DNA of 64,000 bases from an uncultured Rivularia sp. (GTDB taxonomy: Bacteria; Cyanobacteriota; Cyanobacteriia; Cyanobacteriales; Nostocaceae), in NCBI GenBank assembly GCA_963665115.1, contig OY762007.1, positions 224,001 to 288,000 on the forward strand. Direction: 5' to 3'. Shown here piece by piece: positions 1 to 64,000 of the stretch (the first letter of the stretch is position 1; each line of letters begins with the position of its first letter). The notes under the pieces were generated by a model. That model was not told where the DNA came from, searched no databases, and saw nothing but the letters and a program-made list of their open reading frames with translations. A program made the position numbers and the translations under genes.

Positions 1-160
1 TAACTTCAAATAATCGAGTGTTGTTAGTAAAATAACCTACTACATCGCAGACAAAGGCAAACAAAACCATCGCTATCACAAAATGGACGACAATAGGATG
101 AATTGTATCTGGATAGGGTAAATTATGCTCATTTAAATGCGGAATTAGTTTCTCAAGCAT
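1..160 (-). CDS. Partial (runs off window) DUF2231-like membrane protein
   Basis: Manual translation from ATG at 160: MLEKLIPHLNEHNLPYPDTIHPIVVHFVIAMVLFAFVCDVVGYFT...; HP.vVHF motif; purine-rich RBS-like GAAGGA upstream. Confidence 0.7.
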   Translation of the reverse strand, partial: MLEKLIPHLNEHNLPYPDTIHPIVVHFVIAMVLFAFVCDVVGYFTNNTRLFEV

Positions 161-596
161 TGTATTTCCTTCTACATATTTAGCCAATTATTCGCTAAAT
201 CTTTTCCCTTTTATCTTAACAATATTATGTTATATTTCGTAATAAAAATTCACTGTAGTTAACCGTACAGAATTGCTAATAATTCATTGTTGTTTCAACT
301 ACTTTTTAACTTAAATACAAAAAAATTTAAGCATTATCAAATTGAAATATTTTGCATAAATCAAATATAAAATTGGATACAATTCCTCCAATTTTATTTT
401 GTGCTTTTGTACCTATGAATGCAAAGTAAGGAGTAGGGAGTAAGGAGTAGGATAAATAGCTAAAATCCCAGATCCAATATTTTGATATCTGGGACAAAAT
501 AAGAAATATTATAAGTTTAAGGAAACTATCTATATCTAGAAAAACTCTTTCCTTTCCTCTCTAGTTGCTACTCTCTACTTCCTACTCCCTGCCTTG

Positions 597-1208
597 CTAA
601 TTCTTAACCCATCGCCATTGATAACTATTCCATTGATAAATACCTTGGATTTGATATTCTGCACCATCGTTGAAGCGGATAGTGCAAGTTGTATAGGAGG
701 TATCTTTATCGACAATTTCTTCAAGACTAATCACCGTGCAGGAAAACCATTGAGGCTCGCAAGGTGTACCCTCTTGTACCCATTCCCATAATCCATTGCA
801 AACTTCGATGCGATCGCCAACTTGTAATTTGAGGTTTGCTTCGGTTGCGAGTTCATCAAAATGATATTTTTCAACACTATTTAACCACTGTATCCCATGA
901 TTTTCGCGGATAAATTGGACGACACCAGAATTTTTTTCTTGCAACCAATCATTGAGTAATTGCACTTTCCAGGAACGATTTTGTTCTTCCTGTTCCTTGA
1001 CGAACTGAGAAAAAACTTTTAATTCTTCAGAAGTCAATTCTTTTAAAGGATTTACATTATTTAATAAGCCTTTGCTGGAATTTCCATTGATTTGCTGGCT
1101 TAACACTTGCAGCAAGATCATTTTTTGCCCATCAGTGAGAGGACAGCGGGCTGCATCGCAATGAGTGAAAGCTGCTTGCAGTGCTACTTCTATCTCATCT
1201 GGTGTCAT
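597..1208 (-). CDS. Conserved cyanobacterial hypothetical protein, C-terminal beta-rich (Tudor/SH3-like) segment
   Basis: 203-aa ORF; C-terminal LQVGDRIEV...W...CTV...TIRF pattern. Confidence 0.7.
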   Translation of the reverse strand: MTPDEIEVALQAAFTHCDAARCPLTDGQKMILLQVLSQQINGNSSKGLLNNVNPLKELTSEELKVFSQFVKEQEEQNRSWKVQLLNDWLQEKNSGVVQFIRENHGIQWLNSVEKYHFDELATEANLKLQVGDRIEVCNGLWEWVQEGTPCEPQWFSCTVISLEEIVDKDTSYTTCTIRFNDGAEYQIQGIYQWNSYQWRWVKN

Positions 1209-1397
1209 AATATGGTTACAAATGAGGGTCTATTCGTTTAATTATTACAAAATTTTTGAATTTTTGAAATTATCTCTTGATACAATGTTATATTTATAGA
1301 TTAGTTATTTCACTACTTTTTTTAGAGAATAATCCTTTCACTAGCATTGAAAAGCAGCATAGAAAGCAAACAATATCCTTGTAGGAAATTGATATTT

Positions 1398-1664
1398 TTA
1401 TATCAGTTCTTTTTCAGCTTGAAGCCAACATTCTAAAGATTTGCCATTCGGACAACCCATTTGTTGCCAAATCTGATAAGCTTTCAAGCGAATTTTATCT
1501 TCATCTGGACGGTTGCCGATCAAATGTTCGCAAGAATTAGTAGTGAAATTATAGGGAATTCTTTCAAAAAAGTTCTTTTTACCTGGGATTTTAGCTGTAA
1601 AGCGGTAACAATTTTGTTTTATCGGACAGTTTTTTCCCAGGCACAAAGTAATATCGTAAGACAT
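1398..1664 (-). CDS. Small Cys-rich domain fused to DUF2934-like helical domain
   Basis: Probable start MSYDITLC (1664); Cys pattern DITLC..KNCP...NCYR...CEH; C-terminal IRLKAYQIWQQMGCPNG....WLQAEKEL matches the DUF2934 pattern. Confidence 0.65.
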   Translation of the reverse strand: MSYDITLCLGKNCPIKQNCYRFTAKIPGKKNFFERIPYNFTTNSCEHLIGNRPDEDKIRLKAYQIWQQMGCPNGKSLECWLQAEKELI

Positions 1665-1803
1665 ATATATTAAAAAGCTAGTAACGTCATTTGAGAGATA
1701 TTTATAGTACTCCATCGAATCTTTCAATCAAAACTAAAAAGATGAACCAATAGTCGCTGGTAAAGTTAAAATCAGAACTAATAGAAGAAATCATCTAAAT
1801 CCT

Positions 1804-2148
1804 ATGGCTGCTGCAAAACGTAAATCTTCCGATAAATCCTCTGGTTGGCGAGAATTTGGTGACGATAATGCTGCAACTCAAAGAGCAACACCCGATTTAC
1901 CTCCAGAAAAACAAGATTTACGGGTACAGGCTACTCGGGCTGGGCGTAAAGGTAAAACTGTGACGATAATTACGGGATTTCAAAGTAAACCTGAAACTTT
2001 ACAAGCTTTATTAAAACAGTTAAAAGGTCAATGCGGTTGCGGTGGTACCGTTAAGGAAAATGAAATTGAAATTCAAGGGGAACACAAACAAAAAATTCTC
2101 GAAATTTTGAAGAAGCAAGGTTATAAAGCTAAAATTAGCGGTGGGTGA
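1804..2148 (+). CDS. yciH: Translation initiation factor SUI1/eIF1 homolog
   Basis: GRKGKTVTII, LKGQCGCGGTV, IEIQGEH motifs. Confidence 0.93.
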   Translation: MAAAKRKSSDKSSGWREFGDDNAATQRATPDLPPEKQDLRVQATRAGRKGKTVTIITGFQSKPETLQALLKQLKGQCGCGGTVKENEIEIQGEHKQKILEILKKQGYKAKISGG

Positions 2149-2644
2149 TTCAGTTGACAGTGAACAGTTATTTTTTTATTATACCTATAGAGATTTGAGT
2201 TAGTTTTGATACATTTATTACGTAGCTATTATAAAAAATATATTGTTCTATATCACCTAAAGGTTGACTAGATATGGTGTAAATTATGCCTAATAAAGAT
2301 CCCGTTACTATAGGGCTAGTAATATTTGTCTCTATTGTTGCAACTATTATTGGAATCAAAAATCTTGTTTGGTTTACAGATGTGGTTAATCGCGAAGTAA
2401 TAAATATTGAAAGAAAATCAAATTAAAAATAATTATCAAGATAATTTGCATTTTGATCTACCAATAGTTGATTCAAAACAGACATCTTGCATCATTCTCA
2501 ATAAGCCTTTATAAACCCGGTTTCTCTTCGTGAAAGCACGACTATCTCGTTGTGAAATCAACAAGAAACCGGGTTTCTGACACCTGTGCAAGATATTGAT
2601 TCAAAATGCACTTGCTACATTCCCAATCCCCAATTCCCAATTCC

Positions 2645-3160
2645 CTATTCCAAATAATCCCCCGATTTACCACCACTCTTACTCACCAAATGTATTGATT
2701 CAATTTGAATCGATTTTTCCAAAGCTTTCGCCATATCGTATAAAGTTAGTGCAGCAACAGAAACTGCCGTTAAAGCTTCCATTTCCACCCCAGTTTCAGC
2801 TTTGGTTTTAACCGTTGCTTGAATTTCGTAACCCGGTAGCTCGGGTAAAGGTGTAATTTGCACGTTGATTTTTTGTAACGGTAAAGGATGGCATAAAGGA
2901 ATTAAATTTGGTGTTTGTTTTGCAGCCATAATTCCAGCAAGTCTCGCTGTTGCTAATACATCACCCTTTGGAGCGTTTCCTGATTGAATTGCAGCGAAAG
3001 TTTCTTGTTTCATCCGCACTTTACCAGCAGCTACAGCTTGTCTAACAGTGGATACCTTGGCAGATACATCCACCATTTGGGCTTCTCCACGATTATCTAA
3101 ATGAGTTAAACCCTGTTGAACAGTAGAATTCAGCGAATTTTGAAAATTTTCTTGTGTCAT
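2645..3160 (-). CDS. moaC: Cyclic pyranopterin monophosphate synthase MoaC
   Basis: [41 protein letters not shown] motifs. Confidence 0.97.
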
Positions 3161-3194
3161 CTGACTGACATATGTTAGTATTATTGAGTTGCAA

Positions 3195-3268
3195 GGGCGT
3201 GTAGCTCAGTGGACTAGAGCACGTGGCTACGGACCACGGTGTCAGGGGTTCAAATCCCTTCTCGCCCG
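3195..3268 (+). tRNA. tRNA-Arg (anticodon ACG)
   Basis: Acceptor GGGCGTG/CTCGCCC region, D-arm GCTC..GAGC, anticodon stem CGTGG-CT-ACG-GA-CCACG, T-loop GGTTCAAATCC; CCA not encoded. Confidence 0.95.
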
Positions 3269-3418
3269 TTTTTAAAAAGTAAGGTGTTAGGAGTGAGGAG
3301 TTAAGAATTTTAACTTTTTGCTCTTATCTTTTTTAGTATACGTTACAGCTACGACGGTACGATTAAAATGTTTTTTGAAAACTAGTACCCAGTCGCGATA
3401 ATTTTAAAAGGTAATCAA

Positions 3419-3475
3419 GGTTCGTAGTAAGGGCTTTAGCCCTAAATCCGAGGACTAAAGTCCTTACTACGAACC
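3419..3475. repeat. Palindromic REP-like element, family D (GGTTCGTAGT...ACTACGAACC); further copies at 37867-37922 and 58326-58382
   Basis: Terminal inverted repeats enclosing two small internal hairpins, seen three times. Confidence 0.8.
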
Positions 3476-3483
3476 AATGGAAA

Positions 3484-6018
3484 TTATCTAATTCTGGGAT
3501 TCCCAGTTTCTCCGACCATGATTCCACGACCTGTTAAAGCTGCATAAACTAAGTTAGCAGAACGCATATCTCCTTCCAACCAAGTGATTCCAGGAAATTG
3601 CTGTACTTCTGGGTTGCTAATTTTCTTCCAAGTTTGACCCATATTTTTGGAAATATACATGGCATCTTTCTTTGCACCAGCTACGCGCCCAAATATATAG
3701 ATGTAGGGGTTTTTATTTGAATTACCTTTACCAAAGGTCACGAATTCACAAGTATCTACCGATGCAATTGCATTGAAATTTTTTCCCCCATCAATAGAAC
3801 GATATAGTTTATTTCCTTCTAGTTCTTCGGGATTGCGAGCAAAACTCATCCACACATCATTTTGTTTTGTGGGATTGGGAACTATTGCCGGACGAATTTT
3901 CCATGTGGGTAATTTTCCGGATGCTCCTTTTCTCCAGTTAGCGCCGCCATCGTTGCTGTAGTAGAATGTCCAACCGTTGTAATAGTAAAAAGTTTTACCT
4001 TGAGGGTCTTGACGGTCGGCTGCTAAAATATACGAACTTAACCAAGGATTAATGCTATTCGCCCAAGCTTTAGGCAATGCATCGTAGTGGGTGTGTTCAT
4101 CGCTGTTAGGATCGAAAGGTTCGGGCTTTGGCTTGTGGTCTAGGTTTCGCGCTATCTTCCAAGTTTTGCCACCGTCCATAGTATAGTGAGTCCAAGGTCC
4201 CCAAGTCGGTGCCCAAACCATGTTATTCGGGTTAGTAGGCGACATGGCTATTTGCCCGCCCATTGCAATGGTTTTCTGTCGCTTAGACTTTGATTTACTC
4301 CACATATTTTCTGTGGGTACGGACTCGAAAGCCTGCCAAGTTTTACCGTTATCTTTGGTGTAACCATGTATCGGGTAAAATCCTTGCCATTGGTGAAAAC
4401 CTACGAAGGCTGCATTTTTGGGCTTTTTGTAGGCATAATCCATACCCGTTGCTCCTGCTACATGGGGAAAGGGTACGGGATATTTTTTCCATTGGGGGTT
4501 AGCCCATTTAAAATAAGGACTGACATCAATGTTTTGTGGGTTAATTTTCTCGTCGGGTACTTTGTAACGGTTGACATGACGAAAACCAATCATGTCCTGT
4601 ACTCCACTGATTAAATCTGCCCCTCCCTGAGATTTGGGAACTGGTGGAACTCGCACGATGTTAGCGTCAAGTTCTTCTAAGTTGTTCATCACCCATTTGA
4701 AGCTTGGCTTTTCGGCTGTTATGTTATCGCTACAAGCTACACCCCAACCATTTGTCCACCATACTTGTTTGGGATTTGCTGGATCGAAAACAACTACCGA
4801 TGCTCCAGTTCCTGAATATGATTGATAGTATTTGGGAGCTGATGGATTTACTTTATCTTTGGGATTATTTGCATCATAAGCACCCATATACATTGTTTGC
4901 TTTTTCCAACTGTTACCACCATTGTTGGAGCGGTAAAGGTACTTATCGGAAATCGCTACTACTGTATTAGGGCGATCGCTCTGTACTGCTACGGCCGAAT
5001 AAACTCTGTTAGTATCATCCGGGGTGATGTCAGTCCATTTTTGATTTTGATATTTACGAACTCCACCAGTTTTTTTGCCGCCACCGCTGGGGTAAGTCCC
5101 AAAACTTACGTAAAACTTACCGTTGTCAGCAACTGTTCCGCGTAAGGGATCTTTCCCTCCTGCAATATTACGCCAGGATTTACCGGCATCTTTACTTTGC
5201 CATACGCCTTTTCCATGAATTCCTACATATATATTTTGAGTAGCTCGATCGGTTTTTCCAGAATTTTGATCGAAAGCAACAAAGGTAAAACCGGCTATAT
5301 CTTTATTCTTCTTTCCGTCAGATTTGTTGTATTCTGGCAAACTTTTAGCAGATGGTAATCCCCCGCTAACCTGCGTCCATTCTTGTTCTCCGTTCTTTTT
5401 CCACAGTCCATTTCGACGAGAAGCAAAATAAACTATTTCGCTATTATTTGGATCTACCGCTAACCTTTCCCCTGTATCGGAACGGTATTTTTGATTAGCT
5501 CCCACAAAGACATTTTTTTTACCCAATCCTGTTGATTTCCAAGTATTTCCCCTATTTTGGGAAACCATTACTTCACCAGAATATTTATACTTTTTAGTAT
5601 TACCTTCGGTGATAGTTGAACTGGCATGATTTACCGCAGCATATATATGAGTCGGCTTTTGCGGATCGACAGCAATGCTTTCAACACCGATACCACCCCC
5701 TGAAAAGTTAGTATCAAACATATCCATCAAAGGCAGCCACTTCTTATTCTTGCGATCGAAGCGATAAGCACCACCAATATCCGTGCGGACGTACACATCG
5801 TAGGGTTTTACAGGTGCTATTGCCATCCCCGTAACGTAACCCATGCCCTGAATATTTACGTTATTCCATTTGAACGATTGTGAATTCTGAGTGTGAGCGG
5901 ATATTAAGTTAAAGTTATTCCACACTAAAAGCGTTACTGCTGTAGATATTAGCAGTACAAAGAAACTTAATTTTCGTAGTAAATGCATGAAATGTAGTTG
6001 TTTGCGGGGAATATTCAT
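3484..6018 (-). CDS. Secreted GH74 (xyloglucanase-like) double beta-propeller protein with BNR/Asp-box repeats
   Basis: N-terminal signal/TM; GMGYVTG..., YVRTDIGGAYR, GERLAVDPN; repeated SxDxGxxW Asp boxes; start codon uncertain (5988-6045). Confidence 0.8.
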   Translation of the reverse strand: MNIPRKQLHFMHLLRKLSFFVLLISTAVTLLVWNNFNLISAHTQNSQSFKWNNVNIQGMGYVTGMAIAPVKPYDVYVRTDIGGAYRFDRKNKKWLPLMDMFDTNFSGGGIGVESIAVDPQKPTHIYAAVNHASSTITEGNTKKYKYSGEVMVSQNRGNTWKSTGLGKKNVFVGANQKYRSDTGERLAVDPNNSEIVYFASRRNGLWKKNGEQEWTQVSGGLPSAKSLPEYNKSDGKKNKDIAGFTFVAFDQNSGKTDRATQNIYVGIHGKGVWQSKDAGKSWRNIAGGKDPLRGTVADNGKFYVSFGTYPSGGGKKTGGVRKYQNQKWTDITPDDTNRVYSAVAVQSDRPNTVVAISDKYLYRSNNGGNSWKKQTMYMGAYDANNPKDKVNPSAPKYYQSYSGTGASVVVFDPANPKQVWWTNGWGVACSDNITAEKPSFKWVMNNLEELDANIVRVPPVPKSQGGADLISGVQDMIGFRHVNRYKVPDEKINPQNIDVSPYFKWANPQWKKYPVPFPHVAGATGMDYAYKKPKNAAFVGFHQWQGFYPIHGYTKDNGKTWQAFESVPTENMWSKSKSKRQKTIAMGGQIAMSPTNPNNMVWAPTWGPWTHYTMDGGKTWKIARNLDHKPKPEPFDPNSDEHTHYDALPKAWANSINPWLSSYILAADRQDPQGKTFYYYNGWTFYYSNDGGANWRKGASGKLPTWKIRPAIVPNPTKQNDVWMSFARNPEELEGNKLYRSIDGGKNFNAIASVDTCEFVTFGKGNSNKNPYIYIFGRVAGAKKDAMYISKNMGQTWKKISNPEVQQFPGITWLEGDMRSANLVYAALTGRGIMVGETGNPRIR

Positions 6019-6279
6019 TGTTGTGAAACCGCATATAAACAGCAAAATTTGTTTCTATGTCTTTTCTTTTCTTCTTTATGTTCCTTTTCAGGAAGAAAAA
6101 TAAGATGTAATCAACAGGAAAGCATACAAAAATGAATTGTCTCTGTTTATCTAACTACATAGTTGCTGCAAAATTCATTCGATTGGTTTATATCAAGATA
6201 AGTAATATTGATTCTTCATCGGAACTTTATAATTAAGCATGGAATCTAGCAGGAAGGTTTAACAATCGCTAAAATCCTT

Positions 6280-6373
6280 GTCATTGCGAGCGGAGCGAAG
6301 CAATCCCAAGATGTTGCCATTGCTTCGTCGTTCCTCCATTCCCTAAGAGGGAACACTCCGTGAACGCAATGAC
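6280..6373. repeat. Palindromic dispersed element GTCATTGCGAGCGGAGCGAAGCAATC...CGCAATGAC
   Basis: Terminal inverted repeat GTCATTGCG/CGCAATGAC with inner GAAGCAAT/ATTGCTTC stem. Confidence 0.7.
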
Positions 6374-6607
6374 GATTTAAAGGCGTTCAAATCCCTGAAA
6401 CCTATGTGGAGAGTACTTGTGTGTACACCGTAGAGTAAGGAGAGGGGAGGGGGTGAGGTTTTATTTGTGCTGCTATAACAAGCAGTGTTTGTTCAATTCC
6501 CTTCTCCAATTACATAAAAAAAAGAGGCCGTCTTTGACCTCTTTGAAACTCCCTAAAATATTTATTTTTGGTTTATTTTTGGTTTATTTTTTGATTGATT
6601 TTAATAT

Positions 6608-6811
6608 CTACTTTAAACCAGTATTCATACCTTGCTTGCCGGTAGCTAATTCTACCTTAACAATTGTGCCACCCATTTTCTGAATGCGTTGCTGTTCGCG
6701 AAACCAGTTTTCGTAAGGAACTAGTTTAGTGAAGTAGGTATTTTGCAATTCGCGTTGAGTACGAACTCTAGTTTGGCTGGGAACGCAAGCAGTAACTTTA
6801 AACATCCGCAT
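6608..6811 (-). CDS. apcC: Phycobilisome core linker Lc7.8
   Basis: MRMFKVTACVPSQTRVRTQRELQNTYFTKLVPYENWFREQQRIQKMGG; lies downstream of apcB. Confidence 0.98.
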   Translation of the reverse strand: MRMFKVTACVPSQTRVRTQRELQNTYFTKLVPYENWFREQQRIQKMGGTIVKVELATGKQGMNTGLK

Positions 6812-7100
6812 GGGATTTAATCTCCTTATGGTAGTAGCTGAGAATTTTTTTATTAGAAGAATTTCAGAATTAACTTAACTCTGAACTTCTTTATTATTTA
6901 TTTCAAAAAAAGCAAATCTTTATTTGATTATTGCGAGGCTGGAAATCAATCATCAATACCAGACAGCTAATACATATAATTCCAAATCTTGAAAAATAAG
7001 CAATCAGACTTTCTAGCACTCATAACTGATTTCCAGACCTTCATCATTAGTCGCACTTAAACAAATCCAAGATTTAATTCAAGCACTTCTAAAAATGCTA

Positions 7101-7586
7101 CTAGCTTAAGCCAGAGCAGATGTAGTCGAAGTATACGCCCATTTCCTTACCAGCATCAGGACCAACCAAGCTAGCGGTTACTTCCTTCATGGATTGGATA
7201 GCTTGTACGGTAGCACCAACAGGTACGCCCAAGGAATTGTAGGTTTCTTTCAAACCGTTCAATACGCGCTCATCCAAGATGGAAGGATCGCCAGCCAACA
7301 TAGCGTAGGTGGAGTAACGTAAGTAGTAATCCAAATCGCGGATACAAGCAGCGTAACGGCGAGTGGTGTACATATTACCACCGGGACGGGTGATATCAGA
7401 GTACAACAAGGACTTAGCTACAGCTTCCTTAACGATTGCAGCAGCATTAGCAGCAATTGTGGTAGCAGCACGTACTCTCAATTCACCAGTCTGGAAATAG
7501 CCTTTTAGCTTTTCCATTGCGCCGGTATCGAGGTACTTACCTTGAACGTCCGAAGAATTAATGACAGAAGTAATTGCGTCTTGCAT
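7101..7586 (-). CDS. apcB: Allophycocyanin beta subunit
   Basis: [10 protein letters not shown]..., [16 protein letters not shown] with chromophore Cys. Confidence 0.99.
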
Positions 7587-7656
7587 TTTATTATTTCCTT
7601 ATTTCCAAACTGTTTTACAACATTTGGGAGATGTTATAGGGTTTCAGAGATTCGCC

Positions 7657-8142
7657 CTACTGCATCGCACCTACTAAATAGTCAAAGTAAGAACCAGCTT
7701 CGCCAGAGTCTTCAGCAGACATCATGCCGGTAGCAACATTCTTCATAGCGCGAACGCCTTCAGCAACTGCATCAATAGGAGTTCCGAGGGACTTATACAT
7801 TTCACGAACGCCTACAATACCGATTTCTTCGATGGGTGTTACATCACCAGCAACGATTCCATAGGTAACTAAGCGTAGATAGTAATCCATGTCGCGCAAG
7901 CAGGTAGCAGTCATTTCTTGACCGTAAGCATTACCGCCAGGAGATACAACGTCAGGACGCTTTTGGAAAAGTTGGTCGCCAGCTTGCTTAACGATGCGCT
8001 CGCGGTTTTCGGTTAGCATTTGAGCAATCCGCAAACGGCGCTCACCACCTGTAACAAAACCTTTGATTCTATCTAATTCGCCAGGGCTGAGGTAACGTGC
8101 CTCTGCATCAGCATTAACAATGGACTTTGTGACGATACTCAT
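7657..8142 (-). CDS. apcA: Allophycocyanin alpha subunit
   Basis: [30 protein letters not shown]. Confidence 0.99.
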
Positions 8143-8340
8143 AAAAGGATTCCTCCAATACGAATGAAACCTGAGTTTATTTCAAAATGGTGTTTTTTAA
8201 TAAACGGTTGATTAAGTTTTTTTACTTCGGAACTTCAAGTACATTCCGAGCCTGCGAAAGGTAAACACCAGTACCAAACTTTGGAAACTCAATCATCTAC
8301 AGAAGTTATTCTCCAGCATTCTGTTGAGTATTTATAACTC

Positions 8341-8358
8341 TTTTTAACAGTTCGTAAC
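8341..8358 (-). promoter_or_regulatory. Possible HLR1-like (RpaB) direct repeat upstream of apcA
   Basis: Minus strand reads GTTACGAA-CT-GTTAAAAA, an imperfect match to (G/T)TTACA(T/A)(T/A)-N2-(G/T)TTACA(T/A)(T/A). Confidence 0.4.
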
Positions 8359-8383
8359 ATTAATTTTCATGTTCGCCTGTTTT

Positions 8384-8523
8384 TGGGGATTGGGGATTGG
8401 GGATTGGGGATTGGGCATTGGAGAGAGGGGGTAGAGGGGGAAGAGGGGGTAGAAAAAACTCCTAACTCCTAACTCCTAACTCCTAACTCCTAACTATTCC
8501 CAATGCCCTATTCCCTATGCCCA
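8384..8523. repeat. STRR-type arrays between apcE and apcA: (GGGGATT)n, 9-mer GAGGGGGTA, (AACTCCT)n, (ATGCCCT)-like
   Basis: Directly visible tandem 7- and 9-mers; similar arrays at 12170-12204, 31476-31535, 31741-31796, 37338-37485, 45459-45496. Confidence 0.9.
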
Positions 8524-8529
8524 AATTTG

Positions 8530-12069
<3,540 letters not shown>

Positions 12070-12217
12070 CTAGCTTTTAGATTAGAATGTTTTGAGTTTG
12101 AACGGGGTGTTTGTTAAGAAGTGTGTCAAAATCCCATTAATTGATGTATTTTCTCTGGTTAATAGGAAATTGGGCATAGGGCATGGGGGATTGGGCATGG
12201 GGGGATAGATTAATGGT

Positions 12218-12243
12218 GTAGAGACGTAGCAGTGCTACGTCTC
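12218..12243. repeat. Palindromic element, family A (GTAGAGACGTAGC.GTGCTACGTCTC); copies near 15488, 15590, 24004, 27478, 45131, 47851, 48351, 56327, 56434
   Basis: Same hairpin recurs about 10 times in the window. Confidence 0.88.
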
Positions 12244-12356
12244 CCTGTATTTAGGGCAATACCGATAATTCCGTAAAATGTTATTGCTAAAATGTTTCGA
12301 CTATGTTCAAATCCACTGGGGGTTGCAAACCCCATGAGCTAATAGTTGCCTTAAAT

Positions 12357-12410
12357 CACCCGCAGCCTAGAAGACTGGGGCTATCGAAACAAAGCCTACC
12401 TGCGTGGGCT
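12357..12410. repeat. Palindromic element, family C (CACCCGCA..GGCTA...AAGCCCACC...GTGGGCT); paired copies at 14604-14729 and 17561-17670, single at 34438-34492
   Basis: Recurring double-hairpin units, some as inverted pairs. Confidence 0.8.
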
Positions 12411-12441
12411 AAATCCAGCACTTTTTTATAAAGAAATAGTA

Positions 12442-14538
12442 TTAGCTAATCGCAATAAAATCCATCCGTTCAATATCTTCGGGGTCGAATCCTATGACTC
12501 TTAAAGTAATTCGTTGACCTGCTTTATAAAATCTCCCACCTCTCCAAGCGGGAATGTAAGCATCTAGGCTTTTTAAAAAGTCATTTACAAACTTGAATTC
12601 ATCTATATCTAAATCTGGTTCTTCTACAAAGTAATCTTCATCATCCGGTTCATTTTGAGGAATTTCATCAATATTTATATGGCGAAGTTTAGAACGAAAA
12701 TTAAACGTATTAGTAACAATTACACATTCATTTTCTTCTGCTGGTTTCTCATCTTCGTTAATTAAATCGGAATCGCAACAGTAATCAAATTCTTCGACAA
12801 GTTCGCCAGAATCGAAGACGCTATATCCAACAGCACCAGATGTATCGCTACAACCGAAATCGATTGCTTTTGTTTTTAATAATTTTGAAATATTTTTGGC
12901 ATTTTGTTCATTAATTTGATTTTGCCATTGCTTCCTAAATGTCTCGCTGTCAAAATTTTTATAATCGTATGAAACGGTAATATTTTGGTCGCGGATTGCT
13001 GTCCAACTATGACCGGTAAACTGAAAGACGATAAAACAAATATCTGTCATTTCAATTTCTTTTTCAAAGACATCCTTTTGCCAAATATTTGCGTTTCGTA
13101 TTTGATAAAGTGCTTGAGAAACTTCTTCAATCGGTGCGTTGACAATTACACAACGGTCGTTTAAATCAATGGTATCAATACCGCGCCATTCGGAAACGGG
13201 TATTTCATGATAATTTCTGGCACCAGCATCTTTTAATAGTTTAATTATCTCGGAATTACCGCTTTCTTGCGCTCTCATAAAAGCGGTACATTCATAATCG
13301 GTGTGTATATTTACATCTGCACCTGCTTCAATGAGAATTCTGACAATTTCAGTGTGTTCTCTCATTGCAGCTTCCATTAAAGGTGTATGGTCGATATTTC
13401 CCTGTAAATTTATATCAGCACCAGCTTCAATTAAAGTTGTGACTATATTGATATGATTTTCACGAACTGCTTGTAATAAAGCTGTGTGTCCTGTTGGACT
13501 AAAGCCATTAATATCAACTCCAGCATTGATTAAATTTTGTACTTTTAAGAAATTTCCTGTTTCAGCTGCTTTAATTAAATCATTTACGCTTAAACCTTGT
13601 TGTGAAGCTCCTGCAACTCGCAGCATTTTCGCGATATTTACTCTTCCGGTTATTTCAATATTGCTAAGAATATTACCTAATTGTTCTAACTTTTTGAATT
13701 TATCTTCTAAACTGTTTGCGCCTTCAGATGAAATTTGCTCTAATTCTTCTAAATCAGGTATGGGTTCGGTTATGTCACCATGCTGATTTATAGAAGCGTA
13801 CATTAAAGCAGTATTGCCATTTTTATCTTTTGAATCTAGATCGGCACCTGCTAAAATCAACTCTCCTGCAACTTCTGCATTAGCAGATTTAGCAGCAAGC
13901 ATCAAAGCAGTGTATCCATTATCATCCTTCGCATTAATATCTGCTCCTGCGGCAATTAGTATTCGGGCAATTTCACCACTAGCTCTATAAGCAGCTTGTA
14001 TTAAAGGAGTAGATTGATTTCCATCTCTAAGATTAACTTCGGCACCAACTTCTAATAGAAATTCGACAATTTCTTGATGACAACTTTCCGTTGCACGACA
14101 CAAGCCACTATCACCATTTAACAGATAATTCACATCGGTACCAATACGAATAAAAGCTTTCACTATCTCAATATGTCCGCAAATTATTGCTGAGAAGAAA
14201 GCATCATAAAATCGTTTATTCTTTTCTTTATCTGCGTAATGACCAGCTTGTAAAAGTAAATTAACAATTTCAGTAAAACCATTATAAGCAGCTAAATCCA
14301 AGGGTTCTGACAAACCATTATCAACTATTGCGCCTGCTTCAATTAAAATTTTCGCAATTTCTAATTTACCTTTCTCCGCAGCCATTTCTAAAGGAGTCCA
14401 ACCGCTATTTTTATCTACTTGGTTAATATCGGCTCCACTAGCAATAAAATCTCTTACTCCTGCAATATCACCAGCTTGAATGATTTCGTAAATACTTTTA
14501 GAATTTGATTCGGATTCTTTTTTAGTATTGATAGACAT
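12442..14538 (-). CDS. Ankyrin-repeat protein with an uncharacterised acidic C-terminal domain
   Basis: About 11-12 GxTPL/ALxxAA...GAD(I/V)N repeats, then a non-repeat domain of about 250 aa. Confidence 0.9.
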   Translation of the reverse strand: MSINTKKESESNSKSIYEIIQAGDIAGVRDFIASGADINQVDKNSGWTPLEMAAEKGKLEIAKILIEAGAIVDNGLSEPLDLAAYNGFTEIVNLLLQAGHYADKEKNKRFYDAFFSAIICGHIEIVKAFIRIGTDVNYLLNGDSGLCRATESCHQEIVEFLLEVGAEVNLRDGNQSTPLIQAAYRASGEIARILIAAGADINAKDDNGYTALMLAAKSANAEVAGELILAGADLDSKDKNGNTALMYASINQHGDITEPIPDLEELEQISSEGANSLEDKFKKLEQLGNILSNIEITGRVNIAKMLRVAGASQQGLSVNDLIKAAETGNFLKVQNLINAGVDINGFSPTGHTALLQAVRENHINIVTTLIEAGADINLQGNIDHTPLMEAAMREHTEIVRILIEAGADVNIHTDYECTAFMRAQESGNSEIIKLLKDAGARNYHEIPVSEWRGIDTIDLNDRCVIVNAPIEEVSQALYQIRNANIWQKDVFEKEIEMTDICFIVFQFTGHSWTAIRDQNITVSYDYKNFDSETFRKQWQNQINEQNAKNISKLLKTKAIDFGCSDTSGAVGYSVFDSGELVEEFDYCCDSDLINEDEKPAEENECVIVTNTFNFRSKLRHINIDEIPQNEPDDEDYFVEEPDLDIDEFKFVNDFLKSLDAYIPAWRGGRFYKAGQRITLRVIGFDPEDIERMDFIAIS

Positions 14539-14737
14539 TTTTTACAAGCCCCGATTACAAAATACTTATCGTAATTTTAGTTGTAGCTTGGTTTTAAAAG
14601 AATCACCGACACCCTGGAAGGGTGCGGCTATAGATACGAAGCCCACCTTCGTGGGCTTAAAAATCTTTCTTTTTCATAGCCCACGCAGGTGGGCTTTGTA
14701 ATTGTAGCCCCACCCTTCGAGGGTGCGGGCTTGATAG

Positions 14738-15460
14738 TTAGGTGCGGCTCAATCTCACATAAGCATTATCGGTAAAAACCGGCACGCAATCGCTTACATT
14801 AACTCCCGCAGCTAATTCAACATCCAATTCAAAACCCCTCGCAATCAATTCTTTTCCCGAACTACATTTTTTCAAAACATCTAATAAATCGTTTTTAAAA
14901 CTATTAAATACACTAACAGCGGCTTCCGCTTCAGGTGATAAACTTCCAGATAAATAACTCAGAATTGCCCCAGCACCAATTAAATCTTCTAAAGCAAAAC
15001 GTAAAGAACCATCTTCCCATTTTTCACCTGCGGGAATTACAGCAATTTTAGAACCATAGTGTTGAGCAAATCGTGCTACAGCTTCACAATTTCGTAAGCA
15101 CCCAGCTAAGGTTGGTGTTTTTCCAGTAAGCAATGTTAGAGAAGAACCGTTTGGTGAAGGTAAAACAAGTTTAGTTTGCGGGGAAATTTTAGTTAAAGAT
15201 TGAGGGGAAAGAGAATAACCAGTGTTAGAAGTTCGTTTTGCTGCTAATTCTGCTTTGATTGACTTTGCATAATCCAGAGCCGAATTGTCTTTCCACTGAT
15301 ACGGAAAGATTATCGCGCCATTATTAGTAGCAATTTCGACAGCAGTTGAAAAAGATAAAACATCTACTATTACTACCACATCGCTTATCGGTGCGAGTTG
15401 GATAACTCCTTGTTGTCCCCATTCGCAACGTAAATCGAATTCCGATTGATTGAAAATCAT
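14738..15460 (-). CDS. 2-phosphosulfolactate phosphatase (ComB) family protein
   Basis: VVIVDVLSFST, SLSP, LPSPNGS, GCLRN, EDLIGAG motifs. Confidence 0.85.
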   Translation of the reverse strand: MIFNQSEFDLRCEWGQQGVIQLAPISDVVVIVDVLSFSTAVEIATNNGAIIFPYQWKDNSALDYAKSIKAELAAKRTSNTGYSLSPQSLTKISPQTKLVLPSPNGSSLTLLTGKTPTLAGCLRNCEAVARFAQHYGSKIAVIPAGEKWEDGSLRFALEDLIGAGAILSYLSGSLSPEAEAAVSVFNSFKNDLLDVLKKCSSGKELIARGFELDVELAAGVNVSDCVPVFTDNAYVRLSRT

Positions 15461-15614
15461 CTACTATCGTACCCACAAATCAATAATGTAGAGACGTAGC
15501 AATGCTACGTCTCCATATCTAGCGGAATCATGCAAAATTTTTCATCAATACTATTTCACTAAATTATCGACACAAACCTAAATATCGGGAGACGTTGCAC
15601 TGGGCACGCCGTCT

Positions 15615-16802
15615 CTACAATTCTGGTTCCAAACGAATCAATTTCCCATCACCTCGATCTGTAATCACATACAATTTCCCATCGGGAGCAACCTTAACAT
15701 CCCTTACCCGTTCGCCAATTTCAATCGATTTTTCACTAACGACATTACCTTTTTCATCTAAATCAATATGACGCACATCTGCCGATCGCAAACCACCCGC
15801 AAATAAATCGCCGTTGTAAAATGCTAGTCCTGAAGGTGCTACTGCTGGTGTCCAAACTACTTTAGGATCTACCATTCCAGGACGGGAACGTTCTTGAGAA
15901 ATTTCTCCTCCAGTATATTCTTGACTATAGGTGACAATTGGCCAACCATAGTTTTTACCTGCTTCGACTAAGTTGACTTCATCACCACCTCTAGAACCGT
16001 GTTCGGTTGACCAAACTCTTTTATTCTCGGAGTCAAAAGTTAACCCTTGAATATTCCGATGTCCGTAACTCCATATTGCTGGATTGGCATTTTCCGTTTC
16101 TACGAAGGGATTATCTTTGGGAATTGAACCATCGTCATTGAGTCGGACAATTTTACCAAGGTGACTGTTAAGTTTTTGAGCTTGTTCGCGAGATAATTCT
16201 CCATTAATTTTCAGTGGTGGATTACCACCGTCACCGATTGCTAACAACATTGTATTGTCGGGTAGCCAAACGATACGGGAGCCAAAATGTTGAGTACCGG
16301 ATTTTGCTGGTGATACTTCAAAGATTACTTGTAAATCCTGTAATGCTTTACCGTCGAATTTTGCTCTTGCTAATCGCGTGCGGTTTTTTTGTCCGTTACC
16401 GTGAGCATAAGTTAGATAAACAAATTGATTTTCCGCAAAGTTGGGATGAAGTGAAATCTCCATCAAACCACCTTGTCCAGATGCGAATACTTCGGGAACT
16501 CCAGCTACGGAAGTTGGTTCGAGTTTTCCGTTGCGGACAATTCGCAATCTACCGGGGCGTTCGGTAATTAACATTTCTCCATTTGGCAGCCATGCCATGC
16601 TCCACGGGTTTTCTAAACCTGATAATATCGTTGTTTTCTTAAAATTATTACTTTTGGGAACATCACCCGTAGGTTCGATTACATTGTTTGATTCCGAACC
16701 TATTGCTGACGAATCATTTAAGGGATTTTGGGCGGAGGAGCAGCCAGTAACGATAAAGGCGATCGCCATACTAGATAAAAGTCGCTTTGATAAATATGAC
16801 AT
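15615..16802 (-). CDS. PQQ-dependent sugar (aldose/sorbosone) dehydrogenase lipoprotein
   Basis: Lipobox VTGC; GLENPWSMAWLP, GQGGL, HFGSR, YGHRNIQG, EHGSRGGDE, GKNYGWP. Confidence 0.92.
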   Translation of the reverse strand: MSYLSKRLLSSMAIAFIVTGCSSAQNPLNDSSAIGSESNNVIEPTGDVPKSNNFKKTTILSGLENPWSMAWLPNGEMLITERPGRLRIVRNGKLEPTSVAGVPEVFASGQGGLMEISLHPNFAENQFVYLTYAHGNGQKNRTRLARAKFDGKALQDLQVIFEVSPAKSGTQHFGSRIVWLPDNTMLLAIGDGGNPPLKINGELSREQAQKLNSHLGKIVRLNDDGSIPKDNPFVETENANPAIWSYGHRNIQGLTFDSENKRVWSTEHGSRGGDEVNLVEAGKNYGWPIVTYSQEYTGGEISQERSRPGMVDPKVVWTPAVAPSGLAFYNGDLFAGGLRSADVRHIDLDEKGNVVSEKSIEIGERVRDVKVAPDGKLYVITDRGDGKLIRLEPEL

Positions 16803-17005
16803 TTTTAGGTTAGAGGTCAAAGGTTAAAGGTGGAAATTAATATTTTTATTTTGACGCTTAAAGGTGACAGGAGAATGTCAGGAATTTATTAATTTATAAT
16901 TCTGTAATTCTTGTGGGGTAGGCATCTTGCCTGCCCAATAATTATTTCCACCAACATTAAATCCATTTCGGCTTTTGCTTTGTATATAGATAAAGCTCGA
17001 TTGGG

Positions 17006-17533
17006 ATGGACACCACGATGAAGAAATACTTTACTAAAACGATTAAAGTTCTAACTTTGGCAGCGACTGCGGGTATTATTACTACCTTAGCAGCTTGCAG
17101 CAGTCCAGGTAACGATAACAATACGAAAGGCGTTGATGAAGCTCAAACACAAGAAGTTGCAACTGCATCATCGGCAACTCAACCATTAGCGCAACAGTTA
17201 CAGGGTAAGCCGGTGGTTGTGGATATTTATGCAGATTGGTGTGCTGGATGTAAGAAAATTAAACCTACTTTAGAAGCTTTGAAGAAAGAGTACGGTTCTA
17301 CAGCTAATTTTGTGGTTTTTGATGTTACGGATAAAACGACTACTGAAGCTTCCACTGCTAAAGCTAAGGAGTTGGGTTTAGAAGATGTATTTGCTAAATA
17401 TAAGGCTAAAACTGCGACTGTTGCTGTAATGAATCCTGCAACGGGTGAAGTAGTTGAATTATTTCAAAAAAATCCGAATAAAGGCGACTATGTTGCAGCT
17501 TTGGATACAACTAATAAACAAATAAATAATTAA
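17006..17533 (+). CDS. Thioredoxin-family lipoprotein
   Basis: Lipobox LAAC; DIYADWCAGC CxxC motif. Confidence 0.88.
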   Translation: MDTTMKKYFTKTIKVLTLAATAGIITTLAACSSPGNDNNTKGVDEAQTQEVATASSATQPLAQQLQGKPVVVDIYADWCAGCKKIKPTLEALKKEYGSTANFVVFDVTDKTTTEASTAKAKELGLEDVFAKYKAKTATVAVMNPATGEVVELFQKNPNKGDYVAALDTTNKQINN

Positions 17534-17735
17534 ATAAAAGCTGAAAATTGCAATTACAATCACCCGCAGACTGTAAGTCTGGGGCTATACAAACAAAGCC
17601 TGCCTCCGCAGGCTGTAATTAGTCCGCGCAGGCGGACTTTGCTTATGTAGCAGTGTTCAACTAGGTGCGGCATATTCTATTCGCCAGAATTTAATTTTAT
17701 GAATCCAAAATCCAATATCTAAAATTAATTAAATT

Positions 17736-18548
17736 ATGAAATATCAATTAAAACCAAATAATCTCTATTTATTGGCTTTTCTCTGCTTAGGAACTATCAT
17801 CATAGTTGTTTTCGGAAGTCATTTCCAAAACTTGTATTACAATCTAGAAGATTTAGTAAGACAATTAGAAGCTCCCTATCATAAATGGGTAGAGCAACAA
17901 AATTCAACCAGTCCTTTTCTCCTAATTCCTATTGCTTTTATCGGTGGTTTAATTGCTAGTATTTCACCATGTATTTTATCTTTGCTTCCGGTTAATCTCA
18001 GCTATATAGGCACCTTAAATATAGAATCTCGAAAAGATGCATTTTTTAAAGCGAGTTTTTTCGTTTTGGGAGCAGTATCTATATTTAGCTTATTTGGATT
18101 ATTTGCGTCTTTCGCTTCATCTGTAATGGTGGATTTTCGCGGATATATTAATGTTGTGGTTGGTGCGATTATCCTACTGATGGGGTTAAGTTTCGCGGGA
18201 TTATTTCACTTACCCTTACCTAAAAAACAGATACATTTACCAATTCCCGGCCCTTTTGGTGCTGGTTTAACATTTGCTCTGGTAACATCTCCTTGTGCTT
18301 CTCCAGTACTTTTTGCCGTACTCGCAACTGCTGCGGCTAGTGGCTCCCAAATTCTAAGTACGGCAACAATGATAAGCTACGCTCTCGGATATACAGCGGT
18401 GATATTCTTTGCCAGCTTATTTACAGGATTGGTAAAGCAAAGACAGGTATTGTTAGTCAAATCTCAGTGGATCATTCGTTTAGGAAGCGCTGCATTAATA
18501 TTAGCGGGTGGCTTTTATTTAGTTTCGGGCATTCGTTGGTTTTTCTGA
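17736..18548 (+). CDS. ccdA: CcdA/DsbD-type transmembrane thiol-disulfide transporter
   Basis: SPCILSLLP and TSPCASP motifs, about 6-7 TM helices. Confidence 0.85.
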   Translation: MKYQLKPNNLYLLAFLCLGTIIIVVFGSHFQNLYYNLEDLVRQLEAPYHKWVEQQNSTSPFLLIPIAFIGGLIASISPCILSLLPVNLSYIGTLNIESRKDAFFKASFFVLGAVSIFSLFGLFASFASSVMVDFRGYINVVVGAIILLMGLSFAGLFHLPLPKKQIHLPIPGPFGAGLTFALVTSPCASPVLFAVLATAAASGSQILSTATMISYALGYTAVIFFASLFTGLVKQRQVLLVKSQWIIRLGSAALILAGGFYLVSGIRWFF

Positions 18549-18549
18549 T

Positions 18550-19164
18550 ATGAATGTAGCAAAGCATACGCAAAAAAAAACAAATACTTTGCAATCTGAG
18601 TCCGATATGAATTCATCAAACCAGACAGAAGCAGAATTATTTCAAACATTGCAAGCAGGAGATTTATCGGCTTTAGGTGCTATTTATGACCGCTATGGCG
18701 AGGCTGTATATCGTCTGTCTTTGCGAATTTTAGGGGATACAAATGAAGCTGAAGACTTGACGCAAGAAATCTTTTTAGCATTTTGGCGAAATGGAAAATA
18801 TGACCCCAATCGAGGGAAAATGATTGTTTATTTACTGACAATGACTAGAAGTAGAGCAATTAATCGTTTACATCAAAAGTCCAGTCAACAGAGGCTTTTA
18901 CAAAGATGTCAGCGCAGTATTCCGACTCATGCTGAAAGTAATTTGATGGAAAAGGTTTCCTTGGGTGAAGTGTCCCAACTTATCAATAAAGCTTTAGAAG
19001 AAATACCCGAAAATCAACAGCAAGTTTTAAAAATGGCTTACTACGAAGGATTAAGTCAATCAGAAATTACTGGTAAGTTAAATATACCTTTAGGGACAGT
19101 AAAAACCCGTACTAGGCAAGGACTTTTAAAACTGAGAAAATTATTAAAGGATTTAGTAGATTAA
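18550..19164 (+). CDS. ECF sigma factor (SigK-like)
   Basis: AEDLTQEIFL (region 2), YYEGLSQSEI...IPLGTVKTRTRQGL (region 4). Confidence 0.93.
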   Translation: MNVAKHTQKKTNTLQSESDMNSSNQTEAELFQTLQAGDLSALGAIYDRYGEAVYRLSLRILGDTNEAEDLTQEIFLAFWRNGKYDPNRGKMIVYLLTMTRSRAINRLHQKSSQQRLLQRCQRSIPTHAESNLMEKVSLGEVSQLINKALEEIPENQQQVLKMAYYEGLSQSEITGKLNIPLGTVKTRTRQGLLKLRKLLKDLVD

Positions 19165-19166
19165 TT

Positions 19167-20000
19167 ATGGAACCTGATAAATTACCTTCAAACTGGGAAG
19201 CTTTGATAACAGGTTATGTTTTGAGCGATTTAACCCCAGAAGAAGCAGCTTTAGTAAAACAATATTTAGAAACTTATCCAGAATTAGCATCTGAAGTTGA
19301 AAGCTTACAAGCAACTTTAGCGCTGTTTCCCCTATCATTACCCGAAACTAAACCATCAGAAGGATTGCGATCGCAAATTCTCCAAGCAGCAGCAACCGAA
19401 TTAAATGTAAATCACAAAGAAATTTCTACCCCCTCTCCCCCTCTCCCCCTCTCCCCCCTCCCTTCTTCTTCTCCCAAACCCTGGTTAAAAATAGCCGGAA
19501 TAACCGCATTAGGATTAATTGCGAGTTTAGGATTTTTCAACTATCGACTGCATCAAAAACTCGCAACAGCAGAAACTGATTTATCAAACTACCGTTTACA
19601 AGCCGAATTATCCAAAACACAGCAAGAATTATCTCGCTATCAAGAAGCTTTATCCGTACTAAAACAACCGAATAATCGTTTATTAGCGCTCAAAAGCATT
19701 ACTCCAGATATATCTTCCTCTGGTAGTTTAGTAATTGCACCTAACTCGGAAGCTGCAATATTAACTTTGAAAAAGCTACCCGATTTACCAAAAGATAAAG
19801 TATATCGTCTATGGGCTTTTGTCGATGGTAAAAAAATTAAATGCGCCAAATTCAATCCGGATTCTCAAGGTAAGGTTTTACTGAAAATTCCTTTGCAAGA
19901 ATGGGGAAATACCACCGAAGTTTTTGTCACCATCGAACCAAAAGATGGTTTTGAATTACCTGTGGGAGAAACTGTTATGAAAGGTTCGACAGCGATTTGA
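19167..20000 (+). CDS. RskA-type anti-sigma factor
   Basis: N-terminal GYVL..L..EE helical domain, one TM, coiled coil, C-terminal YRLWA...VTIEP..G...PVG. Confidence 0.88.
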   Translation: MEPDKLPSNWEALITGYVLSDLTPEEAALVKQYLETYPELASEVESLQATLALFPLSLPETKPSEGLRSQILQAAATELNVNHKEISTPSPPLPLSPLPSSSPKPWLKIAGITALGLIASLGFFNYRLHQKLATAETDLSNYRLQAELSKTQQELSRYQEALSVLKQPNNRLLALKSITPDISSSGSLVIAPNSEAAILTLKKLPDLPKDKVYRLWAFVDGKKIKCAKFNPDSQGKVLLKIPLQEWGNTTEVFVTIEPKDGFELPVGETVMKGSTAI

Positions 20001-20324
20001 ATTAATTATCTTGAGATATATCCATTTGGTAAACTTATTTGGCATAAAATGAGTATAAAAATAACTATTTGGCTATTATTTACTTAACTACTCATTTTTG
20101 CATAGTGAAAGCTAGCATCAAAGTCAAAATTGAGTAAAACAAGGCTAGCTATAAGGAATTATTGTTTGCTATAGCTAGCTTCATACTGTATTTATCAATT
20201 GTCTTAAAGTTAGCGCTTATCTTCATAATTCTACTCAGTCATCACTCGGATTTACGTCTCAAAATGCTTTTGTTAGATTTTGATTGTTGAAGCAAACAAC
20301 ACTTTTTAACAAACGAGGTTTCAA

Positions 20325-21002
20325 ATGGTATCTAATTTATTGCAAAAGGTTTTAGTTTCCACCACCGTTGGTACAGTTGTTGGATTCTCAACAATTTTTG
20401 GGGCTATTAATTCAGCATCTGCATTAACAGTTGAATCTGAATCATTCAACAAGAAGGGAAAACAACAGGATATATCCCATATTGCCTTATTTATTAAAGA
20501 TAATTCTGGAAACGTTACCAAAGTAAAAATTGATGGTGTCTCTGGTGGTGCAAAATCTTACGATGCTACAAATTTCTTAAAAACATATTATCCAGATTCT
20601 GAAGTAGTCGCTTACCAAGTGAAAGCTAGTAACGAAAAATCTTTTGTTTCACTCTCAAAAGGCTATTCTGAAAATAATTTGCCAACTAAAGAGAACTCAG
20701 CTGATAAAACTTATCAATACTCAAATGTTTCTAATCTCCCTGAGCCAAAACCCCAGCAATCCGAACAAAAACCTGCTCCCACTCAACCAGAAGAAAAACC
20801 TGCTCCCACTCAAACTGAAGATACTACTTCAAGCAACGAAGAATCACAACCTTCTGCACCTCCAAAATTTGTAGTAGCTGCTCCTCCTGCTCAGACAGAC
20901 TCTTCCACCGAACCAGTTTCAGTTCCCGAACCCGGAAGTATGGCAGCAATAGTAATATTTGGATTAGGTGGATTGCTAGGTAAAAAGAAAATCTCTTCTT
21001 AG
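20325..21002 (+). CDS. PEP-CTERM exosortase-sorted surface protein
   Basis: Signal peptide (SASA), Pro/Glu-rich linker with a 27-nt duplication (EQKPAPTQP/EEKPAPTQT), C-terminal VPEP-TM-KKK. Confidence 0.9.
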   Translation: MVSNLLQKVLVSTTVGTVVGFSTIFGAINSASALTVESESFNKKGKQQDISHIALFIKDNSGNVTKVKIDGVSGGAKSYDATNFLKTYYPDSEVVAYQVKASNEKSFVSLSKGYSENNLPTKENSADKTYQYSNVSNLPEPKPQQSEQKPAPTQPEEKPAPTQTEDTTSSNEESQPSAPPKFVVAAPPAQTDSSTEPVSVPEPGSMAAIVIFGLGGLLGKKKISS

Positions 21003-21315
21003 AAAAAGGTACCGTTGTCTATAGGGCTGCATCACTATTTATATAATTTGACTTGAACAATAATTTGAGCAAACATTTTCACTGTGTGCTGAAAATATAA
21101 ATAATTATCTTTATCTTTTCCAAACATACTCGTAATAATCTTTTTTCATACTTCTACACTCTTATTCATCGAGTGTGGGAGTATTCTACTGTTTATCGAC
21201 TAATTTTTATTTTTGATTTATCTAATAAAGCACAGTAGCATTCTCTATTAACTTTACTCCGAACTAAATCTAAGATAATATGCGGGGAAAAGTTTTTTAA
21301 CTAAGATTTACCATA

Positions 21316-22067
21316 ATGAATAATTTTTCTCCACCAAGAACTGTTACTTCTCAGAGAGAACAATTAAAATTCATAACTAAATTAGCTTATGGTGCTGGAG
21401 AGTTAGGAGGAGCAATTCCGAATAATATTTTAGTCTTTTTCGTTCTTTATTTCTTCACCAATATTGCGGGATTAAGTGCAGGTTTCGCTGGTAGCCTGAT
21501 ATTAGTTGGTAAAGCTTGGGATGCAATCAATGACCCTTTAATTGGCTGGTTAAGCGATAAAACTCGTTCTCCTTTGGGTAGACGTTATCCCTGGATGCTA
21601 ATTGGTGCAATTCCTCTTGCAATATCTTTTTGCTTACTTTGGTTTACTCCACCAATCGCAAACCAATGGCTAAAATTTGCTTACTATAATATTATTTTTA
21701 TTATTTATTATGCTGCTGTTAGTTCTGTATGGGTTCCTCACTCTACATTAGGAGCGGAATTAACAACCACTTATAATGAGCGTACCGACATCATTTTTAT
21801 GGATTCGTTGTACAAACGCAAAAGTTTTGTGTTGCAGCAGCGATATTTTTAGTTGGCAAAACATTAGATTGGTCGGGATTAATTCCCACAGTTGCGTCTC
21901 AAGCACCTCCAATACAGCCAGATTCCGCATTATGGGCAATTCGGTTGATAATTGGTCCCATCCCAACTTTACTTCTAATTATCGGTTTCGTTATTGCTTA
22001 TATTTATCCAATTACTCGATCCAAACATGAAGAAATTGTTTTGAAATTAAAAGAAAGGAGGGAGTAG
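21316..22067 (+). pseudogene. GPH (MelB-like) MFS sugar symporter with large internal deletion
   Basis: N-terminal KLAYGAG, WDAINDPLIG, GRRYPW, YNERT; after about 21792 another frame gives the C-terminus FYGFVVQTQK...QPDSALWAIR...YPITRSKHEEI..RE*; central TMs missing. Confidence 0.82.
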
Positions 22068-22171
22068 GGGATTGGGCATTGGGCATGGGGCATTGGGAAT
22101 CTTGAAGATACTTAATTAACATACCCTCCATATAAAAATTGATAATTGTTGATTGATAATTGTTTTAACAA

Positions 22172-22651
22172 ATGCTTTATTCTTTCTCACTAATGAACGA
22201 AGAAAATGCCAGAATAATTTTAAGTTGGCGTTATGATGAATCATTAGACTTTTATAATCCTAATCCTTTTCAAATAGAAGAAACCGTACAAGATTTTTTA
22301 AATCCTGGAAACGCTTACTACAGTATTTTCAATAATCGTAATGAACTTGTCGCTTATTGTTGCTTTGGTGCAGATGCAAGAGTCAAAGGTGGTAATTACG
22401 ATATTGAAGCTTTAGATATTGGATTTGGGATGCGTCCAAATTTAACTAGACGAGGAATTACTTTTCGCATAATTAACGGTGTATATGATTTTGCAAAAAG
22501 TCATTTTTCAACAACTTTGTTTCGCGTGACTGTAGCTGAATTTAACCTGCAAGCAATAAGACTATATGAAAAAGCTGGTTTTAAACAAGTTCATAAATTT
22601 AAAAGAGAGCAAGATGGTATATATTTTTTGGTTTTAGCTTTGGAAGTTTAG
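22172..22651 (+). CDS. GNAT acetyltransferase (RimJ/RimL-like)
   Basis: DIGFGMRP.LT..G, VAEFNLQAIRLYEKAGF. Confidence 0.88.
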   Translation: MLYSFSLMNEENARIILSWRYDESLDFYNPNPFQIEETVQDFLNPGNAYYSIFNNRNELVAYCCFGADARVKGGNYDIEALDIGFGMRPNLTRRGITFRIINGVYDFAKSHFSTTLFRVTVAEFNLQAIRLYEKAGFKQVHKFKREQDGIYFLVLALEV

Positions 22652-22725
22652 TGATTTTAAATGCTGAGAAACCCGATTTTTTTTTAAAAACCGGGTTTCT
22701 GAATTCTCAATTTCGTTATCAATAA

Positions 22726-23460
22726 TTATTGTTTATCTTCCGAATCCACAGCTTTATAATCAGTCAATTTAAACAGCGTAGCAGCCCAGCGTTCGTTCGG
22801 ATAAATCTCTTTCACATCTCCACTAAAACGAATCTTCAAACCTTCTTTTTTAAATTCATCGGGTAAATTACAAGGAGCAAATCGACTGCGATTATCTTCA
22901 CTAATAATTATGTAAAGCTTGTCGTGAATGCGTCTAACTGTACCAACTTGATTTTCTACAGTATCTACAGTTTTTCTATTATCAAAAGCGCATTTAGAAG
23001 TCTTTTCTACCTTCTTACCAATCAATCCCAATTCCCTTAACTCTTCACGAGTTTTAGCATCCCAAGGACGTACCGAACCAAAAGCACCATCGTAGACTGC
23101 ATTCCAAGTTTGAGAACCTTCACCTTCCGCAAAAAATATAAAATTACCTCCCGGTTTCTGAATAACATTTTGGCAGGAATGAACATTAAATCCTTTCAGA
23201 TTTACGAGTTTGGGACCATTACCTTTTAAATATCGTTTAACGTAAATTACCAGCGTCTCTCCTTTAACTCTTCTAACAACTCCTTGAAAAACAATCGGAG
23301 TTTTATTTACTTTCTGAGCTAAAGTTAATGCTTGAGCGCCAGGTCCTGGTCTACAAGCATGAGCAGGTTGCATCGGAGCTAATGTTAAAGCTATAGAAAT
23401 TGGTAAAGCAAATCCGATAATTCCTAACAGGTAGCCAGAAGCAGCTTTTGATTTAAACAT
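22726..23460 (-). CDS. Secreted hypothetical protein (NTR/TIMP-like N-domain plus small C-terminal beta domain)
   Basis: Signal peptide ending AHA followed by Cys; VFQGVV, LKG...SC; C-terminal PCNLPDEFKKEGLKIRFSG. Confidence 0.6.
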   Translation of the reverse strand: MFKSKAASGYLLGIIGFALPISIALTLAPMQPAHACRPGPGAQALTLAQKVNKTPIVFQGVVRRVKGETLVIYVKRYLKGNGPKLVNLKGFNVHSCQNVIQKPGGNFIFFAEGEGSQTWNAVYDGAFGSVRPWDAKTREELRELGLIGKKVEKTSKCAFDNRKTVDTVENQVGTVRRIHDKLYIIISEDNRSRFAPCNLPDEFKKEGLKIRFSGDVKEIYPNERWAATLFKLTDYKAVDSEDKQ

Positions 23461-24080
23461 AAAAAATAATCAATTTCTTGGTATGCGAAAATTAACATTA
23501 AAAGGTAGGACTTAGGCATTGATAAAAGTTTAATCATGTGCATTAAGTCATACCTAACAACTGAAAGAACATTAAGCTTGAAAAGCCAATGTTCCTATTT
23601 TTTTAATAGGTTTTATGCTTATCAACTTATGCACTTTAGCAATGAAAATGCCGAAAATAGCAACAGTTCGCCGATGTCTGGGCAATTACCATACAATGGT
23701 CTATTTGTTAAGTGCGTAAGTCCTAAAAGGTTATTTCACCATTAATAAGACTTAATAAATTAGCTTGAAGTTCCTATCGTACAATCATTTAAGAATTTAA
23801 AAAGCTGTATCTATAGATAGATGCAAATATTTAATATTAAAGTTCGTAGTTGCGATGACCGCGCCAATCTGTAATTATCGATCAATTTAAATAAATCCAA
23901 TAAACAATTCCCAAAGAACTACAAAACGTGGTAGGAAACATTGATATAGTATTTCGCCAAATTCTTATCTTTAACAAAATTATTTGTGCAAACCTAAATT
24001 GATGGAGACGTTGCAGTGTGCACGCCGTCTCTACACTATTAAATATAAAAAAACAACCATAATCCAAAATCTAAAATCCC

Positions 24081-25263
24081 ATGTCCGACACTCAAAAAGT
24101 AAGCAACGCAGTAGCCAGTCTTTATAATACCTATCCCTTTCCCCCAGAACCCTTACTCGACGAACCTCCACCGGGTTACAATTGGCGCTGGAATTGGTTG
24201 GCTGCTTACAATTTTTGCACCGGGAGAAAACCGCAAAAACAAGATATTCGTATTCTTGATGCGGGTTGCGGCACTGGTGTGGGCACGGAATATTTGGTTC
24301 ATCTCAATCCCCAAGCAACAGTAGTCGGAATTGATTTAAGCGAAGGTGCGCTAAACGTTGCCAAAGAAAGATGTCAGCGCTCCGGTGCAAATCGCGCCGA
24401 ATTTCATCATCTCAGCTTATTTGACGTAGAAAAAATACCTGGTGAATTCGATTTAATTAACTGCGTCGGGGTTTTGCATCATACATCAGAACCAATTCGC
24501 GGTATTCAAGCTTTAGCCAAAAAATTAGCTCCTGGTGGTTTGATGCATATCTTTGTATATGCTGAATTGGGACGCTGGGAAATTCGCTTAATGCAAAAGG
24601 CGATCGCACTTCTCCAAAATGACAAACGCGGCGATTATCGCGATGGTGTCAGCGTCGGTAGAAAAATATTTGATTCACTTCCAGAAAATAACCGCATAGT
24701 CAAACGAGAAAAAGAAAGATGGGCATTAGAAAATCAGCGCGACGAAAACTTCGCCGATATGTACGTCCATCCCCAAGAAATTGATTATAATATCGAAACT
24801 TTATTTGAATTGATTGACGCTTCCGGTTTAGATTTCGTTGGTTTTTCCAATCCCAGCTACTGGAATTTAGAAAGACTTTTAGCCGCATCACCAGAATTAA
24901 TCGAACGAGCCGAAAACTTAGGAGAAAGAGAACATTACCGATTGATAGAATTATTAGATCCAGATATCAGCCACTACGAATTTTTCCTGAGTCGTCCCAC
25001 CTTTAGAAAAAGCCAATTGGACAGATGAGAATGTACTCCTGGCAGCAACTCCAGAATTAAATCCCTGTATAGATGGATTTCCGGCTTCAACTATATTTAA
25101 TTATGATTACCAATTAATTAGATTGTCAGAAAACGAGATTGAGTTTATGAAAGCCTGCGACAGTTGCTCAACCGTAAGAGAAATTCTAAATAAAGTTCAA
25201 CTCGACTTACAAAAAGTCAAAGAACTTCAGAAACAACAATTGATAATGCTAAGTACAGATTAA
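24081..25263 (+). CDS. Class I SAM-dependent methyltransferase (conserved upstream of the cyanobacterial atp operon); apparent +1 frameshift at 24996-24998
   Basis: ILDAGCGTG, GIDLS, FDLINCVGVLHH; removing one C restores an open frame (PPLEKANW...LSTD*) to 25263. Confidence 0.85.
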
Positions 25264-25814
25264 AGGTTAAAGGTTAAAGTTACCAGTGAATTCCTGTAGT
25301 GCGTTAGCGCAGCGTGTCCGCAAGGACATGCATCTTGCTGACTGGTTATATTAGCGAGCAAGATGCTCGCACTCCTTGTCCCCCCATTACCAATTACCAA
25401 TTACCCATTACCCATTAGCAATCCGAGACTGTTCCGAGTTAACAGTTCAACCTTGACCAAATGCTAATATCGCTGATGACAATACTGTGAATTCGGGGAT
25501 AAAATCCTGGATAAGCGTTTTTCTGTGGCTATCGTCTTCTCTCCAAGAATGTCGAATCGGATAGCTTCTGTTAAACATATTAATCTCTGTTTGTCATCCG
25601 TGTAGACTTGTGTCCTTAACTACTATTTTTCTTCGCCAAGGTTGTTTATGCTTGTAAATGTGTCGAAAAATTAAGGTAGACAGTTAGTTGAATGATGCTT
25701 TTAGGTAACAAGAAGTTAATTGTTTTTTTCTAAAGTAATGTTACCCAACCGTGATATGATTCAACTGACTGGATTTGCAGTCAACATCAAACTTCTGTAC
25801 TGGTTTCAAGTCCC

Positions 25815-26249
25815 GTGAGCTTGTCAGATAATACGATTGAATCCGCGCCTTCGACAATAGAAAATGCTCAAGCTGGTTCTGAGAATGCTCCAGCGGATTC
25901 CATGCAAGATTTCTACAAACTCTATCGGGAGTTGTTAGGTATTACTCTTGCTTTAACGGGGATTATTTTTATCTCTGTTTGGATATCTTATTCCTTAAAC
26001 ATTGCTCTAAATTATTTAATTGGAGGATGTGCGGGTTTAGTTTATCTAAGGATGTTAGCAAAAGACGTTGAGCGCTTGGGTAGAGAAAAGCAAGGACTGA
26101 GTAAAACTCGGTTAGCTTTAATAGTGTTGTTGATTTTGCTGGCAGGAAAGTGGAATCAATTGGAAATATTGCCTATATTTTTAGGCTTTTTAACCTATAA
26201 AGCAACGCTGATAATCTACGTAATTCGTGTGGCATTCAATCCTGATTAG
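25815..26249 (+). CDS. atpI: ATP synthase protein I (cyanobacterial atp1)
   Basis: Four TM helices, FLGFLTYKA motif, first gene of the atp operon. Confidence 0.9.
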
Positions 26250-26319
26250 CATAAAACTGGGTAACTTTAAAAAGCTATTATCCAGTTAATATGGTCGAAA
26301 CGTAGATTAGGTCAAGAAA

Positions 26320-27072
26320 ATGATAGATTTTCTGAATTCTTTTAATTCTGTAACTCTTGCAGAATTGGAAGTAGGAAAACATTTGTACTGGCAAATCGGT
26401 AACTTAAAATTACACGGACAGGTGTTTCTAACTTCCTGGTTTGTGATTGCCGTGCTGGTACTGGTTTCCCTTTTAGCAACTAGTAATATTAAGCGGATTC
26501 CGAGCGGTATACAGAATTTAATGGAGTATGCCCTCGAATTCATTCGAGATTTGGCTAAAAACCAGATTGGCGAGAAAGAATATCGCCCTTGGGTGCCATT
26601 CGTAGGCACTTTGTTTTTGTTCATTTTTGTGTCAAATTGGTCTGGGGCACTTGTTCCTTTCAAGTTGATAGAGTTACCTGAAGGCGAATTAACTGCTCCT
26701 ACTAGTGACATCAATACAACTATTGCCTTAGCATTGTTGACATCTTTGGCGTATTTTTACGCTGGGTTCAGCAAGAAGGGTTTAGGGTACTTTGGCAACT
26801 ACGTTCAGCCGGTATCGTTCATGTTGCCCTTCAAGATAATTGAAGATTTTACAAAGCCTCTTTCCCTAAGCTTCCGTTTGTTCGGAAATATTTTGGCTGA
26901 TGAACTAGTTGTGGGAGTATTAGTCTTACTGGTACCTTTATTTGTGCCACTACCTGTAATGGCTTTGGGTTTATTTACCAGCGCTATTCAGGCACTAATT
27001 TTTGCTACTTTGGCGGCTGCTTACATCGGTGAAGCCTTAGAAGACCACCACGGTGCTGAAGGGGAACATTAA
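26320..27072 (+). CDS. atpB: ATP synthase F0 subunit a (cyanobacterial atpI)
   Basis: [33 protein letters not shown]. Confidence 0.98.
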
Positions 27073-27167
27073 GAAGCCCCATAATCCCGTTAATTGTTGG
27101 TAATAGTAAGTTAATTGGATGTTTAACTAACAACTATCAACCATCAACTAACAAAATTTCAAATTGA

Positions 27168-27452
<285 letters not shown>

Positions 27453-27634
27453 TTTAAGTACTGAGTACTGGCAACAAGTAGAGACGTAGCAGTGCTACGT
27501 CTGTACATTAGTTAGGAATTAAGAGTTAGGAATTAAGTAGGAACTCATAACTCTTAATTTAAAATTCATAACTCATAACTTTTCTTTCATGTTTTCAGGC
27601 TCAGAACTAAGATTAATAATTGGAGCAAACAACT

Positions 27635-28126
27635 ATGATTCATTGGACGACTTTATTAGCTGTAGAAGAAGTTGCTCAAGAAGGTGGTCTATTTGATATA
27701 GATGCAACTCTACCTTTGATGGCAATTCAGTTTCTTCTTCTAGCTTTAATTCTGAACGCAATTTTTTACAAGCCTTTGGGCAAAGCAATTGATGAGCGGA
27801 ACGAGTTTATCCGTAACAATCAATTGCAATCAAAAGAACGCTTGACGAAAGTCGAAAAATTAGCGCAGCAATACGAAGAAGAATTAGCAGGTGCAAGAAG
27901 AGCAGCACAAAAAGTAATTGCTGATGCTCAAAAGGAAGCTGAAAAAACTGCCTCCGAAAAAGTAGCAGCAGCCCAGCAAGAAGCACAAGGACAAAGAGAA
28001 AAAGCATCTCAAGAAATCGAGCAGCAAAAGCAAGAGGCTTATGCTTCTTTGGAAAAAGAAGTTGATGGTCTTTCTCGCCAAATATTAGAAAAGCTTTTAG
28101 GAGCGGATTTAGCAGCACAGCGCTAA
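27635..28126 (+). CDS. atpF2: ATP synthase F0 subunit b' (cyanobacterial atpG)
   Basis: [21 protein letters not shown], coiled coil. Confidence 0.95.
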
Positions 28127-28686
28127 CAAACTTTAACTTGATTATGAGGAAAGTTTGTAAATTTGCTTGGCTCTAATTCAGTAATTACTAGTTTGTAATT
28201 CGTAATTATTACCCCATATGTAAGTAAAGGGTCAATTCAATTTTGGATTTTAGATTTTGCGGAAAGTTTGGAGTGTAGATTTTCTTCCCCCAAAACTTTC
28301 CAAGACGGATTTTGAATTGCTCTCTTTTTGAAAGAAGAATTAGAGCAATTTTAGAATTTTAGATTCTACATAACGGCGATTAATGATTTATGAAAATTAC
28401 CTTTGTATTTTCCTTGTCATCTAAGTCCGAGTCGCGGTTGAATCTAAGATATAAAATTTAGAATTCAAAAGTACGATTGGTCAGTTAAAGGTAGAAAAAT
28501 ATAAACATAAAAATGTTTTTCTATAAATAACACTGCTTAAAATAAAAATTGATTAATTACGAATTATAAAAAAAGTAAACTACTACTAGTCCTAAAGGTC
28601 ATAGAGAGATTTAGTTTTATAGATGCTTGATTGATACGGCATCATATATTTTATGCTGAAGGCAGCGCAATAGTGGATGAAATAAA

Positions 28687-29244
28687 ATGGGGACTTTTTT
28701 AATATTGATGGCGGAAGCCAGCGCCGTCGGAAGTGAGTTAGTAGAAGAAGCAAGTCACGAAGGTTTTGGTTTGAATACCGATATCTTTGATACTAACTTA
28801 ATTAACTTGGCAATTATTATCGTAGTGCTATTCGTTTTTGGACGGAAAGCTCTAGGTAGTACTCTTAAAGAACGTCGCGAGAAGATTGAAGCCGCGATCA
28901 AAGCTGCTGAAAAACGTACTCAAGACGCACAAACCGCTTTAGCTGACCAACAGAAAAAATTGGCTCAAGCTCAAGAGGAAGCGACTAGAATCAAGCAAGC
29001 AGCACAAGAAAACGCTGGTAAGGCTAAAGAATCAATCCTCGCACAAGCAGCTGTTGATGTGGAAAGAATGAAGCAGACAGCAGCAGCAGATTTGAATACA
29101 GAAAGAGATAAAGCCATAGGCCAACTGCGACAGCGCGTAGTCGCTCAGGCTTTAGAGAAAGTAGAGTCGCAACTCCGTGGTGGAATTGCCGACGATGCTC
29201 AGCATACATTAGTTGACCGTAGCATCGCGCAATTAGGAAGTTAA
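28687..29244 (+). CDS. atpF: ATP synthase F0 subunit b
   Basis: [18 protein letters not shown], coiled coil. Confidence 0.96.
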
Positions 29245-29246
29245 TT

Positions 29247-29799
29247 ATGGCAAGTAACACAGCAACCGCAGCAGTATCCCGTCCTTACGCTGAAGCGCTA
29301 ATGTCCTTAGCGCAGTCAAACAACGTTGCAGATAAGTTTGACTCTGATGTACGTTCTTTGTTGAACTTACTGAAAGAAAGCCAGCCACTGCAAAACTTTT
29401 TTGCCAATCCGTTTATTGATGCTGAAGACAAGAAGGGTGTTATTAGCAAGATTCTTAGCGACGACACCAACCCAATCTTTCGTAACTTCTTGATGCTGTT
29501 AGTAGATAGACGGCGAATTACATTGGTAGAGGATATAGGTCAAGAATATTTGGCTAAGTTGCGAGAACTAAATCAAACAGTATTAGCGGAAGTGATTTCT
29601 GCCGTTCCCCTCACCGACGAACAGCAGCAGACAATCAAGGAAAAAGTTAAGGCGATGACTGATGCTCGCGAGGTCGAGTTAGACAGTAAGATTAATAGCG
29701 ACATTATTGGTGGCGTAATTATTAAAGTCGGTTCTCAGGTAGTTGATTCCAGTCTACGGGGGTCAGTTACGCCGCTTATCTTTGAGCTTGAAAGGGTAA
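29247..29799 (+). CDS. atpH: ATP synthase F1 subunit delta (cyanobacterial atpD); apparent +1 G at 29758-29762
   Basis: PYAEAL, NFLMLLVDRRRI, IIGGVIIKVGSQVVDSS; removing one G gives the canonical end SLRGQLRRLSLSLKG* at 29799. Confidence 0.95.
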
Positions 29800-29950
29800 A
29801 TCGGTTTTGGATTTTAGATTTTGGATTTTGGATTGAAAATCATATTAGTTGCTAGTCCTCTTGATTAACAACTATCAGGTATTAATCAATCTAGAATTTA
29901 GAATTTAGAATTATCATTTCTTTTCGTATTGTAAGAAAGAAGATAAAAAA

Positions 29951-31471
29951 ATGGCAATTAGCATTAGACCAGACGAAATTAGTAACATTATCCAACAGCA
30001 AATCGAGCAATACGACCAACAGGTCAAAGTGCAGAATGTTGGTACCGTGTTGTCAGTAGGTGACGGTATCGCTCGTATCTATGGCTTGGAAAAAGCTATG
30101 GCTGGCGAGTTGTTAGAATTTGAAGATGGTACCGCTGGTGTTGCTCTTAACTTAGAAGAAGACAACGTTGGTGCGGTATTGATGGGTGACGGTCGCCAAA
30201 TCCAAGAAGGAAGTACCGTTACAGCTACTGGCAAAATTGCTCAGGTACCTGTTGGCGATGCCATGATTGGCAGAGTTGTTAATGCTTTGGGTGAAGCAAT
30301 CGATGGTAAAGGTGACATCAACACTTCTGAAGGTCGCTTGATTGAATCGATGGCTCCCGGTATTATCGCTCGTCGTTCCGTACACGAACCGATGCAAACC
30401 GGAATTACCGCTATTGACGCGATGATTCCCGTAGGAAGAGGACAGCGAGAATTAATTATTGGTGACAGACAAACTGGTAAAACTGCGATCGCGATCGACA
30501 CAATTATTAACCAGAAGTCAGAAGACGTAATTTGCGTTTATGTTGCGATCGGTCAAAAAGCTTCCACCGTTGCTAACGTAGTTCAAACTTTACAAGACAA
30601 TGGCGCAATGGATTACACCATTGTGGTAGCAGCGAGTGCTTCCGAACCTGCACCATTACAATGGTTGGCTCCTTATTCAGGTGCTGCTATTGCCGAATAC
30701 TTTATGTATAAAGGCAAAGCAACTTTAATTATTTATGACGATTTGACTAAGCAAGCACAAGCTTACCGTCAAATGTCCTTGTTACTACGCCGTCCACCCG
30801 GTCGTGAAGCATATCCTGGAGATGTATTTTACCTCCACTCCCGCTTATTGGAACGTGCTGCAAAACTCAGCGACGACCTTGGAGCAGGCAGCATGACCGC
30901 GTTACCAATCATTGAAACCCAAGCTGGTGACGTATCCGCTTACATTCCTACCAACGTAATTTCGATTACCGACGGTCAGATATTCTTATCTTCCGACTTA
31001 TTTAACGCCGGTATTCGTCCCGCAATTAACCCCGGTATTTCCGTATCCCGTGTGGGTTCCGCCGCTCAAACCAAGGCAATGAAGAAAGTTGCCGGTAAGT
31101 TGAAGTTGGAATTAGCACAATTTGACGAATTGCAAGCATTCTCACAGTTTGCATCCGACTTAGATAAAACTACCCAAGACCAGTTGGCTCAAGGTGTGCG
31201 CTTGCGGGAAACCTTAAAGCAGCCACAAAACCAGCCTCGTGCAGTATACGAGCAAGTTGCAATTTTGTATGCGGGTCTTAACGGTTATTTAAGCGATATC
31301 GAAGTTAATAAAATTACAGATTTTGTTGAAGGATTCCAAGAATACTTGAAGAACAACAAAACTGAATTCAAGCAAGGAGTTTCAGACACAAAAGTACTTG
31401 GTGAAGGCGAAGAAAAAGCTTTGAAAGAAGCAATCGAAGAGTACAAAAAGACCTTCATGGCAACAGCGTAA
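29951..31471 (+). CDS. atpA: ATP synthase F1 subunit alpha
   Basis: GDRQTGKT Walker [25 protein letters not shown]. Confidence 0.99.
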
Positions 31472-31808
31472 AATAGTTAGGAGTTAGGAGTTAAGAGTTA
31501 AGAGTTAAAAGATTAAGAGTTAGGAATTAGGAGTTGAAGAAATCAAGGATTAACGGTAAGGGATAAAAAGATACATCTCACAACTAAATCCTAAGTCCTA
31601 ATTTCTAACTCTTAATGGTTAAATGCATTAATGGTAAATAGGTGAAGCATTTGTAGTGGGAGCGTTTCGTTCCTTACTGACAATTAGGGAGCGAGACTCT
31701 CCCACTCCTACAACCTGAAACTAATGAGATAACCATCGATTCCTAACTCCTCACTCCTAGCTCCTAGCTCCTAACTCCTAACTCCTAATTCCTAACTTTA
31801 AAAAAATT

Positions 31809-32753
31809 ATGGCTAATTTAAAAGCGATACGGGACCGCATCAGCTCGGTTAAAAATACCAAGAAAATTACAGAAGCCATGCGCTTGGTTGCGGCTGCAAG
31901 AGTACGCCGCGCTCAAGAGCAGGTAACTTCTACCCGTCCGTTTGCTGACCGTTTGGCACAGGTATTATTTGGTTTGCAAAGCCGTCTAACCTTTGAAGAT
32001 GTAGACTTACCGCTGATGAAAAAGCGCGAAGTTGGCACAGTTGGGTTGTTGGTAATTTCTGGCGATCGCGGTTTATGTGGTGGCTACAATACCAACGTCA
32101 TCAAGCGTGCGGAAAATCGTGCCAAAGAATTACAGGCTGAAGGCTTAGATTACAAACTTGTATTAGTTGGACGTAAAGCCAGCCAGTATTTTCAACGTCG
32201 CGAAGAACCGATTGAAAATTCATATATTGGCTTAGAACAAATCCCTACAGCTTCAGAAGCTTCTGACATTGCTGATGGATTGCTTTCCTTATTTTTATCG
32301 GAAGGAGTAGACAGAATCGAATTGGTTTACACCAAATTCGTATCCTTGGTTAGTTCTCGTCCCGTAGTCCAAACCTTACTACCCTTAGATCCTAAAGGTT
32401 TAGCAGCAGACGACGAATTCTTCCGTTTAACAAGTCGTGGTGGTGAATTTGAAGTTGAGAGAGAGAAAGTTACTACCGAAATGCGTGCTTTCCCTCGCGA
32501 CATGATTTTTGAACAAGATCCGGTACAGATTCTGGATTCCTTGCTACCACTATATTTAAGCAACCAACTATTGCGAGCATTGCAAGAATCCGCAGCCAGC
32601 GAACTAGCAGCGAGAATGACAGCAATGAGTAGTGCTAGCGATAACGCAGCCGAACTAATGAAGAGTCTTTCATTGTCCTACAACAAAGCACGACAAGCAG
32701 CAATTACCCAAGAAATTTTAGAAGTTGTGGGTGGTGCCCAAGCGCTAGGGTAA
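31809..32753 (+). CDS. atpG: ATP synthase F1 subunit gamma (cyanobacterial atpC)
   Basis: [34 protein letters not shown]. Confidence 0.99.
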
Positions 32754-32987
32754 AGAGAATTAGGATTTATGAGTTAGGAGTTAGGAGTTGGAAGTTGAGA
32801 GTTTTTAATAGCTAATTGTTGATTTTATTTGAATTAACAGTTAGCTATGAAGGTTTATCGAGTTTCAAATTCAATTTATGCAGTGCGGACACGCTGCGCC
32901 AACGCACTACATAATTCAAAATCCAAAATCTAAAATCCTTTGTGGCAATTTTCAAAAAGCTGCACTATAATAAAATATGAAGCACAT

Positions 32988-33365
32988 GGGGCTTTAATGG
33001 TTTCGACGTGGTGGTGAAAGCTACTCGTTGATACAGGTCGAGAGAGAGTCAAATCTCGTAAATAAAGGCTCAAAACAAATAATAACTGCAAACAACATTG
33101 TAGCATTCAAGCGTCAAGCAGTAGCTGCTTAAACTTTTTTCGTACGCTTCTCTCTAGTTTGACTCCGTTAAGGATTAGAGAGCAACCCCCAACGGATGCT
33201 CTAACAAGTTCCCTTTGGTGGACTTATTAGAAAAGACTTTACCAAAGCATCCCACCGTTCGGGATAATGAACGGTCCCTGCCTTAAGGGTTAACGAGGCT
33301 AAGCCTGTGAACGATGCGGGGGTAAATACCCATTGCGGACATGGGTTCAATTCCCATAAGCTCCA
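32988..33365 (+). ncRNA. ssrA: tmRNA
   Basis: 5' GGGGCTT..GGTTTCGAC; 3' T-arm ATGGGTTCAATTCCCAT-AAGCTCCA with G3.U wobble; tag reading frame 33088-33132 ANNIVAFKRQAVAA*. Confidence 0.96.
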
Positions 33366-33474
33366 TAATATTTTCTAATATATTTGAAACACATTTATCA
33401 AGTAAATTTATATCTTGATAGATGTGTTTTTTTATGAGAATTTAGATTCACTTTTAAATAATAAGAATGTAAGA

Positions 33475-34452
33475 ATGGCTGTATCAAGAATAACTGTAAA
33501 TTGTAGTAACCCAGTTTGTAAAAAAGAATTTAATAAACCATTAGCAGAGTTTAAAAGAAATCAAAGATTGGGAAGACTTAACTTCTGTTCTAAATCATGC
33601 TTTGGAAAATTTAAAGGGTTAGCAAATTTTGGGGATAAAGCGAATAAAGATACATCTTATTTGAGAGACATAATAAGAAGAGATGAGTATTCACCCTTCC
33701 GAAATCATCTGAAAGTGATGAGAAAATCCGCTAAACATAGAAAGCACGAATGTTCTGTCACATTACCAAACTTGAAACAATTATGGGAGAAGCAAAAAGG
33801 AATTTGTCCTTACACTGGTTGGAATTTACTTTTATTGCCCAGCACTACAGATTATCAAAATGCAAAATTAACAATAGACAGAGCAAGTGTTGACCGAATC
33901 GATTCTTCTTTGGGTTACACTCCTGACAATATACAGTTTGTTGCTGTAATTGCCAACTTTGCGAAAAATATTTTTACCGAACAAGATTTAATTACATTCT
34001 GTCACGACGTTTATATATATAGAATTTTAGGTGAAAATAACTCGATAGATATAGATGATACAGCTTTAAGGATTTCTGAAAGTGTATTAGGGAATAGTAG
34101 AAGAGACAAATATTCTCCTTTCCGTCAGCATCTCAAACTTGCAAGGAGAAGGGTAAAAAGTAATGGACGAGAATGTAATATTACTCTGGAGTATCTAAAA
34201 CAACTTTGGGAAAAACAGGATGGTAGGTGTCCATATACAGGATGGAAACTAGACAATCTTCAGACAACTAGTGAGTGGAATAGTAATGTATTGCATCCAA
34301 AGACAGCGAGTTTAGATAGGATAGATTCTTGCAAGGGTTATGTTTTTGGTAACGTGCAGTTTGTCAGCGTGATGGCTAATTATGCGAAGAGAGATTTTTT
34401 AGAAACGGAATTGTTGAGGTTTTGTGAAGCGGTTAAATCACCTGCAGCCTAG
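33475..34452 (+). CDS. Putative His-Me-finger (HNH-like) protein: N-terminal Cys4 finger plus two tandem nuclease-like domains
   Basis: CSNPVC...FCSKSC; two repeats of YSPFR.HLK...LKQLWEKQ.G.CPYTGW...AS(V/L)DRIDS..GY...N(I/V)QFV...AN.AK; probable start ATG 33475 (ORF opens at 33415). Confidence 0.65.
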   Translation: MAVSRITVNCSNPVCKKEFNKPLAEFKRNQRLGRLNFCSKSCFGKFKGLANFGDKANKDTSYLRDIIRRDEYSPFRNHLKVMRKSAKHRKHECSVTLPNLKQLWEKQKGICPYTGWNLLLLPSTTDYQNAKLTIDRASVDRIDSSLGYTPDNIQFVAVIANFAKNIFTEQDLITFCHDVYIYRILGENNSIDIDDTALRISESVLGNSRRDKYSPFRQHLKLARRRVKSNGRECNITLEYLKQLWEKQDGRCPYTGWKLDNLQTTSEWNSNVLHPKTASLDRIDSCKGYVFGNVQFVSVMANYAKRDFLETELLRFCEAVKSPAA

Positions 34453-34861
34453 AAGGCTAGGGCTACAGTTACGAAGCCCACCTACGTGGGCTAAATTAAG
34501 CGCTACTCTAAGAGCCATTATCAGTACAACGCGAATCAACTTACCTGTCAATGATTCTTCTAGAGCAATTGCCCGATCAATTTGAGTTGTCATTCTAGAC
34601 CTATCAATAATTATTCAGATTTTATCATCTGGTAGCTGATGTAATTACTATGAATGAATAATTTCGGATCAAAAAACAATGATTGCCAGTGAAAGACTAG
34701 TGCTGTCTTTAGCGTACTACTTAACATATTTATTACTCAATTATGCTTCCTCAAAACATATTTTCGTGAAATAATCTGTATTACAAGGTACATTTTTAGA
34801 TGCGCTTACCCTGGTAGTTATTACAGATTTTCATCATCTATATAGAAAGGATTAATTAATA

Positions 34862-35365
34862 TCAATCAACTTCAGTTACTAATAGTTGCCATTCACTTAC
34901 AACGGCTTTGGGAATTTCTAAAATCTTCTTTGTTGTACCTAATAATGGTAAATTTAATTTTAAAGATTCAACTGTGGTTAATTTCGGTAAGACATCAGTT
35001 AAGCTGTATTCTCCAACATTTGCAGCAGGCGATGAAGTAGCGTAAACGTCAGATGCATTGATTAACTTACCTGATTTAGTTACGATTTCTAAAGAATGGG
35101 GATGAGAAAATTCAAATATACCGGGAAAGCCAACTATTCTTAAATTTAATTCTTGTTTTACACCGGGATTAATCTTTTTAAACAGCAATACCTGCCAATT
35201 ATATTCTTGTTTATCTTTAATAGATACCTGGGAATGATAGCGTAAAACTCCCGGTGCATCGTGATGTTGCCGCAGCATTGCTGTGGATTCTTGGGTAGTG
35301 AATACGATTGCAATTGATACTAAGATTAAGATTATGAAACAGCGGTTTAGTAATTTCGTAAACAT
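34862..35365 (-). CDS. DUF3122-like secreted protein
   Basis: Signal peptide; S..SIKD....WQV.LFK, LRIVGFPG, HP..L, NVGEY; start uncertain. Confidence 0.7.
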   Translation of the reverse strand: MFTKLLNRCFIILILVSIAIVFTTQESTAMLRQHHDAPGVLRYHSQVSIKDKQEYNWQVLLFKKINPGVKQELNLRIVGFPGIFEFSHPHSLEIVTKSGKLINASDVYATSSPAANVGEYSLTDVLPKLTTVESLKLNLPLLGTTKKILEIPKAVVSEWQLLVTEVD

Positions 35366-35664
35366 TAGTTTGGTTTGGGAAACAGAGAGAGGGTAGAGGG
35401 ATTCTTTAAGTAGTGAGTAACGAGTAGCGAGAGCAATTAAGGAATGGATAGTTGAGCAGCCCGGTTGATAATAAGAAACGATAATTGTTAGTTTACTCAC
35501 TACTCACTACTCACTACTTTCTACTCACTACTCCCAATGCCCAATCCCCCATGCCCAAACATATTGTAAAACTTTTGATAAGATATGCGATTTTTCCGCG
35601 ATTTGCTCTTGGCACTTTGTACGAAAGCGAATAAACTGAAGTAATCAGTACAGATGTTCTGCCG

Positions 35665-37338
35665 ATGTGGAGTGTCAAACAAGACGGTTTATCGCCAATT
35701 CGGGATAGGGGTGTTATGAATAATTCTCATGATAAAGCAGATGATAGTAAGGATATTCCTAATTTTGAACTTGTTGAGCAAATAGATTTGATGATTCGAG
35801 CGCGGTATCCTCTACTATATATGGTTGCCGTGGAAGAAGAGCCTTTAGAAGAGGTTTTGTTTAAAGTTGCTGCGCTTTCTCAACCACCGCGTCAGGTGTT
35901 GTATTGGGATATTGTGCGTGGTTGGAGCGATAACGGTGCGGATAAAGGCTCTGTAATGGCACCTCTGGCTCGGATTGGTAAAGCTGATGCCCAAAAATCG
36001 GTTATTTTCGTGTTGCGGGATTTGCACCCATACGTCAAAAATCTGACTACGGAAAGAAGTGCGCCGATTGTGCGGGAGTTGCGAAATTTAGCCAGGGAAT
36101 TGAAGCGCAGTCGTAAGTCTATTATTCTTACCAGCCATACTTTGGAAGTACCTGAAGAGTTGAAAGAGGAAGCTACGGTTGTTGATTTCCCTTTACCCGA
36201 TGTACCTCAAATTAACTATTTAGTTGAACAGTTGGTGGTACCGGAAAAGCTGAAATTAGCAGGTTTGGCGCGGGAGCAGTTGGTAAAAGCCTGTCAGGGA
36301 TTAAGTCGAACCCGGATTCAGCGAGTTTTGGCGAAAGCTTTGGCAGCGAAACAGCAGGTTAATGAGTCTGATATCAGCGGTGTTTTGGCAGAGAAAAAGC
36401 AAACTATTCGTCAAACCGGGATTTTAGAATTTTTTACACCTTCCGAATCCTTGAAACGAGTCGGAGGATTAGATCAACTTAAACAATGGGTGCAGTTGCG
36501 TCAAGATGCTTTCACCGAAGAAGCCAGACGTTACGGTATACCCAATCCCAAAGGAGCATTGCTCGTTGGAATTCAAGGTACGGGTAAATCTTTGAGTGCA
36601 AAAACCATTGCTCACGAATGGCGTTTACCGTTATTGCGACTTGATACAGGGCGCTTGTTTGGCGGAATCGTCGGCGAAAGTGAAAGCCGCGTGCGCCAAA
36701 TGATTCAGCTTACCGAAGCAATGGCACCATGCGTGTTGTGGATAGATGAAATAGACAAAGCATTCGGAAATATTAGTAGCGGTGTTGATGGAGATTCGGG
36801 AACATCGCGACGGGTATTTGGTAGCTTGATTACCTGGATGCAGGAGAAAACTAGTCCGGTATTTATTGTTGCCACGGCGAATAACGTGCAAATATTGCCA
36901 GCAGAATTGTTAAGGAAGGGAAGATTCGACGAAATATTCTTTTTAAACTTGCCCACCGAAGCCGAAAGACAAGACATTTTCAAAGTTCATATTCAGAAAT
37001 TACGTCCCAACCGAGTGCGAGATTTTGATTTAATTTTATTAGCTAGTAGAACAGAAAATTTCAGTGGAGCAGAAATAGAGCAAGTAATAATTGAAGCAAT
37101 GCACAATGCTTTTTCTAGTAAACTTGACGGGCAGCGTCGCGACTTTATCACCGAAGATATACTTAAAGCAATAGAAGTTACAGTTCCTTTGGCTTCCATA
37201 GCTAAAGAACAAATTGATGCATTAAAACAATGGGCAGCTCAAGCAGGTGCAAGGAGTGCTTCTAATGACGTGCAGTTAGTAGAAGAATTGAAACAGTATA
37301 GCTCCGGGAATGGGATATCGCCGTTGGAAGTCGATTGA
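35665..37338 (+). CDS. Ycf46-family AAA+ ATPase
   Basis: IRARYPL..EEE N-domain, VGGLDQLKQW, GIQGTGKS Walker A, VGESE pore loop, WIDEIDK Walker B, ATAN, RKGRFDEIF; alternative start 35716. Confidence 0.92.
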   Translation: MWSVKQDGLSPIRDRGVMNNSHDKADDSKDIPNFELVEQIDLMIRARYPLLYMVAVEEEPLEEVLFKVAALSQPPRQVLYWDIVRGWSDNGADKGSVMAPLARIGKADAQKSVIFVLRDLHPYVKNLTTERSAPIVRELRNLARELKRSRKSIILTSHTLEVPEELKEEATVVDFPLPDVPQINYLVEQLVVPEKLKLAGLAREQLVKACQGLSRTRIQRVLAKALAAKQQVNESDISGVLAEKKQTIRQTGILEFFTPSESLKRVGGLDQLKQWVQLRQDAFTEEARRYGIPNPKGALLVGIQGTGKSLSAKTIAHEWRLPLLRLDTGRLFGGIVGESESRVRQMIQLTEAMAPCVLWIDEIDKAFGNISSGVDGDSGTSRRVFGSLITWMQEKTSPVFIVATANNVQILPAELLRKGRFDEIFFLNLPTEAERQDIFKVHIQKLRPNRVRDFDLILLASRTENFSGAEIEQVIIEAMHNAFSSKLDGQRRDFITEDILKAIEVTVPLASIAKEQIDALKQWAAQAGARSASNDVQLVEELKQYSSGNGISPLEVD

Positions 37339-37492
37339 AGAGAGAGGGGGAAGAGGGGGAAGAGGGGGGATGGGGAGATAGGGAGATGGGGAGAAATAGC
37401 GAGCAAGATGCTCGCACTACATAAATAAGATTAATATTTCTAATTCCCAATGTCCAATTACCAATTACCAATTACCAATTACCAAATTAATC

Positions 37493-37867
37493 ATGTCACA
37501 TTTTACAAGTATCAAGGTTCAAATTAAGCACGGTGAAATTTTGCATCAGGTGTTGCAAGAATTAGGCTATCAAGTTGAATGCAATACTCAAGTAAGAGGA
37601 TATCATGGCGATCGCACTCAAGCTGAATATGTAATTCGGCAAAATAATGGTTACGATTTGGGTTTTCGTCGTCAAGGTGAAAATTATGAAATCGTAGCTG
37701 ACTTTTGGGGTGCGAAGATTAATCAAAAGCAATTTGTAAATTCAATTACTCAAAAGTATGCTCATAAAACTCTGATGAATACTGTTGCGGAACAGGGTTT
37801 TAATGTTGAGGAAGAGGAAGTTTTATCAGATGGTACCGTGAGGGTTGTTGTGGGGAGTTGGGTTTAG
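37493..37867 (+). CDS. DUF1257/Ycf35-family protein
   Basis: MSHFTSIK, VRGYHG, DLGF, ADFW, QKYA, GF.V.EE...DGTVRVVV. Confidence 0.88.
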   Translation: MSHFTSIKVQIKHGEILHQVLQELGYQVECNTQVRGYHGDRTQAEYVIRQNNGYDLGFRRQGENYEIVADFWGAKINQKQFVNSITQKYAHKTLMNTVAEQGFNVEEEEVLSDGTVRVVVGSWV

Positions 37868-37940
37868 TTCGTAGTTGCGCTTTAGCGCCAAAAATGTAGA
37901 GCGCTGAAGCGCTACTACGAACCAATTATCAATCAAAATC

Positions 37941-38348
37941 ATGTCACATTTTACAAGTATAAAAACTCAAATAAAAGATAGAGACGCATTAGTTAAAGCT
38001 TTGGCTGATGTGGGTTTAAAAAATATTGAAGTTCACGAAACCGCAGAAAGTTTATATGGCTATCAAGGTGATATGCGAGCGGAAACTGCTGAGGTGATTA
38101 TTCGACGTAAATATGTTGGATCTTCTAGTAATGATATTGGTTTTAAATTACAGGATGATGGGCAGTTTCAAGCGATTATATCTGAATATGACCGTCATCG
38201 ATACAATCAACAATGGTTGGGTAAGGTGATGCAGCGTTACGGGTATTATACTTTGATGGCTTCGGCTGAGGAGCAGGGGTTTGCGGTGGAGGAAGATGAG
38301 GTGATGGAGGATGGTACGGTTAGGGTTGTTGTGGCGAGGTGGGCTTAG
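37941..38348 (+). CDS. Second DUF1257-family protein
   Basis: MSHFTSIKTQI, LYGYQG, SNDIGF, SEYD, QRY, GF.V.E...DGTVRVVV. Confidence 0.85.
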   Translation: MSHFTSIKTQIKDRDALVKALADVGLKNIEVHETAESLYGYQGDMRAETAEVIIRRKYVGSSSNDIGFKLQDDGQFQAIISEYDRHRYNQQWLGKVMQRYGYYTLMASAEEQGFAVEEDEVMEDGTVRVVVARWA

Positions 38349-38375
38349 GGGATTTTGGGTTGGGGAAATATTTTT

Positions 38376-39579
38376 TTACTCGGCTAATCCCCAAACTTTG
38401 ACTGTTTGATCGCTACTTCCGCTGAACAAATATTTTCCATCTGGGACTTAAGACGATTGAGTTAACTTCTGCTGAATGTCCTGTTAATGTAGCTTGAAGT
38501 TTTCCAGTTCTCCAATTCCAAACTTTGATTGTTGTATCGTTACTAGCGCTGATTAAAGTTTTACCATCTGGGCTAATTGCAAGGGAGTTAACTCCTAAAG
38601 AATGTCCTTCTAAAGTTCGTATTAGTTCTCCTTTCTGCCAATTCCAGATTTTAATTGTATAGTCTCCGCTACCGCTGAATAAGGTTTTTCCGTCTGGAGT
38701 TAGACATAAAGCTTTTATCCAAAATGAATGTCCTTCTAAAGTACGTATTAATTTTTTCTGTGCTTGCCAATCCCAAATTTTGATTGTATAGTCTCCGCTA
38801 CTACTAAATAAAGTTTTTCCGTATACAGTTAAGGAAAATATAGGTTTCGTATGTCCTCGTAAAAGACATTTACGCTTATGATGAGATATATCCCATGCTT
38901 TTATGGTACCTTTTTCATTACCAATAAATAGAATATCACCACTCTTATTAATTGTTAAAGAATGATGCAATCCACTATCATTACGATTTAAAATGTGTTG
39001 AGAATATGGTTCTTTCCAGCTTAATTCTAAAATCAAACCGTTTCTACTGCGAATAAAAACAGTTTCTCTCCGTTGGTTAATACACACAAAGTTAATTGCT
39101 TCGCTATCGTAAGATAAAAAATCCTCGTCATTCATAAAAAGTTTTTTAAATTGCTTTTTCCGCCATTCCCAAATAATAAGGCTGTCTTCACCACCGCTAA
39201 TAACAGTACCGTCGGGAGATATACAAACCGAATTAATTCTAGATTCATGTTCTTCAAGCGTTGAAGTACAATCAAAAATTTGATATTTACTATATTTTTC
39301 TAATTTCTGTACAATTCGCGTTTCCTCTCTTTCTTTCAATATTGAATATGCTATTTTTTTAACCTCTTGTTCATTATCTAGTAAAGCTTTGATTATTAAA
39401 TCTAAACCAGCTTCACTATAATTCAATGCTTGATATAATCCTGCAATTCGTGCTTTCACATCAGGATTCTGTAAGCTTCGTTTAACACCTTCAATTCCTC
39501 CCAAAACTGCACCATCAATAGGAGCTTGATTTCCACCACCAAGCACCACATCGTATTCTCTGGGTTGATTGTCTGACAT
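38376..39579 (-). CDS. N-terminal VLGG/HEAT-like module plus WD40-repeat protein; apparent +1 frameshift at 38443-38445
   Basis: QPREYDVVLGG..GAVLGGIEGVKR; GH...W(D/N) repeats; removing one base gives SPDGKYLFSGSSDQTVKVWGLAE*. Confidence 0.85.
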
Positions 39580-39690
39580 TGCATTTTTACCACTTCAATA
39601 TTATTAGTATTCCCAGTTGTGGAAGGAAGTATTACATTTTATAGGTAAATATTTAAATATATATAACCTCACCCTCAATCCCTCTCCTTG

Positions 39691-40314
39691 TTAAGGAGAG
39701 GGAAGTAATTCTAATTGAATTTCGCATTGTTTAAATATAAAATTGAGCGCTGCAAATAATTTGTTTAAGTCAGATATGGTATAAATATTGATTTCTTTGG
39801 TAAATAAATTATCTGTTAACTTACCAAACTGCCAAACTTGCCCATTAGATACAATACCAAAGACTGATTGTTGCTTTAACGAATCATTTATCTTCTGAAT
39901 CGCTACCATTTCCGATAAACATTGACCCCAACCTTTGATAAAATCATCTTTTTTAGCTTCTACAGCAACAAAAAAAGGTTTGTCAAATACTTCTTTTCCT
40001 AAAGCAGATTTTTTAGCTAATAGATAATCAGGTATTCCCGATAATTTTTCATCGTAAACGAGTGCTTTGTGACTCCATAAAGTGAATTTATCTCGGTAAC
40101 TGCGATAGAGTTCTTTTAAAACGGGAAAAATTATTGCTTCACAAATCGCGTATTCGGATTCGTTATAGTTAAATTCTCTTAATGAGAACATTAATTCTTC
40201 TTGAAAGCTTTCTCTAATTATAAATTCTGTTTCGATGATGAAGTTTTCTTCGGTAGAACTGATATTGTATTCTTTTAAAACTTCGCCGATGTTTTTGTAG
40301 GAATCAAAGGACAT
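39691..40314 (-). CDS. Cyanobacterial PD-(D/E)xK-fold (HsdR_N-like) hypothetical protein
   Basis: SE...CE..IFP, G.PDY, VEAKKDDF..GWGQC..EM, GIVSNG..WQF. Confidence 0.65.
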   Translation of the reverse strand: MSFDSYKNIGEVLKEYNISSTEENFIIETEFIIRESFQEELMFSLREFNYNESEYAICEAIIFPVLKELYRSYRDKFTLWSHKALVYDEKLSGIPDYLLAKKSALGKEVFDKPFFVAVEAKKDDFIKGWGQCLSEMVAIQKINDSLKQQSVFGIVSNGQVWQFGKLTDNLFTKEINIYTISDLNKLFAALNFIFKQCEIQLELLPSP

Positions 40315-40391
40315 TGCGATTTCTATGATGAATTCTTTGATATTATAATTTTAACTGTAATTTATTTAAATAAATTTTGGAATGACTGTAT

Positions 40392-40640
40392 ATGTACAAC
40401 GTAGAAATACCTGACAACCAAGCAGACTTTGCAAAATTACTCCAGCGTGTATTATCCGGGGAAGAAGTAGTAATATCCCAAGACGGTAATCCGATTGCAA
40501 GAGTAGTTCCAATTGCTGATAAATCATTACCACGAATTCCTGGTTTAGATAAAGGTAAAGTGGTGATTGCTTCGGATTTTGATGCTCCTTTACCTGATGA
40601 TATTTTAAATAGTTTTACTAATCCTGTTGATAATTTGTAA
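40392..40640 (+). CDS. Phd/YefM-family antitoxin
   Basis: LLQRV..GEEVVI...G.PIARVVP, DFDAPLP; overlaps the toxin start (TAATG). Confidence 0.88.
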   Translation: MYNVEIPDNQADFAKLLQRVLSGEEVVISQDGNPIARVVPIADKSLPRIPGLDKGKVVIASDFDAPLPDDILNSFTNPVDNL

Positions 40641-41026
40641 TGAAAGCTTTACTTGATACTCATGCTTTTTTATGGTGGGTTACAGAAGATTCTCGGCTTT
40701 CATCTACAGCTAGAAATATAATTACTGATTCTAATAATCAGCTATTTTTAAGTACAGCAAGCGCATGGGAAATTGTAATTAAAGCACGATTAGGTAAATT
40801 AACTTTACCAGAACCACCTGAGATTTACATTCCAAATCGTTTAACGGTAAATAGATTTGAAAGTTTATCAATTCACTTGATTCATGCTTTACAAGTTGTG
40901 AATTTACCAGATTTACACAAAGATCCTTTTGATAGAATTATAATAGCTCAAAGTCAAGTTGAGAAAATGCCGATTTTAACTTCAGATAGTCAAATTAAAC
41001 GGTATTCTGTTGATATTATTTGGTAA
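40640..41026 (+). CDS. vapC: VapC PIN-domain toxin
   Basis: LLDTHAFLW, SAWE, HKDPFDRIIIAQ, TSD. Confidence 0.92.
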   Translation: MKALLDTHAFLWWVTEDSRLSSTARNIITDSNNQLFLSTASAWEIVIKARLGKLTLPEPPEIYIPNRLTVNRFESLSIHLIHALQVVNLPDLHKDPFDRIIIAQSQVEKMPILTSDSQIKRYSVDIIW

Positions 41027-41048
41027 TTATGTGCTTATTTTTCTACTT

Positions 41049-42245
41049 TCAACCCCAGATTTTAACTGTTTTATCTCTACTACAACTAACAAGAGTTTTA
41101 CCATCGGGACTAATTGCTATACTGTAAACCCAATCTGTATGTCCTTCAAGGATACGGATACATTCTCCTGTATGTAAATCCCATATTCTAATTGTTTCGT
41201 CTCTACCACAACTGACAATTGTACTTCCATCAGGGCTGATAGCTACACAATAAACTAAGTCTTTATGTCCTTCTAATGTAAATTGAAGTTTTTTCGTTTC
41301 TAAATTCCAAATTTTTATTGTTTTATCTTTACTACCGCTAACAATTGTCTTATTATCTGGACTGACAGCTACTGATTCAACACCTTTTGAATGTTTCGTA
41401 TTTTTAAAAGTATGTATTAATTCTCCTGTTTCTACATTCCAAGCTTTGACATTTTTATCGTTAGCACCACTGATGATAGTTTTTCCATCTGGACTAATTG
41501 CTAATGCTTGAACCAAATAACTAGAATGTCCGGGAAAAGTATTAATCTGTTCTCCTGTTTTCAAATCCCAGACATGAATTCCAACATTTTGATAAATATG
41601 TTCAGCACCACAGAAAAGTTTATTTCCATTAGAACTAATTGCTAAGGAAAATACTTGATATGAACGTTCTTCTAAGGTCAACAAGCATTCCTTTGTTTTC
41701 AAATCCCATATTTTAATCATATTATCGCGGTCATAAGTACCACCTCTAGTAATAATATTTTTGTCATCAGGGGTAATTAAAATAGTTCTCGGGTATTTAT
41801 GATTTATAGAAGTTGCTTCAACTTTTCCCGTACATAAATCGTATATATTTATAGAGTTTGAACCATCAAAAAACACTTTTCCATTTGAATCAATAGCAAT
41901 ACACCTACTGTTAACATTTGGTAAAGTATGAATACATTCCATCTTTAACCAAGGATTATATTCTTCCAAGGCTTGTTTTACTTTCGCTTCTTCCCTCTCA
42001 CGTAATAGCGAATAAGCAGCAAAACTTACTTTTCCAAGCTCTTTCTGCCAAACTTGAATCACAAACTCTAAACCCACATCTCCATAATTCAACGCTTCTG
42101 AAAGTGCAACAATCTTCTGTTGAATATTCGCTGTTTCCCAACGTCTTTTAACACCTTCAATTCCCCCTAAAACAACACCATCAACAGGAGCTTGATTTCC
42201 ACCACCAAGCACCACATCATATTCTCTAGGTTGATTCTCCGACAT
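41049..42245 (-). CDS. N-terminal VLGG/HEAT-like module plus WD40-repeat protein
   Basis: QPREYDVVLGG..GVVLGGIEGVKRR; about 7 WD40 repeats. Confidence 0.9.
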   Translation of the reverse strand: MSENQPREYDVVLGGGNQAPVDGVVLGGIEGVKRRWETANIQQKIVALSEALNYGDVGLEFVIQVWQKELGKVSFAAYSLLREREEAKVKQALEEYNPWLKMECIHTLPNVNSRCIAIDSNGKVFFDGSNSINIYDLCTGKVEATSINHKYPRTILITPDDKNIITRGGTYDRDNMIKIWDLKTKECLLTLEERSYQVFSLAISSNGNKLFCGAEHIYQNVGIHVWDLKTGEQINTFPGHSSYLVQALAISPDGKTIISGANDKNVKAWNVETGELIHTFKNTKHSKGVESVAVSPDNKTIVSGSKDKTIKIWNLETKKLQFTLEGHKDLVYCVAISPDGSTIVSCGRDETIRIWDLHTGECIRILEGHTDWVYSIAISPDGKTLVSCSRDKTVKIWG

Positions 42246-42527
42246 CACAATTACCTCTCTAAAATCTCTTTCCTCTGCGCTCTCCGCACGCCACTTGCTA
42301 CAAGTCGGGAAACCCGCCCAATGCAGTGGCTTGTCTCTGCGGTTTAATAATTCAATCAGTTAAAACAATTACAAACCTCTTAACTGCGTTCACATCCACC
42401 TGGGGTTGCAAACCCCAGGCTAATAGCGAAAGTCCTATAAATAGGACTAGGATTTTCACGCTTATAATTTAGTAATTTATTTTCAAAATTTTATTTATAT
42501 TCTAAGTATTTATACTAAAAATTCAAA

Positions 42528-44094
42528 TCATTTTAATTTAGCGATCGCCTCTCTCACAATCAAGGCTTTCCCTGTCAATAAATCCCGCACGGTAGCTACC
42601 AACATCCTCTGCTCGTTAACGCCAAATTTTACGGAAACTCTATCGATTCCCAATTCTCCAGGTGGCTCTAAATGCGCTATACAAACTTGTTGATGTTGAG
42701 TATCTAAGGAGCGATAGGTTTCCTGTTTCACTAAATGACTGCTTGTCATTCTTCCTTGAGCATCATAAGTAACTTCAGCTTGAGACATTTCCGCAATTTC
42801 ACCGATGTCGAGACGAATCTCTTTTTGTCCTTCTATGGCTGCCTGTAATATCAATGGTTCGTCAATTCTGGCTTTTTTATCGTTATTCCCTAAATAATTT
42901 GTACCTTTTTCAATCAATGTCATGTAGGAATATTTTTTACTATGGGGTTCCCATAACCGAATTGCATAGCTATGACGCAAATAATCATCGATTTCTACCA
43001 TTTCGTTTAAAGCCAAACCCCCATGTGCTACTGCTTCAAAGGGTTTGTCTAATTTAACTTTCTGTCTGCCAAAATAAGAAACAATCAATTGCTGTACTGC
43101 TTGAATTTGACAGCTACCTCCCACTAATAAAACCTTTTCTATATCCGCTTTGCCGATTCCTTTACTCAAGGCGATCGCTAACACTTCATCTAATGTCTGT
43201 CGCAGTTGCTCTAATAACTGACGATTCTCTAAAATATCTGCTAATTCATTCGGGTTTAACTGCAATTCGTGAGACATAAAATTCTCGTCGTCAAACCAAG
43301 ATTCCTTGGCTTCATTATCTGTGGAAAGCTTCATTTTCAATCTTTCGGCAATTTCCAATAAATTCTGATAACCAATTTCCCCTACTTCTTCCCGACTTGA
43401 ACTTGTTTTTCGCAGATAATCTTCGACAATCCAATTATCGATATCTATTCCACCCACAAAAGCATCGGATTTGGCGATAACTTCCGCACGTACAGATGAA
43501 GATTGAGAATTACTTTTGACGGTACGAACTAAACTTAAATCCAAAGTTCCACCACCGAAATCCACCACCAAAACCAAGCTGCCGGGGCGTTTTACAGCAT
43601 AACCTAAAGCTGCTGCTGTGGATTCATCAACGATTTGCAATTCGGGAATACCGAGCTTTTCACCCAAACCGTTAAACCAATGCAAATATCTTTCAAAAGC
43701 ACCCACGGGAACGGTAAAAATAACTCGACTGGGTTCCAATTGTTGTTTTACGTGACTCCAAATTTCTTTTAAAAACAGTTCCGATATCGCTTCAGCACTG
43801 TAATTAACATCATCCAAAACGCGGGGAGGGGGAACAAAATCCGCCGCTAAATCCCGTTTAAATGCTTGAAAATACCGCTGTGGTTGACTAAAACCCAATC
43901 TTTGAGAGCGTACAGGTTCGCCAAAAATCAAATTATTTGGCGATTTGACGAATACTTGCGAAGGAATCACGCTTACTTGGTTGAAACGACGTGAAAGCGA
44001 ATCAAATTTTAATGTACGCGGTTGTTGAGTAATAGTGTCGGTGGTACAAACAATGGTATTGCTGGTTTCCGAAGTCGATAATTATTGTTGTCAT
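42528..44094 (-). CDS. Atypical Hsp70/DnaK-family protein; apparent +1 frameshift at 44066-44068
   Basis: Corrected N-terminus MTTIIIDFGTSNT; IPS, TVP, ESTAAALGY, VDFGGGTLD, GGIDID, LVGGS; divergent C-terminal beta domain and no helical lid. Confidence 0.88.
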
Positions 44095-44329
44095 GAGTCT
44101 GGTTGTTGAATGTGTGAGGGGGTGGAGGGGGTAGAAAGAGGAATGAGGAATTATTTTAATTACTATAAATTTTGATTTTTGAAACGCAGAGGAATACAGA
44201 GGGAAACGCAAAGGAGCGCAGAGTTTTTTGTTCGTTTTTTTATAATTCCGAAGCAAGGGGAAAAATATTCGCAATTGTGAATGATTTATTCTTCCCCCTC
44301 TACCCCCTCTACCCTCTCTCCCCCCTCTC

Positions 44330-45112
44330 TTACTTCCCACCCGGAAGTGTACGACTAACTTTAGCGGGGGAAAGGATGTTACCTTGATGTTGATATCCTA
44401 TAAAACGGATGTAAACTTTTTCTCCTTGTTGAATATCTCCGGTGTCTGGTTGATGGATTTGGGGATTGTATTCAACTTGTTCCCAAGGTTTACCGATGGG
44501 TTGGTAATCCCATTCTTTTAATAAGTTGTCGAGAGGGGTGAAGCTGGAAAGTAAATTTTTCGCTGGTAATTCTGGTTTTACGTTTACCATCTGATGAATG
44601 CTGGGATAATTGACAAGCAGGGTTTGCAGTTTTTCAAATGTTGATTTACGAAATTCCTGGGTTAATTCAAGTTGCTGCTGTTGTAATTCCGAATGCAATC
44701 GCAAACCATCTTTTCGCAAAGTTTCTTTTTCTTGAGTTAGCTGCTGTAACTGCTGCTGTAATTCCAAACATTCCCGACGCTTCTTTTCTAACTCCGGATG
44801 TGGTGGAAGTATTCCCAATTTATCGAGAAAATTTCCTAATGGGATTGAGAGCGCGATCGCAATTTGTTCCAATTCATCCAAACTCAACGAATTCCCGTCA
44901 CCGTCTCGCAATTTCCATATAGCAGAATTGCTCAAACCGGATTTTTGCTGCAACTCTTTCCAATTAGCAATCTTATTTCGACGCATTAACTCCAAAAGTA
45001 ACTCGTCATTGCGATTTCCCGTAGCGTAGATTTTAGCTAATACAAACCGGATGATAGCAACGGATGTAATTATGATGAGAATGAATATTAATGATGTGTA
45101 GATAATTTTCAT
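44330..45112 (-). CDS. TM + XRE-type HTH + coiled coil + GrpE-like fusion protein
   Basis: N-terminal TM; ELQQKSGLS..AIWKL..G..LEQIAIALSI; C-terminal IG...YNPQIHQ...GY...LSPAKV. Confidence 0.78.
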   Translation of the reverse strand: MKIIYTSLIFILIIITSVAIIRFVLAKIYATGNRNDELLLELMRRNKIANWKELQQKSGLSNSAIWKLRDGDGNSLSLDELEQIAIALSIPLGNFLDKLGILPPHPELEKKRRECLELQQQLQQLTQEKETLRKDGLRLHSELQQQQLELTQEFRKSTFEKLQTLLVNYPSIHQMVNVKPELPAKNLLSSFTPLDNLLKEWDYQPIGKPWEQVEYNPQIHQPDTGDIQQGEKVYIRFIGYQHQGNILSPAKVSRTLPGGK

Positions 45113-45195
45113 ATTTTAAAAGAGATTAATGTAGAGACGTAGCACTGCTACGTCTTGCCAACGTATACCGCACCTAACTGTAATTGCGAATTGTT

Positions 45196-45414
45196 TCAAC
45201 CGTTTTTATTCTTCAAAGATTGATTTTCAGTTGAAGTAATATTTTCCTCCCCTTCGTAATATTCGGGAAGCAATTCTTGACTTTCCACTTCTCCTAAAGC
45301 GTCTTCAATTCCGGAAGTGGTTTCGGTACATCCAGCACCGGAAGCGCCGATGACATTCTCAGTAATTTTACCGTCTTTACCAATGCGATATTCTACTTTC
45401 CTATACTCAGCCAT
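45196..45414 (-). CDS. DUF2997-family protein
   Basis: IGKDGKITE.V.G..G..C...T..IE.ALG.V......EYY. Confidence 0.85.
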   Translation of the reverse strand: MAEYRKVEYRIGKDGKITENVIGASGAGCTETTSGIEDALGEVESQELLPEYYEGEENITSTENQSLKNKNG

Positions 45415-45577
45415 GATTTATTCCTCTGGGTAGATAATACAGTTATAACAATGTAATGGGGCATTGGGCATTGGGCATTGGGAATAGGAAATGGGAATGA
45501 AGAAAACAACTAAGGAGCAAGATGCTCCCACTACGGTTTTTTCTCGCCATCTCACTATCTACCCCCTCTCCCCCCTC

Positions 45578-46423
45578 TCACACTGGAATCCTCTCCAATA
45601 TCCCCTCACCAAAAACTTTATCTAATTCCAAATAATCGAGATGCACGTAACCGATATGACAGTGACAGGTTTGGTTACTACAATCACGCTCTCGTAATAC
45701 TTGCTGCCAATCTTGGTGATAAATATTACCAATGGGCTGTTTAATAAAATGGCATCTCCTCATCGTACCTTCACCGTCAACGGAAATCATCGATTTACCA
45801 GCGCGACAGGAACGCCCAAAGCTGGGATAATGATGGGTGTTGAGGTGATAAAGTGGATCGATGGATTCAAAGAATTTTCTGTCTGATGGTGATAATTGAG
45901 AAATTTGTTTTTTGACAGCATTAATCCACAGATAAACGTGAGAGGGTAATTCCTGACGTAAAGCTGCAATTTCGTTTTTGTACTGGGGAAATCCGACAAC
46001 ACCAGCACTAAAACGAACTTTACGTTTATCTAATTCCAGACATTGGGAAACATAACTTTGACGGGATACCCATTCGGGATGAAAAGTAGCCCATAACGCT
46101 AAAGTATCCTTGTTGCAATCTTCCACCCAATCCAAATTACAGGAGAGATTGGTTTGAATTGCGGCTTTGTTAACGTGAGACATTTGGGTTAAGTTAACTA
46201 AAGCTTGTTGATAGTGCTTGTGGATGAGAGCTTCACCCCAAGGAGTAAATAAAATCGAAAATTGATGCTGGGGATGTTGGGAAATCCAATCTACGAAACG
46301 TTGTAATTGTTGTTTGTCAATGTTTGATTCCGCTGCTGTTTGTTGACGTTTGGCGAAGGGACAATATTCGCATCCGTAGTTACAGCTGATGAGGGAACCT
46401 CGGTAGAGGATTTTTAGGTGCAT
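45578..46423 (-). CDS. Radical SAM protein, STM4011-like
   Basis: ILYRG.L.SCNYGCEYCPF (CxxxCxxC), FTPWGEAL, QTNLS, C-terminal Cys cluster CRAG..RRCHF..C...CHCHIG. Confidence 0.85.
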   Translation of the reverse strand: MHLKILYRGSLISCNYGCEYCPFAKRQQTAAESNIDKQQLQRFVDWISQHPQHQFSILFTPWGEALIHKHYQQALVNLTQMSHVNKAAIQTNLSCNLDWVEDCNKDTLALWATFHPEWVSRQSYVSQCLELDKRKVRFSAGVVGFPQYKNEIAALRQELPSHVYLWINAVKKQISQLSPSDRKFFESIDPLYHLNTHHYPSFGRSCRAGKSMISVDGEGTMRRCHFIKQPIGNIYHQDWQQVLRERDCSNQTCHCHIGYVHLDYLELDKVFGEGILERIPV

Positions 46424-46444
46424 TTTTTGGTTTTTATTTAGGGT

Positions 46445-47719
46445 TTAAAATTCTAATAAGTAATCGAGATAATCTGGATCTTGTCTATCAGCTATAACTT
46501 CGATATCTAATTGTTTTAACCGTTCAACCATTTCATCGCTTAAATAATTATCGGAAACATCAAGGGTATCTAAATTTTTTATAAATGGACAATTTAATAA
46601 AGCTTCTGCACCTTCGTCATTTATACTTCCCATTGAAAGGTCTAATTCAACTAAATTTTCAATAATCGAAGAATCTACTATTCCAAAAGGGACATGATTT
46701 AAGTCCTCAAGGTTATTTTTACAGTTACGTATTCCCAAGTACTTAAGCTTAGGAAATATTTTAGAAAAAACTTGCATAAGTTCTTTAATACCCATGCGAG
46801 AATAAGTAGAACCGTTCTCACTTGTAATAGACCACAACTCAAAATATTCTAATGCTGGCAATTCAAGATTATGAATTTCAAAGATTAATTCCATATCAAT
46901 TCTCTTGCATTCAATAATTAGTGCTTTTAAATTTTCATGTCGAATAGAGTTTATTTCTAATCCCAATCTCTTTTCATTATAAGTGTATGTTTTACAATTA
47001 CTAAACCTAATTTTAAGAATTTCTAAATTTGGATAAGCTAATAAAATATAGCTAATATTAATATTTTCAATTGGATAGTATTCTCTATCATGAATATTTT
47101 CTATACATAATGCTTTAAGATTTGTTAGATTTTCACTAGCATTTAACAACGCATCTATAAGAGATAAATCTTTTGTATACCAAAATCCTAATACCAAAGC
47201 TTTTATCTGGTGAGCTAAAGGATTTTTTTGTAATATTTGTAATTTTTCTGTACTAATAAGGTTTTTCGGAGACAAATCCCAATCAGATACTCTTATAGCA
47301 TAAGCTGTGTTAATCGTATCAGTAATACCAATTTCGGGGTCAAATTCTATTACCTTTCGATTAGCAAATGTAGTTGCATGATTCGTTGAGAATTTATAAC
47401 TTTTTTCAAAGCTAGTCCAGAATTTATAATCTTTTAAAGCTTGTTTGACGTGAATTTCTTCTTTATCTTGTAATAATTTATAAGTGTATTTTCTAATTTG
47501 TTCAGAATCATGTTTCAAGGTCTTAATTAACGTCTTTAAACCCACATCTCCATAATTCAAAGCATCATTCAAAGCTGCAATTTGCGCGTCAACATTAGAA
47601 CTCGACAAACGCCTTTTTACACCTTCAATTCCTCCTAAAACCGCGCCGTGAATTGGCGGTGGTGCGTTTCCTCCGAGTACTGCGTCGTATTTGTTGGGTT
47701 GGTTTTGGTTGTTTGTCAT
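46445..47719 (-). CDS. N-terminal VLGG/HEAT-like module plus divergent STM4015-like LRR protein
   Basis: QPNKYDAVLGG..GAVLGGIEGVKRR; LKAL, YPNLEILKI, LPALE, LKYLGIRN, LDLSMG, LDVSDNYL. Confidence 0.82.
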   Translation of the reverse strand: MTNNQNQPNKYDAVLGGNAPPPIHGAVLGGIEGVKRRLSSSNVDAQIAALNDALNYGDVGLKTLIKTLKHDSEQIRKYTYKLLQDKEEIHVKQALKDYKFWTSFEKSYKFSTNHATTFANRKVIEFDPEIGITDTINTAYAIRVSDWDLSPKNLISTEKLQILQKNPLAHQIKALVLGFWYTKDLSLIDALLNASENLTNLKALCIENIHDREYYPIENINISYILLAYPNLEILKIRFSNCKTYTYNEKRLGLEINSIRHENLKALIIECKRIDMELIFEIHNLELPALEYFELWSITSENGSTYSRMGIKELMQVFSKIFPKLKYLGIRNCKNNLEDLNHVPFGIVDSSIIENLVELDLSMGSINDEGAEALLNCPFIKNLDTLDVSDNYLSDEMVERLKQLDIEVIADRQDPDYLDYLLEF

Positions 47720-47891
47720 TTTTATCCACCATTAATTTACTAAATAACCGAAAAAACTCCGCGCTCCTCTGCGTTAAGCTCAGCGCTCCTCTGCGTTTAA
47801 AAAATATGTTGTTGGTTTATCAAAATATTGAATTGTGATTTCACGTTGGGGAGACGTAGCAGTGCTACGTCTCTACACAGGTGTCAGGTTG

Positions 47892-49266
47892 TCATTTCAA
47901 TTCATATCTCTGCATCAATTCCCTAACTTTGCTAGAAAACAACCATTCCCCAATCGCATCGGAATATTCCACACCAGTTTGAGTCAATCGCAATATTCTG
48001 CTGTCATTAACAACTAAATTCAAATCAATTAGCTCCGATAACTCCGGAAAATCGCTAAATAATTCTGTATTAAATTGCGTTTGATATTGATGTAAATTCA
48101 ATCCTTCATGAGAAAGTAATGACAATAAAATGTACCTTCTGCGCTTCTCTTCAGCATCCAGCTGAAAACCGTAATTAACAAAATCAAAGGAATCTTCCGG
48201 TGTTTGAATATACCCTTGCAAAATCTCGCTGATTCCCTTTCCTCCAACAGCGTATTCGTTGGAATAATGCAAATCATCAGTATAAGAAACGCGCTCCGCA
48301 TCCGATTCCGACCATTCCGTCTTGTTGACAACAGTAAACAGGTTCCTGATGTAGAGACGTTATACATAACGTCTCCTCCGTGTTGCGCTGGAACATTCGC
48401 ATTGATTTTTGGGTGTATCCTTGTGATAAAAGAAAATCCCTTCCTTGACGGTAACAATTCAAGCGGATGTCATCCCATTCTTTTTCTGATGTTCCCAATC
48501 CGGTGAGGGGACGCACGTACAGGGGATACAAAAATATTTCTTCTGGTTCAAACTGCAATGCAGCCCGTATCGATTGCAACCAGGTGTCTACTGTTTGTCC
48601 GGGTAATCCGTAGATTAAATCAATGTTGATTGTGGGAAAACCGGCGGCTCGCATTCTTGTTAGTGCGGCTTCTACTTCGGCGGTGGTTTGACGGCGGTTA
48701 ACTGCTGCAACCTCGGATTCAAAGAAGCTTTGGACTCCGATACTGGCACGGGTAACTCCTCGCGATCGCAACAACCTTAACTTATCTTTGGTAGCGGTTT
48801 CCGGTGACATTTCCACGGATATAGGAATCTGTTGTAAATCCGCGCCCATCGTATCTTCGGCAACATTCAACACGGTTTCTAAATGGTGAATCGGTAACTG
48901 AGTCGGTGTACCTCCACCAATAGCGAGACGTGCAAATGAACTTTTACCCAAAACAGCTTTGACGTGTTTGGCTTGTTTTTGTAGGGTATTGACGTATTGA
49001 GTCACAAAATCTTCATTGTGGGTGACTGTGGTAAATAAATTGCAGAAACCACACCTCATTTCACAAAATGGGATGTGAATGTAGAGGAATAAAGCGTTTT
49101 TGTCTTCTTGACTCCAGACATCGGTGAGGGGTTTTCGGGGGGAAATCGGACGATAAGCGGTTTTGTGGGGGTAGGAATAAACGTAGGATTGGAAGATTTT
49201 GGATTTTAATAAAGGATGGGTTGGCAACGGATGGCGGATTGGTAACGGATGGTTGTTGGTTATCAT
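47892..49266 (-). CDS. HemN-like (class C) radical SAM protein, STM4012-like; apparent +1 frameshift at 48287-48289
   Basis: YVYSYPHKTAYR, LYIHIPFCEMRCGFCNLF, GGGTPT, SIGVQSF, IDLIYGLPGQ, YCCQ..GMVG.GCGAR; corrected frame ARSYTDDLHYS joins the 47892-48272 ORF. Confidence 0.85.
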
Positions 49267-49381
49267 GATTGAGGTTTTGGTATAGATGTTTGTGAGATAT
49301 TGCGTTACTCGTTACCACGCTCTGCGTGGTAATGCGTATCTGGAGGCTCTGCCTCCGGTATATAAAAGGCAGAGCCTTTTG

Positions 49382-50203
49382 TCATGCATTCCCAGGTGAA
49401 ACCTGGGAACGAGAAAGGTGAGTCTCCAACACAAATTCCCCATAAGGAACAGTCCACACGACGGGATGACTAACCCGGTGTCCGGTGTAACCATCTTCAC
49501 CGTATGTTGTTCCGTGGTCGGAGGTGAGTATGCAGAAGGTAGAAGCACGTTTTTGTAAGGCATTCCAGAGTTTTCCTAGTTGAATGTCGATGTATTCCAA
49601 AGCGGCGGCATGAGTTGCTAATGTGTCTGTTTTAGCACCTTCAAGGTAAAAGTAATTGGGTTGATGAAGGGCGGAAATATTAATAAATAAGAATAAACGT
49701 TGACTTTGAGGAGTTTTATTGAGGATTTTCTCGGCTAATAGGATTTGATTTTCTGTAGATTTTGGATCGGTAACTCCTAATTCTCGATTCCAGTAACTTT
49801 CTGCGAACATTGAAGGAATCACGTTACTCAAGGGATTCTGTTTGTTGAAAAATCCTACACCACCAATACAAACGGTATGATAACCCTTGCGCGATAATCC
49901 TTTAACTATATTTTCACCTTCTAAAAGACAAGTTTTTTCCGTAGTTGTGGTACTTCCGGCGAATTTCAAAGCGAACAATCTGGGGTGAATTCCTGGAGTG
50001 ACGGGAGTAGGAAGAAAACCCGCGAAAAATGCTTGATGGGATGCATAAGTAAAACTTCCCGGTGAATGTCGTTTTTCCCAACCATTTGGTAATACCTTGG
50101 CTAAATTTGGAGTGCGGTTTTGTGAAAGTAAATCTGTTGCGATGTCGTAGCGGAGGGTGTCGAGGGTGATGAATACGATGTCGTGGGTGCCGATGATTTG
50201 CAT
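49382..50203 (-). CDS. Alkaline phosphatase/sulfatase-superfamily hydrolase, STM4013-like
   Basis: ITLDTLRYD, SFTYASH, HQPN, TSDHGT.YGE, GH metal-site motifs. Confidence 0.85.
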   Translation of the reverse strand: MQIIGTHDIVFITLDTLRYDIATDLLSQNRTPNLAKVLPNGWEKRHSPGSFTYASHQAFFAGFLPTPVTPGIHPRLFALKFAGSTTTTEKTCLLEGENIVKGLSRKGYHTVCIGGVGFFNKQNPLSNVIPSMFAESYWNRELGVTDPKSTENQILLAEKILNKTPQSQRLFLFINISALHQPNYFYLEGAKTDTLATHAAALEYIDIQLGKLWNALQKRASTFCILTSDHGTTYGEDGYTGHRVSHPVVWTVPYGEFVLETHLSRSQVSPGNA

Positions 50204-50334
50204 TTTTTTAGAGGGGGGAGAGGGGGGAGAGGGGGGAGAGGGGGTAGAGGGGGTAGAGGGGGTAGAAAAGATAGATTTGGTTAAGAAGTGGGAATTATAG
50301 GGGGGAAGGTTTCATTTAATAAGGTTTTTAATTT

Positions 50335-50727
50335 GTGAATACAGAAAGAAAGGTATTTAGAAGTCATGAGGAATTGGTTGTATTTCAATTGGCTTTTGAT
50401 TCATCAATGGCTATTTATAATATTTCTAAAAAGTTTCCTAAAGAAGAAACATATTCTTTAACAGATCAAATTCGTCGCTCTTCGCGTTCGGTATGTGCTA
50501 ATTTAGCGGAAGCATGGAGAAAAAGAAGATATCAAGCCTCTTTTATTGCAAAGCTAAGTGATAGCGAAGCAGAAGCTGCTGAAACTCAAGTTTGGATAAA
50601 ATTCGCTGTTAAATGCTCCTATATAGAAATTGAACAAGCTAGAGAACTATATAAAACCTACAATCAAATCCTGAAAGGCTTAGTAAACATGATTCACAAC
50701 TCCGAAAAATGGACAATCAAAAAATAA
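50335..50727 (+). CDS. Four-helix-bundle (23S rRNA IVS protein/Avd-like) protein
   Basis: L.VFQ.A, FPKEETYSLTDQIRRSSRSVCANLAEAW, EAAETQVW. Confidence 0.9.
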   Translation: MNTERKVFRSHEELVVFQLAFDSSMAIYNISKKFPKEETYSLTDQIRRSSRSVCANLAEAWRKRRYQASFIAKLSDSEAEAAETQVWIKFAVKCSYIEIEQARELYKTYNQILKGLVNMIHNSEKWTIKK

Positions 50728-50777
50728 CTTAACTTACACTTTCATCTTCCCAACATTTTTGTTTTGAATTAATTAAT

Positions 50778-52017
50778 CTACCCCCTCTCCCCCTCTACCC
50801 CCTCTACCCCCTCCCTTCTTCCCAACAATGCTTTCACCTCACTCATATAAGTATCCATCCCATTCCACAAAATCCCCGGCAACAAATCCCCAAAAGCATT
50901 AATTTCCAAAACCGCGTGTTGTTCCCAATCCGGTAAAATCATCAAGTCAACTCCGCAATATAAACTATTAGGAAATAAAGCAGCAGCTTCTTCACAAGTA
51001 CGTTTAATTTTCTGCCAATTCTCATCACCAACTTTGTCTAAAAATTCATTTATATTTCCTCTTTCGTTACCCAAATGTAAGTTAGTCATCGGACTTTTTC
51101 CCAAACGAACAACTGTATGTTGTGCTTCACCATCGATAACCACAACTCGCAAATCAAAACCGCATCCTTGTAACCGTGCTTTCGGTAGCCATTCCTCAAC
51201 AATTACCCCTTCGGCAGTTAAAATATTGATAATATCGGCGATTTCTTCGCGTTTTGTATAGTTACGAATTCTGCGGGAGTTATACAGTAAAGTTTCCCCG
51301 TCTTCTCGTACTCTTTCCACGGTAGTGATAGCCGATTCAAAGCGGGAATTAGCGCGGTAAGCGATGACACCAGAAGCGCTCGAACCGTGAGATAATTTTA
51401 TGAAAACCCGTTCCAAACCTTGAGATTGCATTTGTTCGCGCAGATGTTCGTAACAGTGGATTTTACCCAAACTACGCGCTACGGGAACGTTATTTTTGCT
51501 AAATATTTCGTGACACCTTGGTTTGTCAAACATTACCGCAATATCACGGGGATGATTCATAACTTTATTCTCCCCTCTACTTAAACAAGGAGAGGGGTTG
51601 GGGGTGAGGTTTCAATTCCTGTTCCCATCGTTGCAACAAATTTCGCCATCCCAAATACCACTGTCGCGGATAAAGAATCCTTCCCTTATCAAACTCCAAC
51701 TTCTCAACTTCATTAGAAGTAATCCGTTGATAATTATTATTTTCTACCCCCTCTTCCCCCTCTTCCCCCTCTTCCCCCTCTCCCCCCTCTAACTCCTCCC
51801 CAGCAGCAATAATCGCTTTATCAACCTCAAAGTTTTTCTCCGGAGAATCAAAGCGGATGATATTGTTGGGTTTGAATTGTTCGAGGTTTTGTTCACCTGT
51901 AATTAAGTCTGCATAGGATATGACGGTTGCGGGTGGTAGGTTGAGGTTTGCAAGTGCTTGTTGGAGGAATCCGACGCGACGGTTTTCGGGGTTGGCTATG
52001 ATAGTTAGGGTTTTCAT
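50778..52017 (-). CDS. ATP-grasp protein, STM4014-like; apparent +1 frameshift at 51583-51585
   Basis: N-part NPENRR, RFDSP, YPRQWY; C-part FDK, KLSHGSSASG, VEEWLPK, DLRVVV, PMTNLH, GVD, LEINAFGDL; removing one T joins the parts (LSLLSRGENKVMNH). Confidence 0.82.
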
Positions 52018-52032
52018 GGGGTTGATGGTGGT

Positions 52033-53271
52033 TTATTCAGATAATGCCCAATAACGCATACTAGATTCATCCTCATTTTGAGGATGTGCAATTAAGCAGC
52101 AATCAGGAGGTGATAATTGTTCAACTTCTTCAATAAATTCTTTAGTCACGTAGTTATGAGAAATATTAAAGGTATATAAATTAGAAAGGCTAGGGACTTC
52201 AAGTAAGGTTTCTAAACCTTCATCACTTAAATTTCCCATCGATAAATCAAGTATTAAAAGATGACCAATTATAGGATTGTCAGCCATAAAAGAAGATTCT
52301 GTAATCGCATTAGCAATTTCATCAGCATATTTGCTGCTATGTATTCCTAAATAGCTTAGTTTCGGAAATGATTCGCTAAAAAGAATTGGCTTCAAATTTT
52401 TAATCACATTGTTTAAGCTATTTTCAAATTGCCTACCTATCTCTATTTCAAAGCATCCATCTATCCATAAATCCAAATATTCTAAAGCAGGTAAATTCAG
52501 CGAACACATCATCTGAAACTCAATGTTTCCAATGTATGTCGTTTCAATAACAAGTGTTTTTAAATTATCATGTGCTAATATGCTACATTCCAAATGATTA
52601 CAACAACCACGAAGGTGCAAAATTTCTAAATTTGGATAACCTTCTAACAATAAATTGATATCACCAATCCCAAAATAAGATTGCCTAGATTCGTATCTTT
52701 GCTCATCACCTAAGAATAAAGCTTTTAAATTAGATAAGCTTCTGCGATTGTCAAAAATAGTATTAACAAAATCATAATATTCTTGATATATTTTGCATTT
52801 ATAAGAATGATTCTGTAAATAACAAATCAAAGCTTCAACTTCATTTACCCTATTGTCTTGGATTAAAAGTTTTAATTTCTCCAAATTCACAACATAAGCT
52901 TTACCCTCTGGATTCACAATTCCAATTTCAGAATCAAACTCTTCAACTTCCCAATCATTCAACTTCGTAAAATACAAATAAGGATCGAATTTCAACAGCG
53001 CTTGTTTACCCTTTTCACCTCCCCTTTCCTTTAACAACCTCACAGCAAAACTTTTTACCTGTAATGAATCATCTTCCAACGCTTCAATCACCAAATCTAA
53101 ACCCGCTTCCCCATAATTCAAAACATCCGAAAGCGCTTTAACTCGTACATCTACAATTTCACTTTCTAACCGTCGCTTAACTCCTTCAATTCCTCCCAAC
53201 ACAGCACCCGTAACCGGAGGTGGGTTGTTTCCGCCTAAAACTGCGTCGAATTCTCTTGGCTGTTGTGACAT
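52033..53271 (-). CDS. N-terminal VLGG/HEAT-like module plus STM4015-like LRR protein
   Basis: QPREFDAVLGG..GAVLGGIEGVKRR; LKALFLGD, YPNLEILHLRG, LKTLVIET, LDLSMGNL; ends RYWALSE. Confidence 0.85.
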   Translation of the reverse strand: MSQQPREFDAVLGGNNPPPVTGAVLGGIEGVKRRLESEIVDVRVKALSDVLNYGEAGLDLVIEALEDDSLQVKSFAVRLLKERGGEKGKQALLKFDPYLYFTKLNDWEVEEFDSEIGIVNPEGKAYVVNLEKLKLLIQDNRVNEVEALICYLQNHSYKCKIYQEYYDFVNTIFDNRRSLSNLKALFLGDEQRYESRQSYFGIGDINLLLEGYPNLEILHLRGCCNHLECSILAHDNLKTLVIETTYIGNIEFQMMCSLNLPALEYLDLWIDGCFEIEIGRQFENSLNNVIKNLKPILFSESFPKLSYLGIHSSKYADEIANAITESSFMADNPIIGHLLILDLSMGNLSDEGLETLLEVPSLSNLYTFNISHNYVTKEFIEEVEQLSPPDCCLIAHPQNEDESSMRYWALSE

Positions 53272-53344
53272 GATAGTTTTGTTTTGATGATAATATTAGG
53301 TTTCCCAAAATATTTTAAAATTTATCTTTTGCTTTTGGATTCAT

Positions 53345-53469
53345 ACCCGCTTGCGGTTGCAAACCACAAGCTAATAGCAGAAGTCCATTAAAATGGACTG
53401 AAAATTGTAATTTTTTAGTCCTATTTATAGGACTTTCGCTATTAGCCTTGGGTTTGCAACCCAAGGTGG
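53345..53469. mobile_element. About 125-bp palindromic MITE/REP-like element, family B; second copy 54782-54907, half copies 42396-42449 and 12314-12345
   Basis: Inverted halves GGTTGCAAACC-GCTAATAGC-AGTCC..GGACT / AGTCC..GGACT-GCTATTAGC-GGGTTTGCAACCC. Confidence 0.7.
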
Positions 53470-53476
53470 TTTAAGG

Positions 53477-54724
53477 TTATTCCCACACAGAATAATATCG
53501 ATCGCAAAATTGCCCATTTGTAATCACTTGACAATCTAATTCGGATAATTTTTGAATCATCTTTGTTTGTAAACGGTTTCCAGAAACGTTAAAAGTATGT
53601 AAATTATTAATTGCAGAATTCCCAAGTATAGCCATTGCACCACCGCTTCCCATATTTCCATCTGTGAGTTCAAGTACTTTCAAATTTTTCATGATTGGCG
53701 AATTAATAATAGCTTTGGCTAATTGACTTGTATTGTTGCTTTTCCTAATCGCTAAATACGCTAAGTTTTCACAATATTTACCTGATAAGATTGGTGCAAG
53801 ACTATCAATATTTACCTCTTTTAATTTATTTCTACTTACCCAAATCTCAAGGTATTCTAAAGATGGTAAATTTAAATTGCACAGTTCCGCTAGATTTTTA
53901 TCAGTTATACCATCAGCATCAATAATTAAGGTTTTTAAATAATCGTGTTTTATAGCTTTTGGTTTAACAAGAGATTTATTCTTGATATTACGGATTGCTA
54001 AAATTTTATTGTCAGATACCAAAATATCTTCATTAAGCATTTTACCCCGAATATGAAGTATTTCAAGATTCGGATATGCTTTGAGTATCGGATAAATATT
54101 ACAAACGTTAATCCTGGAATATTTATATTTTTTATTCCATGTTTCGCAATTATCTCCAATGAATAAAGCTTTTAAGCTCACAAGTTTATCTTTAGCATCT
54201 GCAAGTAAATCAACAAAGTTTTTAAAAGAATTTTTATGATTTTTGTCTTGATAATATATCTCAAATCTGAACGCTTCTAAATATTTGGCTCTCTTATAGT
54301 GTATTAATCTATTAAAATCGTATATATCGCTTATAGCATATACTGCATCATCTATAGTATTAATGAGTTTGTTGTGAGAAAAATATTCTTCATGTTGCCA
54401 ATTATCAAAAGTTGTAAAAACTAACCAAGGATCAAATTCTAATAATGCTTGTTTTCCTTTATTTTCAGACTTGCGTAAAATCGAAATAACTTTATTATTT
54501 ATCTCTTCCGATGAATCTCCTAAAGCTTCAATAACTAAATCTAACCCTTCATCCCCATAATTCAAAGCATCCGACAAAGCCTTAATTCGCACATCTACAA
54601 TTTCACTTTCCAACCGTCGCTTTACCCCTTCAATTCCTCCTAACACAACACCCGTAACCGGAGCCGGATTTTTCCCACCTAAAACTGCGTCGAATTCCCT
54701 TGGTTGATTTTTATTGCTATTCAT
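53477..54724 (-). CDS. N-terminal VLGG/HEAT-like module plus STM4015-like LRR protein
   Basis: QPREFDAVLGG..GVVLGGIEGVKRR; LKALFIGD, YPNLEILHIRG; ends RYYSVWE. Confidence 0.85.
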   Translation of the reverse strand: MNSNKNQPREFDAVLGGKNPAPVTGVVLGGIEGVKRRLESEIVDVRIKALSDALNYGDEGLDLVIEALGDSSEEINNKVISILRKSENKGKQALLEFDPWLVFTTFDNWQHEEYFSHNKLINTIDDAVYAISDIYDFNRLIHYKRAKYLEAFRFEIYYQDKNHKNSFKNFVDLLADAKDKLVSLKALFIGDNCETWNKKYKYSRINVCNIYPILKAYPNLEILHIRGKMLNEDILVSDNKILAIRNIKNKSLVKPKAIKHDYLKTLIIDADGITDKNLAELCNLNLPSLEYLEIWVSRNKLKEVNIDSLAPILSGKYCENLAYLAIRKSNNTSQLAKAIINSPIMKNLKVLELTDGNMGSGGAMAILGNSAINNLHTFNVSGNRLQTKMIQKLSELDCQVITNGQFCDRYYSVWE

Positions 54725-54918
54725 TTTTTTATTATTTGATATTTGCTAAAAAACTTTTGACAAATTTGGCGTTGATATTCACACCTGCTTACGGTTGCAA
54801 ACCGCAAGCTAATAGCAGAAGTCCATTAAAATGGACTAATTGACTTGAATTATTCAGTCCTATTTATAGGACTTTTGCTGTTAGCCTTGGGTTTACAACC
54901 CAAGGTGATTTAGGGTTT

Positions 54919-56181
54919 TCACTCAGTCACAGCACAATACCGATATCCATATTCTTCTTCATCATGCTCGTCATTTTGCTTCTCTGCTAACAATTGACAA
55001 TTAAGCGTAGACAAATCATCAACCATTTCATCTGATAAACGAGCTTCGGAAACGTTAAGAATATCAAGCTCGTTTACCGCTGCACAACTAAGCAAAATTT
55101 CCGCACCTTCATCACTCAAATTTCCCAAAGATAGATCGAGTACGCTAATCGTTTCAATTAAAGGAGATTTAATTACAGCTGCTGCAATATCATCCGCAAA
55201 TTGACTGTTACGCAATCCTAAATAATTCAAATCGGGAAATACTAAATCTTTAACAATCGGTTTTACGTCTACAACCGTACAATCTCCACCATAGTTGTCG
55301 CTACCAAACCATAATTCTAAATGCTCTAATGCTGGGAGATTCATGTTGCAAATTTGAGCAACTGCTTGAGGCTCTAATCCCCCAGTTTCTACAATTAGCG
55401 TTTGTAAATTGTTGTGTCGCACTGGTGCATTGAATTGTAATCGCTCTCCCCCGCGTATTTGCAATACTTCTAATTGAGGATAAGCTCTCAAAATCGGACT
55501 TACATCTCCTTGTGCAATCCAAGATATTTCGCTTTCTTCGTAGTGAATGTCACCAATAAATATGGCTTTTAAGTTAGTTAATTTATCCTTAGCATCGACA
55601 AGCCCATCAACGATTTCATTGCTACCAATTTCCCTATCATCACTCCACAAACCAATAATCAAAGCTTCTAATTGACTGGCTCGCGAATCTTGCAAAATAC
55701 TTGTAATTTGTTCTGCTATGGAAGGGCGACTACCATCCCAATCCCATCGTAAAGCATAAGCTGTATTCGCAGCGTCTTCAATCCCAACTTCCGAAGAATA
55801 ATCAACAACCTGACGATTAGCAAACCGCTCGGCGTGCAACCCTTTATACCCCCTATATCCCTGCAATCGCTCAAATAAATCCCAAGGTTGATATTCTCGC
55901 AACGCTTGCTTAACCTTTGCTTCTTCTCTACGTCGCAATAACTTATAAGCATGACGCTGTAATATCTTCGGTTTATTTTGCAATGCTTGAATCACCAACT
56001 CCAAACCAACTTCTTGATAGTTAAGAGCATCGGTAAGCGCTGCCAATTTTACGTCTGCTACCGGATTCGATAACCTACGCTTTATCCCCTCAATTCCACC
56101 TAACACCGCACCATGAATCGGAGGTGGAGATTGTCCCCCCAAGACAGCATCATATTTTCCCGGTTGTTGATTCTCTGGCAT
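54919..56181 (-). CDS. N-terminal VLGG/HEAT-like module plus the most canonical STM4015-like LRR protein
   Basis: QPGKYDAVLGG..GAVLGGIEGIKRR; LEALIIGLW, FIGDI..EESEISWI.QGDV, LIVETGGL, LELWFG...YGG; ends RYCAVTE. Confidence 0.87.
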   Translation of the reverse strand: MPENQQPGKYDAVLGGQSPPPIHGAVLGGIEGIKRRLSNPVADVKLAALTDALNYQEVGLELVIQALQNKPKILQRHAYKLLRRREEAKVKQALREYQPWDLFERLQGYRGYKGLHAERFANRQVVDYSSEVGIEDAANTAYALRWDWDGSRPSIAEQITSILQDSRASQLEALIIGLWSDDREIGSNEIVDGLVDAKDKLTNLKAIFIGDIHYEESEISWIAQGDVSPILRAYPQLEVLQIRGGERLQFNAPVRHNNLQTLIVETGGLEPQAVAQICNMNLPALEHLELWFGSDNYGGDCTVVDVKPIVKDLVFPDLNYLGLRNSQFADDIAAAVIKSPLIETISVLDLSLGNLSDEGAEILLSCAAVNELDILNVSEARLSDEMVDDLSTLNCQLLAEKQNDEHDEEEYGYRYCAVTE

Positions 56182-56855
56182 GACACTCTTTTTAGAACTA
56201 CTGCTATTAGATTTCCCAAAAATGGTGATCGCTTATACATCTGCTGACATTTTTACCCGTCACCATTTGTAATTTAATCCTAGAAAATAGGATAGTACAT
56301 TAGTTCTATAAAAGAAACCCCCTAATGTAGAGACGTAGCACTGCTACGTCTCCCCGCATTTCTGGTTGTATCGATAATTCCTTCAAATGCGGTAAAAGGA
56401 AATGTCATATATAGACAACCTAATACCTAAGAAAGACGTTGCACTGCAACGTCTCTACATTGGTTATCTGTATTTATTTAGGACATTGGTTATCTGTAGT
56501 TATTTACGACATCTGAATCACACCACAAGCAAGACGACTACCTGCATCACCGCTTGGCTGGGATTTCAAATCGTCTGCTCCTGAATGGACGATAACGGCT
56601 TTACCTACTATGGAGTTATTTATTTGGATAGATGTTCATGACTAAATGTAAAGGATTAAAGGAAAACTCGAACTTAGTTTGCTGCCGATAGGTGAGTGTT
56701 AAGTTAAAGATAGTATTTATTGGTAAAAATAATCTTACCTTAATCAGAGTTTTACCCGTATTGTTCTCAAATTATATAAAAAAAATGAATCAATCTCGAA
56801 TTAGTCTCTCTTAGTGATAGGATGTTACCTCGATGTTTATTCTTTGAAATAAATC

Positions 56856-57368
56856 ATGGCTAAGAATACTCTTCGTAATTTGTTGATCGGTGCGGGTGTT
56901 GCTGCGGCTGGTGCAATTGGAACCAAGAAAGCAGTAGACTACTTCAAGAATCGTGGAAAAGAAGAAGCACCACCAGAAAGCGAACCCGATGCTGAAGCAC
57001 CCGCAGAAGATGAGGTTGCTTTTGCTTCTGTTGAAGAAAGTTCCGTTCAAGGCTTTTTAGATTCAAGCTTTGGTGACGCAGGGCGTTACGTTCCCAATCG
57101 TCCGCCGAAGATTTTTGAATATCAAGGCGAACAGTACATGGTGATTTGGGCTTACGACAACAAGCAACAGAAAAATCAGATGATGGCTTTCAAGTATACT
57201 GATGCTGGTCGTAAGATGGTTGCCAGTGTTGGATATACTTCCGACAAAACTGATTATAATCTCAGCTTAGATCCAACACCTTTTGCTGTTGAAGTAAATG
57301 GTGATAAGTTGCAATCAGGGCAGTCTACAACTGCTGGTACTAATGATGTGGATTTTGTTCTAGCTTGA
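56856..57368 (+). CDS. Hypothetical membrane-anchored protein
   Basis: 170-aa ORF, N-terminal Gly/Ala hydrophobic helix, acidic linker, followed by a hairpin. Confidence 0.75.
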   Translation: MAKNTLRNLLIGAGVAAAGAIGTKKAVDYFKNRGKEEAPPESEPDAEAPAEDEVAFASVEESSVQGFLDSSFGDAGRYVPNRPPKIFEYQGEQYMVIWAYDNKQQKNQMMAFKYTDAGRKMVASVGYTSDKTDYNLSLDPTPFAVEVNGDKLQSGQSTTAGTNDVDFVLA

Positions 57369-57404
57369 TTAAGTTAAAACAAAATTAGATTTTTGAACAA
57401 ATTC

Positions 57405-57445
57405 TAAAAACCCGGTTTTTCAGAAAAACCGGGTTTCTAATTTTT
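57405..57445. terminator. Hairpin AAACCCGGTTT...AAACCGGGTTT (terminator-like; similar at 2512-2578 and 22668-22700)
   Basis: Strong inverted repeat right after a stop codon, recurring. Confidence 0.6.
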
Positions 57446-57857
57446 AGAAATAATTTCGGAATTATTGTTATCACCAATATCGATCATAAATCAAACACTC
57501 TTAATAAATATTTTCTTTCTCATCCTATCGCCAGAGAAATATTGTAAGAAATAATTAAATATTACTTCTATAGAAGGAGCAATATTTGTAGTATTAAGCG
57601 CTAAATTTTAATCAGTGAATAGAATACTTGTAAAAGTGTCAAGGGTTAGCGGTATCAGAGCTACTGTTGATACGGGTTAATTTATAGCACATCACGCTTA
57701 AATAATACACGTAAATATTTTTAGTTGTGAAGTGAGCTATTTTCTTAACGACTCAATAGTTTCGCAAGCAATTATATCGTCCTCGTCTTGCCGTTTATCT
57801 GTTATTTACCTTTAACGCTTTTACTGCCCTCCGTAAATTTAAAAGAGAGAAGAACAC

Positions 57858-58307
57858 ATGGCTAATCCACTTGAAAATATCATTCCAAACCAATCTTCTG
57901 TAACTCAGAAGAAGTCCGACGCTCACACCCTAAAGTCTCGTTTGGAGTGGGGTGAGCCTGCATTTACCATTCTCGACGTGCGCGATCGCCCAACCTACAA
58001 TGACGGTCACATCATGGGCGCTGTATCAATGTCGATGGATGGTTTAGGTGATACAGCAGCGGAAAGTTTAGCTAAAACTCGTGATATCTACGTTTACGGC
58101 ACTAGCGATGATGATACTACTCAAGCCGCACAAGCTTTGAGAAGTAAAGGTTTTGAAAATGTATCCGAGCTAAAAGGTGGACTTGCTGCATGGAAAGCAA
58201 TCGGCGGCCCTACTGAAGGTATTGTAGAATCAAGAACTCCTGTTGGTAAGGATGACTTAAACGTCGTCGATAGAATGAAAGACCAAGCAGAAAATATGAA
58301 CAAGTAA
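57858..58307 (+). CDS. Rhodanese-domain protein (no catalytic Cys)
   Basis: ILDVR, GHIMGA, IYVYG, LKGGLAAWKAIG. Confidence 0.88.
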   Translation: MANPLENIIPNQSSVTQKKSDAHTLKSRLEWGEPAFTILDVRDRPTYNDGHIMGAVSMSMDGLGDTAAESLAKTRDIYVYGTSDDDTTQAAQALRSKGFENVSELKGGLAAWKAIGGPTEGIVESRTPVGKDDLNVVDRMKDQAENMNK

Positions 58308-58382
58308 GTCTATTTTTGATTTAATGGTTCGTAGTAAGGACTTTAGTCCTTTAATTTAGGATTTAAGTCCTTACTATGAACC

Positions 58383-59012
58383 TTAATGCTCAAATAAACC
58401 CTGGAACTGTAATAAATCCAACTGCACTATTGTTGGTAAGCATTTGAAACAATCCTCAGCTAATTGCAATCTCTCTTCACGTTCGAGCATTTCTATCAAC
58501 TTTCGCCGAATACTTACCAAATAACGCACGTCGTTAGCGGCATAACTTAGCTGAGCATCGGATAAATTTTCAGCGTTACCCCAATCGGAAGATTGAGCGC
58601 TTTTATCGAGTTCTACTTCTTCCAATTGCATCACCAATTCTTTAAGCCCGTGTCTGGGAGTATAGGTACGAACTAATTTACTGGCAATCTTGGTGCAGAA
58701 AACCGGATTTACGATGATTCCCAGATAATGACGTAACGTTGCCAAGTCAAAACGAGCAAAGTGAAATATTTTGACGACATTATCTGCTTCAAAAAGTTTT
58801 TTCATGTTGGGGGCTTCAGTTTGTCCCTTGGCAATGCGGACAACCGTTACCTTACCTTTATCGTCCGCTATCTGCACCAAGCATAAACGGTCGCGTAAAG
58901 GCAATAATCCCATCGTTTCGGTATCTACAGCAATCGCTTCACACTTGAGATATTCCGAAAGAGTCGAATCATCAAAATCGCGATCGCAAACCTGAAAATC
59001 TTGTAATTCCAT
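58383..59012 (-). CDS. rnd: Ribonuclease D-like DEDD 3'-5' exonuclease
   Basis: AVDTET, FHFARFD, CTKIASKL, DKS.QSSDW, YAANDV. Confidence 0.9.
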   Translation of the reverse strand: MELQDFQVCDRDFDDSTLSEYLKCEAIAVDTETMGLLPLRDRLCLVQIADDKGKVTVVRIAKGQTEAPNMKKLFEADNVVKIFHFARFDLATLRHYLGIIVNPVFCTKIASKLVRTYTPRHGLKELVMQLEEVELDKSAQSSDWGNAENLSDAQLSYAANDVRYLVSIRRKLIEMLEREERLQLAEDCFKCLPTIVQLDLLQFQGLFEH

Positions 59013-59098
59013 GAATCCTTAAAAATCAATGCAGTGTTTGTCGTCTTTAAAATTTCGTCAAACACTACTTTATTATTAAAAAAAATAATAAATCAAAC

Positions 59099-59650
59099 TT
59101 ATCTACTACGAATAAAAATTTGTGTCAAAAAATATTCGTCCTCGCTATTTACGGCAACACCAACCCCGGTTAAGTCATATTTGCCATGAATATTCTTGAG
59201 ATGTGTGGGACTCTCAATCCAACCTTTTACAGCTTCGGCAACCGGATCTTCATACCCAAAGTTGAAAGCAACGTTTTCAGATGCACTGTTATAGCGAATA
59301 AAAGTACCATCAACTCTTTTAGCAAATCCATTATGACTAAACGGGACTCGGTGTTTTGCCATATTCTGGCTGTGAATCCTCGCTTGCTTGGAAATTTTGC
59401 TATCTAGCTTCAACTTTGGCAATTTTTTGGAAACTCGATATTGATTTATTTTGTCAAATATGGACTTTTCCAAATCGGTAGTTTTTACAGTATTAGATAG
59501 CTTAACCGGATGTGACGGAATTAACAATGATTTGTTTGTGGTGGCCTCGCTCGTAGACGTATGACCGGGTACGGGCTTTGTGGCCATAGCACTCGCTAAC
59601 ACAATACTCGTAAAAGCAATGCCAATAATAGTTTTTCGGCTCATGGGCAA
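59099..59650 (-). CDS. CAP/SCP-domain secreted protein
   Basis: INQYR, ARIHS.NMA, SH, SENVA, WIESPTH..NI, TGVGV, TQIF. Confidence 0.9.
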   Translation of the reverse strand: MPMSRKTIIGIAFTSIVLASAMATKPVPGHTSTSEATTNKSLLIPSHPVKLSNTVKTTDLEKSIFDKINQYRVSKKLPKLKLDSKISKQARIHSQNMAKHRVPFSHNGFAKRVDGTFIRYNSASENVAFNFGYEDPVAEAVKGWIESPTHLKNIHGKYDLTGVGVAVNSEDEYFLTQIFIRSR

Positions 59651-60244
59651 TTACATAGTTGATAGTCTCTTCAGACGCTAACTCAGGTTTAATGGTTTCG
59701 TTATATACCCGTATTTTTTTAAGTGTTTTATTATTTAAAGAATCTTTGCACATCCTCTCTCAGCCGTCAAGACTAGTCAATTAAGGTAATTTTTATATGA
59801 TTTTTAGATTAAGCGATTCCAAATTATGAATGAAGACTTTAAAAAGTTTTAATTTATTTAGGCAATTATTCGGACTCAGTATCCGGGTTGTTAATTCGAT
59901 ATTAAAATATTTTGTAATTAGTGATAAATAATACTGAAAAATTAGAACTCAATTTAAAATATGAAAAGCAAAAATTAGTCAAAAAAAATACACTTCACTA
60001 ACTGATAAAAACTTAAAATATAGCGGTTTTTGGTTGAATTCAACATAGAAGATGCTACTACGCAGGCAAACTTTGGCTATGTAGTAGCAGCTTTCATTTG
60101 GATGCAACACAGATTAACCTCTCCTAATATGCGGCTACCGCAGGAGGAGTGTATGAGATTTCGAGTGTATTGGACTCAACTGAAAAGCCCTATAGTGGCA
60201 GCTTGATCCGTAAGATTAAATATATAATTAGATTTTTATCTATT

Positions 60245-60510
60245 TTATGCAATTAGCAAAGGTTGGGGTTGCAGAGTGACTTCTAAAGATCTACCTCTGC
60301 GAATTATCTTCATTTGTAAATTATTGCCGACTCCAGTATTCTCAACTATCTGCTGTATGTCTTTGGCATTTGTTAAAAAACGTTATTTTACAACTTCTTC
60401 TTAAGACTTAGCTGACTGTAAGCTATTATTGGTAGCTAATGATGAATTTTTTAAGCCTGTAGAACAACTGCTTAAAACTGTAGTTCCTACTGCCATTAAA
60501 GTTAATACTA
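60245..60510 (-). pseudogene. Remnant of an HtrA/Deg-like protease (N-terminal signal region fused to the end of a PDZ domain)
   Basis: One frame reads LVLTLMAVGTTVLSSCS...KS*EEVVK*RFLTNAKDIQQIVENTGVGNNLQMKIIRRGRSLEVTLQPQPLLIA*. Confidence 0.55.
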
Positions 60511-60911
60511 AGAATCAATGTAATTTGACATATTTATTCAAAAAATAAATATTAAACAGTATTTTTCTCTTAATTCTGTATAGTTTTGTATTAAACAAAC
60601 TCTATTTTGAGTAAATAAGTGAAAGCAGCATGAGGCAGATTTATTTTTAATCATGACGAAGATCAAAATTGTTTCGCTAATTTATTATTTCCCAGATCCT
60701 TCTTTAGTACTTAAGATTTAATCACGTTCTTTCTGAAGATAGATTTTATTTTTAAAGCTCTATGCTTATCTTTGAGAAGATTTACACTTATAAAGCGATA
60801 TAAACACAGCAATACGCTCTCAAATATTAGATTACGATGGATTTAAAGTAAAATCGGATAGTTTGTTAATCAATCGAAGCTTATATAATCCATGTCAAAC
60901 TTGATAATTCA

Positions 60912-61673
60912 TTGATGATTGCATCATTATTAGCCGCACCCTTAAATTTTATTTCAACCGCAGCAATCGCCATCGGATTAGCTATAGTTCATCTATTTAG
61001 CGGAAAACTGCGCTTTGCTAAATTTCCTCGCAGTCGCTGGTTAAGCGGTGCGGGTGGAGTCTCGGTTGCTTACGTTTTTGTGCATATTCTACCGGAATTA
61101 AGCGAACATCAAGCAGTTTTAGAAGAAGCGGAAAAAGGTATTATTTCTTATTTAGAACACCACAGTTACCTTTTAGCATTATTAGGATTAACCATATTTT
61201 ACGGTTTAGAAAAAATGGCGAGCGAATCTCGCGGAAGTCAAGATAAATCAGGAAAAGGAGACATTACAACCCAAGGAGTCTTTTGGATACACATTGCATC
61301 TTTTGCAATATACAATGCTCTGATTGGTTACTTGTTAATGCATCGAGAAGAGCCAGATATCGAAAATTTGTTGCTATATAGTTTAGCAATGGCACTGCAT
61401 TTTGTTGTCAACGACTTCGGTTTAAGAGAAAATCACAAACATTCTTACGATCGAATCGGACGCTGGATACTAGCAGCAGCAATTATTGTCGGTTGGGTAG
61501 TAGGTAGCGGTACTCAAATCGGAGAAACTGCGATCGCCGTTATTTTTGCTTTTTTAGCAGGAGGAATTATTCTTAATGTATTAAAAGAAGAACTTCCCGA
61601 AGAACGAGAAAGCCGTTTTTGGGCTTTTGGGTTAGGTGCAGCAATTTATAGTGCTTTACTTTTAGCTTTATAA
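60912..61673 (+). CDS. Multi-TM membrane protein, ZIP-transporter-like
   Basis: SGAGGVSVAYVFVHILPEL, YN..IGY, ALHF..ND, AFLAGGI..NVLKEELPE. Confidence 0.7.
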   Translation: MMIASLLAAPLNFISTAAIAIGLAIVHLFSGKLRFAKFPRSRWLSGAGGVSVAYVFVHILPELSEHQAVLEEAEKGIISYLEHHSYLLALLGLTIFYGLEKMASESRGSQDKSGKGDITTQGVFWIHIASFAIYNALIGYLLMHREEPDIENLLLYSLAMALHFVVNDFGLRENHKHSYDRIGRWILAAAIIVGWVVGSGTQIGETAIAVIFAFLAGGIILNVLKEELPEERESRFWAFGLGAAIYSALLLAL

Positions 61674-62022
61674 TTAAACTTTTTGCTTATACTCTTTTTA
61701 ATCTGATTTTATGGATGACAGATTAAGTAAATTAAAAAACCTATGAAAAAGTATCTTACTATCTCTGAGGATACTTGGTATTCTATCTTTAGAAAGAATA
61801 TGAAAATAATAACAAGTATTGCCTTAGCTAGAAGATTTTATTAGAAAAAGTATATATATTGATAACACCAAATCAAATTTATTTTAATCATGATATTGAA
61901 TGTAAATTAATGTTGATTAATCTATTTATAAATAAAAACAAACATTTACTTAAAGAGTTTATAAAAAAATCTGACTGCATCTACTGAATTAACCAATTAA
62001 ATGGAGCATCAAAGAGCTATCC

Positions 62023-62652
62023 GTGCTAAAACAAAAAAGAAATATCAGAACCTGGAAAAAACTTTTGAGCGGCTTTGCAGTTTTAATTCCGTTTCTTCCC
62101 TTAGCTGCTTTTGCAATTCCTAAACGTCCAAATCCTAAACGCAATCCTTGTCCTAAAATTTACTACGAGGAGCCTTACAACAATAAGATATTAGTACCAG
62201 CAGGATGTACCCCGAATGCTGCTACTGCACGTTGGAAAAAAACTGGACAAGCTGTAGATCAATCTATCAATGTAGTAAATCCAGATACAAGCGTCAAGCC
62301 AATACAGCCTCCTATCCCGGAGAATCGCGCTAACGCTATTGCGACTATCAAGCCAATGATGGGTAAAGTCAGCATAATGTTGAAAAACGATACTAATGCT
62401 CGCATTTCCTATCAAGCCGTTACCCATACTCAAGTGAGATATTTAGAAGGTGGAGAAGAAGTCACTTTACGAGATATTCCTACACCTGTGACCATCACTA
62501 TGGTAAGAGAAGATAAAGGACTGTTACGAGTAATGCCGATGTCTACCGAAGAAGACGGTATGTTAACAATTACTTTGGATGAAAAAACCAAATTTGATAA
62601 TAACCAAGGTGTTTTAAGAATTCAGGAAGATGGACAAGTCTTTTTGAACTAA
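62023..62652 (+). CDS. Secreted hypothetical protein
   Basis: Signal peptide (AAFA), NPCP.IYYEEP...VP.GC motif, beta-rich C-terminus. Confidence 0.7.
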   Translation: MLKQKRNIRTWKKLLSGFAVLIPFLPLAAFAIPKRPNPKRNPCPKIYYEEPYNNKILVPAGCTPNAATARWKKTGQAVDQSINVVNPDTSVKPIQPPIPENRANAIATIKPMMGKVSIMLKNDTNARISYQAVTHTQVRYLEGGEEVTLRDIPTPVTITMVREDKGLLRVMPMSTEEDGMLTITLDEKTKFDNNQGVLRIQEDGQVFLN

Positions 62653-62754
62653 TTATCAAAAAGGGTGCAGTTAATTTTTAAAGTGAGGAGAAAAATGGAT
62701 CGAGTTCGTAACGAAAAAGATAACTTTTATTTCAGTAAAAAGCAGGGTGGATTT

Positions 62755-63537
62755 ATGAATAAATTTTTAAGATTTCAGGGTGCAATAGCTTTAAGTATAA
62801 TGGCTTTGGTACTTCCCGCTTGCAGTAACGATGAAGCAAAGGTTCCTGGTACGGGAAATGTTACTACTCAGGAAGTTGCAAATAATGCTGCTGCCTTAGA
62901 TGGTAAAACTGTAACTGTAAGAAGCGAACCTAAAGGAAAAGTTGGTCCCGCTTCCTTTACCGTTGAAGATGAAAAATTCTTTGGTACCGAATCTATTTTA
63001 GTTGTTAATGCTTCCGGAGAACCTTTTGTTTTACCAGAAGATGACGATATAGACATCCAGGTAACGGGTATAGTTCGCAATTTTGTAATTGCAGATGTTG
63101 AAAGTGAATACAATTTAAAATTAGATAAGCAGTACTACGTAGAGTACGAAAATAAACCAGCAATTATCGCTCAGTCGATTGCATTATCTCCCGATCCAGG
63201 TGATATTACTAAGAATCCGGAAAAATATTATAATAAGCGACTTGCAGTAACGGGTGAAGTAGAAGATATTCAGGATGCTAACACCTTCACCCTGGATGAA
63301 GAAAAGTTGTTTGGGGCTACAGATTTGTTAGTTCTTAATCCTAAACCAAAAGTAGTTGTCAAAGACGATGAAGTCGTTGCGGTTACTGGAGTACTTCGTC
63401 CCTTTGTGCTAGCAGACTTTGAACGTGAATACGAGTTAGGTTGGGATTTAAAGCTTAAACAGAAAATAGAAGCTGAGTACGAAACTAAACCTGTATTTGT
63501 AGCTGATAGCGTTTATCCTTCTGCAATTTCCGAATAA
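62755..63537 (+). CDS. Lipoprotein with two tandem OB-fold-like repeats
   Basis: Lipobox LPAC; duplicated unit (G...V.....FT..E.KFFG...LV.N...VTG.(V/L)R.FV.AD.E.EY.L.....EYE.KP...A.S). Confidence 0.72.
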   Translation: MNKFLRFQGAIALSIMALVLPACSNDEAKVPGTGNVTTQEVANNAAALDGKTVTVRSEPKGKVGPASFTVEDEKFFGTESILVVNASGEPFVLPEDDDIDIQVTGIVRNFVIADVESEYNLKLDKQYYVEYENKPAIIAQSIALSPDPGDITKNPEKYYNKRLAVTGEVEDIQDANTFTLDEEKLFGATDLLVLNPKPKVVVKDDEVVAVTGVLRPFVLADFEREYELGWDLKLKQKIEAEYETKPVFVADSVYPSAISE

Positions 63538-63557
63538 TATTGATTTGTTGTTCAAAC

Positions 63558-63589
63558 AAAGGCTGAGATCGAAGTAATCTCAGCCTTTT
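63558..63589 (+). terminator. Rho-independent terminator-like hairpin
   Basis: AAAGGCTGAGAT-CGAAGTA-ATCTCAGCCTTT followed by T-rich sequence. Confidence 0.7.
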
Positions 63590-63629
63590 AACTGTTTTAT
63601 GTTATTTCCCAACTACTATTCCTAAAACA

Positions 63630-64000
63630 ATGGCTAATCAAACAGAAAATCGTTTTCATTGGAGTCCAAAAATAATTTTCACTATTGCTTTTTTTGGATT
63701 TTTGTTTGGGCTATACTTCATATTCAACCGAAAACCGGCTCCGACTCCAGGATTGATGTCAGTATCTAAAATTTCTAGAGAAAAAGATGATTTAATCGGG
63801 AAATTTGTCACCATCAGAAGCAAACATATTGAAACACTTGGTCCTACTTCCTTTGCTGTAAAAAAGAGAAAGTTTTTAATTCAAAGCAAACCAGTTATTA
63901 TTATAAATGCATCGGGTAAAATATTCGATCTTCCAACTAATAAAGACACAGAGGTTCAAGTAACCGGTACGGTTCGTAAGTTAGATATACCCAAACTTGA
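63630..64000 (+). CDS. Partial paralog of the upstream OB-fold-like repeat protein (runs off window)
   Basis: Manual translation MANQTEN...TM...LIGKFVTIRS...GPTSFAV...IINASGK.F.LP...VQVTGTVR matches the 62755 repeat. Confidence 0.7.
   Translation, partial: MANQTENRFHWSPKIIFTIAFFGFLFGLYFIFNRKPAPTPGLMSVSKISREKDDLIGKFVTIRSKHIETLGPTSFAVKKRKFLIQSKPVIIINASGKIFDLPTNKDTEVQVTGTVRKLDIPKL

Follow-up and report, generated by a model that had tools for sequence, protein, structure and literature searches.

Gene content of the block

The window analysed here, a 64,000-nucleotide stretch of the genome of an uncultured Rivularia sp., carries a 20.5-kb block (35665..56181) with AAA and DUF1257 genes on the plus strand and LRR, enzyme, Hsp70/GrpE and WD40 genes on the minus strand. 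Every gene named in the initial annotation was found, in the order and on the strand given there, while a Phd/PIN pair and a four-helix-bundle gene, both on the plus strand, had been omitted from it. Family profile scans matched AAA and AAA_lid, both DUF1257 proteins, DUF2997, HSP70 and both WD40 proteins.

The chaperone core comprises five kinds of gene. The AAA+ ATPase (35665..37338, +; likely start 35719, giving 539 residues as in relatives), which we take to be of the Ycf46 type, has intact Walker A (GIQGTGKS), Walker B (VLWIDE) and arginine-finger (RKGRFD) motifs and a non-aromatic pore loop (GGIVGESE). It matches PHROG 8638 with an E-value of 2e-163; there is no Ycf46-named model among its family-profile matches. 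Two DUF1257 (Ycf35 family) genes, both identified by family profile, follow: copy a (37493..37867, +) and copy b (37941..38348, +), the second being an optional part of the core. In related loci DUF1257 always adjoins the AAA gene. The model of copy a (pLDDT 89.5) is a small soluble alpha/beta fold with weak matches to KA1/TBP-like folds (Z up to 6.6).

On the minus strand, DUF2997 (45196..45414; family profile), a GrpE-like protein (44330..45112) and a short Hsp70 (42528..44094, ~520 residues) form a unit, with DUF2997 as its first gene, that is present in 32 of 34 Hsp70 loci. The Hsp70 stops after the predicted peptide-binding sandwich, and we infer that it is lidless; its nucleotide-binding motifs (DFGTxN, FKR, DESTAA, DFGGGT and GG) are invariant in 29 homologues. 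With 89 bits against a cut-off of 648 and a length of ~520 residues, it is not a canonical full-length DnaK. The GrpE-like protein consists of a hydrophobic N-terminal segment (a predicted membrane anchor present in nearly all homologues), an optional HTH insert, a coiled coil and a GrpE-type head. For the protein in the window the assignment to GrpE is weak, with no match at E<=0.01 in a Pfam scan, and it is better supported among its relatives: a homologue matches the GrpE family with an E-value of 4e-5 (weak, below the gathering score), a paralogue scores above the gathering score, and the family profile matches E. coli GrpE (1dkg) with an E-value of 0.004.

Paralogues of all five core genes are scattered and near-universal, and this genome has them too, but the block versions form separate clades (AAA at most 51% identity, Hsp70 ~37–41%). 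Phage families exist for AAA, DUF1257 and DUF2997. A search of 13 block proteins against PADLOC 2.0 gave only generic AAA, radical SAM, WD40 and PD-(D/E)xK matches; nothing in that collection related the core genes to a toxin, to a nuclease effector or to a defence system already known.

The second group of genes is an STM4011-15 cassette, with all five families in their usual order. The NCBIfam models of the four enzymes, which are adjacent in the block, all score above their cut-offs: STM4011, a radical SAM protein with a CxxxCxxC motif and additional C-terminal cysteines (45578..46423, −; 414.6 bits, cut-off 200), STM4012, a HemN-like radical SAM protein (47892..49266, −; 469 bits, cut-off 380), STM4013, an alkaline-phosphatase-superfamily hydrolase (49382..50203, −; 422 bits, cut-off 250), and STM4014, an ATP-grasp ligase (50778..52017, −; 341 bits, cut-off 175). 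The fifth family, STM4015, is represented by four LRR proteins, only one of which, LRR 1 (54919..56181, −; 304 bits, cut-off 275; C-terminal tail RYCAVTE), passes the NCBIfam model. LRR 2 (53477..54724, −; tail RYYSVWE), LRR 3 (52033..53271, −; tail RYWALSE) and LRR 4 (46445..47719, −; ending in LLEF) score 137–151 bits, below the cut-off. In related cassettes a phosphodiesterase-fold hydrolase is obligatory, an HAD phosphatase is often added, and SMI1/KNR4, ankyrin, WGR and bpX6 genes lie within or next to the cassette. In the portions of the literature available to us, STM4011–STM4015 appear only as entries in tables.

An intact orthologue of STM4014 was modelled with a pLDDT of 88.5. The best Foldseek matches are ArgX in complex with LysW (3vpb, the top match), PsnB, RimK and LysX. 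Sequence identity to these matches is 13–16%, and the scores of D-Ala-D-Ala ligases are close behind, so the fold does not fix the substrate.

Two WD40 proteins (protein 1, 38376..39579, −; protein 2, 41049..42248, −; both with family-profile matches) flank the remaining genes: a PD-(D/E)xK-like protein (39691..40314, −; PADLOC model, E 7e-48) and the Phd antitoxin and PIN toxin (40392..41026, +; family profiles). Together with the four-helix bundle, which resembles 23S rRNA IVP and bAvd proteins (50335..50727, +; family profiles), these are passengers, since the genome has at least 14 other PD-(D/E)xK paralogues and most related loci lack these genes. The block also holds repeat elements.

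In this assembly, frameshifts interrupt four genes: STM4014 (at ~51570, within a repeat-element insertion), STM4012 (at ~48289, +1), Hsp70 (at ~44066, +1) and WD40 protein 1 (at ~38443, in the last repeat), so that STM4012 and STM4014 are each read in two frames. Hsp70, STM4012 and STM4014 are unbroken in the loci of close relatives (L018, L020, L021 and L028). Split genes are also seen elsewhere in the genome, where one criterion counts 15 among 162 conserved genes, compared with 2 of the 14 block genes of at least 200 residues, which makes assembly indels the simpler reading; judged from sequence, all four frameshifts are probably assembly errors.

The N-terminal tag and the glutamate tail

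All six WD40 and LRR proteins share an N-terminal module, which the initial annotation had noted in genes on both sides of the chaperone genes. It occupies, for example, the first ~100 codons of WD40 protein 1 and positions 55882..56181 (−) of LRR 1, and begins with the motif [YF]DAVLGG-x8-[AV]VLGGIEG, which is covered by no Pfam family; a pair of HEAT-like helices comes after it. Six of its 12 genomic copies lie inside 20.5 kb of an 8.69-Mb genome, where 0.03 would be expected if they were evenly spread. The proposal that this tag ties the whole block together stands in part: what it links to the chaperone core is the repeat proteins and not the enzyme cassette, and the other six copies are found outside the block.

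The tag is carried by proteins with WD40, LRR, lectin-fold, TPR, GUN4 and SUKH domains, and in 237 of 242 cases it stands at the N-terminus. One SUKH domain bears it with the helices missing, and next to receiver domains it is found inside the protein; a module for docking explains this better than a leader that is cleaved off. All six long Hsp70s examined are Hsp70-linker-WD40 fusions, and their linkers contain the tag motif in four cases (E 3e-10 to 8e-5) and a remnant of it in two; the core genes of the window itself have no fused tag. Among 121 genomes, 33 of the 34 with the core are tagged, compared with 12 of the other 87, and at least six genomes (G041, G064, G074, G095, G104 and that of locus L053) have a full tag without this Hsp70. 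A comparison of 86 tag sequences with known families gave only HEAT_2, GUN4_N and HEAT, and no named effector-associated domain (EAD) family, among the 25 of 31 families listed. A diversity-generating retroelement acting on the tagged lectin-fold genes was considered and rejected, as a motif search of all four tagged FGE genes found no template repeat; two motif patterns found no reverse transcriptase in genome G000.

The opposite ends of the LRR proteins are conserved too. Of 147 C-termini, 125 end in glutamate and 120 in R[YF]xxxxE, a tail that is also found in Acidobacteriota. Tails are conserved within each paralogue clade: that of LRR 2 is identical in Nostoc orthologues, and LRR 4 and its closest orthologues share the lack of a glutamate tail. 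The idea in the initial annotation that the enzymes make or install a modification can be sharpened: as far as sequence conservation can tell, their likely substrate is the C-terminal tail of the LRR itself.

Co-occurrence of the core and the cassette

The AAA and Hsp70 clades of the core are each found in 34 of the 121 genomes of the order sample and share 31 of them; two of the three AAA-only genomes carry a fused Hsp70 and the third a broken one. The AAA clade, the Hsp70 clade and the tag correlate well above chance even when unlinked (phi of 0.88 and 0.77), which bears out one part of the co-occurrence expected by the initial annotation. The other part fails, as STM4014 and the core are nearly uncorrelated (phi 0.08): STM4014 is found in seven genomes of this sample, four of which lack the core, and in 3 of the 34 core genomes. 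The family sample (151 genomes) agrees, with 17 of 28 core genomes lacking STM4014 and 7 of 18 STM4014 genomes lacking the core. The genomes are related, so co-occurrence p-values overstate the association. With STM4014 missing from 31 of 34 core genomes in one sample and from most in the other, the claim of one system could not be upheld. The block is instead two modules, the chaperone core and the STM4011-15 cassette, bridged by tagged LRRs (LRRs 1–3 in the window).

STM4014 is present in 11 of 13 genomes of Hsp70 subclade A (tree support 1.00) and in none of the 15 genomes of subclade B. That subclade A has kept both could be due to a linked block having been inherited or transferred as such. 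Gene order is alike across Rivularia-like genomes, and linkage recurs in Nostoc and Leptolyngbya-like genomes. A core gene lies within ~10 kb of STM4011 in 24 of 50 full-length loci, in several gene orders; these loci were found by similarity to the window and are therefore biased toward its relatives. Among 56 scorable STM4011 loci, 46 have a tagged LRR and the core, 2 an untagged LRR and the core, 1 a tagged LRR without the core, and 7 an untagged LRR without the core, and cassettes without core and tag can be intact. In genome G554 the enzymes are 4.1 Mb away from Hsp70, and a tagged LRR (tail RYCSVAE) still adjoins DUF2997-GrpE-Hsp70. Genome G505 is arranged likewise, and a second Hsp70 clade (L017, L087 and L088) also adjoins tagged LRRs.

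A possible mechanism and its relation to known systems

The reading we favour, with a probability of about one half, is a composite of core and cassette, each also found apart, in which the tag docks LRRs on the Hsp70/AAA machinery and the ligase and radical-SAM enzymes modify the glutamate tail. What the analysis shows is which genes are present, which of them occur together, that tag and tail are conserved, that the tag lies inside Hsp70-WD40 fusions, and what fold the ligase has; the steps proposed to connect these are as follows. The tagged WD40, LRR, lectin-fold, TPR, GUN4 and SUKH proteins would be interchangeable receptors in an F-box-like organisation, with a docking module that stays constant and binding repeats that vary. 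The lidless Hsp70, cycled by the membrane-anchored GrpE-like protein, would grip the tag at its extended double AVLGG motif. The receptor or its bound target would then be unfolded or disassembled by the AAA ring, for which DUF1257 and DUF2997 would act as adaptors. STM4014 would use ATP to activate the terminal glutamate and ligate an amine, probably a phosphate- or nucleotide-bearing one, given the obligatory phosphodiesterase-fold hydrolase and the frequent HAD phosphatase; STM4012 and STM4011 might then methylate or cross-link the LRR tail. The cassette would be an accessory that only some systems carry, comparable to the peptide-processing cassettes of VMAP systems. The most likely setting would be conflict, with foreign proteins being neutralised. 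In keeping with it are the SMI1/KNR4, ankyrin, WGR and bpX6 genes of the cassettes, the immunity and effector domains named below, and the phage families of AAA, DUF1257 and DUF2997. On the other side, the paralogue of the ATPase that has been studied is induced by stress and interacts with KaiC according to the available part of PMC13683863, which points to housekeeping rather than conflict.

The organising logic resembles that of the VMAP/MoxR-vWA ternary and FxSxx-COOH systems as described in the part of Kaur et al. 2020 (PMC7159879) available to us. These also have a constant chaperone-type NTPase core and a small module that is found on many variable domains, is multicopy and lineage-specific, and also occurs in fusion with one of the core proteins; some of them are in addition joined by an independent radical-SAM cassette, whose target is a conserved motif at the C-terminus. 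The same EAD principle is seen here: the tag sits on variable proteins both close to the core and distant from it, its presence correlates with that of the core, and a copy is fused to Hsp70 in four of six long Hsp70s. The engines differ (MoxR-vWA or a GTPase there, a Ycf46-type AAA with lidless Hsp70, GrpE-like protein and DUF1257/DUF2997 here), and family scans of the block found no MoxR-vWA or TRAFAC GTPase families. Compared with the systems described in that part, the block has a tag outside the listed EAD families, a candidate modified tail on an LRR of about 400 residues instead of a short precursor, and no zincin peptidase; the main text, as far as available, contains no occurrence of Ycf46, DUF1257, DUF2997, ATP-grasp or LRR. 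Polyimmunity loci (Zhang et al. 2012, PMC3482391, seen in part) likewise have tandem, strain-variable LRR, ankyrin, HEAT and SUKH genes, listed there as immunity proteins, while the description seen includes no shared tag, dedicated chaperones or tail-modifying enzymes, and the present loci have no cognate toxin. The Ycf46, Ycf35 and DUF2997-Ycf35-Fed7 reports (PMC13683863, PMC5940233 and PMC4284462, each seen in part) concern the same protein families, whose versions in the block form separate, patchy clades, clustered and tied to tagged proteins; the literature found does not link Ycf46 or Ycf35 to an Hsp70-GrpE pair. With respect to the STM4011-15 families (NF038073, NF006067, NF038075, NF038074 and NF038076), the block is distinguished by an STM4015 that is tagged, quadruplicated with distinct tails and placed inside a chaperone core.

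In SCF ubiquitin ligases, F-box receptors combine a constant N-terminal module with a WD40, LRR or lectin-like binding domain and serve one engine. The likeness would be one of design; the block has no ubiquitin, E1/E2 or cullin and its engine is a chaperone pair. The LysW pathway, for its part, features a small carrier and a releasing peptidase. LysX/ArgX-LysW and RimK-S6 glutamylation share with the block an ATP-grasp fold group beside a protein with an invariant C-terminal glutamate (use of that residue by RimK and LysW is covered in the available part of PMC10375531). The block does not have the make-up of an amino-group carrier pathway of the LysW kind: its glutamate is on a large LRR of 300–420 residues that often comes in several variants, the ligase is accompanied by two radical SAM proteins as well as a hydrolase of phosphodiesterase fold instead of lysine/arginine pathway enzymes, and no peptidase family is found in the block or recurs among 139 accessory ORFs of the loci.

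Core and cassette might be mere neighbours: the core and the tagged proteins would be a real system beside which the cassette landed in a variable island, an LRR gaining the tag by recombination and the two being linked DNA since. Each module occurs alone, gene order varies, passengers and repeat elements fill the block, and the LRR tree does not separate the tagged LRRs from the untagged ones. We hold this to be unlikely, if worth serious weight, because tagged LRRs expand (35 loci average 2.9 each, and none of the 15 untagged loci has more than 2), their tag stays conserved, they accompany two separate Hsp70 clades, and a tagged, glutamate-tailed LRR stays by Hsp70 where the enzymes are megabases off. 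We also doubt that the LRR serves as an amino-group carrier in the manner of LysW, a small molecule being built on it and then released, with the core folding or recycling large repeat proteins in a stress or housekeeping role free of conflict. The terminal glutamate, the top fold match and the near-universal core paralogues agree with such a role, as do a tie of Ycf46 to severe-stress growth arrest (PMC13683863) and the binding of a DnaJ-like protein by Fed7, the neighbour of DUF2997-Ycf35 (PMC4284462; both sources seen in part). Several LRR paralogues per locus with distinct conserved tails are unexpected for a simple carrier, however, and the missing peptidase, the patchy distribution of the core (28 of 151 genomes in the family) and the tagged domains all argue against it, the last because they match the immunity repertoire cited above and the effectors of NTP-dependent conflict systems (FGS, GUN4, TPR, propeller and pentapeptide in the available part of PMC7159879).

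The hydrophobic segment of the GrpE-like protein and the N-terminal position of nearly all tags would suit an export motor, in which the tag is a targeting signal, the anchored GrpE, Hsp70 and AAA pull cargo across or out of the membrane, and DUF1257/DUF2997 are an adaptor or conduit. This is improbable in view of the internal tags by receiver domains, the tags within Hsp70-WD40 fusions, the soluble fold modelled for DUF1257 and the absence of any recurring channel gene across 34 Hsp70 loci. A single obligate system with interdependent parts, favoured by the constant order in Rivularia-like genomes and the recurrent linkage elsewhere, is highly improbable: the genomes with core and no STM4014, and the intact untagged cassettes without core, largely rule it out, and it survives only for subclade A.

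A bolder form of the composite reading, put forward tentatively and rather unlikely as a whole, would make the block a receptor-swapping counterpart of protein quality control. Through one tag, binding domains of at least nine kinds would plug into an Hsp70/Cdc48-like engine that is tethered to the membrane and goes back to ycf46 and ycf35, orphan genes of plastids; in a single lineage a four-enzyme pathway would arm the receptors by building a new C-terminal-glutamate group that marks or poisons captured foreign proteins.

The gene content and architecture of the block match no system or description found in print, and two orphan gene sets of long standing become open to testing together. Ycf46, Ycf35 (DUF1257) and DUF2997, families of cyanobacteria, algal plastids and phages, gain partners in a lidless Hsp70 and a GrpE-like factor. 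The tag provides a candidate docking peptide of 25 residues that is open to mutation. For the STM4011-15 cassette, which has been assigned no function although its range extends from Salmonella to cyanobacteria, the seven-residue tail is a candidate substrate and lends itself to mass measurement. Should both ideas hold, the block would represent a new modular receptor system together with a new radical-SAM/ATP-grasp protein chemistry.

Gene content and integrity of the block

Every gene that the initial annotation had named at window positions 35665–56181 was recovered in ORF lists and family scans, but two insertions had been overlooked, a Phd/PIN pair and a four-helix-bundle (IVP/bAvd-like) gene at 50335–50727. 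The latter lies between STM4014 and STM4013, in either orientation, in 8 of 80 loci (L025, L026, L043, L046, L048, L049, L054, L079), and a motif search found no DGR behind it in G000, the genome of the window. The STM4011 protein is closest (89–96% identity) to those of Rivularia/Calothrix-like cyanobacteria. A 345-residue protein encoded at 33415–34452 (plus strand) contains two internal repeats with an HNH-like stretch; it belongs to no Pfam family, weakly matches a Cas9 model, and has homologues flanking the block in L025 and L028.

Four block genes are frameshifted. Relative to related sequences, single-base insertions occur at ~44066 (Hsp70), ~48289 (STM4012) and ~38443 (WD40 protein 1), and the break in STM4014 sits within a repeat-element insertion. 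Judged by one criterion, 2 of 14 block genes are split, compared with 15 of 162 conserved genes elsewhere, so that assembly error appears likelier than decay. A promoter and terminator scan gave signals no better than chance and so does not support co-transcription.

The chaperone core and the tagged proteins

The core consists of an AAA ATPase of what we take to be the Ycf46 family, DUF1257, DUF2997, a GrpE-like protein and an Hsp70 predicted to lack the lid of the DnaK architecture. It was traced in 121 genomes of the order, related genomes not being independent, with clade cut-offs placed after inspection at gaps in the identity lists. The block Hsp70 clade (at least 52% identity, 34 genomes) is separate from a near-universal Hsp70-like paralogue (37–41%). 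The block AAA clade (at least 67%) is also present in 34 genomes, 31 of them in common (phi 0.88). The three genomes with the Hsp70 only are draft assemblies of 140–850 contigs; of the three with the AAA only, the Hsp70 is fused in two and broken in one. Ten families include both genomes that have the core and genomes that lack it. Of the 34 Hsp70 loci, 32 have an adjacent DUF2997 gene and 32 an adjacent GrpE-like gene; within about 10 kb there is a DUF1257 gene in 15, an AAA gene in 11 and a tagged gene in 15.

The tag is a short N-terminal module consisting of [YF]DAVLGG, usually eight residues, [AV]VLGGIEG and a HEAT-like pair; the strict pattern fits 136 of 209 matches, and Pfam reaches the helical part alone, and weakly. 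A profile built from the six block N-termini matches 12 genes of the genome, half of them within the block; the six outside it are four FGE-sulfatase genes with a lectin fold, one TPR gene and one of unknown type. In related loci the tag is joined to WD40, STM4015 LRR, FGE, TPR, GUN4, pentapeptide, LRV, SMI1/KNR4 and receiver domains; it is internal in three receiver proteins, and a SUKH protein carries the peptide without the helical part. The tag is found in 33 of the 34 Hsp70 genomes versus 12 of the other 87, about half of these 12 matching the helical part only. The idea that the tag is a cleaved leader of the RiPP double-glycine type, serving the enzymes, is rejected because the tag follows the core rather than the enzymes and can be internal. 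An amyloid or nanocompartment signal was also considered; no neighbouring gene supports it.

The strongest independent argument that tagged proteins act together with the block-type Hsp70 comes from gene fusion. All six long Hsp70s examined are Hsp70–linker–WD40 fusions, and in four of them the linker contains the tag motif. Hsp70–tag–WD40 fusions of 849–877 residues form their own clade (L124:4688–7321, L132:9397–11946, L162–L165), and in some the catalytic motifs appear degenerate. That the fusions have kept the motif suggests binding in cis or to another part of the core.

The DUF1257 model has no match in the PDB at E ≤ 0.001; its best fold similarity, to KA1-type domains (Z 6.6), is within the range of common arrangements, and DUF1257 has only two viral homologues. 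No function follows from these results. In the ESM Atlas, the tag and DUF2997 fall in unnamed cyanobacterial clusters, DUF2997 also in clusters from phages and Planctomycetota.

Several variants of these genes lie elsewhere. Paralogues of the five core genes are scattered in G000:C1 (4.58, 4.87, 7.00, 8.01 and 8.40 Mb): DUF2997–Ycf35–Fed7, an Hsp70-like gene (with the block clade, 115 of 121 genomes), several Ycf46-like genes and HTH-GrpE. They may represent an unrecognised housekeeping version of the core machine. The hydrophobic segment and HTH part of the GrpE-like protein has a stand-alone copy with 48% identity (G000:C1:8211650–8213683; L004:7651–9684), which lies immediately upstream of the TPR gene that bears the tag, at a distance of 8 Mb from the block. 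Two genomes, G020 (L101, L103) and G502 (L155, L156), have the core Hsp70 unit in two copies each; L168 and L169 are also listed. G095 and G074 have tagged proteins and a more distant AAA–DUF2997–DUF1257 triad, without a block-type Hsp70. In Leptolyngbya-like genomes, STM4011 is followed by arrays of up to six tagged acidic proteins that belong to no known family, and the same unknown 240-residue protein pairs with one of them in G000 and in L090 (L002:7515–9165, L090:3603–4340, L084, L086–L089). Short palindromic elements stand in intergenic DNA 5' of several tagged genes of the window, which also has 9-bp G/C-rich tandem repeats, one of which is translated within STM4014 (42396–42449, 53327–53469, 54765–54907; 44281–44346, 50200–50278, 51734–51808).

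The STM4011–STM4015 cassette and the LRR bridge

The initial annotation treated the block as a single system, which is overstated: the core and intact cassettes each occur without the other, and untagged intact five-gene cassettes without the core are found in L029, L035, L037, L039, L054, L081, L096 and L160. The co-occurrence that it anticipated holds for the AAA and Hsp70 clades and the tag, but only in part for STM4014, which is above its cut-off in 7 of the 121 order genomes, 3 with the core. In 151 genomes of the host family, STM4014 is present in 18 and the core in 28, with 11 in common (Fisher p 2e-5, its significance exaggerated by kinship). Outside cyanobacteria, STM4014 was found in 4 of 251 genomes in the one phylum sampled.

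The association follows Hsp70 lineage. In the family sample, the cassette is present in 11 of 13 genomes of Hsp70 subclade A versus 0 of 15 of subclade B, and one of the two cassette-less subclade A genomes has a decayed cassette (L023). The subclade B core is one co-directional operon led by tagged FGE lectin-fold genes, followed by AAA, DUF1257, DUF2997, GrpE-like and Hsp70 genes (L148–L153, L118). In a tree of 64 Hsp70s, subclade A has support 1.00, and a second LRR-linked clade and a separate clade of the fusions are also resolved; the deeper branching of this tree is weak, and many tips in subclade A were picked up through STM4011. Cassette and core are 7–10 kb apart in the six subclade A genomes that have both nearby on one contig, and the cassette and Hsp70 are 4.1 Mb apart in G554. 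Tagged glutamate-tailed LRRs stand beside DUF2997–GrpE–Hsp70 in G554 and G505, with others beside the enzymes. Among 80 STM4011 loci, 56 could be scored (the other 24 have no scorable LRR or status; for 28, presence of the core was called on the locus rather than by a genome search): 46 are tagged with core, 2 untagged with core, 1 tagged without core and 7 untagged without core. G104 is another tagged case without the core.

STM4013 has metal motifs of the alkaline-phosphatase superfamily, STM4012 is HemN-like, STM4011 has additional C-terminal cysteines, and a HAD phosphatase lies within or beside two cassettes. SMI1/KNR4, ankyrin-repeat and WGR genes occur in or beside the cassette in L018, L028, L077, L058, L070, L047, L048, L062, L079 and L082. 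The record of L095, labelled Rhizobium, is probably mis-binned; its cassette looks like those of cyanobacteria, as does its block-type Hsp70 (67% identity).

Glutamate is the last residue in 125 of 147 complete LRRs, and 120 have the ending R[YF]xxxxE; at least one such tail is present in 59 of 63 loci, and three of the four LRRs in the window have it. Its 46 variants are kept within paralogue clades across genera in an LRR tree shown without support values. The STM4014 profile matches no PDB sequence at E ≤ 0.1. Modelled from an orthologue that is intact (pLDDT 88.5), STM4014 has its best fold matches in ArgX–LysW, PsnB, RimK and LysX. RimK and LysX/ArgX ligases work on acidic protein C-termini, according to PMC10375531. 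Tail conservation and the predicted ligase fold make the LRR tail a candidate substrate of the cassette.

Proposed mechanism and biological setting

We consider an anatomy of two modules joined by tagged, tailed LRRs well supported (probability about 0.85), much more firmly than any mechanism. Most likely, at roughly even odds, tagged proteins would serve an Hsp70/AAA remodelling engine as exchangeable receptors, by analogy with F-box proteins, and one family of these receptors would, in certain lineages, double as the substrate of the tail-modifying cassette.

Neither module was found described as a system in the literature covered, although journals behind subscription and the supplementary files of PMC7159879 and PMC3482391 could hold such neighbourhoods; the matches were limited to STM genes in tables, the DUF2997–Ycf35–Fed7 cluster and plastid gene surveys. 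The closest likeness is to NTP-dependent conflict systems (Kaur et al. 2020, PMC7159879), which, in the main text of that paper, share the organising grammar of the block but differ in components; there, an independent radical-SAM peptide cassette joins about 20% of actinobacterial VMAP systems.

Two observations count against conflict: the Ycf46 paralogue that has been studied functions in growth arrest linked to stress (PMC13683863), and in a defence-system scan the block genes matched neither an effector enzyme nor any known defence model. We nevertheless prefer conflict as the biological setting, because the domains on tagged proteins and in their neighbours match those of immunity arrays and NTP-dependent conflict systems, because an acidobacterial cassette (L096:2293–10841) lies directly downstream of the bpX6 gene of a MoxR–vWA–beta-propeller ternary system, and because the system is patchy and the AAA–DUF1257–DUF2997 triad has phage families.

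What the first reader, a model, noticed from the sequence alone, without database searches (positions are those of the whole stretch)
38376..56181. Shared ~95-aa N-terminal 'double-VLGG' module on six proteins with swappable WD40 or LRR C-termini (F-box-like architecture)
Seen: genes starting at 39579, 42245, 47719, 53271, 54724 and 56181 all begin QPx(E/K)(Y/F)D(A/V)VLGG-x4-P-xxG(A/V)VLGGIEG(V/I)KR. This is followed by a helical segment of consensus AL.DALNYG..GL..VI.AL...L.....KQAL. Two proteins then carry WD40 propellers and four carry LRRs. A near-invariant N-terminus with a divergent C-terminus is the pattern of an adaptor or docking tag. Inference: it is analogous, not necessarily homologous, to F-box-WD40/F-box-LRR substrate receptors or effector-associated domains, and docks different sensors onto a common partner such as the AAA pore, DUF1257/DUF2997 or Hsp70. 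I do not recognise a named domain for the first 30 residues; the helical part resembles HEAT/PBS repeats.
Basis: partly seen in the sequence, partly recalled or inferred. Interest (0 to 1): 0.85.

Follow-up and report, generated by a model that had tools for sequence, protein, structure and literature searches.

The report
Docking tag of a chaperone-ATPase system
Six neighbouring cyanobacterial genes share a 95-residue N-terminal module whose twin 'VLGG' peptide is kept only in genomes that also carry a particular AAA-ATPase/Hsp70 gene set and also appears in some phage proteins, so it is likely a docking tag that would plug interchangeable binding domains into an undescribed, possibly antiviral, protein-remodelling machine.

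Summary
Observation confirmed. All six genes carry the module, and six more lie elsewhere in the genome (FGE-sulfatase, TPR and unknown C-termini). The module has two parts: a twin-VLGG peptide predicted to be unstructured, and five GUN4-N/HEAT-like helices. It is not a mere cap: four genomes have the same STM4015 LRR protein without it.

Among 301 sampled genomes, all 33 with an intact twin motif carry the window's DUF1257 clade, nearly always with its Ycf46-like AAA ATPase and lidless Hsp70. The two module-bearing genomes without that system have eroded the motif but kept the helices. The first motif recurs on the AAA's N-terminal tail (16 of 33 sequences). The second survives in a natural Hsp70-WD40 fusion. 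Several phage proteins carry the motifs, and in one phage group the same tandem motif sits on two unrelated carriers.

Best reading: a docking tag for this system, probably in conflict with phage. Binding and function are untested, and the receptor is not identified. The scan noted this system and tag before on other DNA (e1-8372808). I found no paper describing it.

The parts
55882..56181 (-). Module copy on the STM4015-family protein 54919-56181 (passes NF038076 cut-off)
54425..54724 (-). Module copy on STM4015-like protein 53477-54724
52981..53271 (-). Module copy on STM4015-like protein 52033-53271
47417..47719 (-). Module copy on STM4015-like protein 46445-47719
41949..42245 (-). Module copy on WD40 protein 41049-42245, directly downstream of the Hsp70-like gene; model: residues 1-28 low confidence, helices 29-95
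39286..39579 (-). Module copy on WD40 protein 38376-39579 (ORF stops at 38413 after a frameshift near 38444)
35719..37338 (+). Ycf46-like AAA+ ATPase of the system-specific clade; Walker A/B, sensor-1 and arginine-finger motifs present (motif names recalled); this copy lacks the N-terminal motif-1 tail
37493..37867 (+). DUF1257 (Ycf35-like), system-specific clade
37941..38348 (+). Second DUF1257 paralogue
42528..44094 (-). Hsp70-like protein ending after a substrate-binding beta domain, without a helical lid; frameshift near 44067
44330..45112 (-). GrpE-like protein with a hydrophobic N-terminal helix and an HTH insert
45196..45414 (-). DUF2997
45578..52017 (-). STM4011-STM4014 genes (two radical SAM enzymes, hydrolase, ATP-grasp), interleaved with module-bearing STM4015 copies; a passenger operon, not the module's core partner

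Best explanation
The shared N-terminus is likely a docking tag: its twin VLGG peptide, predicted to be unstructured, would bind the core of a five-gene machine found beside it (Ycf46-like AAA ATPase, DUF1257, DUF2997, a GrpE-like protein and a lidless Hsp70), so that the interchangeable C-terminal binding domains would deliver bound targets for ATP-driven remodelling, possibly during phage infection. Shown: module anatomy, cargo swapping, co-occurrence with the core, motif erosion where the core is missing, and motif copies on the AAA tail, in an Hsp70 fusion and in phage proteins. Inferred: physical docking; motif 1 as the tether to the Hsp70 substrate domain (about 45%, against DUF1257/DUF2997 30%, AAA 15%, other 10%); the helices as a spacer or second contact; hand-over to the AAA ring; an anti-phage role (about 50%).
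For: Co-occurrence in the same 301 genomes: module 35, DUF1257 clade 36, both 33; AAA clade both 32; Hsp70 clade both 30. G119 and G279 have syntenic Hsp70 copies below my cut-off, and G115 has a contig-edge AAA. The two module-only genomes, G135 and G243, have lost one or both motifs but kept the helices. 4 of 4 STM4015 genes in genomes without the core start at the module/cargo junction. The motifs are the most conserved columns (top-residue frequency about 0.8, against 0.56 in the helices) yet have pLDDT 50-60 and no secondary structure. A motif-1-like sequence lies on 16 of 33 AAA tails, with some lineage-matched variants. Motif 2 is kept, and motif 1 and the helices are lost, in the Hsp70-WD40 fusions of G249 and G281. 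GUN4 and FGE cargos mix within a 100/98 clade of near-identical modules. Phage carriers.
Against: Kin are not independent: 10 of the 33 genomes, and 10 of the 16 AAA tails, are one genus. My clade cut-offs and the tail pattern were set after seeing the data. The window's own AAA and 16 others lack the tail motif. G099 keeps an intact module without the Hsp70 clade, and G191 and G121 keep Hsp70/GrpE without a module. Six of the 12 copies in this genome, and 24 of 63 GTDB loci, have no core gene in the fetched flank. No PADLOC model matches beyond generic AAA, Hsp70 and WD40 similarity. No cultured phage carries the module. No toxic or enzymatic effector is typical among the cargos. The host of the tandem-motif phage group is not established.
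Confidence: 0.62

Rival explanations
1. Same docking tag and core, but the job is stress proteostasis or signalling (like canonical Ycf46), not conflict. The phage copies would be captured host DNA or a way to use the host chaperone.
For: Canonical Ycf46 is reported as a KaiC-interacting, stress- and ppGpp-induced ATPase (PMC13683863, passages). Cargos include GUN4 and receiver domains. The core genes are well conserved (AAA mean column identity 79%). The GrpE-like protein has a predicted membrane anchor.
Against: Patchy presence with frequent decay within genera. Rapid cargo swapping. The cargo repertoire matches conflict-system sensors in Kaur et al. 2020. A motif-only tail is retained on unrelated phage carriers.
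Confidence: 0.22
2. The module works by homotypic assembly, like EAD or death domains: each peptide binds the helices of another module, and the AAA tail joins the same polymer.
For: Tandem arrays of module genes. The EAD principle. A few proteins carry two helical copies.
Against: The motifs erode when the core is lost even though the helices remain. The fusion keeps motif 2 with no helices. The core never carries a whole module in the loci read.
Confidence: 0.08
3. The module is a generic folding cap or expression leader spread by duplication of gene starts, and co-occurs with the core only through shared ancestry of one gene island.
For: The helices are generic HEAT/GUN4-N-like. The ancestral arrangement puts modules inside the island. 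Lineage-matched AAA tails could come from copied gene starts.
Against: Module-free STM4015 orthologues exist. Cargos have unrelated folds. The motif is intact in unlinked copies but eroded in genomes without the core.
Confidence: 0.05
4. The Gly-Gly motifs are leader or substrate sites for the STM4011-14 radical-SAM/ATP-grasp enzymes or for a double-glycine peptidase.
For: The operon is interleaved with four module genes here and in many Nostoc/Rivularia loci. The resemblance to double-glycine leaders is recalled.
Against: The operon occurs in only 2 of 35 module genomes, and 4 of 6 operon genomes lack the module.
Confidence: 0.03

Closest known systems
Effector-associated domains (EADs) of NTP-dependent conflict systems (Kaur et al. 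2020, PMC7159879; section 30 read, passages elsewhere)
   Same: Small non-enzymatic terminal module repeated on many proteins per genome, correlated with a chaperone/AAA core, with FGS, GUN4, WD40, TPR and pentapeptide partners.
   Different: No named EAD model matches. The core is Ycf46/DUF1257/DUF2997/GrpE/Hsp70, not MoxR-vWA or a GTPase. The conserved part is a short peptide, and only single motifs, never the whole module, sit on core proteins.
GUN4 N-terminal ARM-like domain (PF16416; PDB 1Y6I, 1Z3X, 1Z3Y) and HEAT-PBS/alphaRep repeats
   Same: Residues 27-100 superpose on it (Z 9.9, rmsd 2.3, 74 residues; Foldseek TMq 0.61 but E 0.85); weak Pfam matches.
   Different: No solved structure aligned to the twin-VLGG peptide; the helical match may reflect only a common arrangement.
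Canonical Ycf46 (Slr0374), Ycf35/DUF1257 and the DUF2997-ycf35-fed7 cluster (PMC4284462 and PMC13683863, passages)
   Same: Same protein families; the genome holds other paralogues of each.
   Different: This is a separate patchy paralogue set joined to a private Hsp70/GrpE pair and tagged cargos.
DnaK-GrpE-DnaJ with ClpB (recalled), and F-box adaptors (recalled)
   Same: Hsp70, exchange factor and AAA ATPase together; a constant docking part with a variable substrate-binding part.
   Different: No J-domain gene recurs in the loci read, the Hsp70 lacks a lid, the AAA is Ycf46-type, and there is no F-box match.
STM4011-STM4015 operon (NCBIfam NF038073-76, NF006067)
   Same: All five families are present in the window.
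   Different: Here STM4015 is multiplied and tagged; in four other cyanobacteria it is single and untagged.

Membership tests
EAD (Kaur 2020) | Small, non-enzymatic, mostly helical terminal domain | tested here: met
   About 95 aa, five predicted helices, N-terminal in 142 of 150 representatives
EAD (Kaur 2020) | Further copies elsewhere in the genome, correlated with the core system | tested here: met
   12 copies in G000; 33 of 35 module genomes have the DUF1257 clade
EAD (Kaur 2020) | One copy always fused to a core component | tested here: not met
   Only a single motif on 16 of 33 AAA tails and in 2 Hsp70 fusions; none on the window's core proteins
EAD (Kaur 2020) | Adjacent or lineage-specific copies are closest relatives | tested here: inconclusive
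   True for G299, G074, G119 and the window's WD40 pair; other G000 and G189 copies are unresolved; bootstrap had not settled
Named EAD / bacterial death-like families | Match to a Pfam EAD model | tested here: not met
   Six N-termini at E<=10 hit only HEAT_2, GUN4_N, NLE and DUF676
EAD (Kaur 2020) | Homotypic interaction | not testable with these tools
GUN4_N (PF16416) | Score above the gathering cut-off of 24.3 bits | tested here: inconclusive
   Best single copy in G000 22.2 bits; one two-copy relative 26.6; top fold hit in both searches but Z 9.9
F-box | Match to F-box profile | tested here: not met
   No F-box match for the module
F-box | Binds Skp1/cullin ubiquitin ligase | not tested
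   No such partner searched
STM4015 family (NF038076) | Score at or above 275 bits within an STM4011-14 operon | tested here: met
   54919-56181 scores 304; the three paralogues score 137-151 and do not pass
DGR-diversified CLec targets | Template repeat with adenine-biased mismatches to the FGE 3' end | tested here: not met
   No template-like match for the module-FGE genes of G000, and no RT hit with one narrow recalled motif

The most novel reading that the evidence does not exclude
Many filamentous and some unicellular cyanobacteria carry an undescribed immune machine in which swappable sensors plug, through a short peptide tag, into a membrane-anchored Hsp70/GrpE and Ycf46-type unfoldase, and cyanophages have evolved decoy copies of the tag to jam it.
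Probability: 0.3. Interest if true: 0.9.

Novelty: new variant of a known kind. Interest (0 to 1): 0.72.

Why it matters
It supplies a defined peptide, candidate receptors and natural loss, fusion and phage-copy controls for the long-orphan Ycf46/Ycf35/DUF2997 families, which are also kept in red-lineage plastids. A two-glycine mutant and a pull-down would test it directly. If the phage copies are decoys, they point to a new defence system and its counter-defence. A tag that routes any fused domain to an Hsp70/AAA machine would also be a useful tool.

Tried and rejected
1. Complex prediction (module with the Hsp70 substrate domain) was not available; no binding model exists.
2. AlphaFold2 of an AAA with a motif-1 tail left residues 1-19 and the C-tail below pLDDT 50 in a mediocre model (mean 64, 31 sequences). 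This gives no support for docking in cis and is no evidence either way.
3. Sequencing runs: no RNA holder listed. Close relatives L149/L187 have intact copies; others are broken at various genes.
4. Bare twin-motif DNA scans of viral contigs gave 24 matches. Only 2 are true (the contigs of L140 and L141); 22 were judged chance, 7 of them RecA.
5. The cultured-phage collection had no credible module match. The host of the tandem-motif phages was not found.
6. No DGR signal.
7. A GrpE-like profile did not hit canonical GrpE by hmmsearch, and a single-sequence PDB search failed. Only hhalign supported it (E 0.001, above 60 of 60 controls).
8. Six weak matches (G068, G071, G107, G165, G185, G229; E 7e-7 to 9e-6, mostly helices only) were dropped before counting.
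9. Literature searches returned no description of the module or system. The library lacks most subscription papers, and I did not read the supplements of Kaur 2020/2021 or Vallota-Eastman 2020, where the module could appear under another name.
10. The second Atlas query did not complete.
Full report
Observation. Identity between copies falls from 55-80% in residues 1-40 to 36-57% in 41-98 and 16-37% in the rest. A profile finds exactly 12 copies in the 8.69-Mb genome. The six outside the window carry FGE-sulfatase (4), TPR (1) or an unassigned C-terminus (1). Close relatives are named Rivularia/Calothrix. The 'LRR' cargos are STM4015-family proteins inside an STM4011-STM4015 operon.

Anatomy. 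No Pfam or NCBIfam model covers the first 30 residues. AlphaFold2 with 93 sequences gives five helices at residues 29-95 (pLDDT about 88) and no secondary structure, with pLDDT 50-60, for residues 1-28. The helices resemble HEAT-PBS/alphaRep repeats by sequence and the GUN4 N-terminal domain by fold. That is the top hit in both fold searches, but Foldseek E is 0.85 and Z is 9.9, which for helical bundles may mean only a common arrangement. The two Atlas neighbours without a name and one named GUN4-N are cyanobacterial clusters. The unstructured part is the most conserved: three glycines are invariant in 93 sequences, and the top-residue frequency is about 0.8 in both motifs against 0.56 in the helices. 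High conservation without a fold of its own is what a binding peptide would show (inference).

Cargo range. The representative search gave 108 proteins at E<=1e-30. The module starts within 30 residues of the N-terminus in 142 of the 150 listed. I scanned 111 of the 150 against Pfam and counted by eye 37 beta-propeller, 11 GUN4, 8 FGE-sulfatase, 5 receiver-domain, 4 TPR and 1 pentapeptide proteins; many have no Pfam family. In a tree of 69 modules (cargo labels from my own rules, bootstrap unsettled), a 100/98 clade of 11 near-identical modules holds 9 FGE and 2 GUN4 cargos, which points to recent swapping.

The partner system. The window holds a Ycf46-like AAA ATPase, two DUF1257, DUF2997, a GrpE-like protein with a hydrophobic N-terminal helix, and an Hsp70-like protein that ends after its beta substrate domain. 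The genome has other paralogues of each elsewhere. In 40 regions fetched around module matches, DUF1257 lay in 20, the AAA in 17, and Hsp70-like and GrpE-like genes in 14 each, often as one operon. 39 of 63 GTDB loci had at least one core gene, one of them only an HTH fragment.

Co-occurrence. In one sample of 301 phylum genomes, 41 matched the module at E<=1e-5. I dropped 6 weak rows and counted 35. The window's DUF1257 clade is in 36 genomes, 33 shared; the AAA clade in 36, 32 shared; the Hsp70 clade in 36, 30 shared. Cut-offs were mine, set from paralogue scores, and 10 of the shared genomes are one genus, so I give no P value.

The exceptions are informative. G135 and G243 have a module but no core, and they have lost one or both motifs while keeping the helices. 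G249 and G281 have the core but no module; there the Hsp70 is fused to motif 2 plus a WD40 propeller, without motif 1 or the helices. G165 is fragmented, with its core on a 3-kb contig. Against a strict Hsp70 link: G099 has an intact module, AAA and DUF1257 but no Hsp70 of the clade, and G191 and G121 have Hsp70/GrpE only.

Not a cap, not a radical-SAM substrate. STM4013 passes its cut-off in 6 of 301 genomes. Four of these lack the core, and in all four the single STM4015 begins at the point where the module ends in the window's protein. So the LRR occurs without the module, and the operon is a passenger that became tagged where the core is present.

Motif on the core. A motif-1-like sequence lies in the N-terminal tail of 16 of 33 AAA sequences, from five genera with 10 from one; the window's own AAA lacks it. 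The loose pattern, written after seeing the data, hits 26 of 5,293 N-termini in this genome, a count that can include the module copies themselves. Some variants match those in the same genome's modules. This fits a shared receptor, or copying of gene starts. An AlphaFold2 model left the tail unstructured.

Phage copies. An IMG/VR scan matched 31 stretches and confirmed 5.
- L140 and L141 encode about 200-aa proteins starting with the twin motif and degenerate helices (motif profile 52 and 41 bits). Both contigs are rich in the cyanobacterial HIP1 octamer (octamer recalled; 25 copies each), and L141 lies among baseplate and tail genes. Two further relatives exist.
- L142-L144 encode a phrog_554 protein ending in two copies of motif 1 with no helices. 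381 of 393 phage records with that carrier domain are named cyanophages. The profile scores (25-36 bits) are borderline for so large a collection.
- An exact scan for motif 1 gave 5 hits, all in frame near protein ends: those three, a related phage (L237) with the same tandem motif on an unrelated carrier, and one uncertain single motif (L238). Keeping the tail while the carrier changes argues that the peptide acts on its own.
- These phages' host is not established. Looser scans gave 22 chance hits in 24, and no cultured phage has the module.

Mechanism. Most likely the cargo binds a target and the peptide docks on the core. The Hsp70, recycled by its membrane-anchored GrpE-like factor, would then pass the complex to the AAA ring with DUF1257/DUF2997 as cofactors. 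Loss of motif 1 on fusion to Hsp70 suggests motif 1 is the Hsp70 tether and motif 2 binds something else, but this rests on two genomes of one genus. Patchiness, decay, cargo turnover and phage copies favour conflict. The stress role of canonical Ycf46 (PMC13683863, passages) and the lack of toxic cargos favour proteostasis. All binding steps are inferred.

Known or new. It works like the effector-associated domains of Kaur et al. 2020 (PMC7159879; section 30 read, passages). It matches no named EAD and fails the 'whole copy on a core protein' criterion, so I do not file it as one. Kaur 2021 (passages) and Vallota-Eastman 2020 (passages; mentions ARM-repeat and GUN4-like N-termini on CLec proteins) do not define it in what I saw; their supplements were not read. 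PMC4284462 and PMC13060386 (passages) treat DUF1257/DUF2997 as uncharacterised. Eight literature searches found no description. This scan has noted the system on other DNA, once with the same N-terminal tag; a search of those notes for a phage mimic found nothing.

Verdict. A real module and a well-supported genomic partner system; the mechanism is plausible but untested. New variant of a known kind, interest 0.72.

Noticed in passing
window 38376-39579, 42528-44094, 47892-49266, 50778-52017: Four genes are split by frameshifts, two of them in short homopolymer runs; other split genes occur elsewhere in the genome (L002, L004). Assembly error is plausible but unproven.
   Followed up: partly
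window 37300-37338 and loci L035-L124, L131, L132: The system's AAA usually ends in an extra helix and an acidic tail (P-L/I-E/Q-V-D in many), reminiscent of Hsp70/Hsp90 EEVD tails (recalled). The two genomes with this AAA but no DUF1257 clade or module (G195, G293) lack the extension.
   Followed up: partly
L079:10397-12943, L080:2940-5486: Natural 849-aa fusion of the Hsp70-like protein, motif 2 and a WD40 propeller.
   Followed up: yes
L237:1180-1536; L142:5915-6379: Related phages keep the same tandem motif at the C-terminus of unrelated carrier proteins in the same gene neighbourhood.
   Followed up: partly
L060:10154-10882: Pentapeptide-repeat-like gene with motif 1 only, lying between a module gene and the AAA.
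   Followed up: no
G000:C1:4866237-4867850 and 8400591-8401262: A second lidless Hsp70-like gene, with relatives in about 120 of 301 sampled genomes, and an unlinked HTH-GrpE-like gene without the hydrophobic helix; possibly the housekeeping counterparts.
   Followed up: no
window 33415-34452: 345-aa protein with two cysteine-containing repeats and weak HNH-like similarity (Cas9 HNH stretch, E 3e-5), just downstream of the ATP synthase genes.
   Followed up: no
window 39691-41026 and 50335-50727: An unassigned 207-aa gene that recurs beside module genes in other loci, a Phd/PIN toxin-antitoxin pair and a four-helix-bundle gene are inserted in the cluster.
   Followed up: no
L154-L168, L172, L189, L199: Many Nostoc genomes join the tagged STM4015 operon and the core in one island with several tagged genes (up to nine within the fetched stretch), including unassigned 200-280 aa cargos.
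   Followed up: partly
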